A DNA stretch of 64,000 nucleotides from Octopus vulgaris (GCA_951406725.2 OX597824.1:31930001-31994000); one strand, 5' to 3'. Positions 1-64,000 are shown, counted from the stretch's first letter. Numbers and translations: made by a program. The notes: generated by a model not told the origin, from the letters alone.

Positions 1-276
1 CTGTAATTCGTTGGTATATTTGCGGAATTTAATTTTCCTAATAAGCTCGAAAAGGTCTTTCTCGAAGGCTTCTAATTCCGGAATAGGTGGCGGGTTTCTG
101 GGAGATTTAAATCCATATTTGTTTCCTTCTATTTTCTGTTTAGTATCAAAGAAGAAGGCTTTCCATCTCAATCTTCGAATAAACTCTTCCGTTTTCTCTA
201 TAAGACCTTTGAGATATTGCTTCCGTGCAGGGATAGGTATATTTTTCTGAGAAAAATCCAGCGGGTAAAGTTCCAT
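1..276 (-). mobile_element. Penelope-like element ORF, N-terminal portion (runs off the window start)
   Basis: Open frame from ATG at 276 to base 1: MELYPLDFSQKNIPIPARKQYLKGLIEKTEEFIRRLRWKAFFFDTKQKIEGNKYGFKSPRNPPPIPELEAFEKDLFELIRKIKFRKYTNELQ. The KNIPIP/RLRWKAFFF/YGFKS..PP..EL..FE.DL pattern resembles PLE N-termini of aquatic invertebrates (from recall). A hammerhead motif lies just upstream on the same strand. Confidence 0.75.
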
Positions 277-442
277 CTTTTTCAGCTGTTTGTTCTTCCT
301 ACTTGTGCAGAGTCGCTCAAACTTTTATAAGGAGCGGGTTACACCGGAGTAAACACATAAATGTGAAACAAGGTGGAAAAAAGAGTACTCAAATACCAGT
401 GGTAGAGTAATATGCTTTATTTAAAGCAGCAGAAAATTCAAC

Positions 443-489
443 AAAATCTGTTACTCTGAGTTTCTCGTTGCTGTTCATCAGACAGTTTT
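443..489 (-). ncRNA. Type I hammerhead ribozyme motif (PLE pLTR), stem II degenerate
   Basis: Minus strand reads aaaactgt-CTGATGA-acagcaacga-GAAA-ctcagag-TA-acagatttt. Core boxes are intact, stem I pairs (aaaa.ctgt/acag.tttt) and stem III is short. Confidence 0.7.
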
Positions 490-580
490 TGCTAGAATGG
501 AACCGATATATCAATTCAATCTAGACTCTTACAAACGCTACACCTTTAAAAAAAATATATAAATATATATATACACATAA

Positions 581-673
<93 letters not shown>

Positions 674-677
<4 letters not shown>

Positions 678-2906
678 ATCAAGCCCTATGCATAGCACTC
701 GTGGAAACTCACCTCAGCCCTGATATAGAGGACGCAGAAGTACACATACCAAACTATGCCATACTGCGAACAGACAGAAGGGAAAGGAGCCATGGTGGAG
801 TTGCTGTATACATTCGAGATGACCTCACACCCCAGGTCTTAATGACATACTCAAATTCGGTATGTGACACTTTAATTGTATACATAAGACAACATAATAT
901 AGTCATATGCAATACATATTGCCCACCGGATGCCCCATATCACATAGGCAAGTTTGAAGATTGCCTCACAAGAATTAAAGAAATACTCATGAATCTGGAA
1001 CACCACGTGAGCATATTTCTTATGGGTGATTTCAACTTCCCCAACGTCAAATGGCCCGAAGGTCTGATACTCTCAGGAATGAATCATTGCAAGCAAGTAC
1101 AGGTGGAGTCCCTGCTCAACCTCACCAACGCCTTATTCATGGAGCAAGTTGTACTCAAACCAACTAGGGTGAATAACATTCTGGATCTCTGCTTCACGAA
1201 CAATATGGACATCATTCATGATGTGAAAGTGACACCGACATTAGTTTCAGATCACAACATAATAGAGCTGTCTATGTTTGGGCCAAAAGTAACCAGAGAC
1301 ATACAGCCTCTAGGAAGCACCCGAAATCTCTCCAATCTGAACTTCCACAAAGCAGATTGGAAATCGATCCAAAAAGAGATCCTCAGAGAGGACTGGCCGG
1401 AATGTCTCTCCACACCAGACATTGACACGAAACTAGAATGTTTCATGTCTTCTGTGCAAGCCGTATGCCAGAAATATGTCCCAGAGCACAAGGCCGAAAC
1501 AAATAGGAGCAAGATTCCAAGAGATAGGAAGATCCTCATGAGACGACGGACGAAGGTTGCAAATCGTCTCAACCAACATCCCAAAACTAGCGAAACGTCC
1601 TGCCTAAAAACAACACTGATGGAGATCGAAAAAAGGCTACAACAATCCTATGTGAGGGAGAAAGCAGACAAAAAAGCCTGGGTTATAAAAAACATTAAAT
1701 CAAACCCAAAGGCCTTCTTTCATTACGCGAAAGAAACAGTCTCAGTGCACTACAAGATAGGACCCCTCCTCCAAAAGGATGGCTCCCTCACAGACAGTCC
1801 AACTAAGATCAGTGAGATGCTGAATTACCAGTTCAAAAGTGTCTTTACCACCCCGTTGGAACACAGACAAGTGAACGAACCAGTGGACTTCTTTGCCGCC
1901 TCACCTATAACCAGCGAGGCGGTTACAATAGAATGTATTGACATTAGCGAAGATGTCCTACTAGCCATAGATGAAGTGGACACAAACTCAACTGCTGGTC
2001 AAGTTGGTTTCCCAGCTATCCTCCTCAAAGCGAGTAAGCATGCCCTGGCAAAACCCCTCAAGATTCTCTTCCAGAGCTTTCTTGCGAATGGCAAACTGCC
2101 AAGCAAGCTGAAGGAGGGAATAATATGCCCAATACATAAAGGGGGAAGTAGAGCAGATGCCAAAAACTATAGGCCTATCTCTCTGACTTCACACATCAGC
2201 AAAGTCATGGAACGGATAGTCAGAAAAAAACTAATCGCATTCCTTGAGGAAAATAACTTGCTGAGTGATGCCCAGCATGGTTTTCGACAAGGTAGGAGCT
2301 GCCTGAACCAGCTCTTACAACATTATGACTGGGTGTTGAGGCCGTTACTCAACAAATCAAATGTGGACGTAATCTACCTAGATTTTGCAAAAGCTTTTGA
2401 CAAGGTGGATCATGGTATGATATGCCACAAACTGTGTGACCTCGGCATAGCTGGAAAACTTGGAGTGTGGTTGCATGACTTCCTGAAAGATAGGAGTCAG
2501 GCAGTAGTGGATAATGGAGCCACCTCTATGAACACACAAATAGTGAGCGGTGTCCCACAGGGCATTGTCTTGGGACCACTGCTTTTTATAGTGGCCCTCT
2601 CAGATATGCCCTCAAATGCCCGGATAGCCACTCTGGCAAGCTATGCAGACGATACGAAAGTCTCGCAGAAAATACAGAACCCCAGCGATGTTGCACACCT
2701 GCAGCAGGAGTTGGACTCAATCTACAGATGGGCTGAGGATAATAATATGCAGTTTAATGCTGAAAAATTCCAGGCCCTGCGCTACCAGCATCCAAAACTG
2801 AATATTAAACTTACAGGATACACCGGTCCACAGGGAATTTCAATCCCAGAGCCTAAGTCTGTGAGGGACCTGGGTATCGACATGAGTGATGATACCTCTT
2901 TCCATG
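674..2906 (+). mobile_element. CR1/Jockey-group LINE ORF2 (APE endonuclease + RT), truncated at both ends by (TA)n arrays
   Basis: ORF 701..3034 has ETHL, GDFN, LDL and SDH (APE), plus NYRPISLTS, QHGFR, YLDFAKAFDKV, GVPQG and YADD (RT). The tail of the ORF runs into (TA)n. Confidence 0.95.
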
Positions 2907-2918
2907 ATGGCGACAAAG

Positions 2919-2970
<52 letters not shown>

Positions 2971-3304
2971 GTATATGTATATATATATATGGCATTTTGT
3001 CGCCATATATATATATATATATATATATACATAGATACTTGCGCCAACAAAAAAACACCAAACTTCAGGATTTTCCCCCTCTACCAATTTAGGGACGATA
3101 CAACCTCGAGACAACGAATAAGTAAAGAAAATCTCTTTATTACAAAATACAAGCCACTTCTTAACGGGTCTACGACAAACAATTAATATACCTCAACTTT
3201 AGAATAAAAGAAATATATACACACACAAATATTACACTCCATAGAATCCATTACTAATCAGCCCCATCACAGCTATACTTTCACCCATTCATATTCTCCC
3301 TTCT

Positions 3305-3480
3305 CTGTTTCTTTCTTCTTCTTCTTCCTCTTCTTCTTCATCATCATCATTATCATCATCATCGTCGTCATCATCATCACCACCATCATCACCATCATCT
3401 TCTCCTTCTCCTTCTTCTTCTTCTTCTTCATCATCATCATCAACATCGTCATCTTCTTCTTCTTCTACTTCTCCACCTTC
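3305..3480. repeat. (TTC)n/(TCA)n compound triplet microsatellite
   Basis: Seen directly; it produces the spurious acidic ORF 3289..3498. Confidence 0.9.
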
Positions 3481-3808
3481 CACCCTTAACCTTGTCACTA
3501 ATGTCTTTCAGTATAACGCCTACGCAAATTCCATAAACAATTCCTGAATTGAACTGCGACTACTGTCAGCCACTGACCATTCAAAATACGACCATCAAGG
3601 CATTCCCAGATTTCCCCACCCCTCTCCACATCAGCCTCCTTATTCTTCACCTACCCTACCAAGAACTCACAACGACCCCGAACACACAAGTGCAAACAAG
3701 GGAGTCAGAGAAAGGCAGAATGCTACTTATATCTGAACACTACTATAGAAATATTCTTTTAAAAAAACTTTTCTTCTAATTTTTCTAAATTTAATTATTT
3801 AATCGTTA

Positions 3809-3846
3809 CAGTTGAAAAGGTCTCAAAATGACCGAAACCGGTACTG
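3809..3846 (+). ncRNA. Degenerate minimal hammerhead motif
   Basis: cag-TTGAAAA-ggtc-tcaaaat-gacc-GAAA-ccgg-TA-ctg. All three stems pair, but the first core box has two changes from CTGAAGA. Confidence 0.6.
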
Positions 3847-3934
3847 AAAGATTCACTATAAAATTATCTTAGCATTTTCTATTTTTGACTTGTTTTTTTC
3901 ATGTATATATATATATTTATATATATATATACAC

Positions 3935-4745
3935 GAGAAAGAAGCAACAAGAATGGATTAGTTTTTAGTACAATTGTTTCATACAAAGACAGGCTTTATT
4001 AAAAGTTGCAAAAATTGCAGCAGATAAAAGTGTCCCGTACTCATCAGCTAAAATACATATGAGTTCTCCAAACATCTTAGTGGGTGAGGCTATACTCATG
4101 AAGTATTGGAGATAATTTCATTAAAAGCAGATTTAGGTTGCAAACAGATTTCCGAAGTTCCTTAATGATGATGCACAGTCTTATCACAGGTTTTTAAAAA
4201 AAGCTTATTAGCTTCACAGAGAAGGTGAATTAATCCGTAGTGTAGATGTAAATTTCCAGAGATATGAGGAGGAATTTCATACTCACAGACGATGAATTTA
4301 TCCATGGTTAATCCACAATGAGGTGGGTATCATTTCATGCTATATGATAAGGTATTTGCCACATTACTGTTCTCTTCACAAGACTGCTAAGTTATGACTT
4401 CTAAAGGCTGAAGGAATTTTTGTGGAGCAAAGAAAAGAAAAGAAAGGAAAGAGAAGAAAAGAGACAAGGAAAAGGAAATAGATAAAAGAAAAAGGAAAAA
4501 AGAAAAAAGGAAAAGAAAAAAGAAAAAAAGGGGAGAAGAAAAGAAAAAAGAAAAAGAAAAAGAAAAAAGGGAAAGAAGGGAGAAAAGAAAAAACGCCCAC
4601 ATAGAGTATACTGTGACAACTTAGAGGGAAAGGGGTTCTAAAGTGACCTACTACACAGAAGAATTTGTAGACGGCCTGGCTGGCTTGAATTTGCAAGAAT
4701 CCAGGAACTAAATAATATTCTCCTTATAGTTCCTGGATTCTTGCA
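3935..4745 (-). mobile_element. Non-coding HHR-bearing element (PLE pLTR/retrozyme-like) in a (TA)n array
   Basis: Bounded by TA arrays, carries an intact HHR core near its 3' end and a 19-bp fold-back at its 5' end. No convincing ORF. Confidence 0.55.
3966..4050 (-). ncRNA. Type I hammerhead ribozyme with extended stem II
   Basis: tag-CTGATGA-gtacgggaca...tgtctttgtat-GAAA-caattg-TA-cta. Canonical core, palindromic stem III and a long stem II. Confidence 0.75.
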
Positions 4746-4749
4746 TATA

Positions 4750-4805
<56 letters not shown>

Positions 4806-4865
4806 GACAAAGTGCCATATATATATACACATATATATATCTTTCTTTTATCTTTCTTTTTATCT

Positions 4866-5255
4866 TTTACTTGTTTCAGTCATTTGACTGCGGCCATGCT
4901 GGAGCACCGCCTTTAGTCGAGCAAATCGACCCCGGGACTTATTCTTTGTAAGCCCAGTACTTATTCTATCGGTCTCTTTTGCCGAACCGCTAAGTGACGG
5001 GGACGTAAACACACCAGCATCGGTTGTCAAGCAATGCTAGGGGGACAAACACACAAACACATACACACACATACATATATATACATATATACGACAGGCT
5101 TCTTTCAGTTTCCGTCTACCAAATCCACTCACAAGGCATTGGTCGGCCCGGGGCTATAGCAGAAGTCACTTGCCCAAGATGCTACGCAGTGGGACTGAAC
5201 CCGGAGCCATGTGGTTGGTTAGCAAGCTACTTACCACACAGCCTCTCCTGCGCCT
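4866..5255 (-). mobile_element. tRNA-derived CORE-type SINE (family A, octopus OR-like)
   Basis: tRNA-like head with A/B-box-like motifs, a CORE-like cttgggcaagt segment and a tail ggcggtgctccagcatggccgcagtcaaatgactgaaacaag. Multiple copies occur in the window. Confidence 0.85.
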
Positions 5256-5290
5256 ATATATATATATATACACATATATATATATATACA

Positions 5291-5323
<33 letters not shown>

Positions 5324-6208
5324 TTATGTGTAGATATATAGGTATATAAGTACGTATGTATGTGTCTATATATATATATATATATAGATTCTTGTCGGTT
5401 TATAATAAATAAGCATGTATACACCGACAAGATATATAAACTTTGTAACATTTGTTAAATCACATATTATGTTTTAGGGGTATATAGATATAATAATGAA
5501 TAACTCTAGTTTCTTTTTTAAAAATAACCCTACATTTGTTCTGGTATTTTGATGTATTATTTGCTTGGATTGGGTTTTTGCAGAATTTGAGATGTGGGCG
5601 TGCATGTGTACCTGTAATTCTGTCTGTGTGTGTGTCGGCGTACGTTTATTCATGTTTTTGTGGGTGAATTTGCGTGTGTGTGTGTGTATGTGTGTGCGGG
5701 TGTATATATGTATGTGTATGTGTGTGTGTGTATGTATGTATTGGTGCGGTTTTCCAAACCTGTATGTATTTGTTGGTGTTGTGTGTGTGCGTGTGCATAT
5801 GGATGTGTATTCGTGTTTTCTTATGGAGTGTATTTGTAAGTGGGAGGATGTGTACGTGTGTCTGTTCTTGTAGGGTGTATTTGGGTACTTGAGTGTGTGT
5901 GTGCCTGTATGTATGTATTAGATTTGGGTTTGTAGGTGTGTGTCTGTTGCTTATGTGTGTATTTGTGTGTAGGTGTTTGGGTGTAGAAGTGCATATGTGT
6001 GAGTCTTTGTACAAGTGTTATTGTCGGTGTGTGCAGGGAATAAGCATGTGCACACCGATAAGATGTGAATTGCATAACATTTGATAGATTATATATCGTG
6101 ATTGATGGTGCATAGTTGTAGTAATGAGTAGCTCCGGTTTCTTATCAGATAATGACCTTCTATTTGTTTTGTATATGGATGTGTGATTTGCTGGGATAGG
6201 GTTTATAC

Positions 6209-9031
6209 CAGGGGCGTGCACTCTCAACTATGCGCTGCATGCCTTCTTTGTTTCAAAGAAAATACGTCCAGCTGTTTTAGAAATATTTTGTCTCCCCTTC
6301 CTCTCCCTCAGTGACTCGTACTTCTGCTTTGATAAATGCTTTGAGAAGATCGCATGACACCCACTCCCTCTCTGTCTGTATTAGTTTTTCCTTCCTTCCT
6401 CTCCCTCTTAGTGACTCGATAAATTTATTGTAGCTTGTCATGCGTTGAGCAGACCGCATGACACTCTCTCTCTCTCTCTCTTTGGTAGTTTGTCCCTCTT
6501 TCCTCTCTCTTTTAGTGACTTGTTTAAAAGATATGCTAGGAGGAATGGTCACCCCTTCTCTCTCAGTGATTCGTCAAATTCAGTAAGGCGTGTCATGCTC
6601 TGAGAAGACCGCATGTCACGCCCCTCTGTCTATTTTGACCGGAACAAGAGCAAGCCCATAATTCTTGAGTTAGCCAGCTGAATTGTTGGAAAATTTTGGC
6701 ATGTAAGTTTGGATTCTTTTATCCAAAACATCCGTTTGCACTATTATATTTTTGGAGTGCTTTGTAAACAAAAATATAATCTATATTATATTTCTTATTT
6801 CAGAAATAGCTAATTAATCTTAAATTAATTTAACAAAGGGTATTTTTCCGTTTTGTTGAAATTGACTTACAATTTACGCCGGCGCTTCCATCTGGGTCCT
6901 TATATAAGAGCAGCTTTTTTCAAAATGAGTGAAATGTGTGTTATAAACGATATTTTGAGAAATAGTTTTTCGAAAAGAGACTTCGATGGAAAATAATTAA
7001 TTATAAATGGTGGGAGACCAACACCGAATTTACCTAATTTGCGAAGCTACAAGAAATTCACGAGACAATTTCAGGTTAATTCATATGAAAAGAAGAAATG
7101 GTTAACTGGAAGTGTTGCTCTTAATAAATTATTCTGTTGGCCGTGTTTACTTTTTGGCTTAGAAAAAAATGTTTGGAATGATAAAGGCTATGATTATTTA
7201 AATAATTTACATATGGCTATGCTAAAGCACGAGCGTTCTCAAAGGCATATAAAATGTTTGATAGACCTTAAAATATTCGGGAATGTTCGCATAGACTTAC
7301 AATTAGATGCACGTAAAAATCAAAGCATACATCATAATGAGAAAGTTAGACGAAACAGATCCATTCTGCAACGATTGATCGATGTTGTTATTTTTTTAGG
7401 CCTCCAGGAATTATCATTTTGGGGTCATTTTGAATTTGAAGAATCTAATAATTGTAGAAATTATAAAGAACTCTTCAGTAAATATGACAAAAAAATTAAC
7501 AAGCCATCTAGATACAGCTTCTATCTTCTCTGGTCTCTCAAACAGAATTCAAAATGACTTGATCGATGCAATTCAAAAGGTTATATTGAATGAAATACAA
7601 AATGAACTTAATCAGGCTAAATTTGTTGCTATTGTTGTTGATGAAACATCTGATGTATTGGCATATTCACAACTGTCAACTGTTTTACATTATGTTACAG
7701 AAGATTGTGTTACGAAAGAACAATTTACCGGTTTTAATGATGTTAGTGCAGATCAATCTGCAAATGCTTTATCTGAACATGTTTTTAAATGCTTTGAAAC
7801 ATGGAAATGCAGAAAGAAATTGATTGCACAAACCTATGATGGCACCACTACAATGGCAGAACAATTAAATGGGTTACAGTCAAAAGTAAGAAAGAAATAT
7901 GAATGTGCGATCTTTATTCGTTGTTGTGCCCATATCCTAAATTTAGTTCTTTCACAATCATGCTCTGCTATGAAAGAATGCAAGATATTTTTCTACAATA
8001 ATAGGACTCGGTACATTTTTTTACGAAATTACCGAAAAGGGCTAATGCATTAGATAACATTGTTAAAAAAAGATTTCCGAAAGCAACAGCAATTGGATGG
8101 AACTACTCTCACGTCTTATTATCACAAAGGAAAATTATAATTTCATAATCAAGCCTTTTTGAAGACAGCATTGAAAATCTTGAAGCATGGGACAATACCA
8201 CCATAAATTCAGCAATTGGATTCTTACACACTTTAAAAGCTCCTGATGTCTTATTTTTGTTAGAAGTATTCAGTGACATTTTTTCTTTTACTGACGTCTT
8301 ATTTCACATACTCCAGAGTAAAAGTCATGACATAGTGTATTGTAAAGAGCAAATAGATAAAACTAGAACTGTACTCGAAAACAAACTTGATAATTTTTCA
8401 ATCTTTTATGATAGGTTAGGGGAAAAATATGGAGCCGATGCAGGAATCGGAATTCAGAGATCCAAGAATATATCTATTGATCCCCAACGACATTATAGAA
8501 TGCTTTATAACAAAATTATCAGTACAATAGTTGACCAAATAAAAGCACAATATTCATCTTTAGAAGAGTTTAATTTCATGGAACTTTTGAATTTCAACAA
8601 AGTTGATGAGTATTGCAAACAATTTCCTGTGGACTCTTTAGATTCTTTAAGAACAACTTATGGCAGATTTTTTATGTAAGCTCAATGTGATGTATTCAAT
8701 GAAAGATTTTAAAAAACCAAGTGTAAGTCATTTAATGAGTTACATTAACAGCAGTGATCTTGTTGAAGCTATGCCAGAACTCTTCAATCTGTGCAAGTTG
8801 ATTTTGACAATTCCGTCTACCACTGCTTCTGTAGAGTGATCCTTTTCTGCATTAAGTAGAATTAAAACATACCAAAGAAATGCGACAGGAGAAAGAAGAC
8901 TGTCTGGGTTAGCACTAATGTCAATTGAAAAAGATTTATTACAAGAATTGATGAAAAGAGAAGATTTCTATGAAAATGTGATAGATATATTTGCCCAGAA
9001 AGATCGAAGAATTGAATTAATTTATAAATGA
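6209..9031 (+). mobile_element. Decayed hAT DNA transposon (ZMYM1-like/DUF4371 transposase pseudogene)
   Basis: Fragmented ORFs from 6925 to 9031 carry WLTGS..LNKLFCWPCLLF, SNRIQNDLI, VDETSD, AQTYDG, CAHILNLVL and the dimerisation motif TIPSTTASVE*SFSALSRIKTYQRN. There is a putative left TIR CAGGGGCGTGCAC at 6209 and three subterminal repeats (ga[c/t]cgcatg[a/t]cac) at 6345-6620. No right TIR found. Confidence 0.88.
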
Positions 9032-9879
9032 GGTAAATAACATTTTAAAACATTAAAAAAATTAATATATTAAAGAGCATATATTACAGGTTTTGCTTAG
9101 TGTTTGTTATAACGAAAGGTTCAACCTTCTTACATCAGTATTGTTTCGCAGGAGAAATGTTTCGATTTCCTCGTCAAACCTAACCTACATAGATTTCCCT
9201 TTCTGTGCTGCTAGGTGTAGTCAGATGTTGCTACACATCACTGGTCACAACGCGCTTTGCACTGTTTTAGCCTTCAAATGACACCACCCCGCTGGCTAAG
9301 CGAGCAGGCCAACAGAAGAAAGAGTGAGAGAAAGTTGTGGCAAAAGAGTGCAGCAGAGATCGCCAGCACCCCCTGCTGGAGCTTCGTGGAGCTTTAGGTG
9401 TTTTCGCTCAGTAAACACTCACATATTCTACACTTTTACAGAATAAAAGAAGTATTTGATGTTGTTTTCAAATACCATTCAAATATCATGGTGGCATTTA
9501 AAACAAGAAAAATAAGTAACACAAAAACTGTAGTTACATTACTTGACCATCTGAAACAAAGATGCTAAAGTTACATAACTTTACTAAAACAGCCTCTGTA
9601 CTTCTGAATTAGCAAGCTAACCCACGGCACCTAATTATTCTCCTTTTACCAACCTGTCCCTCCACAGTTTCAATTTCTCCTTTCCTCCCCATTTTTTTCC
9701 CTTTACAATCATTAGCCACCAAAAGTTCACACTGAACATATAAAAATTTCTCTAATCTGAGAATGCCAGCAAGTTGGTATGGGATTTGTTTTGCTGTTAT
9801 AGATTCCTCATTATTGTTTAATGTACATTTTCTTACTAGCATGGGATGGATGGATGGTTGGACAGGATCTGATGAACAG

Positions 9880-10112
9880 TAAGGTGGCAAGCTGGCAGAA
9901 ACGTTAGCACACTGGGCGAAATGCTTAGCGGTATTTCGTCTGCCGTTAAGTTCTGAGTTCAAATTCCGCCGAGGTCAACTTTACCTTTCATCCTTTCGGG
10001 GTCGATAAATTAAGTACCAGTTACGCACTGGGGTCGATGTAATCGACTTAATACCTATGTCTGTCCTTGTTTGTCCCCTCTATGTTTAACCCCTTGTGGG
10101 TAATAAAGAAAT
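9880..10112 (+). mobile_element. tRNA-derived SINE (family B, MetaSINE-like central domain) with 16-bp TSD
   Basis: Head ggc(a/g)agctggcagaaacgttagcac, B-box gagttcaaattc and central ctttcatcctttcggggtcgataaattaagtaccag. TSD aggatctgatgaacag at 9864-9879 and 10113-10128. Confidence 0.88.
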
Positions 10113-10593
10113 AGGATCTGATGAACAGCAGAGCAGTGTCTGGTCCCAATGTCAGCCTTGCATTGGTTTCTATAACTGGATGCCCTTTCTAATACCAACC
10201 ACTTTACAGTGTGTACTGGGTGCTTTTTGTCATGCATTGTTGAAGTTGCTGAGTAACTTGCAAGACAAAATAAAGAAAGGAAAAGCCCTCTTGGTTAAAT
10301 GGGAGTGTATTTGAGAGAGGAGGTGGTGGTTTTATCACAGGGGTTGAAAACTAAAGTATGAAGAAGGAAGGCAAGCACAAGTGTCTTGCTATAGACGAGA
10401 TTCATAGCTACACTGCATTATGTGAGGATGACTGGTAGTAGTAGAAAGAGAGATAAAGGATAGTGGTAACAGAGTACCAGAATGTACTCTTCAAGGTAGA
10501 GGAAGATGAGTAAGAGAGAGAATATAATCTGTAGATCAGGTAGGAAGGAAAGATTAAGAAATCAAAATATTTATTGTTTCTCTCTTTACTCTC

Positions 10594-11149
10594 TTTTACT
10601 TGTGTCAGTCATTTGACTGCGGCCATGCTGGAGCACCACCTTTAGTCGAGCAAATCAACCCCAGGACTTATTCATTGTAAGCCTAATATTTATTCTATCG
10701 GGCTCCTTTTACTGAAGCGCTAAGTTATGGGGACACAAACACATCAGCATCGGTTGTCAAGCAATGTTGGGGGGAGAAACACAGACACACAAACATATAC
10801 ACATACATACATATAAAGACCCCCTTCGGTCATGAATGACCATGGGATTGCACCTAGAAAGTTACCCTCCTAGACACAAGTCCGGGCAAGGTTGTTTATG
10901 GAAGACCAGCAGTCGCCCATGCATACCGGCCTCCCCTCTCCACGCCACCAGTGTTATCCAAGGAAAAGACAAAGGTCGATACAGCTTGGAACCAGTGACG
11001 TCGCAACTCATTTCTACAGCTGAGTGAACTGGAGCAACGTGAAATAAAGTGTTTTGCTCAAGAACACAACACGCAGCCCGGTCCGGGATTCGAGCTCACA
11101 ACCTCACGATCGTAAGCTCAACGCTCTAACCACTGAGCCATGCACCTTC

Positions 11150-11202
<53 letters not shown>

Positions 11203-11370
11203 CATACGCCGGGCTTCTTTCAGTTTCCGTCTACTAAATCCACTCACAAGGCTTTGGTCGGCCCGAGGCTATAGTAGAAGGCACTTGCCCAAGGTGCCAC
11301 GCAGTGGGACTGAACCCGGAACCATGTAACTCATATGCAAGCAACTTACCACACAGCCACTCCTACGCCT
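10594..11370 (-). mobile_element. Family A SINE interrupted by a nested family C SINE (10818-11150)
   Basis: The outer parts match 4866-5255; the inner part matches 61172-61520 and has a tRNA-like head. Confidence 0.85.
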
Positions 11371-12368
11371 GGGGAAATCTTTAAAATTAGTGAAGGTAAA
11401 ACACTGAAAATTGGGACTAGCACAGTCTATTTTAAGACAGAGGAGTTAATGAAGGAACAAGGATTAAAGATTATATCATCAGAATATGTCAATAGTTTCA
11501 GTGAGGCACCAAGTAAAAAAAGACCATTTCAGTGAATTCCAATATCCCCTTCCTCATCCTACTTTTTGTTCACCTCACACTTAAGCAAACTTACCCATTC
11601 CCCTGTCCCCATCACCATCAAATTCATCCTCTTGAACCTTGAAGGTATGTCCTGACACCTCATCAACACCATCATCTTCTCTCCTTTTTCCAACTGGGAT
11701 TACCATATATCTCCTCTACAGCACCTGTTCCTATCTTTCAATCATAATCTTGCCTTTTAACACAACACAAGCCTTCTCCCTTTATACTGCATCCACCTCA
11801 ATCAAAGGGTCCTCTCTTGTGAGCTACTTAGCAACATTATTAGTACTGGTAACATAAAAAAGCACCCAGTGCACTCTAAAAAGTGTTTGGCATTAGGAAG
11901 GGCATCCAACTGTAGAAACCATGCTAAAACAGACAATGGAGCCCAGTATGCTCCAGGCCTTACCAGCTTCTGTCAAACCATCCAACCCTTGCTAATATGG
12001 AAAATGAATGTTAAAGGACGATGATGATGTTTACACCTAAAAAAGGTGGAATGGTCATGAGTGAAAAGCCGTTTAGTATTGGACTGCTTGACAAGGGCTG
12101 CTTGATAACATAGAACTTTGAGTTTAAAAAATACTTCATTGGTAAGGAGCCAACAACTGAGGCTCCGTGTTGTCATTCAGTTTACTATAATTGGCAGCCT
12201 AAGAGTAAATACACCTGGTTATAACAAATTTATGTTATATGAATAAATTTGTATCACATAAAACTTCACTTGATAAGTATCTCTGCTGTTACAGCAAAGA
12301 ACTATAATAAACAGGGGGAGCTGGAGAACTGAGCCCTAATGAATACCTACCAGCACACTAAACTCTCT

Positions 12369-12862
12369 AAGATGGCGAGCTGGCAGAATCGTTAACACGC
12401 CGGGCGAAATTCTTAGCGGTATTTTGTCTGCCACTACCTTCTGAGTTCAAATTCCGCCAAGGTCGACTTAGCCTTTCATCCTTTCAGAGTCGATTAAATA
12501 AGTACCAGTTCCGCACTGGGATCGATGTAATTGATTTAATCCCTTTGTTTGTCCCCTCTATGTTTAGAAATATGAAACATTAGCATGCTAAACTCTTTAC
12601 TAATACATTGCCAACTGTCCCCTTGGTGATGGCAACCGAGCTGGCAGAAACATTAGCACGCCCGGCGAAATGCGTAGCTGTATTTCATCTGCCGTTACGT
12701 TCTGAGTTCAAATTCCGCCAAGGTCGTCTTTGCCTTTCATCCTTTCGGAGTCGATAAATTAAGTACCAGTTATGCACTGGGGTCGATATAATCGACTTAA
12801 TCCGTTTGTCTGTCCTTGTTTGTCCTCTCTGTGTTTAACCCCATGTGGGTAGTAAAGAAATA
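12369..12862 (+). mobile_element. Two adjacent family B SINEs (12369-12570, 12638-12862)
   Basis: Both match 9880-10112; the second is flanked by the direct repeat gatggcaac. Confidence 0.85.
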
Positions 12863-13158
12863 GATGGCAACTGGCTCTCACAATCTTTTATCTCCACCCT
12901 TTTTTTTTTATTAACGACTACTGCAACATGATATACGTAATGCAATGCATGGTGCCATGTAAAAAGTACTCATGTTGGTACCATTTTAAAAATACCCAGT
13001 ATGCTCTATGGAGTGATTGGCATTTGGAAGGACATCCAGTCATAGAAAGTATGCTGGGATGGACAGTGGTGCCTGGTGTGGCCCATAAACTTACCTGCAC
13101 CAGTCAAACTGTTCAACCCATGAAAGCATGGAAAACAGACATTAAATGACGATGATGA

Positions 13159-13192
<34 letters not shown>

Positions 13193-14382
13193 GGTGGTGG
13201 TGGTGATGATGATATTTCAGAGGTATTCTCCAGGTTGCTAAGTATGAGTGGTTTACTCTCACCTTAGAACTTTTCTCGTCTTAGAAGTTTTCCTGTGGTT
13301 GTGATATGCAACAGCCACACGCAAAAACAAATCTCTTCATATTTTATAGTGATCACATGAAAAAGTCTTTGTGTGGGAGTGCATGTGTTTTGACGGTATT
13401 AAAGGAAAACAAGTGATGTGAACTGAGTCAGAACAATCCTTTCTAACTTTGGTACAAAGCCAGCATTTATGAGGGGCGAGGGAAGTCAATTGCATCGATC
13501 CCAATGCTGAACTGGTACTTACTTCATTCACCTGCAAAAGAATAAAAAGTAAAGTTGACCTCAGTGGCACTTGACCACAGAACAAGAAGAGCTGGAAGCG
13601 ACATCACTGAGGTAGAGCAAGGAAAATAAAAAAGACTCATAGGCAATATAATTGAAAGAGAAGAGAGGGGAAGGAAAAATGAAAATGTGCATTAATGACA
13701 TGTTGTGCTTTGTGTTGGGGCAACAAAACATTCCTTTTGTGTATCAGAGTTGTTCTCACATCCTTTTTTTTTTAATATATATATATATTTTTTCCTTTGT
13801 GCTTAAACTCGTTTCAAAAGCCCAAGGATAGTATTTCATCCTGACACAAATCTGAACTCATTTTATCTAAATTAATTCTCTTCTTATTCAGCTTGCATTA
13901 AATAAGACTTTCTGTTTCAGTACCATGTCCATCAATTTGATGTTTCATATATATATAATATGTGTGTGTGTGCGCATTTAAGCTGGTATTGTTTATGCTG
14001 TCTTAGTATGTCCCAGCAACTTAGTGGATTCACTAATAGAGGTTGTTAGGAAAGTAAGCTGTAAACTGTGAATACTGGGAGCTATTATAACAGATTAAAC
14101 CTTCAAGGTTGTACTAGCATTGTTGGAGTTCAATGACAGAAATCAGTAAACGAATAAAGGTTTGAAAGTAAATAGGAGAGGAGCGGGGTCCGAGTCAACT
14201 AATGAAAAGAAGAAGAAAAAAAAGAGACATGGGCGGAATGATGGAGAGGAAGAGGGAGAGCAAGGAAAAATGAGGTGGTGCTTATTTAGTAATGATTCAT
14301 TGGATTAATGTTATAACAGCAATACCTCTCTCTCTTTCTATGTCTGTCTCTCCCTCTTTTTAGTATCTGTATTCATGTGTGT

Positions 14383-14614
14383 AAGGTGGCGAGCTGGCAG
14401 AAACGTTAGCACGCCGGGCGAAATGCTTCGCGGTTTTTCTCTGCCGCTACGTTCTGAGTTCAAAACTCTGCCGAGGTCGACTTTGCCTTTCATCCTTTTG
14501 GGGTCAATAAATTAAGTACCAGTTGCACACTGGGGCTGATATAATCGACTTGATCCATTTGTCTGTCTTTGTTTGTCTTCTCTGTGTTTAGCCCTTTGTG
14601 GGTAGTAAAGAAAT
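14383..14614 (+). mobile_element. Family B SINE with TSD
   Basis: Matches family B and is flanked by tgtattcatgtg(t/c)gtaag. Confidence 0.85.
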
Positions 14615-14899
14615 ATGTATTCATGTGCGTAAGTGTGTGTGTGTGTGTGTGTGTGTGCACAGATATATTTGCTCATGAATAAACCTATTTAAAAACAACA
14701 TTGAATTTTAATAATTCCAACCTTATTTTCTTTACTTTCTCTTTATCTAATATGTATTAAGTAAACATGACTCTGTGCCAATTACGGCATTTCAGTGGAC
14801 CTTAGAAAAGCTTGGTAGTGCCCATCTCCTCTCTAAGTGTTCAGTCCCTCACTAAGTTTACCCTGCCAGTTGAAGCAGTTACCAGGGTGAGGTTGAGAA

Positions 14900-15155
14900 T
14901 GGTCTGTGAAACTCCTAGAATTTGCTAGCACTCACAAGCTGACCTTAACCAACACTCTGTTCCCTCACAGGACCCCATGCAGAACAACATAGCATGCACC
15001 GAAAAGCAAAACTCACAACCAGATTGACTTCATTCTTGGGCCTCAAAAGTTCAAGTACTGCATCAAGAAGGCTAGGACTAGGTCTTTCCTTGGTGTTGGT
15101 GTCAACAGTGATCATAATTTGGTCTTACTGACAATGAGGCTCAAACTGAAAAGGA
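14900..15155 (+). mobile_element. Decayed RTE-type LINE endonuclease fragment
   Basis: Conceptual translation pieces EFASTHKLTLTNTLFPH, HNQIDFIL and NSDHNLVLLTMRLKLK. Confidence 0.6.
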
Positions 15156-15323
15156 CTTTGTAGCATGACTGCATTAGCATTAGCTTAAAACATACATTTT
15201 TAATCTCAGGTAGGCTCAAATGACCCTGTAAGTTTACAGCTCTACTTAGTCTCTGATTGGTCGAATAAATAGGCTCCCTCTAACAGGAGCTCTCCACTAC
15301 ATCTAATTGTCCCTTATATATAT

Positions 15324-15553
15324 TTCTTTATTGCTCACAAGGGGTTAAACATAGAGGAGACAAACAAGGACAGACATACAGATTAAGTCGATTACATCAA
15401 CCCCAGTGCGTAACTGGTACTTTATTTATCGACCCCAAAAGGATGAAAGGCAAAGTCGACCTCGGCAGAACTTGAACTCACAACGTAATGACAGACGAAA
15501 TACGGCTACGCATTTCGCCCAGCGTGCTAACGTTTCTGCCAGCTCGCCACCTT
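15324..15553 (-). mobile_element. Family B SINE
   Basis: Reverse complement of the family B sequence. Confidence 0.85.
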
Positions 15554-16151
15554 GTTGTCCCTTATATAATGTGGCTGGCACCATGCTTAATTGAGTTCCT
15601 TTCTCTTCATTTCTCTGAAGGACTCCTGGCTGGTAGTTTGGTTCTATCATATTTGCGCTGGCATCTCACATACAAGAACAACCCTTCTTCCACGTGCGCC
15701 AGCAGAATCAACCAAACTCAATGCCATTATCTCATGCTTACTAGAAACATTTCTATCAAGATTCTTAATTTACAATGTTGTTATTTAATCCTAGGTCATA
15801 CATATTTATCAACCAAACTTATGATTCTGTGGGTGAATGCTTGGATATTATAACATTTATGCATTTGTTGAGATCGGCTGTGAATTGAACCTGAGTCTTT
15901 GGACTCAATTTATGAGCACAGCAGCTACACTACATCACTGTTATTAATTCCTTACAAGGTTAGGTTCAAAACATCATCTTTATCAGGATATGAAAATGAT
16001 AAATTGGTGATAAGCACAAAGATCACAGAAAGTATATTAAGCAAAATAATTGATATGACTGAAAATTACTACAGATATTAACTCTAACATCATCAAGAAG
16101 TAAGAAACAATGGAGAAATAGTGAAATATTTTGACAGAATAAAAATCTGTG

Positions 16152-16194
<43 letters not shown>

Positions 16195-16196
<2 letters not shown>

Positions 16197-16560
16197 ACCT
16201 GAACATTAGCTTTAAGGTTCATCCAAAGCTGGGACCACGGACCATATGTCCCTTGACCAATTCAGGATCAGAACATATAAGTACCCTGCGACACAATTTC
16301 TTTTACTCAACAGGCCCTGCCCTGTTTAACATTGTCCCAAAACTGACCAAAGAGGAAAAGGATCCTATCACCTTTAAACGGAGTCTGGACAAATTTCTTC
16401 AAGGAATACCAGATAAGCTGCCGATACAACTCACTCAACAAGAACTCACTACTTGAATGGAGCATGATATCACAAAACTTGACTTAAAAAGGATTTAGAT
16501 AATCCTATCAGGTGGTTCTATTAAGTTAGACATAGCCTGGACCAATCTTTGGTCAAAACA
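16195..16560 (+). mobile_element. LINE 3'-end fragment (CR1/Jockey group)
   Basis: RHNFFYSTGPALFNIVPK...FKRSLDKFLQGIPD is the ORF2 C-terminal motif. Flanked by (TA)n. Confidence 0.75.
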
Positions 16561-16629
16561 CATATAAGTTTATATATACATATATATTGATATATAAGTA
16601 TTTATGTATTGATATATATATATATATTG

Positions 16630-16661
<32 letters not shown>

Positions 16662-17199
16662 TGATATATAAATATATATATATATAAAGATATATATATA
16701 TAGATGAAAGAAGGTTTGAAAATGCAATTTTAAAAGATGTTTATTCACTTGACCCGTCAGTCCATCTCAAATTCTTTGTAAACTCCTAAATGTATCTCCT
16801 TTTGTGTATATATATATATACCACCAAAATATGACCTTTTTGAACTCATAAATTTCTGTGTATATATAAAGATACTTCCAAACAAACATCATTTTAAATG
16901 AAATCCTAATATTTTTTATGAACTTTTTAATATTTTCTCAAGATTTTTCCTGTAAACTGTTCTTAACATTTTCTTATTATTATAAAAGAATGTATGTATG
17001 TATTGTAATATTTTGTGACAACCAGTACTTAACACAAAAAAGGTCTTACAAAGCTTTCACATTTTACTTTTGACAATCTTATTTTTAATGAAATCCTAAT
17101 ATTTTTAATGAACTTTTTAATATTTTCTAAGATTTTTACTTGTAAACTGTTTTTAACATTTTCTTATTATTATATGTAACTATTTTGTTTTAACTATTT

Positions 17200-20040
17200 T
17201 AAAGTGTTTCAGCTGCAAAGCTGCAGTCATGCTGGGGCACCACTGTTGACTGAGCTGCACCACTATTTGGAATGTGCTCTGATCTGTGGCATCTGGTCAA
17301 TGAGGGAATTTGATGCTGCAGCCCTCATCTGTGTTCCCTGCCATGAGGTAGGTTCCTCTAGAACTCGTGACAGGAAGATATCCAGTTTTGCTTTAAAGAC
17401 ACTTACATCTACACTACACAGGTCTCTCTGGCATTTTGGAAATATATCAAAGAGGTGTGGGCCCTTGAAGACCAAGCTGATGCAGTATCAGGTTCTGTAC
17501 TTTGATGGTGATTCTGGGATCTTTGGCACTATGCAGTGGTGCCCCATTCTGCAGTTTGAGTAACTTTCAATGCCAAAGTTTGGTACAAGGCCTTCTAGGA
17601 TATTCCAGATGTATATCACTGCATATCTCTCTCGCCTTCATTCCAGGAAGAAGACTTTTAATTCTTTCAATCTTTCCTAGTAGCTGATACGTTGTATCAA
17701 GATGATTTTCTTAGTGTAGTTTCGTTGGATTGCTTCGAGTTCCACCATGGGTTTTATAGTGTGTGGTGACCATTGTTGGGAGCAGTAGTCCAAGTGGATG
17801 AGAATGTATGTCCTCCAAAAGATCACTAAAGTCTCTTTTTCTCTTGTTTTGAAATTTCGGAGGATCCATCCAGCTAGCTGTCTGCATTTTATTACTAAAT
17901 TTGTATTATGCACTTGGAAAGATGCATCATTGCTCATGTAAATGCCCAGGTCACACACTAATTTTAATTCAAGGATTTCAGTTTCTCTTGGTCCAGTGTA
18001 TCCTGTCTGCATGTCATTTAATTTTGTGTGCTGGTAGCGTAGGGCCTGGAATTTTCTTGCATTAAACAGCATGTTGTTGTCCTCAGCCCACATGTATACT
18101 GCGTCCAACTTCCATTGCAGATGTACAATGTTTCCAGGATTTTGCATTGTCTGAAAGACTTTTGTGTCATCTGCATAGCTAGCAAGGATGGCTATCTGTG
18201 CAGCCGAGGGCATGTCTGAGAGGGCCACTATGAATAGCAGTGACCCCCAAGACAGTGCCCTATGGAACACCACTTGCAATTTGTATTTCTTTGGATCTGG
18301 CTCCATAGGCCACTACTGTCTGACATCTATCCCTTAGAAATTGGTGCAGCTATTCTCCAAGTTTTCCACATATGCCAAGATCATGCAGTTTGTGACATAC
18401 CATACCATGGTCAACTTTATCACAGGCTTTTGCAAAGTTGGGATATATCATATTCATGCTCAAGTCATTCAGCAGCTGTTTTAACACCCAGTGTAGTGTT
18501 GCAGGAGAAAATTCAGACAGCTTCTACCTGGACGAAATCCATGTGGGGTGTCAGTCAGCAAGTCATTTTCTTCTAGAAACGTGATTAGTTTCTTGCAGAC
18601 TATTCATTCCATGACTTTACTGATGTGTGAGGTCAGAGAGATAGGCCTATAGTTTTCGGCATCTGCTCTGCTTCTTCTCTTTATGGATAAGGCATATTAT
18701 CCCTTTCTTCAGTTTTTCTGGGAGTTTACCACTTGCATGGAAGCTCTGGAAGAGAATCTGCAGTGGTTTTGTAAGGGCTTGCTTGCATGATTTGAGTAGG
18801 ACCACTGGATATTCATCTGAGCCAGCCACTGAGTTTGTATTAACTTCATCTATGGCCAATATTATATCTTCTTCTTCAATGTTTATGTACTAAATTTTTT
18901 TAACCTCTTTGGTTTTAAGTAATGTGGCAAAGAGTTCTGCTGGTTTGTTTACTTGTCTGTGTCCCAGCAGTATAGTGAACACACTTTGGAACTGTTCGTT
19001 CAGTATTTCACTTATGGGGTTTCCTGTGAGGGAGCCATCTTTTTGGAAGAGGGGTCCTGTCTTGTGGCATATTGAGGCTGTTTCTTTGTCAAACTTAAAG
19101 AAAGCTTTAGGGTTTGACTTGATATTTTCTATAACCCAAGCTTCTTTATTTGCTCCCTCCTTTTCATGAGATTGATTCAGATGTTTCTCACTACTTTGGG
19201 GATGTTTGCTCAGGCAGTTCTTAATCTTTGTCCAACGTCTCAAAAGAATCTTCCTTTCTCTGTGGATCCTGTTTTGGTGTATGTTGGCCTTGCACAATGG
19301 GACTGATTTGTTACATATGGCTTGTAATATAGACATGAAATGTTTGTGTTTCATGTCAATATCTGGTGTGGAGAGACATTTAGGCCAATCCTGCTTGAGG
19401 ATCTCTTTCTCAATCAGCTTCCAATTTTCTTTGTGAAAGTTTAGTTTGGAGAGATTTTGGGTGCTTCGTATAGGCTGTATGTCTGCAGGAGCTTTTGGAC
19501 CATACATAGACAGCTCTATTATATTGTGATCCGAGATCAGTGTCAGTGTCAATTTAACATTATGGATAATGTCCCTATTGTTTGTGAAGCAGAGATTCAG
19601 TATATTATTTGATCTGGTTGGTTGCAGCACAATTTGTTCCATGAAAGAGGCATTGGTAAGGTGGAGCAGGGACTCTGCCTGTGCTTGCTGTTAGCGTGTC
19701 ATTCTTGGGGGAATCTGGCCTCCAGGCCATCCCATGTTTGGGAAGTTAATGTCACCTAAAAGGAATACATTAATGTGTTGTTCCAGTTTGATGAGAACTT
19801 CTCTTATCTTTGTTAGGTAGTCTTCAAATTTGCCCGTATGACTCGGAGCATCTGGTGGGTGATATGTAGTACATATAACAAAATTAAGTTGTCATATGTG
19901 TTCAATTTGAGTGTCACACACTGAATTAGAATATGACAACATATTCTAATAGATGTATTTCTGCATCCCCTATATCAAGTCTAAGATGCATTTCTACAAG
20001 TGCCATGCATAAAGCTTAATTGCATGCCACAAGGTCTCTC
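17200..20040 (-). mobile_element. Decayed near-full ORF2 CR1/Jockey-group LINE, same family as 674-2906
   Basis: Frameshifted ORFs 18890..19642, 18647..18859, 17677..18306 and 17263..17475 align with ORF 701..3034 and its C-terminus. A possible ORF1 remnant extends to about 20530. Confidence 0.92.
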
Positions 20041-21533
20041 AGGAACAAGATTTTTGATTTACAGTTGCCATGCAACAACCTATATTCAAAAGAAATATCT
20101 TTGTGATATGTGCGTTGGTGTTAGTGGTGGACCATTCTGTATCTGTTGTTGGTGATGGCCTTGTGTGGTGGCAGGCATAGCTCCTGGTTTGGGTTTGAAG
20201 CCAGGTCAATTGCTGGACAATCTTTTGTATCATGCACAAAAAAGATTGCTGTTCAGCTGCTGCCCTTTTCACGTCTGGGTGAAGCTGGCCGTTTGCTTGG
20301 TCATGCACTACATCTGCATATCATCTTCCGGAGGTAGACAGTGCACTATTTTTACATTTCTATTGCCTTTCCTTTTGTCCTCCTCAGGGAAGGGAGTGTT
20401 GTCTGGGGCCCATGTGGTTTTGGCAGACCTTCTGGTGTGCAAAGCGACAGTTTGCACAATAATCACTGTACCAGCAGTGTCCTTGCAGGTAGAATTTGTG
20501 AGTGCTCCTGCTTTTGCCCTTCAACTCCTATAGCTTCTGTTGGGGGTCCTCCATTTCTTACCAGTATTTTCGATTGTTTCTTCTTTCCTTTCTTTGACTC
20601 TTCGTTCTTCTTTACTTTTGTTTTGTTGGGTTTGTGTTCATCTTGCCTCTGATATAGCAGACCCATTGCATACTTTTATTGTTAGCTTGATGAATTGCTA
20701 ACTTCAAGACATAGTGGGACACAATACACAATTTAACAACAAATGAAAACACATGCACATACATGCTAGGTGCAAGATTGAGTGTGTGGTCGAGAAGTTT
20801 GTTTCTCAATATTCAGTCTCTCTGCATGGTACCATGGGCAAGTGTTTCCTACTATAGCCCCAGGCCAACTATAGACTTGTGACTGAATTTGGTAGACAGA
20901 AACTGCAGTATTGTTCATCAGAAAATGACTGACAAACATGTTTATAAAGAAAATTTGTTTGCTTCATACTCCTCTTGTGACGATTCTGCCCATAAGAAAG
21001 GAACAAATAATACTATGTGGCTGTAGGTCATAACACCTGGGCAACACTGGGGTGCATTGCTAATACAATAATAAGTTATGAAGAATGAGACATCATAGAA
21101 ATAAAAGGTGGTAAACGTTTTATTAGATGATTTAAAAAAGAGCCATGCAACAAAAATAATAAATGGTTGGTTCAGTGAAGGTAGCAAAATAAGGACAATG
21201 TTAAAGGCAAACAACACAAAAAATCATAGAACACAGTTTAACCCTTTGAGTCCTGACCTCTTGAATCTTATTTGATAATATGCCTGGCTTCTTGATGCAC
21301 TCCACTGGTAGAGCACTGCTACAATACAGAGAAAAATAAGCCATCCACTGGTAAACCAGTGCTATGGGCTCAAAGGGTCAAAAGACATTTGGTATTAAAC
21401 AGTAGTTATACAGAAAGCTATATCAATAGGGTTACTTTTGTATATGTGAAAATGAAATAAAGTTGCCAAGGTCTATTAACTCAAACATTTGAATACAAAG
21501 GGATTGTAGTTGTATTAAGTATGCCACAAAGCT

Positions 21534-21539
21534 TTTATT
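21534..21539 (-). promoter_or_regulatory. Candidate polyadenylation signal of the MS4A-like gene
   Basis: AATAAA on the minus strand about 150 nt after the stop codon; the AT-rich context makes this weak evidence. Confidence 0.35.
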
Positions 21540-21685
21540 GTAAGACAATATAATAGGTAGATTGATTTAGAATATCTTGGTTAGTTTTGCAGAATAGACA
21601 TTTTTAAATTTGAATACAAACACTGGTAAGTTTTAAAATATATATTGTTCTTAAAAAATTCTCAGTTTAACAAAATATGTAAATT

Positions 21686-21766
21686 TTATGCTTGAAGTAT
21701 ATATGCTGGAGGAGTAGTGAACGCCTGGCCGGATTGCATGTCAACATTACTAGTAGTTTGTACAAC
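21686..21766 (-). CDS. MS4A/CD20-like tetraspan protein, coding exon 5 (last)
   Basis: Acceptor tatattttacAG, then VVQTTSNVDMQSGQAFTTPPAYILQA*. Phase 0, contains a PPxY motif. Confidence 0.75.
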   Translation of the reverse strand, partial: VVQTTSNVDMQSGQAFTTPPAYILQA

Positions 21767-24314
21767 CTGTAAAATATATAAATTTTTAACTGATTAAATC
21801 CCTTTAAGAGTAAAATATTTTTGCTTAGAAGCAACTTTTTTACTATTTCTTTCAATAGACATTTAATTACTTACACCACACACAAACACACTCACACACA
21901 TGGAATTGGCTAATACTCTTTAATTAGAAGTAAAACTGAAGGGTGTAGAATAGTTATTGCATTATAAACTTAGCAGTTTAATGAGGAACTCACTGAATTA
22001 GAAACAGAAACAATAACAGATAATGAAGTAAAAAAGTCCACTATTTGTTGGATCGACAAAGTTCTGATGTACAATCACTTCTTGAGTGTACATACCATCA
22101 TTTAGGCTTCCAATAGTTCCTGGTTGTTATTTCCCCTTTAATTTTATTTACTTTTTTAATCACTACATACTGAAGAATTACCCTAAATTGGGGCTAAAAT
22201 GAGGAATGACTAATTTCAATAATTTCTTCTCTTTAACGTCATGGTGCATAAGTGTACCAGGAACAGAACCAGGTGTAATTCTGCTTCAAGCACCCCATAT
22301 TACCCTTGTAACTTTCCTTGTTAGTTTGTCACTCAGATGAATCCATGTATTTCAATATCTTTCTTCCTATAAATACATTTAATAGCATTTAAGCAAAATA
22401 TTTGGACTGCCTGTATTTTAAACTGTGATTTTTAAAAATTCAAAATATTAAAAATAAAATAATTCTTTTTAAATTTCGAAAAGTTAAAAAAAATTTTTTC
22501 ATAATCATATGAATTCCCTTTCGAAGAATGCAAATTTGCACAAATTTTCTGAAAATTCCAAAAATTATAAAAAGATTACATAAGGTTATAAGGGGTACCT
22601 AAACCAGAATTCTGCTGAGAGTCACTCCTGCAAATTGTAAAGAAACTATAGAGAATATTTTACAGTGAATTTTTTTATCTTTTTGAGTTTTGATAATTTC
22701 ATATCATGCCATTTTCCTGTGATTCTTTACATTTGACCTAGATATTACAATTTTTTTTTTGAATTTTTGATCTTTGTGGTATCTAAGAATCAATATTGAT
22801 GTGTATGAGTTAAAAAAATTTTTTTTTTCAAATGCAATTCTGGAGAATTGAAGGGGCATTTACTTAATCTTGTCTTACTCATTTTGCCACATCTAAATTA
22901 TCTTCTGTATGCTCATAGAGAACAGAGATGATTTTCTGAAATAGTGTTCTGAATATGTTATAGTGTTTTTAATGTATTTAGAGCTGATGTAGTTTTTGTT
23001 TGGAAGTGAACACTTGTAAAAAATTTAATTTTCTCAGAGTTAAAAATGCAGAAATATTATTCATTGTGCCCACCACTCCTTACAGGAAACTGAAAAAGCA
23101 GACTTTCGGAGCACCTGTCATATATGTTAGAATTTCCATGTCTATGTCAAGATTTTCCATTTCTTTCATGCATTGTAAAACAATGGAGGGAATCATTTTT
23201 AAAACAAAAAGTTTTTAAATCTCTGTCTTTTAAATGCTCAACTCCCTCCCACACACACTCACCATGCCTTTGGAAAAGCAACAACTACTAAAATTATATA
23301 CTTTTCTTTTTCATAATTTTCTGTCATTTTATCATTCTATATTCTGAAACATTTGTAATTTGCATTAGAGAAAAATATCTTAACCCCACTTCCCTCCTTC
23401 GTTGTACTTTTCACAATGAAGGAAAAGTCAAACACTGCAAGAGGATGTGTGAGAAAAAAACTTTGAAAAGTGTATCTATAAAGCATCATTTTCAGTTGTT
23501 TGTTTAAACTTTCTCTGCTAATACGCCAAATTCCTTATATACAGTATATGGGTTTTGAAATTATCAACCCATGCTAGCATGGAAAGCGGACGTTAAAAAA
23601 CGATGATGATGATGATTAAGATATTTCTTCTTAATATGAAATCAATGGTAGTCTTAATACACAAATAAAGAGTATATATATATATATTTGTACACCTTCA
23701 TTATCATCATCATCATTATCATCATTTCATGTCCATTTTCAATGCTGGCTTGTCATGCATGGTTAGACTGGAGCTGACAAGCTGGAGAGCTTCATTAGCC
23801 TTAAGTTATCTATTTAAGCACAGTTTCTATGACTGGATAGCTTTGCTAACTCCAACCCACTTTACAGAGTGTTCTGGACAGTTTTAACGTGGCACTGGCA
23901 CCAGTAGGGTCGCTAAGTAACTTGTAAGACAAGGACCTCTTAGTAGAGAGAGAGAGTGGAACTGAGCGAAGTGGCTATGTGCCAGGTGAGAAAGTGTGAA
24001 AGAGGGACAGAGATAGGTGTCTTACTATAGATGAGATACTAGGCTATCCCAGTAGGTAAAGGAAGGTGAGAAATAGTTAGGCAGAGACAGAGTGAAAAAG
24101 AGAGGGAAATAGATGGTGTTGGAGATGTATTGGGGTCTACCCAGAGGGAACAGTGGTGGGGAGTATAAACAGTACAGAGGTAATATGTTTAGAGATTTGG
24201 TCGATACCAATCTAAAAAGAGCAACTGTCACACATTGTAAGAAGGCATAAAAGGTATGAATTTTTCTTCTTGAAATAATAGAAATGATTATTAAAGAAAA
24301 TAAATTGAACTTAC

Positions 24315-24434
24315 TCTTGTTCCTGAACAGCAACAGCAAATTGATGAAGAAACAATAGCCAAAATAAATTCCACACTCATAACAAATGCAGCACAAGCAA
24401 ATAAAACATGTAAGCCATAAATGCCATAGTAAAG
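24315..24434 (-). CDS. MS4A/CD20-like protein, coding exon 4 (TM4 + Cys cluster)
   Basis: Acceptor ttctttcctttacAG, donor GTAAGT, 120 nt: LYYGIYGLHVLFACAAFVMSVEFILAIVSSSICCCCSGTR. Confidence 0.88.
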
Positions 24435-25094
24435 CTGTAAAGGAAAGAAAAAACAAAAAATATTTTAATGAGAAAGAAAATGTCATAGCTGATCAAAAAA
24501 TCAGTAATAACCTTGAATGTATGCAAATCTGTCAATTTTTTTAAAATCCAAATTCCCCTTAGTATCTTATTTTTCATACTTATTCACACTTACAAACATT
24601 TTCTTTCATGTATTTTAATACCATAACCTTACAGAATAAAAAGTTGTTAAGAAAAAAAAATGCTTCAATGACTTCAAGATTCCAAGCTCAGATATATCAG
24701 TGTAAAGTAATCTTTTTTGTAAAAAGTAAAACTCTGCCACAAACTATGAGTGATTTTCATTGCTTAGTTGAAAGATGGCTTAGCTCTTCTAAAAAATAAA
24801 ATAAAACAAAACAGCCACCTGTTAAATATTTAAAAAGTTTGTTTTATTTTCTATAAAGTTTATTTTGATAAGTTCTTATGAGGCACTTTCTGATAATATT
24901 GATAGGATTTTCTTCAGATTTCTAAATGTTTAATGTTAAACATTGTTTGTTAAAAATGATACACTAGCAAAATAACTTTAGCAGAGAAAACAAAACAGAA
25001 TTTAAAATAGTTAATGTGTCATATTTCTTGAAATTAGACAGCTAAGATGCATCTATATTTTGTTTTAAAATAATGTATATATTATTTTACTCTA

Positions 25095-25502
25095 CTTGTG
25101 AAGACCTGTTGAGGTAAGTGGAAATCAAATCAAATCAGATCAAAATCGAAATCGATCAACGTCAATGGAAATTGTAGCTATGATACCAGTGCCAGTGGCA
25201 CGTAAGAGAACCATCCGAACACGGCCATTGCCAGCACCGCCCCAACTGGCCTCCATGCCGGTGGCACATAAAAAGCACCATCCGATCATGGCCGTTGCCA
25301 GCCTCGTCTGGCAGCTGTGTCGGTGGCACATAAAAAGCACCCACTACACTCACGGAGAGGTTGGTGTTAGGAAGGGCATCCAGCCGTAGAAACATTGCCA
25401 GATCAGACTGGGCCTAGTGCTGCCTTCTAGCTTCCCAGACCCCAGTTGAACCGTCCAACCCATGCTAGCATGGAAAGCGGAAGCTAAACGATGATGATGA
25501 TA
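25095..25502 (+). mobile_element. RTE LINE 3' UTR fragment with (GAT)n tail
   Basis: Matches 32885-33275. Confidence 0.85.
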
Positions 25503-25878
25503 TATATATTTTGAACACACCATGATTCAGAATAGCTGAAGCATGTGTAAAGTAAGCCTTAGCTGTGAAGATTAACATGATGTGAAAATATACTATTGTT
25601 CTCTTCAGTAAACATAAAAATAATTGGGAATCTTCTTAGCAATCAGTTTTGGGATAATTGTCTTGTCCCTCATTAAAAATGTATCGCTATTTTTCAACAA
25701 TCCAGAACTTTTTTTTTTATCTAAATTACTATATTTATAGCAGTAACTTAACAATATAACATTAACAACAGTCTTAACTTGTATATTTTGATTTAATTTT
25801 CCCATTCCATAGACAAATCATTTAAGTACTTTGTACTAAAATGCTTCTACAGAAAAATTCAATTAAAATACTACTTAC

Positions 25879-25968
25879 AATCCATACTGAATGAATACTA
25901 AAACAAGTCATTCCAGCAATTGCGAAGAAACATGCTGACAAAATGGCAAGGACCATGTAGGCAATTTT
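25879..25968 (-). CDS. MS4A/CD20-like protein, coding exon 3 (TM3)
   Basis: Acceptor atatttctttacAG, donor GTAAGT, 90 nt: [30 protein letters not shown]. Confidence 0.88.
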
Positions 25969-26292
25969 CTGTAAAGAAATATCAAAGAATTATTTGGCAT
26001 ATATATTTGTGTGTGTGTGTGTGTGTGCACGTGCATGTGTGTGTGCACGCACGTGTGTGTGTGCATATGCATGTTTTTATATGGCCAAAGCTGTAAGCTT
26101 ATACACTTATACATATAAGTATATATTCTATGTTTCCATGAACACCCGTGTAAATATGCGTGATTGTATGACAGAAACAAAGACACTGAGCTATGTGAAA
26201 ACTAAATATGCATTTATGTTTATGAGTAAGATAATATATCTAGTATTGGTATTGCTAACGAAAAAGTTAAATAACTTTGCTGTAATTATAGA

Positions 26293-26315
26293 CTATATAT
26301 ATGTGTATGTGTGTG

Positions 26316-26347
<32 letters not shown>

Positions 26348-26596
26348 TACACATATATATATATATATATATATACGTATATACATATATATATTGTGTA
26401 TATGTATATATATGTATATATATATGTATATATATGTATATATATATATGTATATATGCATATATATATATGTATATATGTATATATGTATATGTATATA
26501 TATATGTATATATGTGTATATATATGTATATATATATATGTATATATATATGTATATGTATATATATATGTATATATATATATGTATATATATATA

Positions 26597-26634
<38 letters not shown>

Positions 26635-26697
26635 CGTATGTATATAAATATATATATATATATGTATATATGTATATATATATATATATATATGCAT
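26293..26697. repeat. Compound (TA)n/(TATG)n microsatellite
   Basis: Seen directly. Similar arrays lie at 555-673, 27829-27970, 28860-29063, 31150-31341, 57984-58161 and elsewhere. Confidence 0.95.
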
Positions 26698-26744
26698 ACA
26701 AAGGAGCCATACCCAATGATGGGTGTAGCAATTAGAGCAAGGTC

Positions 26745-27565
26745 GTCAACTGCTACAAAGGTAAAGTAATGCTTTAGATACAAATAATTACATAGGTATG
26801 AAGCCGTTGGATCAGGTAATGAAGGTCACAGAGAGGGTCATAGCCCAACTAATTAGGGAGAGAGTCAGTTTAGATGATATACAGTTTGGGTTCGTGCCAG
26901 GGAAAAGCACCACTGATGCTATATTTCTGGTAAGACAGCTGCAGGAGAAATACCTAGCCAAAGATATATCTCTATACCTGGCTTTCATTGACATGGAGAA
27001 AGCCTTTGACAGGGTCCCCTGATCCCTTATCTGGTGGTCAATGAGGAAACTAGGGATAGATGAATGGTTAGTGAGAGCTCTGCAAGCCATGTACAGGGAT
27101 GCTGTCAGTAAGGTGAGGGTTGGCAACGAGTACAGTGAAGAATTCTGGGTAGAGGTAGGGGTCCACCAAGGTTCAGTCCCCAGCCCCCTCCTATCATAGT
27201 CCTCCAGGCGGTGACAGAGGAATTCATGATAGGATGCCCCTGGGAGCTCCTCTATACTGACGACCTTGCTCTAATTGCTGAGTCACTATCAGAACTCAAG
27301 GAGAAGTTTCAGGTGTGGAAACAAGGATTAGCTAATACCAAAGTCCTAATAAGTAGGAAGGCAGGCAAACCACAAATCCCTTCAGGTAGATGGCCCTGCT
27401 CAATCTGTAGATAAGGCGTAGGTAGAAATTCCAGATGTACCCAGCGTAAGCTATGGACTCATAAGAGGTGCAGCAATATCAAAGAACTGGGAAGATAACT
27501 TTTGTATGTTTCAGATGCTCAGAAGCAATAAACACTAAAAATGTGCAAAAAACAACTTCCGCAAC
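26745..27565 (+). mobile_element. RTE LINE RT fragment, copy 1
   Basis: [28 protein letters not shown] and LLYTDDL, with stops and frameshifts. Confidence 0.92.
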
Positions 27566-27823
27566 ACAGTAATATAATTTTTCTCAAACACTTTAACAGA
27601 GCAAGAAGATGGGAGCTGTCATCTCACTCTTGTCCTTTATTGTAAACAGACACAGGCCTCTAGTCTTAGATTTAGTAGTTGATAAAGAGATATATGAATT
27701 AGAAAGCTGTAACCCCAATGGGTTTCATGCGATTCTTGAAAATGTAGTCTATTCTTAGCTCCAATAGCAACAACATTAATTTCTTCCATCTTGTGGACTT
27801 GGTATATAAAAACGGAAAGAAGC

Positions 27824-27912
<89 letters not shown>

Positions 27913-27938
27913 GTATGTATGTATGTATGTACATGCAC

Positions 27939-27969
<31 letters not shown>

Positions 27970-28637
27970 TCAACATCACAATCAAGGAACGGCCATTTAT
28001 AGGCCATTCACCCACTAGAAATAACAGCCAAAGCTTCAACCGCAAAATAACATTAATTCCGCAAACCAGGAGAAAATTAAAAAACATTTACCCTGTAATT
28101 TCTTATACGATGCACCGTTTCATCTACTGTTTAATGGTAAACTAACCTGATTAAATTAAATCAAGCCAATCTTCCATAGGCCCTTAGATTCGTCAGTAAG
28201 AAATAGCCACATCGGAACAGATATTTTCACGAGGCATTTTTGTCCCTGCCTCGGCAATATCTGACCTAAAATTTTCAAATCATCGCACTCGCGCCAAATT
28301 TATCGGCAGCAAATAAATATAAGCCGCCGATTCCATTACGGAATCAACCAGAAAATTCATAATTAATCAATATAGGGTGCCAAAAAAATTTTGTAGAATT
28401 TTTTTGCCACCAGCGGCCTATATTGATTAATTATATATATATATAGCTATATCTCTTTGACTGCTATTTCTAAATTCGGTGTGTTGGTGAGGCAACTCGT
28501 TGCTAAACCCTTAATTACTTAGTATATATATATATATATGTATGTATGTATATGCATATATACATATATATATGATGGGCTTCTTGAGAAAAATTATATT
28601 GTGTACAACTCGTTAAAATTCTATTTATGTATTTGTG

Positions 28638-28724
28638 CAGCTGATGATGGCACTCCATTTAAATTGAGGTAATGATTGCATTGTTCAATTAAAGGGTTGT
28701 ACTGCAACGCTACTTGATATCCTG
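28638..28724 (+). ncRNA. Degenerate long-stem-II hammerhead motif (second copy 30932-31018)
   Basis: cag-CTGATGA-long imperfect hairpin-GCAA (for GAAA)-...TC-ctg, inside a short TA-flanked insert. Confidence 0.4.
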
Positions 28725-28901
28725 TTGATTATTTTGATTTAATTCACCTTACTTTGAGCTGTGCTGATAATATTAGATTGACTTGGTGCTTCAACAGAAG
28801 TACCTAATTCAACTGAATCTCAAATATATAATATATATATATATACATATATAATTATATTTATATAAATATATATATATGTGTGTGTGTGTGTGTGTAT
28901 G

Positions 28902-29885
<984 letters not shown>

Positions 29886-30143
29886 ACAGTAATATAATTT
29901 TTCTCAAACACTTTAACAGAGCAAGAAGATGGGAGCTGTCATCTCACTCTTGTCCTTTATTGTAAACAGACACAGGCCTCTAGTCTTAGATTTAGTAGTT
30001 GATAAAGAGATATATGAATTAGAAAGCTGTAACCCCAATGGGTTTCATGCGATTCTTGAAAATGTAGTCTATTCTTAGCTCCAATAGCAACAACATTAAT
30101 TTCTTCCATCTTGTGGACTTGGTATATAAAAACGGAAAGAAGC

Positions 30144-30206
<63 letters not shown>

Positions 30207-30232
30207 GTATGTATGTATGTATGTACATGCAC

Positions 30233-30263
<31 letters not shown>

Positions 30264-31162
30264 TCAACATCACAATCAAGGAACGGCCATTTATAGGCCA
30301 TTCACCCACTAGAAATAACAGCCAAAGCTTCAACCGCAAAATAACATTAATTCCGCAAACCAGGAGAAAATTAAAAAACATTTACCCTGTAATTTCTTAT
30401 ACGATGCACCGTTTCATCTACTGTTTAATGGTAAACTAACCTGATTAAATTAAATCAAGCCAATCTTCCATAGGCCCTTAGATTCGTCAGTAAGAAATAG
30501 CCACATCGGAACAGATATTTTCACGAGGCATTTTTGTCCCTGCCTCGGCAATATCTGACCTAAAATTTTCAAATCATCGCACTCGCGCCAAATTTATCGG
30601 CAGCAAATAAATATAAGCCGCCGATTCCATTACGGAATCAACCAGAAAATTCATAATTAATCAATATAGGGTGCCAAAAAAATTTTGTAGAATTTTTTTG
30701 CCACCAGCGGCCTATATTGATTAATTATATATATATATAGCTATATCTCTTTGACTGCTATTTCTAAATTCGGTGTGTTGGTGAGGCAACTCGTTGCTAA
30801 ACCCTTAATTACTTAGTATATATATATATATATGTATGTATGTATATGCATATATACATATATATATGATGGGCTTCTTGAGAAAAATTATATTGTGTAC
30901 AACTCGTTAAAATTCTATTTATGTATTTGTGCAGCTGATGATGGCACTCCATTTAAATTGAGGTAATGATTGCATTGTTCAATTAAAGGGTTGTACTGCA
31001 ACGCTACTTGATATCCTGTTGATTATTTTGATTTAATTCACCTTACTTTGAGCTGTGCTGATAATATTAGATTGACTTGGTGCTTCAACAGAAGTACCTA
31101 ATTCAACTGAATCTCAAATATATAATATATATATATATACATATATAATTATATTTATATAC

Positions 31163-33308
<2,146 letters not shown>

Positions 33309-33352
33309 TATATATATATATGTAAATATAATATATATACATACATACATAC

Positions 33353-33404
<52 letters not shown>

Positions 33405-33482
33405 GTGTGTAAATCAATGCATGCTAGCTTGGAAAGCAGATGCTAAATGATGATGATGATATATATATATATATATATATAT

Positions 33483-33580
33483 GTAGGTCCCGGGTTGATT
33501 CGGGGTTAACCACAGTAAGTAAGGTACTCAATACTTCCTGAAGATTTCTCTTGAATGAAACAGTACTAGTCCTTCTATAT

Positions 33581-33586
<6 letters not shown>
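33483..33586. mobile_element. Short pLTR-like insert with HHR-like core; derivative of 62179-62378
   Basis: Shares gtag(g/t)tcccgggttgattcggggttaaccacagtaagtaaggtactcaatac and cctgaagatttctcttgaatgaaacagtactagtc with 62179-62378. Confidence 0.7.
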
Positions 33587-33623
<37 letters not shown>

Positions 33624-33655
33624 TATATATATGTAAATATAATGTATATAAATAC

Positions 33656-33712
<57 letters not shown>

Positions 33713-33905
33713 TATATTTATATGTGTGTAAATCATAGCATGCTTGCATGGAAAGCGGATGCTAAATGATGATGATGATTATATATATATATATATATAT
33801 ATACATATATAATTTTAATCCAAACGGGAAACAAAAAAACAACAACAATGGAACAATTACAGTATTATTATTAATAGGCGCTCAGGAAATGGAAGCAGGG
33901 AGGTA

Positions 33906-33934
33906 TGACGTTTCGAGCGGAGCTCTTCGTCGGA
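33906..33934 (-). ncRNA. Minimal PLE-type hammerhead motif
   Basis: tt-CCGACGA-a-gagc-tcc-gctc-GAAA-cg-TC-a. Stem II is perfect and stem III is a minimal palindrome (acgt); the first box has one U>C change. Confidence 0.65.
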
Positions 33935-34639
33935 AACATAAAGAAGGAAGAGAGAGGAAAGAAAGATCCCAGAGCGGGCAACGGGGATAGAGAAAAAAAA
34001 CGACTGGTGTTTAGGAGTTACACATGGTGAAAGGCGGATGTTTACGATAACAAGAGCAAAGTGGGTTTTTAAAGGCAAAAGAGTGGAGACAAGGTTGGTA
34101 ACGCAACAGATGTGTGTGTATGTGTGTGTGCGTGTGCGTGTGTGTATGTGTGTGTGTGAGGCGAGATAAAAAAACAAAAAATATATGTATGTGTTAGTGT
34201 GTGCGTCTGTGTGTAGGCGTGTGAGGTAGGGCGAGACGGTGGTCAGCATAGCAGCAGCATAGCAGACAAAGGTCAGTAGTAAGAAAAGGAAGGAAGGGAG
34301 GGAAGGGAGGGAGGGGAAGGGGTGGGGGCGTCTGTAGCGTGCCAGCGTGTGTTGAGTAGTAGTGTGTGTGTCCAGTGTCGTGGTAGTATTAATGGCGAGT
34401 AGATTGAATGTGTGTAAGAGTAATGTATATATTTAAGCAATGTGTGTATATGTGTGCGCGTGTGTGTAACGAAAAAGGGGGGGGTTAAGGAAAAGGACTC
34501 CAGCTGAGGGGAAGATGGAAGAGTGGTTCCGCGGAGACGGGCGTGGGAAAACCCAACGACAAGCGACGATCCCAGGAACGGGCGGGAGGTCTCGTCGGGT
34601 CCAAGGGCGAGGTGCATGCGGCGCGTATGCGTGCGCCTG

Positions 34640-36740
34640 CGAGTCTGCGCGTAAGTATGTGTGTGTGTGGATGTGTGAGTGTGTCTGTGTGTATGTCTGG
34701 GTGGCAGTGTGTCCGATGAATGTATGTGAGTATGTGTGTATATATGTGTGTGCATAGATGTATGTCCGTGTGTGTGTGTGTGTGTGTATGTGTATGAGTG
34801 TGTATGTATGTACGTGTGGGTGTGGGGAAGTGTGTGTATGTGCATGTGTGTGCGCGAACATACAGGTGTGTGAGTGAGTGTGTGTGTGTGTATGTATGTG
34901 TGAGTGTGTATGTATGTGTGTGTAGGATGCATGTATGTGTATGGGTGTATGTATGCGTGTGTGTATGTATGTATGTGTACGTGCGTGTGTGTGTGTGTAT
35001 GCGTGTAGGTGTGCGCGTGTGCATGCATGCATGCATGTGCGTATGTGTGTGTGTGTGCATGTGTGTGGGTATATATGTATGTGCGTATATGTGTGTGTAT
35101 GTGCGTACATGTGTGTGTGTATGCATGTGTGTGTGTAGGTGTGTAGGCGTGTGTGTATAGGTGTATGTATGTAAGTATGTATGGGTGTGTCCGTGTATGT
35201 GTGTGTATGTATGTGTGTGTATGTAGCTGTGTGGGCGTGTGTATATGTGTGTGTATGTAGGTGTGTGGGCGTGTGTATATAGGTGTATGTATGTATGTCT
35301 GGGTGTGTCCGTGCATGTTTGTGTGTGCGTGAGTATGCATGTGTATGTAGGTGTGTGTGTACGTGTGTAATGTATGTGTGTATGCGTGTGTATGCGTGCG
35401 TGTGTGTATGTAGGTGCGTGTGTATGTGTGTGGGAGTGTAGGTGTGTGTGTGCGTGTGCGTGTTTATGTTGGTGTGTGCGTATGTGAGTGTGAGTGTATG
35501 GGTGTTTGTCATGCATGTGTGTGCGCGTGCAGGTGAGTGTGTGTGTAAGTATGTGTGTGTGTATGTTTGTGTGAGTGTGTATGTGTGTATGTCTGTGTGT
35601 ATGTATGTGCGTATAGGAGTATGTAGGTATGTGTGTGTGTATGTATATGGGTGTATGTATGTATGTGTGTGTGTGTGTGCATGTGTATAAGTATATGCGT
35701 GTGTGTGTATGTGTATGTGTGTGTGTTTATGTATGTGTGTATGTATGTGTGTAGGCGTGAGTGTGTAGATGTATGTATGTATGGGTGTGTGTTTGTGTGT
35801 GTGTGTAGGTAGATGTGTGTGTCTGAGTGAGGGTATGGCTGTGTAGGTGTGTGTGTGTATGAATGTAAGTGTGTGTGTATACAAGTGTGATGTATGTATG
35901 TAGGTGTGTGTGTGTGTGTGTATGTGTACGTGTGCGTGTGTATGTGTGTGTGTGTATGCGTGTGAGTGTGAGTGTATGGGTGTATGTCTGTGTGTGTGTA
36001 TGTCTGAAGTGGGTATGTGTGTGTATGTATGTATGTGTGTGTGTGTGCGGGTATGTGTGTGTATGTGTGTGTGTGAGTAGGTGTGCGTGTATGTATGTGG
36101 GTAGGGATGCATGCGAGTGTGTGGGTATGTATGCATACATACGCATGCGCACATCCGAAGCAAGCCCACACACACGAAGCGCGCTCACGCACACAACGCA
36201 CAAGCAGTACAACGCAAGCCCAAAGGGGCCGACCAAGCCCCCAGCGCGCGCCAAGGCGCGTGAGCGCAAAGGCCCTCGAAAGCCCCGCTACGCGGGAACC
36301 GAGGATCCATCAGCCATAACAGGAAAGCAGAAAAGAGGGGGGGCTGCCTGGATGCAAAAAGGTGTATGTGTGTGTGCATTCAGTGTACGGGTGTGCATGT
36401 GTGGGTATGTATGTATGTATGTGCCTACATGTATGTGTGCATGTGTGTGTGTGTGAAGTATGTACGTGCGGTGTGTGTGTGTGAGTGTGTGTGTATGTAT
36501 GTGCGTATGTATGTGTGTGTGTATGTGTGTATGTATGTCTGTGTGTGTGTGTGTGTGTGTAAGTATGTATGCGTGTGTGTATGTATGTATGTGTGTGTGT
36601 ATGTGCATGTTGGTTTGTATGTTAGTGTGTGCATGTGTGTCTGTAAGTGTGTGTGATTAAATGTGTGAATGTATGTACGTAGATGGGTCTACGTATGTGT
36701 GTGTGTGAACAGGCGTGTGGGAGGTAGGTGGGTGGGTGTG
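34640..36740. repeat. About 2-kb degenerate (GT)n/(GTAT)n low-complexity tract inside the PLE 3' UTR
   Basis: Seen directly; it is the source of the His/Thr-rich pseudo-ORFs. Confidence 0.93.
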
Positions 36741-37810
36741 TGTGGGTGGTGTGTCCGGAAAAAAAAAAACGGATCTCAAGAGGAGGGGGCTGTGTTAAGT
36801 CCGTGTGGGGTGGTAGTTTGTAGGGTGAAGATGTAGCGTTGCTCCAAGTGGAGCCTGGAAAGTGGGTGACCATTGTGGGGGGCGAGACCAAACACTGAGA
36901 TGTCATCTCGGGAATGGCCGGCCGAGCGGAAGTGGCGTGCGACGGGAGAAAAAGAGTGTAGGCGAACGTCCCTCAAGTGTTCAGTGAAACGGTCGGACAA
37001 CCGGCGTCCCGTCTGTCCTACATACAGCATCCCGCATAGGTTGCATTTAATGCAGTAAATAAGGCCAGACGAGGTGCACGTAAAAGAGTGCCTAATGCGT
37101 ACAGTATGCAGGTTGGAGCCGGTGACAGCGGTGGTGCTGGTGATGAAGGGGCAAGTGTTGCAGCGGGATCTAGAGCAAGGGAATGATCCGTGTGGGACTG
37201 AGGGGGAAGGAGAGAGGGTGCTGTGGACCAGGAGGTCACGCAGATTGCGGGCTCGTTTGAAAGAGGACAGGGGTGGGTTAGGGAAAATGGGGCGGGTGGT
37301 GGGATCAAGCTGGAGGCGACGGAAGGCACGTAGTATCTTGCGACGAAGGGGTAGGGTAGAGGGGTGGAAAAGGAGGGGGAAGGGGGTGCGGTTGGGGGGT
37401 GGGCGGGGGGAAGGAGACAGGGCGGTAGTGCAGTCGATGCGACGGGCGCGGGTGAGGGCATCAGAGAGGAGTGTGGGTGGGTAACCTCGGAGTCTGAACA
37501 TGCGGGCCAGGTATTGAGATTGGGTCTCGAAATCCTAGTCGCGGCTGCACAAACGTCGGAGGCGGAGGAACTGGGAGTAGGGGATGGCTCGTTTGGTGTG
37601 GAAGGGGTGGGAGGAAGAGAAGTTGAGATAGAGGTGGGAATCCGTAGGTTTGAAGAAGGCGGTGGTGGTGAGAGAGCTGGAGGGGTGATCGATGCAGAGA
37701 GAGATGTCAAGGAAGTTGACAGAGGTGTTGGAGATGGTGGAGGTGAATTGAAGAGAGGGGTATACACACACACACACACACATATATATATGTAAATATA
37801 ATATATATAA

Positions 37811-37857
<47 letters not shown>

Positions 37858-37865
37858 CATACATA

Positions 37866-38261
37866 TCTTTATATATAAAAATAAGGTTGTGTGCTGTCTG
37901 TCTCCTACGATTTAGATTCCTAACTACTCCCACATTTTGCGGTGCAGTTTAACCAAAACCGGATATCTTATAGTCGTGATTCATATCAAGCCCTTCTGGG
38001 TATTAGCGCGCGTCTATGATGAGTCTACGATTTAAAAAAATTTACCATCAATTTTTCCCATTTTAATGCATTTTTGGCATATATAAGGGAAGTAACTCTC
38101 TAAAAATTTATTATTAAATCTCAGAACGTAAAAATCTACAGTAACCCCCCCCCCCCTTTGTGGTTAGCCATGTTGAGATGGCTATTATACTTTACATCTC
38201 TAAAAATGCTTATATAGTTATTTCCCTTACAAACCCGAGCAACGCCGGGCGATACTGCTAG
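37866..38261 (+). mobile_element. Non-autonomous Helitron (family H1)
   Basis: 5' TCtttatatataaa, 3' hairpin cccgagcaacgccggg followed by CTAG. Inserted between A and T, no TSD. Confidence 0.88.
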
Positions 38262-38439
38262 TTATATATATTTTAGGAGTACTACTGCATTACTTAAATC
38301 CATATATTGTGATTTAAATTTACACACACACCCAACAGGCTTCTTTCAGTTTCCATCAGCCAAATCCAATAACATGGCTTAGGTCAACCAGGGTCTATAT
38401 GGTTGAAAAATGACTTTTTTACCACACAGCTTTGCTTGC

Positions 38440-38498
<59 letters not shown>

Positions 38499-39475
38499 TG
38501 TGTGTGTGTGTGCGTGTGGCTCATGCATTTTATCAAACATACAGTAACAAAAGGTTCTTAAAACATAGGTTTTTGTATACATTAGTTGTATCAATTATAC
38601 TTTGTACATCAGATTTATTTCACCACCACTCCCTTTGGAAGGAGGTTATTTTTCATACTTGAATACCTTTCCCAATATTAATATTCCTTACTATGAGCTA
38701 AAACTAATACTTATCATCTGGCCAGAAATTAGATTGAAGTCAAAAATTGAAGTTAAATTCCATATCTTGCCAAGTAGATAACTTTTGACCTAACCATATC
38801 TTAACCACTTAGCAGCTAATATGTCTAACGTGTATTAGAATTGACAGAAATTTCAACAAAAACAAAATAAACAAACAAACAGCCAAAATGTCTGAAAGCG
38901 TCGCTTATCTAGATAAGTGAAATCATAATGTATTTAAAATAATCAAGTAAAATGAAAATATTAAGTATTTTGTTCCTGGTGAAATAAGAGAGACAGACAG
39001 ACAAACAGGGAGAGAGAGAGAGACAGAGATGTTGGGAAAAAAAGAGAATAGAACTTTGGATTCATCTCAAAGATTAGCAATTACTCAAGTATAAGAATTG
39101 GAACCAAAAATCAAATTGGAATTAATCAGACAATTTAAAAAAATCTTAGCATTTCAAGGTACAGGACACAAATTTTTTTAATAATTCAGAGATTATAGAT
39201 AACATATCTTTGTCCTGTACATCTAGAGGAACAAAGGGAAAAGAAAAGAATGAGCAAGTGTTGGTTGCAGCCAGTTTAACTAATAGAAGAATTCTGAATA
39301 ATGTAATGGTTATTGTTGTTGTTCTTGTTGTTGCTATCTTAGTTTCTCTTGGTTGCGAAAGCCTGTGCTCTAAGACATTCTAATTTATGGGATTCCTGTC
39401 TTTTAAAAAATGTCTATATTACCAAATGAGTCATCCCTTGTTTTAAAAATGGTGGATTATTTGGTTGATATTTCT

Positions 39476-39856
39476 TAAGGTTGTGTGCTGTCTGTCTCCT
39501 ATGATTTAGATTCCTAACAACTCCCACATTTTGCGGTGCAATTCAACCAAAACCGGATATCTTATAGTCGTGATTCATATCGAGCCCTTCTGGGTATTAG
39601 CGCGCGTCTATGATGAGTCTACGATTTAAAAAAAACTTTACCATCAATTTTTCCCATTTTAATGCATTTTTGGCATATATAAGGGAAGTAACTCTCTAAA
39701 AATTTATTATTAAATCTCAGAACGTATAAAGCTACAGTAACACCCCCCCCCTTTGTGGCTAGCCATATTGAGATGGCTATTATACTTTACATCTCTAAAA
39801 ATGCTTATATAGTTATTTCCCTTACAAACCTGAGCAAAGCCGGGCAATACTGCTAG
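39476..39856 (+). mobile_element. Helitron H1 copy
   Basis: Near-identical to 37866-38261 and ends in CTAG. Confidence 0.85.
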
Positions 39857-39889
<33 letters not shown>

Positions 39890-39895
39890 ATATAT

Positions 39896-39948
<53 letters not shown>

Positions 39949-39968
39949 CACATACATATATATATATA

Positions 39969-41145
39969 CTAGACAGTATCGCCCGGCGTTGCTCGGGTTT
40001 GTAAGGGAAATAACTATATAAGCATTTTTAGAGAGTTATAGCCAAAAAATAGCAAAAAAAATGCATTAAAAATTTTTAAAAGTTTAAGGTAAATTTTTTT
40101 TTAAATCGTTGACACATCGTAGATATTTTTAGAGAGTTACTTCCCTTATATAAAAGCGAAAAAAATGCATTAAAATGGAAAAATATGATGGTAAATTTTT
40201 TTTAAATCGTAGACTCATCGTAGACGCGCGCTAATACCCAGAAGGGCTCGATATGAATCACGACTATAAGATACCCGCTTTTGGTTAAACTGCACCGCAA
40301 AATGTGGGAGTAGTTATGAATCTAAATCGTAGGAGACAGACACACAACTTCACTCTTATTTAAAGTTGCTTTTTTTTTCAGTCATAGAGTTAGATTTATG
40401 AAGGTCTCCAGTAGAAAATCCTTCGAATTCTGACTCGCTGCTTGATATAATGAAATTCGTATCCATTTTTTGTCAGAATTACAAATTTTGAAAACACAAT
40501 AGGAACAAATTTCGGAAAAAAATCTCCCATAATTCACGGAATTAAAATTACACTTCGATTTTTGTACAAAACTGTATTTGAAGTGTTTACGAAGTATAAT
40601 ACGTGTTTTCACGAATGTACTAAAGAGATTTACTCTGATATTCTCATTTAAATATGAATAGGTAAATTCGGGCGGTTTGGTAACGAAAGGATTTATATAA
40701 GTGTCGTCTGTTTATACATAAACACTGTTTCATACTTTCAGTTTAGTCTTCCTCAAATCACTCTGTCGCTATTTACTCTCTTCCAAGAACATTTTCACTC
40801 ACTGTTATCTGTTAGCTTGCCATACATTTTACTCATGTATCTATCAGCGTGATAGACAGAAACAAATATTACATCTAGTTTCACTTTATTCGTTGCACAC
40901 TGTGTGTGTGCGTTTGTGTGTGCTGTAAACCAGACTAAGAAAAGCATTTGACATACACACCAGAATGTGAGTTTTCTGTAAATTTTGCTTAATTGGAGTT
41001 TAAATTTTAAAAACTGGACCTGGCAAAACCCGATGCATTCTACTCTTAAAAATGCTAGGTAAATTGTAATTGAAGAAATCCTATATTGTAGATTTCTATA
41101 ACTGACAAAGGGAGGCAGATAAAATCTGCCTTTTATAATAAGAGA
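39969..41145 (-). mobile_element. Composite non-autonomous Helitron (H1 3' module plus additional 5' module)
   Basis: CTAG and hairpin at 39969-39997. The distal 5' end tctcttattataaaaggcagattttatctgcc at 41145 is shared with 50966 and 53390. Confidence 0.8.
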
Positions 41146-41576
41146 TATATATATATATATATTAGGGAACTATTAGACCTGACACCGTGTATTAGCCACT
41201 GTTTTCAAAGTGATGAATAGCTTTTTGCGGAAACCATGGTTCGCTTTGTTTTCTGACTTTATTATCATCCTATAATCATCTCCTAACAATGACTTTTATG
41301 ACTTTTATTACTACCTCAGTCCATCTAAATGTATATATTTGTCGTTACCTGTTATAAAAAGTCTTTTTTATTTGCAATGAGCATTTTCATTGATTTTTCA
41401 TCTTTTACTCTTACATTTCCACGTGTATTTTATAATTTCTTTTTGTGACATATTTCTACTATATATATATATCTTTATATGTGTGTAAATATAATATTAT
41501 ATATATAAGAATTTTTTTGCGTAATGAGATAAAAAAACCAAGGCTGTGTAGATATTAGAACATTTATAGATAGAAA

Positions 41577-41628
41577 GTCTTACACCTGTTTCCAGGATAT
41601 TTGTTAATTATATCCCTTCATCAGAGAC
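41577..41628 (-). ncRNA. Type I hammerhead ribozyme
   Basis: gtct-CTGATGA-agggatat-aattaacaa-atatcctg-GAAA-caggtg-TA-agac. Confidence 0.8.
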
Positions 41629-41932
41629 GGTGTGAGAGGATGGTTAAGTCATAATTAGTTTAGATGTGATACAAAATAGAGAGTGAGGTGGAAGAATGAA
41701 AATTGATGCAAGATATGTAGGGATATTGAAGTTTTAGATCCATTTTTTAAGGCAGAATTGTATATATGTCATATTCCAATACCCTATGAGTAAAGTCCAA
41801 AAGTCCAACAGAGTTTTAAATGGGTCCTTCCAAATATAGAGTTTATACACTATGTATGATTCCCTTATGAATGAGATCTAGCAGTTTTTGAAGTTGGTCA
41901 TGTATTACAACACATATTTTTGATATATATAA

Positions 41933-41973
<41 letters not shown>

Positions 41974-42100
41974 TTTGTATCTATGTATGCATTTATATGT
42001 GGATGTATGTATGCATTCTGTTATTTTAGTTTAGGGGTAACTTTAACTAATCATCTACTTAGTAGCAAAGTTGTGAAAGAAAACATTTTGTGTAAATATA

Positions 42101-42144
<44 letters not shown>

Positions 42145-42212
42145 AATTTTTTTGTGTAATGAGATAAAAAAAACCAAGGCTGTGTAGATATTAGAACATT
42201 TATAGATAGAAA

Positions 42213-42264
42213 GTCTTACACCTGTTTCCAGGATATGTGTTAATTATATCCCTTCATCAGAGAC
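42213..42264 (-). ncRNA. Type I hammerhead ribozyme (tandem copy)
   Basis: Same as 41577-41628 with one substitution in the stem II loop. Confidence 0.8.
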
Positions 42265-43195
42265 GGTGTGAGAGGATGGTTAAGTCATAATTAGTTTAGA
42301 TGTGATACAAAATAGAGTGTGAGGTGGAAGAATGAAAATTGATGCAAGATATGTAGGGATATTGAAGTTTTAGATCCATTTTTTTAAGGCAGAATTGTAT
42401 ATATGTCATATTCCAATACCCTATGAGTAAAGTCCAACAGAGTTTTAAATGGGTCCTTCCAAATATAGAGTTTATACACTATGTATGATTCCCTTATGAA
42501 TGAGATCTAGCAGTTTTTGAACTTGGTCATTCCAAGTAGAGAATTTGTGTGTGTGTGTACATATGAAGGTATGTTTGATTGTTGGTATGGCTGTTTTTGT
42601 ATATGTGGAATAGTATTAAAACACATATTTTTGATATATATAAGTATGTGTGTGTGTATGCGTGTGTGTGTGTGTGTGTGTGTGAATGTTTGTATCTATG
42701 TATGCATTTATGTGTGGATGTATGTATGCATTCTGTTATTTTAGTTTAGGGGTAACTTTAACTAATCATCTACTTAGTAGCAAAGTTGTGAAAGAAAACA
42801 TTTTGTGCATTTATCCTTTAAAACTTAAGAGGGTTCACAGATTTTTATTGTCTCAGTTATCACGATCATTTGCAGTTTATAAATGAAGGAGCTGTGTTCT
42901 CTCCACAAGAACCAAGAACTTTGCTCCAGACAGGATGGTGTATATCCTGTTGCTCTAATTATTTTAGGTATAAAACTGAAATATTAGGTACTGTTCTTTC
43001 TGTCAAGTACAAAGTTTGTTAATGAAAAACTGAATGGATATAAGATTTTCTACTGTGTTACTAGCTTTAACTAGATATAGTTAGTATGTGTGTAGTTATA
43101 CAGTTATTACAATAACTTTTACTCCTTTGTCTTTTTAAGCATTAAAAATGCATTGAATAACTGAGAGAAAGGGTAAATGATTAGAGAATTTTTAC

Positions 43196-43267
43196 CAGTG
43201 AATTGGTTCTGTGTTCAGGATTTGACTTCAAACCAGTAGAAATTCCAAGTATTCCAACTGCAATAAT
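43196..43267 (-). CDS. MS4A/CD20-like protein, coding exon 2 (end of TM2)
   Basis: Acceptor ttgttttgtttAG, donor GTAAAA, 72 nt: IIAVGILGISTGLKSNPEHRTNSL. It continues the TM2 helix from exon 1 (SLW|IIAVGILGI). Confidence 0.85.
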
Positions 43268-44199
43268 CTAAACAAAACAAATATTATGCAATAAAATAAT
43301 CTGCAGAGAAAAATTGGAAATATTAAAATAAATGCGAAATTTTAAACTAAAGTATTAACGAATTGAAAATAGCATCAAAAATAATAAATAACATAAATAT
43401 ATATTTTGCCTTCATCCACCATACTCCATCCAGATTGACTGTTAAAAGAACGTTAGTGTTTTCTTGATACCATTATAGCTCACTGCTACTTTCCAATAAC
43501 TCATACCACCTTCTGAGATAATTCAGGGATCTTCAAGGTGGTTTTTCATTTCTCAAATTCCATATAGGTGATAGAGCCAAATTTATTTTTTGGCATCTCT
43601 CTGTGGTCAAGTTTATCTGTCAACAGCAATGTGTTGCAAGAACACAGCCGGACCCTTTACTTGTACTAATAAATAAAGCTGAAGGGTAACCTATATTAGC
43701 AAACTGTTTATACATATGGGAATGTGATGCTGCTGTGACATGAAAATGTCCAAGAATACATTAAAAGGAAATCATAAGCGATTTGACTGGTTAGTAAATA
43801 CTTCTTCATAAATTCACTACATCAATCTGTTTAGATGGTTTGTTTCTTCTTCATCTACATACTATAAAGAACTGTTCCAAACTTACAAGCAATGGCCTAC
43901 CTCTACTTCAGCCCACCTAATGTAGTTATTTATCTTCTAGTGTCCTGATGGTGTCTGAGTCATAAATCTTCTACTAAATAATTTGCTCCATCATTCCTCA
44001 TTCGAACTCTTTCATTCTGAAATATCTGTTCTACAGAAGTTAAAGTTTTACATTAACTGCTTTAATTTTACCAGTCTGAGAGAGCCTCCATGGAGAAAAA
44101 CTTCCCCATTCACAGCTCACTTTGCACTCAACTTCATACTATGCATACTTGATCCATCTCCTTTAACCCTAACACTTTCCACTCTACCAACATCTCAAC

Positions 44200-45700
44200 C
44201 TTGCATACAACTATGCCATGTACAAAAATACTCTTGATTGCTTCAAACTAGTAAGGCCACTGATACTGACAAGGTCCCATCTGTTACATTCAGTTACATT
44301 TTACACCGGATCTTAGAACTTGCTCTTGTACTCCACAAACTCCCTTGAAACATGCTATAGTGTGTGCCATTTCTAAGAATGGTAATTCCACTGACTCATC
44401 AACCTCCATCTTATTTCACTTACTTAATTATTTTTATGGTTACAGAGATGACTACTAAAAGTGACACTCTCTAACATCTTGAATGTCCCTCTCTCCCTCT
44501 ATCTCCTCATTGACCACCAGTATGGCATCTGTAGAACCAAATCTATCAGAGAACTATCCAAGGGATTTCATTTTAGGTTCAGTGAAAATAATCTGAAGGT
44601 TTTTGCTCTAGGGTTTTACCCTGCTGGCCAGCATGTGAATCTCCTGTTGTATCATCCCACTTACAAGCACAATCCATCTCTCCTCTCATAAATCTGTAGC
44701 TTTGTAGATGATCACACAGTCATGGGAATGTGATAATGAAGCATTTATTGTCTAACTCTCAACCAATCAGATATGCCCCAGGATTCAGTTTTGTTCCCTA
44801 AACTCTTCGCTCCATACATCAATCATCATTTACTGTTACATTCAGTAATACTCACTCAAATTATAACTCTTCATTCCTCTTTAACTTTTCCAACCATGCA
44901 TCATCCATACACAATCTAGAAAAAACATGTTGAATATGCACATATTCTATGAATGGAGATCTCATATGTCACCTCCATAGAAGCCGAAACAGTATTATTT
45001 GTTGTTCCTTCTCGATCCATGCTTGGCTCATAAGGGCTGGTTTCCCGGTTTCTTGGTGTATAGGTTCCCCACCTGGACGGGATACCAGTCCATCGCAGTT
45101 GAGCTGCAAGATGCAGGAGGAAAGAGTGAGAGAAAGTTGTGGCGAAAGAGTCAGCAGAAGTTTTGCCATTACCTTCTGCCGGAGCCACATGCAGCTTAGG
45201 TGTTTCGCTCATAAACACACACATCGTCCGGTCTGAGATTCGAACCCGCGATCCCTCGACCATGATTCCGCTGCTCTAACCACTAGGCCATGTGCCTCCA
45301 AAGAGTATTGTACTATAGCCTCAACTACAATCTTCACAATTGCTCTAATTGTTGGGTCCAACTATCACTGAAGACCTTTCCTTAACATAGCTAGGATTGT
45401 ATGCCAAATACTGACCATTCTTTTCTGGGCTACAAAATATTTCTGCCTCAACAACTGCCGACACTTTACAAAGCTCAACTGAGGATTACAATGAAGTATT
45501 ACTCTCATCTGGGACTGTGTTTCTGCTACATATATTCACATTCTGGACCATATTCAGAGAAGAAAAAGCCCTAGATCAACAAGCATAAAATCAGGCACAG
45601 ATATGTTCTAACCTTTGGCACACTGGTGTACTATATCTTCTCTTATCTGGGACAGTGTTCCTGCTATGTATACTGAATCTCTGGACCAATATGTGGTCCC
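44200..45700 (+). mobile_element. Highly decayed LINE RT remnant with inserted SINE
   Basis: Remnant motifs KATDTDKV, DHQYG and PQDSVL, interrupted by a SINE. A similar remnant lies at about 47700-48510. Confidence 0.5.
44998..45300 (-). mobile_element. tRNA-derived SINE (family D)
   Basis: Head tggaggcacatggcctagtggttagagc...ggttcgaatc. A partial relative lies at about 9300-9423. Confidence 0.82.
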
Positions 45701-46301
45701 CAAATAGTCTGTAAGGGAATTAGGTCTCAAATAAAACTAACACTGACTATGATGACCCATCCAGCCAATACCAGCATGCAAAAGCAGAGGTAAAATGAAG
45801 AAAATGGCTTAAATATTTTAGCAAATAAACAATGAAAAATGAATTAAAGTAGAAATTTGAATCCTTTTCTACCAATAAAATACAATTATTATTTCCATGG
45901 AATATGAGGCATTCCCAAAATAAATTAAATAAACACTTGGTGTCATCATTATCAGCCAAAGGCATTACTTTATGGATATTTTAAACCTGTGAATTCATTT
46001 GTTATCCTAGGATATTTGAAACAGTTTGATTTCTACTGTAAGATATTTTATTGCATGTTCAGTTTGGGAGTACTCCAAACCATTTTGGGTAGGTTTCAAT
46101 TAGTCTTAACTATCAGCCTATGACCCCAACATCAAAAATGGTAGTATTGGTACCTCATAACAAATAAAGAAGAAACAGTTTGAAAACTAAGTCAAAAGTT
46201 CAAAGGGTTTTTTTTCCATCAATAAAAACAACTGAAAAATTTAGTTGTATCAATACATCTTTGATCAATATAAAACTGTCACAAAGAACACCAATACTTA
46301 C

Positions 46302-46502
46302 CCATAGACTTGCAATAAATGATCCAGCAGCAATCCTTACAGACAGATCATCATAAAGATAACTATCATAATAAAAACCATGGTAATTGTAGTATTTTTG
46401 TGTTGTAAAACCGATTATTGAACAAATGAGACAAAATATTCCATTAGTCAAATGCATTGCTCCCGTTATTGTCATCGCAAGGTAGTTGAAACCAACAATC
46501 AT
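46302..46502 (-). CDS. MS4A/CD20-like protein, coding exon 1 (TM1, loop, start of TM2)
   Basis: Acceptor cttttctttatatttAG at 46516-46517, ATG at 46502, donor GTAAGT at 46301. Reads MIVGFNYLAMTITGAMHLTNGIFCLICSIIGFTTQKYYNYHGFYYDSYLYDDLSVRIAAGSFIASLW. Confidence 0.88.
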
Positions 46503-47116
46503 CTTGAATGCTTTTCTAAATATAAAGAAAAGTTTAAAATTTTGGCTATGAACAATGTAACTTTTGCTGTTGTTTCTCAAATAATCTCAACTTACAAATA
46601 TTATCGAGTGAACTTGCTTGTTTGAAGCACCTGGAGATTTATTATCAAGATTAAAAAGAAAGAAAAAAATGAAAAATAAGTAACTCAAATTATTTGACTA
46701 TCTGTAAGTTGATAGCAAAGCTTTACATGACTACAATAGTCACTTCACTGGTGAAATAGTAAGCCCGCCCGTGACACTTAGCTCTTCTCATTTTCTTGTA
46801 TCTTCTGTGAGTTACTCACACTGACTTTGTATCAAACATTTTCAAACTTTTGGATAAACTCTTTTCTTAATCATATTTTCTTTACAGAATTTGACATTTA
46901 AAATTCCAAATTCAGCCTATGCAAATTTCTCTAGCCTGAGAATGATTGCAAGCTGGTTTGAGATTTGATCTGTTTCTCCTGGACTAAATAATGAAAAATA
47001 TTTGCTGACATTGTGAAGATCTTTAAAGTTAGTGTTAGAAAGATGAGAAACAGTGCCAAGATATGCAGTAGATATGGTAATGTTTAACATCAGTCTGACA
47101 CAAACGATACACATAT

Positions 47117-47530
47117 AGGCACAGGAATGGCTGTGTGGTAAGTAGCTTGCTAACCAACCACATGGTTTCGGGTTCAGTCCCACTGCGTGGCATCTTGGGC
47201 AAGTGTCTTCTGCTATAGCCCCGGGCCGACCAATGCCTTGTGAGTGGATTTGGTAGATAGAAACTGAAAGAAGCCTGTCATATATGTATATATATGTATA
47301 TGTATGTGTGTGTTTGTGTGTCTGTGTTTGTCCCCCTAACATTGCTTGACAACCAATGCTGGTGTGTTTACGTCCCCGTCACTTAGCGGTTCGGCAAAAG
47401 AGACCGATAGAATAAGTACTGGGCTTACAAAGAATAAATCTCGGGGTCGATTTGCTCTACTAAAGGCGGTGCTCCAGCATGGCCACAGTCAAATGACTGT
47501 AACAAGTAAAACAGTAAAAGAGTAAAAGAG
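47117..47530 (+). mobile_element. Family A SINE
   Basis: Full copy; reverse complement of 4866-5255. Confidence 0.88.
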
Positions 47531-49220
47531 TAGATGTAGTTTTGGGGATAAGAAATCTTCTTTGTGAGATTAGTTTGAAGAAGAACAAGAAATTTAGGTA
47601 TCTGTGAGTTTACTAACTGACATAGAAGAAAAGGAAAAGAAAAATTGAAAAATTAGTTGCTCAATTCATCTAACATTAGTAAAAAAAATATCTTCACATC
47701 TGGTGAGCCCATGCCTTAGTTTTATAGCAAGTAAATCTCATCTTGTAAAGTTTGCTGTTATCCCATATAGAAACATAGTCAGTTGTCACTATTTACTATA
47801 TTTACTCACACTTGGTAAAACTTTTCTCACTCTATTGCTTTCCACAACCCCAATCTCACCACCTTGCATACATACTCACTAGGTGTGAAAAAAAAAATCT
47901 CCAGGTGCTTCAAACAAGCAAGTTCACCAGCCCTAACAACGATCTTCTATTAATTTTAAAGAAGTTCAAACAGGGTCAACTCATATACCCACCAAACCCT
48001 TTAGTCTTTCATTCTGTACTGGGATATGTTTTGATCTTCAAAAACATGTTGTCATGAGCCCAAATTCTAGATAGGCAACACACTTCAATCTGTTAACTAT
48101 CATCTTATATCTCAAAGGTAACGTGTAAACGATTTATAATGATGTTCTCTAACACCTTGAATCTTTTTATCACTTTAACGGTCATCAGTATGGATTCCAT
48201 AAAATTTGATCCTCAGGGACCAACTCTCTTACTCATAGTTCAGGTCTTTTCCTTCACATCAGAGAAGTTCAAACAAAAGCTTCCTTAAGCCAAATTTCTA
48301 GATAAACTTGCTAACATTTCATGTAAAACTTGATTTGCATATGTTCTTTGAATGCTAGCATCTTTTAGAGTTTTTAGTTGTCTGACATTCAGGACTTTGT
48401 TAGAACAGTAGCTCAAAATTTACCAACTGTTGTTACCCTTGACATCAGCTGAACATTTGATTTTGTTTGACAAATGATTCCTCCACCAAAAGTGTTCACC
48501 TATGGTCTCCATAAGTGTGGGCCTTCACCAATCAAGCACCATCTATAAATAATCTGTACATCACATGCCTAACTTATACTAGCTTTTGCTCCATAAACAG
48601 AAACTACAAAAGCATCTCCAATAGGGACACAGCAAAACAACACAAGTACCTACATAAAAAAAAAACATCATTACACTTGTCCCTCACCCTTAAAATGAGC
48701 ACACATCCATACATAAGAGATGCACATACATTGTCACACAAACCCATGCACAGACACACTTAAACAATCACACACAAGGAAACAGAGGTACACATACACA
48801 CACAGACACACACACGCACATACAAACACACACAACATAAACACACAAGTACATTGATATGCAGAATACATACATACAAATGTGCACTCAAGCATACACA
48901 CACATACATACACACATATATGCATACATAGATACATATGTATATATGCACCTACACTGACGCACATGCTTGCATACAGAAAAACAGAAACACAATTCCA
49001 ATAATGGACAAAGGCTGCATGATGAAAATTTTAGTAGAAAATAAATAAATGAGTGGAAATTGGACTGGTGAGTGTGTTGAATTAATATGGCAATAAAAGA
49101 GAATGATTCTCCCTAGACACAATTATAAATATATAAACATGCATACATACATACACACACACACATATATATATTAGAAGAAATGAGGTACTCAATATAT
49201 ATATTAGAAGAAATGAGGTA

Positions 49221-49256
<36 letters not shown>

Positions 49257-49257
<1 letters not shown>

Positions 49258-50966
49258 TAGCAGTATCGCCAGGCGTTGCTCGGGTTTGTAAGGGAAATAA
49301 CTATATAAGCATTTTTAAAGAGTTATAGCAAAAAAATAGCAAAAAAAATGCATTAAAAATGGAAAAAAAATTAAGGTAAATTTTTTTTTAAATCGTTGAC
49401 ACATCGTAGATATTTTTAGAGAGTTACTTCCCTTATATAATAGCGAAAAAAATGCATTAAAATGGAAAAATTTGATGGCAATTTTTTTTAAATCGTAGAC
49501 TCATCGTAGACGCGCGCTAATACCCAGAAGGGCTCGATATGAATCACGACTATAAGATACCCGCTCTTGGTTAAACTGCACCGCAAAATGTGGGAGTAGT
49601 TACGAATCTAAATCGTAGGAGACAGACACACAACTTCACTTTCATATATAAAGATATAAGCCACGTAGTTATATACACATACTTTGTTATATACACATTC
49701 TTAAAAGAAAATGTTATTTTGAACACAACATTTATAAAGAATAAAATATTTTTGGGTTTTTCTTTTAAACGGATGCATACATTTATTAATAACTATATAT
49801 AAGTGTCGTCTGTTTATACATAAACACTGTTTCATACTGCAATTATATATACATATATCTATATATAATATTATATAATAAAATATATACAGAATATGTG
49901 TATATATTTATGTATGTATAAATATATACTGAAAGAAGCTCGGCTCGCCAATTAATACTACCAAAATTTAACGACAGAAAGTAAATTAAAAACCAATTTA
50001 CCTTTTCTGTATTGTTATGGCAATTCGACCGTCGGTGTGTTTTTGCAAATGTGTTCGAATGAGAAGTGAGTTGTGTTTGGCGCCTTTTTTACTAATAACA
50101 AACACACACGTGTTTGTATGTAGTTGTTTGAAACGTTTGTGTTTGTCACTGTCATATATGTATGTGTATGCGTGTGTGTGAGGAATGGCAAACCAGAAAG
50201 ATAGCGCGCGAATTTCTTTTGAAGTTCGCGCTCCGCTTATGTGTGTGTGTGCGCGTGATTTAGGTGTACGTAGGTATGTGTACTCTCTCTGTCTCTTTAC
50301 ACACACTAACAAAAGCACTTCACTTACACACCACACTTTCTGTGACGCATACCCCATCAAACACACACACACACACACTCACGCACGCACACATGTACAT
50401 CAATGCTTTCGGAGTGAAATGTTAAAATATTGAGTTTTCTCGAATTTTGTCTTAATTGGGGGGTGAAATTGAAAGAAATTTTGTATGGCATGACCGAATG
50501 GAAGTACTTTGAAAAATCATAGGTAAACGCTAATTGAAGAAATTGTGTGAGGAGTAAATCGTTATGTATTTATTTGTTTCTGTTTGCTGTTTTTTTTTTA
50601 GTTGTGGTTTAAGGTACACTTCTCTCGTTTTATAGAAATAGTTTCACTTTAATCGTTGCACACTTGCAAAGAGAAAGGAGTAGAAATTAGGGTGATAGCG
50701 TGAGTGAAGCAGATCGCTCCGTTTTTGTGTGTGTGTGTGCGTGTGCTGTAGCCCACACTAAGAAAAGCACTTGACTTACACACCACAATGTGAGTTTTCT
50801 CTAAATTTTGCTTAATTGGGGTTGAAATTTTAAAAACCGGACCTGGCACGACCCGATTTATTCTACTCTTAAAAATGCTAGGTAAATTGTAATTGAAGAA
50901 ATCCTATACTGTAGATTTCTATAAGAGACAAAGGGAGGCAGATAAAATCTGCCTTTTATAATAAGA
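49257..50966 (-). mobile_element. Composite non-autonomous Helitron
   Basis: CTAG and hairpin at 49257, internal 5'-TC end at about 49655, distal 5' end at 50966. Confidence 0.82.
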
Positions 50967-52733
50967 CTAGCAGAATTGCCCGGCGTTGCTCGGGGCTGAA
51001 TTACTTGAAAGTACTGTTAATGATTGCACTGAATGATGATGATTATTCAGGCAAATATTGATATAAGTTTACGCTGGGAGATAAGGACTTAACGATCAAA
51101 CGTGTGCCATTGCATTGTTTTGGGGGAACCAAATTTCTGATGAGCATTATAGGGGCACCAACTTTAAGTTTGAGAATGTGTGGTGGTAGTCCGGGGTGCT
51201 CAAAGGAATTGAGTACCTCTATTGGATAGTTGATGACGTCCTCTGGGTCAGGAGTTGTATCGATAGACTGATATACATAGACTTCCCCAGGAATGAGTTT
51301 TAGCATTTCATCATTAATATGGTGAACAGTTTTATTCCTTGGGGCCAGTATAGCCTTTTGGCCAATTCAATCCATATTCTGATAATTAGCTTGTAGATCT
51401 TGGAACACTGCATCTCTGAGATCAGAAGGCGTCTTAACAATGGTACAAATGGAATCGATGGCAATATTACCATTTTCATCCCCTGGTATTTTGCCTTCGC
51501 CAAGTGCAATGAGGGTGTGAGGAAATGCTGCTGATGTGATATTACGTCGCATATGAGCACGCATATTGGTGTGAAGTTTGAGAGTTACTTCCCTTTATTT
51601 AAAAAAATGCATTAAAATGGGGAAAAATGATGGTAAATTATTTGTAAAATCGTAGACTCATCGTAGACGCGCGCTAATACCCAGAAGGGCTCGATATGAA
51701 TCACGACTATAAGATACTCGGTTTTGGTTAAACTGCATCGCAAAATGTGGGAGTAGTTAGGAATCTAAATCGGAGTAGACAGACACACAACCTTTCTTTT
51801 ATATATAAAGATTTTCGTCCTAAAAAACATTGTATGGAGTGAATGGTTACCTCTATGGAAATATATACACACACATTATACATACATGTGTGTATAGATG
51901 AATATATAAATACATTTAAATATCTATATACACTTTTGGGCGATCTTTCTGCTTCTTAGAGATAACTTTAGATGTTGTTTTCGTCCTAAAAAACTTTGTG
52001 CGGAGTGAATGGTTACCTCTATGGAAATATATACATACACATTATACATACATGTGTGTATAGATGAACATATAAATACATTTAAATATCTATATACACT
52101 TTTGGGCGATCTTTCTGCTACTTGGATATACTTTAGATCTTATATTCGTCCTATTCGTCCTAAATAATGGTTACCTCTATGGAAATATATACACACACAT
52201 TATACATACATGTGTGTGTGTCTATATACACTTTTGGGCGATCTTTCTGCTTCTTAGAGATAACTTTAGATGTTGTTTTCGTCCTAAAAAACTTTGTGCG
52301 GAGTGAATGGTTACCTCTATGGAAATATATACACACACATTATACATACATGTGTGTATAGATGAATATATAAATACATTTAAATATCTATATACACTTT
52401 TGGGCGATCTTTCTGTTACTTGGATATACTTTAGATCTTATATTCGTCCTAAATAACTTTGTATGAATTGAAAAAGAAAATGAATTGAAATTCTTAAGAA
52501 AGGAATTTGTTTACATACATGTGTAAAATGGCAAATGTTTGTGCAGTTGTCCGATGGAACTGATGTATTATAATGAATAGTCCTTCTTGTGAATATTAAT
52601 TTGATTAATATGAACTGAAAACCAGTGGTGTAGCATAGGTGATCTTCTAGCAAAAAGGATGACCAGTCTGAATGGGTCATCCCTGTCACACACACACACA
52701 CACGCACCCTCACACACACGCACACACAGACAC

Positions 52734-52778
<45 letters not shown>

Positions 52779-53390
52779 AGCTTACAATGTCTGTCAACAA
52801 TTGAGACTGTCATATATATTAGCGTGTCTATGTGTCTAAAGAGGAAGTGGGAGTAATAGGCAGAGTAAAAGCTTCAAAGTGAAATGTTAAAATATTGAGT
52901 TTTCTCGAATTTTGTCTTAATTGGGGGTGAAATTGAAAGAAATTTTGTATGGCATGACCCAATAGAAGTACTTTGAAAAATCATAGGTAAAGTCTAATTG
53001 AAGAAATTGTGTGAGGAGTAAATCGTTATGTATTTATTTGTTTCTGTTTGCTGCTTTTTTTTGAGTAGTGTTATAAGATAGACTTGCAAAGAGAAAGTAG
53101 TAGAAATTAGGGTGATAGCATTATTGAGGCAGTTCACTCCGTTTGTGTGTATGTGCGTGTGCGTGTGCTCTAGCCCACACTAAGAAAAGCATTTCACTTA
53201 CACACCACAAAGTGAGTTTTCTCTAAATTTTGCTTAATTGGGGTTGAAATTTTAAAAACTGTACCTGGCACGACCCGATGCATTCTACTCTTAAAAATGC
53301 TAGGTAAATTGTAATTGAAAAAATCCTATATTGTAGATTTCTATAAGAGACAAAGGGAGGCAGATAAAATCTGCCTTTTATAATAAGAGA
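50967..53390 (-). mobile_element. Composite Helitron with PIF1 helicase fragment and internal satellite
   Basis: CTAG and hairpin at 50967. ORFs 51043..51564 give GLPPHILKLKVGAPIMLIRNL..CNGTRL and LIALGEGK (Helitron helicase). An internal 5' end lies at about 51812. Confidence 0.88.
51812..52460. repeat. Tandem repeat, about 166-bp unit, about 4 imperfect copies
   Basis: Recurring ttcgtcctaaa...atggttacctctatggaaatatatacacacacattatacatacatgtg...cacttttgggcgatctttctg. Confidence 0.88.
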
Positions 53391-53521
53391 TTATAATAAG
53401 ATATATATATATATATATATATATATCTATATATATATCTTTATGATACATGTATGTAATATATATATACATATATTATATATTATACATATTATTCATT
53501 CATTTTTTTTTCATTTATTAA

Positions 53522-53913
53522 TTTACTTGTTTCAGTCACTTGACTGTGGCCATGCTGGAGCACCGCCTTTAGTCGAGCAAATCGACTCCAGGACTTATTC
53601 CCTGTAAGCCTAGTACTTATTCTATCAGTCTCTTTTGCTGAACCGCTAAGTTACGGGGACGTAAACACACCAGCATCGGTTGTCAAGCGATGTTGGGGGA
53701 GGGGGACAAACACAACACACAAACATACATATATATATATACATATATACGATGGGCTTCTTTCAGTTTCTGTCTACCAAATCCACTCACAAGGCTTTGG
53801 TCAGCCCGAGACTATAGCAGAAGACACTTGCCCAAGGTGCCACACTGTGGGACTAAACCCTGAACCATGTGGTTCGTAAGCAAGCTACTTACCACACAGC
53901 CACTCCTACGCCT
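53522..53913 (-). mobile_element. Family A SINE
   Basis: Full copy. Confidence 0.88.
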
Positions 53914-53935
53914 TTATATAAATTTATATAAATTT

Positions 53936-53995
<60 letters not shown>

Positions 53996-53998
<3 letters not shown>

Positions 53999-56112
53999 AT
54001 ATATAAAACTAAAACTGAAATGCGTTTTTACCGCTTGGTTCGCTTTCAATGCCACTACATCCCGTCCGATTCGCTCCAAAATTTACAGGGACATGTAGAA
54101 TGAGGTGACGATGCGCGTGGGCTACCTTAGAAATCCCTATCTTAAAAGGTGTGGTTGCTAGGGGCCATCATCCTACCTCACCCTATTTCCTCCAGTACTC
54201 TGTCACTCCTCTTCATTTGACAATGCAACTACCGTTATTTAATGTAAAGTCTTCCTCAAATCACTCTGTCGCTATTTACTCTCTTCCAAGAACATTTTCA
54301 CTCACCCTTCATCTCTTACCTTCCTATACATTTTACTCATGTATCTATCAGCGTTCATGGACAGTAACACATATTACATCGCCATCCCCATCGCCATCGC
54401 ATTCTATTGTCTACCTGTCAACACACACACACACACACATATATCTAATATTATATTTCTATTTTTATGTTTTTGTTTTTGGTTTTTTACTGTTTCATTT
54501 CCCTATTAGTGGTTTTATCTCTAATTTAATTTCTACAGCGTGCACACACACACACATACACACACACACACACACATACACACACACACACACACCTATA
54601 TGTGGCCCCAGTACACCCGAATGAAATCGGGTTCTCTTCATCAAAATGTGAAAAGGGGTCTACAATTATCATCGCCACAACTTATGTATGTCTTCCTCAC
54701 TCACTCACTCTTTTTCCTAATGATAATTATCATCGCCACCACCAACACCACCAACACACAATCTGGACAATCTTTCTCTTATAACAAATCATGTTTACAT
54801 TGCAACGACGTCTGCCACCTCCGCCGTCTCTATTTATTCTGCAAATGACCAGAACTCGGGAAACTTGGTTTAGTGTTCTATGGTCTATGACCAGAACTCG
54901 GGAAACTTGGTTGAGTGTTCTATGGTCTATGACCAGCACTCGGGAAACTTGCTTGACTGTTCTATGGTCTATGACCAGAAATCGGGAAACTTGGTTGAGT
55001 GTTCCATGGTCTATTAACAGAACTTGGGAAACTTGGTTGAGTCCTCATCTTATAAAATGTGGCCCCAGTAGACCCAAATGAAATCGGGTTATATTAACCA
55101 AAAGGTGAAAAGGGGTATAAATGGGGCTGGAAGGGGATTAAAATTTAAAGGAGCGGATGTTTAGCAATTCTCTGTTACATCAAGCTAAAAAATTTGCACC
55201 AGCCTTTTAATCGTCAATGTGTTGCCGTCCATGATGAAGAAGTTTTGAATGCTTGCCATCGTGAGTCTACTGTCGTGAGAAAGAATCAAGTCAAAACTTG
55301 GTTTTTAGGGATTTTCTTTTACATCAAGTTCAAAATTTTACGCCAGCCGTTGAACTGTCAATACGTTGCTGTCCGTCGTTAAGAAATGCCAGCCATGGTG
55401 ACTCTACTATCCTCAAATTCTATCCCTTCAAACTTTGGTTTCCAATATTTTATTATTTTTATTCAGCTCGCAAGTTCGTCTGTCCCTTTTAAATGTTAGT
55501 GTTTTGCTGTCTGTCTTGAAGCAGACCTTTCCTTTGTAACTGCCTGATATTTATGATTGATCTTTCTAAATATTTTATTTCTCAACTAACTCAAGATCTT
55601 TTGTTGTTTATAAATGGGAGAGAGATACATAAAGATAGAGAGTAAGAGAAAGCGAGGAAGAGTCCGAGAGAAAGGAAGAGTAAGAGAGTGGGAAAGTGAG
55701 AGAGAAAGGAGAAAGAAACAAAGAGGGAGAATCATCATCATCATCATCATCGTTTAACGTCCGTTTTCCGTGCTAGCACGGGTTGGACAGTTTGACAGGG
55801 GTCTGGGAAGCCAGGAGGCTGCACCAGGCTCCAGTCTGATCTGGCAGTGTTTCGACAGGTGGATGCCCTTCCTAACGCCAACCACTCTGTGAGCGTAGTG
55901 GGTGCTTTTCTCGTGCTGCCTGCACAGGTGCCAAGGGTGCTGGCAGCGGCCACGATCGGTTGGTGCTTTTTACGTGCCACCAGCACAGAAGCCAGTCAAG
56001 GCCGCGCTGCAATCCGCCACGTTCGGATGGTGCTTTTTACGTGCTGAAAGGAAGCAACAGAAAGTAACAACCACACTCTTACCCGCGCGTAGAGCGGGTC
56101 ACCTTCAGCTAG
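53996..56112 (+). mobile_element. Non-autonomous Helitron family H2, monomer 1
   Basis: 5' TCtatatataaaact, 3' hairpin acccgc-gcgtaga-gcgggt then CTAG. Contains an RTE tail (minus strand) at about 55730-56045. Confidence 0.88.
54846..55041. repeat. 42-bp minisatellite, about 4.7 copies
   Basis: Unit atgaccagaactcgggaaacttggttgagtgttctatggtct. Confidence 0.9.
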
Positions 56113-58163
<2,051 letters not shown>

Positions 58164-58399
58164 CATCATTATCATCATCATTGTCTAACATCCGTTTTCC
58201 ATGCTAGCATGGGTTGGATGAATTGACTGGGGTCTGGGAAGCCAGGAGGCTGCAGTCTGATCTGGCAGTGTTTCTACTGCTGGATCCACTTCCAAACACC
58301 AACCACTCCGGAAGGGAATCCAGCTGTAGAAACACTGCCAGGTCAGACTGGAGACTGGTGCAGCCTCCTGGCTTCCCAATATATATATTTTTTTAAAAT

Positions 58400-60080
58400 T
58401 TTATTTTATCTAGTTTCAGATCACGAGCTGTGGCCATGCTGGGGCACCGCCATTTTGTGTTGCTACATGATTTTACTTCACGAATGCTCTTTAGTAACTG
58501 CCATTTGGTGCATGAGAGAGTTCGATGCAGCTGCCCTCATCTGCACCTCCTGCTGTGAAGTTGGTTCATCCGGGACACCTGACAGGAAGAGATCCAGTCC
58601 TACTTTAAAGACATCCGCATCCACCCCATGCAGGTCCCTCAGGTTCTTCGGGAGGACATTGAAGAGCTGTGGGCCTCTGAAGCCCAGGCTATCACAGTAT
58701 CTTGTCCTACATCTTGATGGCAAATTTGGAGTCCTTGGCACCACGCAGTGGCGCCCAAGTTCTGGCATTTGTGTAACTCTCGATGCCAAAGTTTGGCACA
58801 AGTCCCTCCAGGATCTTCCAGATGTATATTATGGCATATCTTTCTCACCTACGCTCCAAGGAATAGAGTTTTAATCTCTTGAGTCTTTCCCAGTAGCTTA
58901 TATGCTGCACAGAGGCTATCTTCTTCGAGTAGCTTCGTTGGATCGCCTCAAGTTCTGTGATCAACTTGACACTGGATGGTGACCATAGCTGAGAGCAATA
59001 GTCAAAGTGGCTTAGGACAAGTGTCTTCCAGAGGACCATCATGGTTTCTTGTTCTCTTGTTCTAAAGGTTCTAAGAATCCATCTGGCCAGCCGTCTACAT
59101 GTCATTGCCAATTTAGCAACATGTACATGATAGGTTGCGTCATCACTCATGTAAATACCCAGGTCACGCACTGATTGTACCTCTGGGATTGCAATCCCTC
59201 CGGGTCAAGTGTATTCATTGGGTATTGCATTTAGTTTTGCATGCTGATAGCATAAAGCTTGAAACTTTTCAGCATTGAATGGCATGCTATTCTTTTCAGC
59301 CCACTTGTATATTTTGTGCAGCTCACATTGCAGGTGCTTAGTGTCTTCAGGGTTCTGTATTGCACGTGAAACTTTTGTATCATCTGCATAACTTGTGATC
59401 GTGGCTCTCTGCGTGGCTGAGGGCATGTCTGAGAGGGCCATTATGAACAGTAGTGGTCCCAAAACAGTGCCCTGCGGAACACCGCTCACTATTTGCGTGT
59501 TAATGGTGCTACTACCACCTGACTTCTATCCTTCAGAAAGTCATGAAGCCATTCTCCCAATTTTCCAACTATGCCAAGATCACACAGTTTGTGACATATC
59601 ATTCCATGATCGACTTTATCAAAGTCCTTTGCAAAGTCGAGATATATCACTTCCACATTTGAGTGGTTGAGCAGTCGTTTCAGCACCCAGTCATAGTGTT
59701 TTAGGAGCTGAGTTAGGCAGCTTTTTCCTGGTTGGAAACCATGTTGGGTGTCAGGCAGCAAGTCATTTTCTTCAAGGAAGGTGATTAGTTTCCTTCTGAC
59801 TATGCGTTCCATGACCTTGCTCATGTGTGAGGTCAGAGAGATAGGTCTGTAGTTCTTGGCCTCTGCTCTGTTACCTCCTTTATGAATAGGGCATATTTTA
59901 CCTTCCTTCAGTTTTCTTGGAAGTTTGCCAGTTGCAAGGAAGCTCTGAAAGAGGAACTGCAGTGGTCTTGCTAGGACTCTCTTACAGGCTTTTAGAAGGA
60001 TTGCCGGGAATCCATCGGGGCCAGTAGCTGAGTTTGTTTTCATTTCATCTATAGTCTTTATTACATCGTCTTTCTTTATT
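58400..60080 (-). mobile_element. 5'-truncated CR1/Jockey-group LINE with intact 3' tail
   Basis: ORFs 59489..60247, 59205..59489, 58845..59171 and 58478..58801 carry GPDG, NYRPISLT, GVPQGTVLGP, YADD and LYSLERR. Confidence 0.93.
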
Positions 60081-60424
60081 GTATATAATGTATATAAATA
60101 TATAATATATATATATCCTGTATATATATTATATATGTGTATATTTAATATATATATATTATACATATACATAAATTGTATATATATTATACATGTATCT
60201 CTTTTACTTATTTCAGTCATTTGACTGTGGCTATGCTGGAGAACCACCTTTAGTCGAGCAAATAGATTCCAGAGCTTATTCTTTGTAAGCCTAGTACTTA
60301 TTCTTTCAGTAACTTTTGCCTAACCGCTAAGTCACAGGGATGTAAAGATACCAACATCGGTTGTAAAGTGATGGTGGGGGAGAAACACACACACAAACAT
60401 ATACACACATACGTATATATATAT

Positions 60425-60489
<65 letters not shown>

Positions 60490-60660
60490 GGGAATAAATC
60501 CAAATTTACAGGGAAAAATCAGATTTAGGACTGAATCCAATTTTATAGTAAAATATTATATAATATTAATTAGAGACAAAACCACTATTATGCAAATCAA
60601 ACAATTTATTGGATTAAGTCTTTCTTTGTTTGATTTGCATAATAGTGGTTTTGTCTCTAA

Positions 60661-60718
<58 letters not shown>

Positions 60719-60792
60719 TATATACAATAAGAGGCTTCCAAATAGGAAAGTGTTGTGCTAGAGAGAGTCATGACCGAAGGAGGTCTCAACAA

Positions 60793-60861
<69 letters not shown>

Positions 60862-61102
60862 TATATGAAAGAAGGTTAGAAAATGCAATTTTAAAAGATG
60901 TTTATTTACTTTACCGGTTTCACTCTTTGGAAAAAGATTGTCAAAAGTAACTGGTAGAAGTTTGGTTGCGTTAATTATTGGTTGTTACAAAATGCTCTTT
61001 TTTTTCCAAAGTGTGAAACTGGTAAAGTAAATAAACATCTTTTAAAATTGCATTTTCAAACCTTCTTTCGTATATAATTCCACTCGTGCGGTACCACTTT
61101 GT

Positions 61103-61165
<63 letters not shown>

Positions 61166-61171
61166 TTGTTG

Positions 61172-61520
61172 AGACCTCCTTCGGTCATGACTGACCATGG
61201 AATTGCAGCTAGAAAGTTACCCTCCCAAGCACAAGTCTGAGGCACAAGTCTGGACAATGTTGTTTATGGAAGACCATCAGTTGCCCATGCATACTGGCCT
61301 TCCCTCTCCACGCCACCAGTGTTATCCAAGGCAAAGGCAAAGGGGCCGATACAGCTTGGCACCTGTGACGTCGCAACTCATTTCTATAGCTGAGTGAACT
61401 GGAGCAATGTGAAATAAAGTGTCTTGCTCAAGAACACAACACGCAGCCCAGTCCGGGATTCGAACTCACAACCTCACGATCGTAAACTCGACGCTCTAAC
61501 CACTGAGCCATGCGTCTTCA
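61172..61520 (-). mobile_element. tRNA-derived SINE (family C)
   Basis: Matches 10818-11150; head tgaagacgcatggctcagtggttagagcg...gagttcgaatccc. Confidence 0.85.
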
Positions 61521-62142
61521 CATATATATATATTATATACATATATATATATGTAATATATATATATATTCCCTGTATCTCTCTCTCTCACTCTTCCTCC
61601 TTGACTCTCTCTTTGTTCACACATGACCAACAGCTATCCATTTTTCTTTCTTCCACTTCCTTCCTAAAAACGATGTGCTTTTACCTGTTTCTTCTCAAAG
61701 CTCGTTTTTCCAGCATTCACCACTTCACACTGTCTTGACTTAACAGCCCTCACCGTTTGTTTTTACTACTTTGTTCTCACTGTCCTGTTTTTGTTACCAC
61801 TTTCACCCTCCGCAAAAAATCCCAAATTTTATTTAATTGTTTTGCAAGAAGGACATTTTTAACGAAGCTGCGTCATGTCCCTACCTTTGAAACGCGGAGT
61901 AGATAAATCAATGGACAACTGATGAAGGGAATGTTATGATGATTGTCCCGTTTCAATACTTATTTGTTTCGTTGTTCAAAAAAATGTTCATTTTCTATGT
62001 TTTTTTATGTTCTCTTTCTCTTTTTGTTCGTGTTTCTTTGATGTCCTGTACCCATATATGCATGTATGTATACATATGTATGTAGGTATGTACATATATG
62101 TATGTATGCATATACTTATATAATATTTATATATATATGTAA

Positions 62143-62178
<36 letters not shown>

Positions 62179-62183
<5 letters not shown>

Positions 62184-62372
62184 TCCCGGGTTGATTCGGG
62201 GTTAACCACAGTAAGTAAGGTACTCAATACATAGCAGAGTAAAATTAATTTATTATATAGAAGGAGTTCTACAGGACTAGTACTGTTTCATTCAAGAGAA
62301 ATCTTCAGGAAGCTTCCTGAAGATTTCTCTTGAATGAAACAGTACTAGTCCTGTAGAAGCTCCTTCTATATA

Positions 62373-62378
<6 letters not shown>
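62179..62378. mobile_element. pLTR-like insert with a 130-bp palindrome carrying two opposed HHR-like cores
   Basis: 62248-62378 is self-complementary about aagctt (62310-62315). Each arm has CTGAAGA-tttctcttgaat-GAAA-cagtactag-TC. Confidence 0.7.
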
Positions 62379-62421
<43 letters not shown>

Positions 62422-62631
62422 AATAAGTCCTGAGGTCAATTTTTTTTTATTAAAGGCGGTGCTCCAGTATGGCTGCAATGAAATGACTGAAAGAAATAAT
62501 ACATATATATACACATATACACATATATATATAAATATACATATAAATATATATATACATATATATATATATAAATATATATATACACATAAATATAATA
62601 TATATACATAATATATATATATATATATATA

Positions 62632-64000
62632 TGCAATCAAGCCCTATGCATAGCACTCGTGGAAACTCACCTCAGCCCTGATATAGAGTACGCAGAAGTA
62701 CACATACCAAACTATGCCATACTGCAAACAGACAGAAGGGAAAGGAGCCATGGTGGAGTTGCTGTATACATTCGAGATGACCTCACACCCCAGGTCTTAA
62801 TGACATACTCAAATTCGGTATGTGACACTTTAATTGTATACATAAGACAACATAATATAGTCATATGCAATACATATTGCCCACCGGATGCCCCATATCA
62901 CATAGGCAAGTTTGAAGATTGCCTCACAAGAATTAAAGAAATACTCATGAATCTGGAACACCACGTGAGCATATTTCTTATGGGTAATTTCAACTTCCCC
63001 AACGTCAAATGGCCCGAAGGTCTCATACTCTCAGGAATGAATCATTGCAAGCAAGTACAGGTGGAGTCCCTGCTCAACCTCACCAACGCCTTATTCATGG
63101 AGCAAGTTGTACTCAAACCAACTAGGGTGAATAACATTCTGGATCTCTGCTTCACGAACAATATGGACATCATTCATGATGTGAAAGTGACACCGACATT
63201 AGTTTCAGATCACAACATAATAGAGCTGTCTATGTTTGGGCCAAAAGTAACCAGAGACATACAGCCTCTAGGAAGCACCCGAAATCTCTCCAATCTGAAC
63301 TTCCACAAAGCAGATTGGAAATCGATCCAAAAAGAGATCCTCAGAGAGGACTGGCCGGAATGTCTCTCCACACCAGACATTGACACAAAACTAGAATGTT
63401 TCATGTCTTCTGTGCAAGCCGTATGCCAGAAATATGTCCCAGAGCACAAGGCCGAAACAAATAGGAGCAAGATTCCAAGAGATAGGAAGATCCTCATGAG
63501 ACGACGGACGAAGGTTGCAAATCGTCTCAACCAACATCCCAAAACTAGCGAAACGTCCTGCCTAAAAACAACACTGATGGAGATCGAAAAAGGCTACAAC
63601 AATCCTATGTGAGGGAGAAAGCAGACAAAAAAGCCTGGGTTATAAAAAACATTAAATCAAACCCAAAGGCCTTCTTTCATTACGCGAAAGAAACAGTCTC
63701 AGTGCACTACAAGATAGGACCCCTCCTCCAAAAGGATGGCTCCCTCACAGACAGTCCAACTAAGATCAGTGAGATGCTGAATTACCAGTTCAAAAGTGTC
63801 TTTACCACCCCGTTGGAACACAGACAAGTGAACGAACCAGTGGACTTCTTTGCCGCCTCACCTATAACCAGCGAGGCGGTTACAATAGAATGTATTGACA
63901 TTAGCGAAGATGTCCTACTAGCCATAGATGAAGTGGACACAAACTCAACTGCTGGTCCAGTTGGTTTCCCAGCAATCCTCCTCAAAGCGAGTAAGCATGC
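62632..64000 (+). mobile_element. Near-identical copy of LINE 674-2906 (frameshifted; runs off the window)
   Basis: Same (TA)n-gcaatcaagccc start. GDFN has changed to GNFN and one A is lost near 63590. Confidence 0.95.

What the first reader, a model, noticed from the sequence alone, without database searches (positions are those of the whole stretch)
21686..46502. Hidden five-exon MS4A/CD20-like tetraspan gene missed by the ORF track
Seen: five minus-strand exons (46302-46502, 43196-43267, 25879-25968, 24315-24434, 21686-21766), all with AG/GT boundaries and phase-0 introns. They splice into a stop-free 187-aa protein with four hydrophobic helices, a Tyr-rich first loop (YYNYHGFYYDSYLYDD), a post-TM4 CCCC cluster and a C-terminal PPAY. 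Established: this layout matches CD20/MS4A-like proteins, mouse MS4As act as non-GPCR chemosensors in necklace olfactory neurons, and PPxY motifs bind WW domains. Inference: this could belong to a little-studied cephalopod MS4A-like receptor family, possibly chemosensory or immune.
Basis: partly seen in the sequence, partly recalled or inferred. Interest (0 to 1): 0.75.

Follow-up and report, generated by a model that had tools for sequence, protein, structure and literature searches.

The report
Fast-evolving octopus CD20-like gene cluster
This is a real, spliced octopus gene for a small four-helix membrane protein distantly related to CD20/MS4A, one of eleven neighbouring copies whose predicted outward-facing loops are changing unusually fast, so it likely serves as a recognition protein at the cell surface, although its tissue and ligand are untested.

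Summary
The gene is real. Five minus-strand exons with four phase-0 GT-AG introns give an open 187-aa frame. One 1,196-nt contig from a run guessed to be RNA carries all five exons in order. It is not hidden from databases: O. sinensis has correct 188-aa uncharacterised models, and the O. vulgaris models fuse it with its neighbour.

It is the last of 11 paralogues in about 670 kb that share one exon plan. The octopus proteins fail Pfam CD20 directly (best 13.7 of 27.9 bits). Their profile reaches CD20-positive mollusc proteins and, transitively, FcεRIβ/MS4A2 (E 2e-8). It is therefore a remote CD20-like superfamily member, not a shown MS4A orthologue.

New here: amino-acid-changing differences between young copies exceed intron divergence about fivefold (loops about tenfold). 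Most positively selected sites lie in the two predicted outer loops, and exons are mosaic between copies. Tissue and ligand are unknown, so chemosensation is one option; I rank host-microbe recognition higher. Clustered, positively selected MS4A-like genes are published for ascidians, and this scan noted CD20-like clusters in Trichoplax and a sea urchin.

The parts
46503..46574 (-). 5' untranslated stretch, at least to 46574, contiguous with exon 1 in the contigs seen; a splice acceptor (AG at 46517-46516) lies inside it
   Evidence: X1 contig positions 1-273 = 46574-46302 with no other letters; X2 reaches 46567; a paralogue-type contig in X4 splices in at the equivalent acceptor
46302..46502 (-). 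Coding exon 1 (aa 1-67): very short N-terminus, TM1, Tyr-rich hypervariable first loop (7 Tyr in aa 34-55), first half of TM2
   Evidence: 7 of 14 positively selected sites (36, 38, 39, 41, 42, 51, 55)
43196..43267 (-). Coding exon 2 (aa 68-91): second half of TM2 and the basic, predicted cytoplasmic loop; 72 nt in 11 of 11 paralogues; the reference has Ser77 where all laid runs have Leu
25879..25968 (-). Coding exon 3 (aa 92-121): TM3; 90 nt in 10 of 11 paralogues
24315..24434 (-). Coding exon 4 (aa 122-161): short variable second loop, TM4, Ser/Cys cluster (CCCC, likely palmitoylated; inferred)
   Evidence: selected sites 122, 123, 125, 127, 129
21686..21766 (-). Coding exon 5 (aa 162-187 + TAA): low-confidence, likely disordered tail with one PPxY
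   Evidence: pLDDT about 50 in the model of the O. sinensis relative P0002
21119..21685 (-). 3' UTR with AATAAA at 21539 and 21124
   Evidence: X1 and X3 contigs end at 21126, X5 at 21113; signals
10113..64000 (.). Roughly 57-65 kb unit repeated head-to-tail immediately left of the window, where it carries the near-identical copy g10 (C11:31,894,846-31,917,162)
   Evidence: collinear blastn blocks, mostly 94-99% identical; 0-0.6% substitutions over most of 18-46 kb, mostly 1-7% at the flanks

Best explanation
The locus encodes a spliced, 187-aa four-helix membrane protein that is likely a remote member of the CD20-like superfamily and likely works as a cell-surface recognition protein whose predicted outer face is being diversified by selection, most likely in a conflict with microbes or parasites. 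SHOWN: gene structure, splicing, an 11-gene cluster, and an excess of amino-acid changes over synonymous and intronic changes that concentrates in the two loops. INFERRED from charge, the model and MS4A precedent: both termini and the basic TM2-TM3 loop are cytoplasmic, and the tops of the long TM1/TM2 helices plus the short TM3-TM4 hairpin form one extracellular binding face. In this gene that face is Tyr- and Asp-rich, a composition more typical of protein-binding surfaces than of small-molecule pockets (general knowledge). The Cys cluster after TM4 would be palmitoylated and place the protein in membrane microdomains. The protein has no catalytic or ITAM-type tail, so it would signal or traffic through a partner receptor, as FcεRIβ does. 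The PPxY in this subfamily would recruit a NEDD4-type ligase for turnover. Duplication, exon-scale exchange between copies and point substitution would together generate new binding faces.
For: Homology: a profile of 11 cephalopod proteins finds 83 representatives. 15 of 69 scanned pass the Pfam CD20 cut-off and 21 of 69 match at E<=0.001. hhalign to an oyster CD20-positive protein gives probability 98%, E 2e-13 over 154 columns. The widened profile hits FcεRIβ across all four helices at E 2e-8 and 3e-6. Atlas structure match TM 0.77 to a mollusc CD20-like cluster. The model has four helices, mean pLDDT 85.

Selection: window gene vs g01 differs at 37 of about 420 nonsynonymous sites and 4 of about 138 synonymous sites, against 68 of 3,712 flanking intron bases; loops 18%. 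A conservative recount without the indel zone and tail gives 24/337 vs 2/110, p=0.025, and p=2e-7 vs flanks. Trio omega is 2.7-3.5, p=0.035-0.045. An independent pair, g06/g07, shows 14/452 nonsynonymous vs 37/3,911 in flanks, p=5e-4. Site model on 10 paralogues: LRT 78.7, with 12 of 14 selected sites in loops (10 of 14 with the narrower loop limits); LRT 36.2 with loop 1 removed.

Rate and mosaicism: this subfamily differs 11-14% from the O. sinensis 188-aa proteins, against 1.4-1.7% for g05 and g09. Exons 3-4 are nearest one O. sinensis paralogue and exon 5 nearest two others.
Against: No tissue, cell type, ligand or partner is known, so the 'microbe conflict' step is inference from the evolutionary pattern only. 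The same pattern is reported for candidate chemosensory MS4As in ascidians (bioRxiv 2022.08.15.492342, passages). Direct Pfam CD20 score is below cut-off in 11 of 11 family members, and the cephalopod-only profile has no significant PDB sequence hit. The fold match is tied with designed four-helix bundles (Z 13.7-14.4 vs 14.1-15.1), and Foldseek has no hit at E<=0.001. The codon models are my own implementation (naive empirical Bayes), loop 1 aligns poorly between distant paralogues, and gene conversion can inflate site tests. g06/g07 is not significant against its own synonymous sites (p=0.23-0.24). Zuccolo et al. 2010 (PMC2826416, passages) read invertebrate look-alikes as possibly convergent.
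Confidence: 0.45

Rival explanations
1. The cluster is a small repertoire of non-GPCR chemosensors, as proposed for mouse necklace neurons and ascidian palp cells; the variable loops tune odorant or tastant specificity.
For: Clustered, lineage-specific paralogues with selected extracellular sites match the features listed for chemosensory MS4As; 9 Ciona MS4A genes are enriched in palp sensory cells (passages); mouse precedent as stated in a review passage (PMC7052838).
Against: No sensory-tissue data here. Whole-gene omega above 1 in the youngest copies, including helix residues (3 sites remain, LRT 15.1, with both loops removed), and exon mosaicism suggest a faster arms race than odorant tuning (inference). 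An earlier unverified note on a placozoan array reports copies in different cell types (not tested here).
Confidence: 0.25
2. The fast-evolving copies are gamete or reproductive-tract surface proteins diversified by sexual selection or species recognition.
For: Divergence from sister-species proteins is about 7-8 times that of quiet cluster members; rapid evolution with gene conversion is typical of reproductive proteins, and some vertebrate MS4As are testis-expressed (both recalled).
Against: No gonad data. Selection also acts between paralogues across the whole cluster, which fits a repertoire better than one gamete ligand pair.
Confidence: 0.13
3. A structural or trafficking tetraspan (sarcospan-like or FcεRIβ-like accessory subunit) whose duplicate copies are merely relaxed, the signal coming from misalignment, conversion or assembly error.
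For: The best structural match is the tetraspan chain of the dystrophin-glycoprotein complex (Z 15.1, rmsd 2.5, 138 aligned; identity as sarcospan recalled). g10/g11 are almost identical over long stretches and could be an uncollapsed haplotype.
Against: Relaxation gives omega near 1, not nonsynonymous rates 4-5 times the flanking intron rate while synonymous rates equal it. The signal survives dropping the indel zone, loop 1 and the near-duplicates. Random assembly errors would hit introns equally.
Confidence: 0.12

Closest known systems
FcεRIβ (MS4A2) and the vertebrate MS4A/CD20 cluster
   Same: Four helices with short loops, a clustered multigene family; profile match over all four helices (E 2e-8); structural Z 14.1, rmsd 3.2, 142 aligned; CD20 itself Z 10.5-11.9. 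As recalled, not tested: vertebrate MS4A genes have phase-0 introns in mid-TM2, just before TM3 and just after TM4, as here.
   Different: About 14-16% identity; almost no N-terminal tail; the variable loop is the first, and the second is very short with no Cys pair; no ITAM-type motif in the tail; TM1 and half of TM2 share the exon that holds the start codon.
Ascidian MS4A-like genes (Ciona, Botryllus; bioRxiv 2022.08.15.492342)
   Same: Invertebrate, clustered, lineage-specific expansions with positively selected extracellular sites (passages).
   Different: There the average omega never reached 1 and expression in palp sensory cells was shown; here omega is about 3 in the youngest trio and expression is unknown. 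No direct sequence comparison was run.
Uncharacterised mollusc, annelid and echinoderm CD20-like (PF04103) proteins
   Same: Nearest non-cephalopod relatives; share the post-TM4 Ser/Cys motif and align over the four helices.
   Different: They pass the Pfam cut-off, have longer termini and fall outside the cephalopod clade (SH-aLRT 99 in the quick tree).
Tetraspan chain of the dystrophin-glycoprotein complex (sarcospan; name and CD20-like Pfam domain recalled)
   Same: Top structural match, Z 15.1 and 14.6.
   Different: No sequence-profile hit; a single conserved structural subunit rather than a variable cluster (recalled).
Database models: O. sinensis LOC115216970, LOC115217485, LOC115217545; O. 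vulgaris CAI9729925.1, CAI9729926.1; O. bimaculoides LOC128249092
   Same: Same gene or its closest relatives.
   Different: All are 'uncharacterised' or 'hypothetical' with no Pfam domain; the two O. vulgaris models (268 and 281 aa) fuse exons 1-4 of this gene to exons of the next copy.

Membership tests
CD20-like superfamily (Pfam PF04103) | Score above the Pfam gathering cut-off (27.9 bits) | tested here: not met
   0 of 11 family proteins; best P0003 13.7 bits, E 0.067; 0 of 5 single exons. The spliced window protein itself was not scanned, only its exons, the fused model that contains exons 1-4, and relatives.
CD20-like superfamily (Pfam PF04103) | Homology to curated members by profile search | tested here: met
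   15 of 69 scanned profile hits pass the cut-off; hhalign 98% to one of them; FcεRIβ at E 2e-8 with the widened, transitive profile.
CD20-like superfamily (Pfam PF04103) | Four-helix membrane bundle | tested here: met
   Hydropathy; AlphaFold2 model of the 89%-identical P0002, helices 5-41, 49-80, 86-125, 128-158.
CD20-like superfamily (Pfam PF04103) | Fold specifically closer to CD20-like structures than to other four-helix bundles | tested here: inconclusive
   Top natural matches Z 15.1/14.6/14.1, but designed bundles are tied at 13.7-14.4; Foldseek best E 0.11; Atlas TM 0.77 to a CD20-like cluster.
MS4A family in the strict sense | Groups with vertebrate MS4A rather than with sarcospan, TMEM176 or other CD20-like branches in a tree | not tested
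   No vertebrate sequences were returned as usable proteins; the tree holds invertebrates only.
MS4A family in the strict sense | Shared intron positions and phases with vertebrate MS4A genes | not testable with these tools
   Correspondence is recalled only; the one passage seen says MS4A2 exon 3 skipping removes the first two helices (PMC8776166), which is compatible but not a test.
MS4A family in the strict sense | Clustered paralogues with lineage-specific expansion | tested here: met
   11 loci on C11, 31.31-31.98 Mb, same five-exon phase-0 plan; octopod group SH-aLRT 80 only.
MS4A-type chemosensors | Positively selected extracellular loops | tested here: met
   loop sidedness inferred from charge.
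MS4A-type chemosensors | Expression in chemosensory neurons | not testable with these tools
   Runs carry no tissue labels; gene ids not found in the texts or supplements searched.
MS4A-type chemosensors | Ligand-evoked calcium entry | not testable with these tools
   Needs heterologous expression.
Tetraspanins (PF00335) | Large second extracellular loop with CCG and disulphides | tested here: not met
   The second loop is a few residues with no CCG; 2 of 11 relatives match weakly, best E 0.0017.
Claudins (UniRef label on P0006) | Beta-sheet first loop with the claudin signature | tested here: not met
   No strand in the model; no claudin Pfam family among 11 members.

The most novel reading that the evidence does not exclude
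Octopods carry an unannotated 11-gene CD20-like receptor repertoire, invisible to Pfam, whose youngest members evolve at omega about 3 and swap exons to build new Tyr-rich binding faces. It would be either a second cephalopod-specific chemosensory family beside the chemotactile receptors or a variable innate recognition system. At the extreme, the first exon of this copy splices onto the body exons of its neighbour, giving variable-first-exon isoforms.
Probability: 0.25. Interest if true: 0.75.

Novelty: new member of a known kind. Interest (0 to 1): 0.45.

Why it matters
Cephalopods have few described variable receptor families for immunity or chemosensation. This gives a bounded, testable candidate set: 11 loci with exact exon coordinates, a corrected gene model, and specific residues (36-55, 122-129) under selection. 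It also adds a protostome case to the question of whether MS4A-like genes predate vertebrates, which the 2010 phylogeny answered with no. Without tissue or ligand data it remains a well-supported but functionally open family member.

Tried and rejected
Pfam on single exons: nothing relevant. Cephalopod-only profile against PDB sequences: one hit at E 0.28. Foldseek: no E<=0.001.

Tetraspanin and claudin were considered and rejected on loop anatomy. The GPCR label on fragment P0020 was rejected: it is exons 1-2 of this family.

The longer 268/281-aa database proteins were rejected as fusions of two copies, because X1's contig goes from exon 4 straight to exon 5.

No listed run is on record as RNA and none has a tissue label; shares and depths were not used to rank expression. 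g10-type exon 1 was not seen in the laid contigs, but it may fall under the 95% threshold, so nothing is concluded.

Six gene ids: 0 papers. Supplements: no occurrence in 3 readable files of PMC9712504 (one further file unreadable) or 1 file of PMC13230822. PMC13669787's supplement could not be read. Large marker tables that I could not see may hold the expression answer. Greer et al. 2016 was not held.

No paper on a cephalopod MS4A/CD20-like family appeared in searches; the library lacks most subscription journals. The careful tree did not finish; only the quick tree is used. No complex was folded, since no binding pair is claimed.
Full report
OBSERVATION. The four introns are GT-AG and phase 0, and the spliced frame is 187 aa with four hydrophobic stretches. 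A profile made from seven other paralogues picks out exons 1-4 and nothing else of note among 2,243 open segments of the window. The window is C11:31,930,001-31,994,000 of the own genome. Exon 1 is identical to a protein named Octopus vulgaris by its source, on a contig of the same length as C11.

TRANSCRIPT. Six runs were laid in two calls. One 1,196-nt contig of X1 covers 46574-46302, exon 2, exon 3, exon 4 and exon 5 with a 3' UTR to 21126, in consecutive record positions. The exon 1-2 joint stands in X1, X2 and X4 (three studies) and not in X18, whose contigs cross exon borders. The exon 4-5 joint stands in X1, X2 and X3; the exact exon 3-4 joint in X1 and X5. These runs are RNA by guess only, but the own-genome search showed no intron-less copy among 45 candidates scored. 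One oddity: X1's contig has this gene's exon 1 letter for letter, but at all three downstream sites where it can be told from the neighbour g10 (43239, 43240, 21532) it reads like g10. The simplest reading is private alleles or errors in the reference copy, since Leu77 is seen in 4 of 4 runs and a hydrophobic residue stands there in the other 10 paralogues. A hybrid allele, an assembler chimera or splicing across copies are not excluded.

ANNOTATION STATUS. O. sinensis has two 188-aa uncharacterised proteins and a partial third. O. bimaculoides has a 186-aa one. The O. vulgaris models of 268 and 281 aa fuse this gene's exons 1-4 to exons of g10. So the gene is known as a sequence but unnamed, and it is mis-modelled in its own species.

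CLUSTER. In 864 kb fetched around the window, 11 loci lie between 31.31 and 31.98 Mb, six on the plus strand and five on the minus strand. All 11 give open five-exon frames with GT-AG phase-0 introns; exon 2 is 72 nt in 11 of 11 and exon 3 is 90 nt in 10 of 11. Pairwise identity runs from 23 to 97%; g04 is strongly diverged with a long repeat tail. A Cys run follows TM4 in 10 of 11 and PPxY is in 5 of 11. g10 and the window gene sit in a head-to-tail repeat of about 57-65 kb that is nearly identical in the middle and mostly 1-7% different at the edges. This is a very recent or converted duplication, or an uncollapsed haplotype; two similar genes in O. sinensis favour a real duplication. In the quick tree (47 rows; 36 database proteins chosen from the hits) the cephalopod-type proteins form one side of a branch with SH-aLRT 99, and the 19 octopod rows with 80. 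The cluster members have O. sinensis and partly O. bimaculoides counterparts, so the expansion predates these species.

FAMILY. Direct Pfam tests fail: 0 of 11 reach the CD20 cut-off, best 13.7 bits. The profile of those 11 finds 83 representatives. Of the 79 new ones I scanned 69, leaving out 10 short or partial matches; 15 pass the CD20 cut-off and 21 match at E<=0.001, none of them among the nearest cephalopod-type hits. Those with names come from bivalves, gastropods, an annelid and echinoderms. hhalign to an oyster member gives 98%, E 2e-13. A 48-sequence profile that includes such hits reaches FcεRIβ at E 2e-8 over all four helices; the cephalopod-only profile does not, so the link is transitive. 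The model of P0002 (89% identical to the window protein) is a four-helix bundle, pLDDT 85, pTM 0.79. Its best structural matches are the tetraspan chain of the dystrophin complex (Z 15.1) and FcεRIβ (Z 14.1), tied with designed bundles. Foldseek ranks FcεRIβ first but at E 0.11. The Atlas gives TM 0.77 to a mollusc CD20-like cluster. Verdict: remote CD20-like superfamily member, about 85% likely; strict MS4A membership untested. From recall only, three of the four introns fall where vertebrate MS4A genes have phase-0 introns.

SELECTION. Window gene vs g01 (inverted, 650 kb away): 8.8% of nonsynonymous sites differ, 2.9% of synonymous sites, 1.8% of flanking intron bases; loops 18%, membrane core 5.9%. 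Dropping the indel zone and tail and taking minimal paths leaves 24/337 vs 2/110 (p=0.025). One-ratio omega for the trio is 2.7, or 3.5 trimmed (p=0.035, 0.045). g06 vs g07 shows the same direction: significant against flanks (p=5e-4) but not against its two synonymous changes (p=0.23). Site models on 10 paralogues (g04 left out, 149 ungapped codons) give LRT 78.7 with 14 sites above 0.9. Twelve lie in the loops as bounded, bounds I widened by two residues; with the earlier bounds it is 10. The test stays significant without loop 1 (36.2), without loop 1 and the near-duplicates (31.0), in the equal-length subgroup g06-g09 (32.1), and weakly with both loops removed (15.1). These are my own GY94 implementations without a recombination correction. 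Against O. sinensis, g05 and g09 differ by 3 of 214 and 3 of 174 residues, g02 by 11 of 229, the window gene by 21-27 of 187. Its exons 3-4 are nearest LOC115217545 (1/26, 1/40) and its exon 5 nearest the two 188-aa genes (1/26), which points to exon-scale exchange.

MECHANISM. Shown: a spliced tetraspan gene in a diversifying cluster. Inferred: cytoplasmic termini and TM2-TM3 loop (3 basic residues vs 1 acidic), an outer face formed by the helix tops and two loops, palmitoylation of the Cys run, signalling or trafficking through a partner as FcεRIβ does (PMC8776166, passages), and WW-domain-linked turnover in the PPxY-bearing copies. I commit to a surface recognition protein in conflict with microbes or parasites (0.45), ahead of chemosensor (0.25), reproductive (0.13) and relaxed structural subunit (0.12). 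The ranking rests on rate, mosaicism and loop composition, not on expression.

COMPARISON AND NOVELTY. Zuccolo et al. 2010 (PMC2826416, passages) concluded that invertebrates lack MS4A-like genes. The ascidian preprint (passages) describes 29 Ciona genes, clusters, sensory-cell expression and selected extracellular sites in Botryllus. The mouse chemosensor role was seen only in review or introduction passages. Earlier notes of this scan describe CD20-like clusters in Trichoplax and a sea urchin (not checked here) and nothing for this sequence or genome. Ten literature searches listed under Tried and rejected showed no paper on a cephalopod family, within a library that lacks most subscription journals. 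This is a new member of a known kind, made worth follow-up by unusually strong selection and by the lack of known variable receptor families in octopus. Interest 0.45.

Noticed in passing
window 43239-43240 and 21532: Contigs with this gene's exon 1 carry the neighbour g10's letters at the downstream diagnostic sites; the reference's Ser77 codon is seen in none of 4 runs. Allele, assembly error, hybrid gene or cross-copy splicing.
   Followed up: partly
G000:C11:31,290,617 (outside window): Paralogue g01 has a non-coding first exon about 19 kb upstream, spliced to an acceptor 13 nt before the ATG; no similar sequence lies upstream of the window gene in the fetched region.
   Followed up: partly
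window 46594-46628 (-): A 35-nt stretch bounded by a pyrimidine-rich AG and GTAAGT looks like a small 5' UTR exon; the laid contigs do not use it.
   Followed up: partly
G000:C11:31,486,874-31,518,381: Paralogue g04 is open but very diverged, lacks the Cys run and ends in a repeat tail with ten PPxY motifs.
   Followed up: partly
G000:C11:31,672,492-31,672,629: g07 has a stop three codons earlier than its near-copy g06.
   Followed up: no
window 581-3034 and 62599-63612: LINE-type endonuclease/reverse transcriptase frames (Pfam RVT_1, Exo_endo_phos), duplicated with the gene unit; further fragments at 17677-19690 and 58478-60319.
   Followed up: partly
window 26800-32800: About three tandem copies (period about 2.3 kb) of a reverse-transcriptase fragment inside intron 2.
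   Followed up: partly
window 6997-8679: Fragmented DUF4371-containing, hAT-like transposase (hAT label recalled).
   Followed up: partly
window 36776-37948 (-): GC-rich frames that look like a Penelope-type element with a GIY-YIG-like end (recalled); no Pfam match at E<=0.001.
   Followed up: partly
window 51043-51366 (-): Pif1 helicase 2B fragment, likely from a Helitron (Helitron origin inferred).
   Followed up: partly
proteins P0017, P0018, P0019, P0023, P0024: A further unnamed group of relatives with shorter first loops (two of them placed inside the cephalopod-type clade); suggests a separate expansion in another lineage.
   Followed up: no
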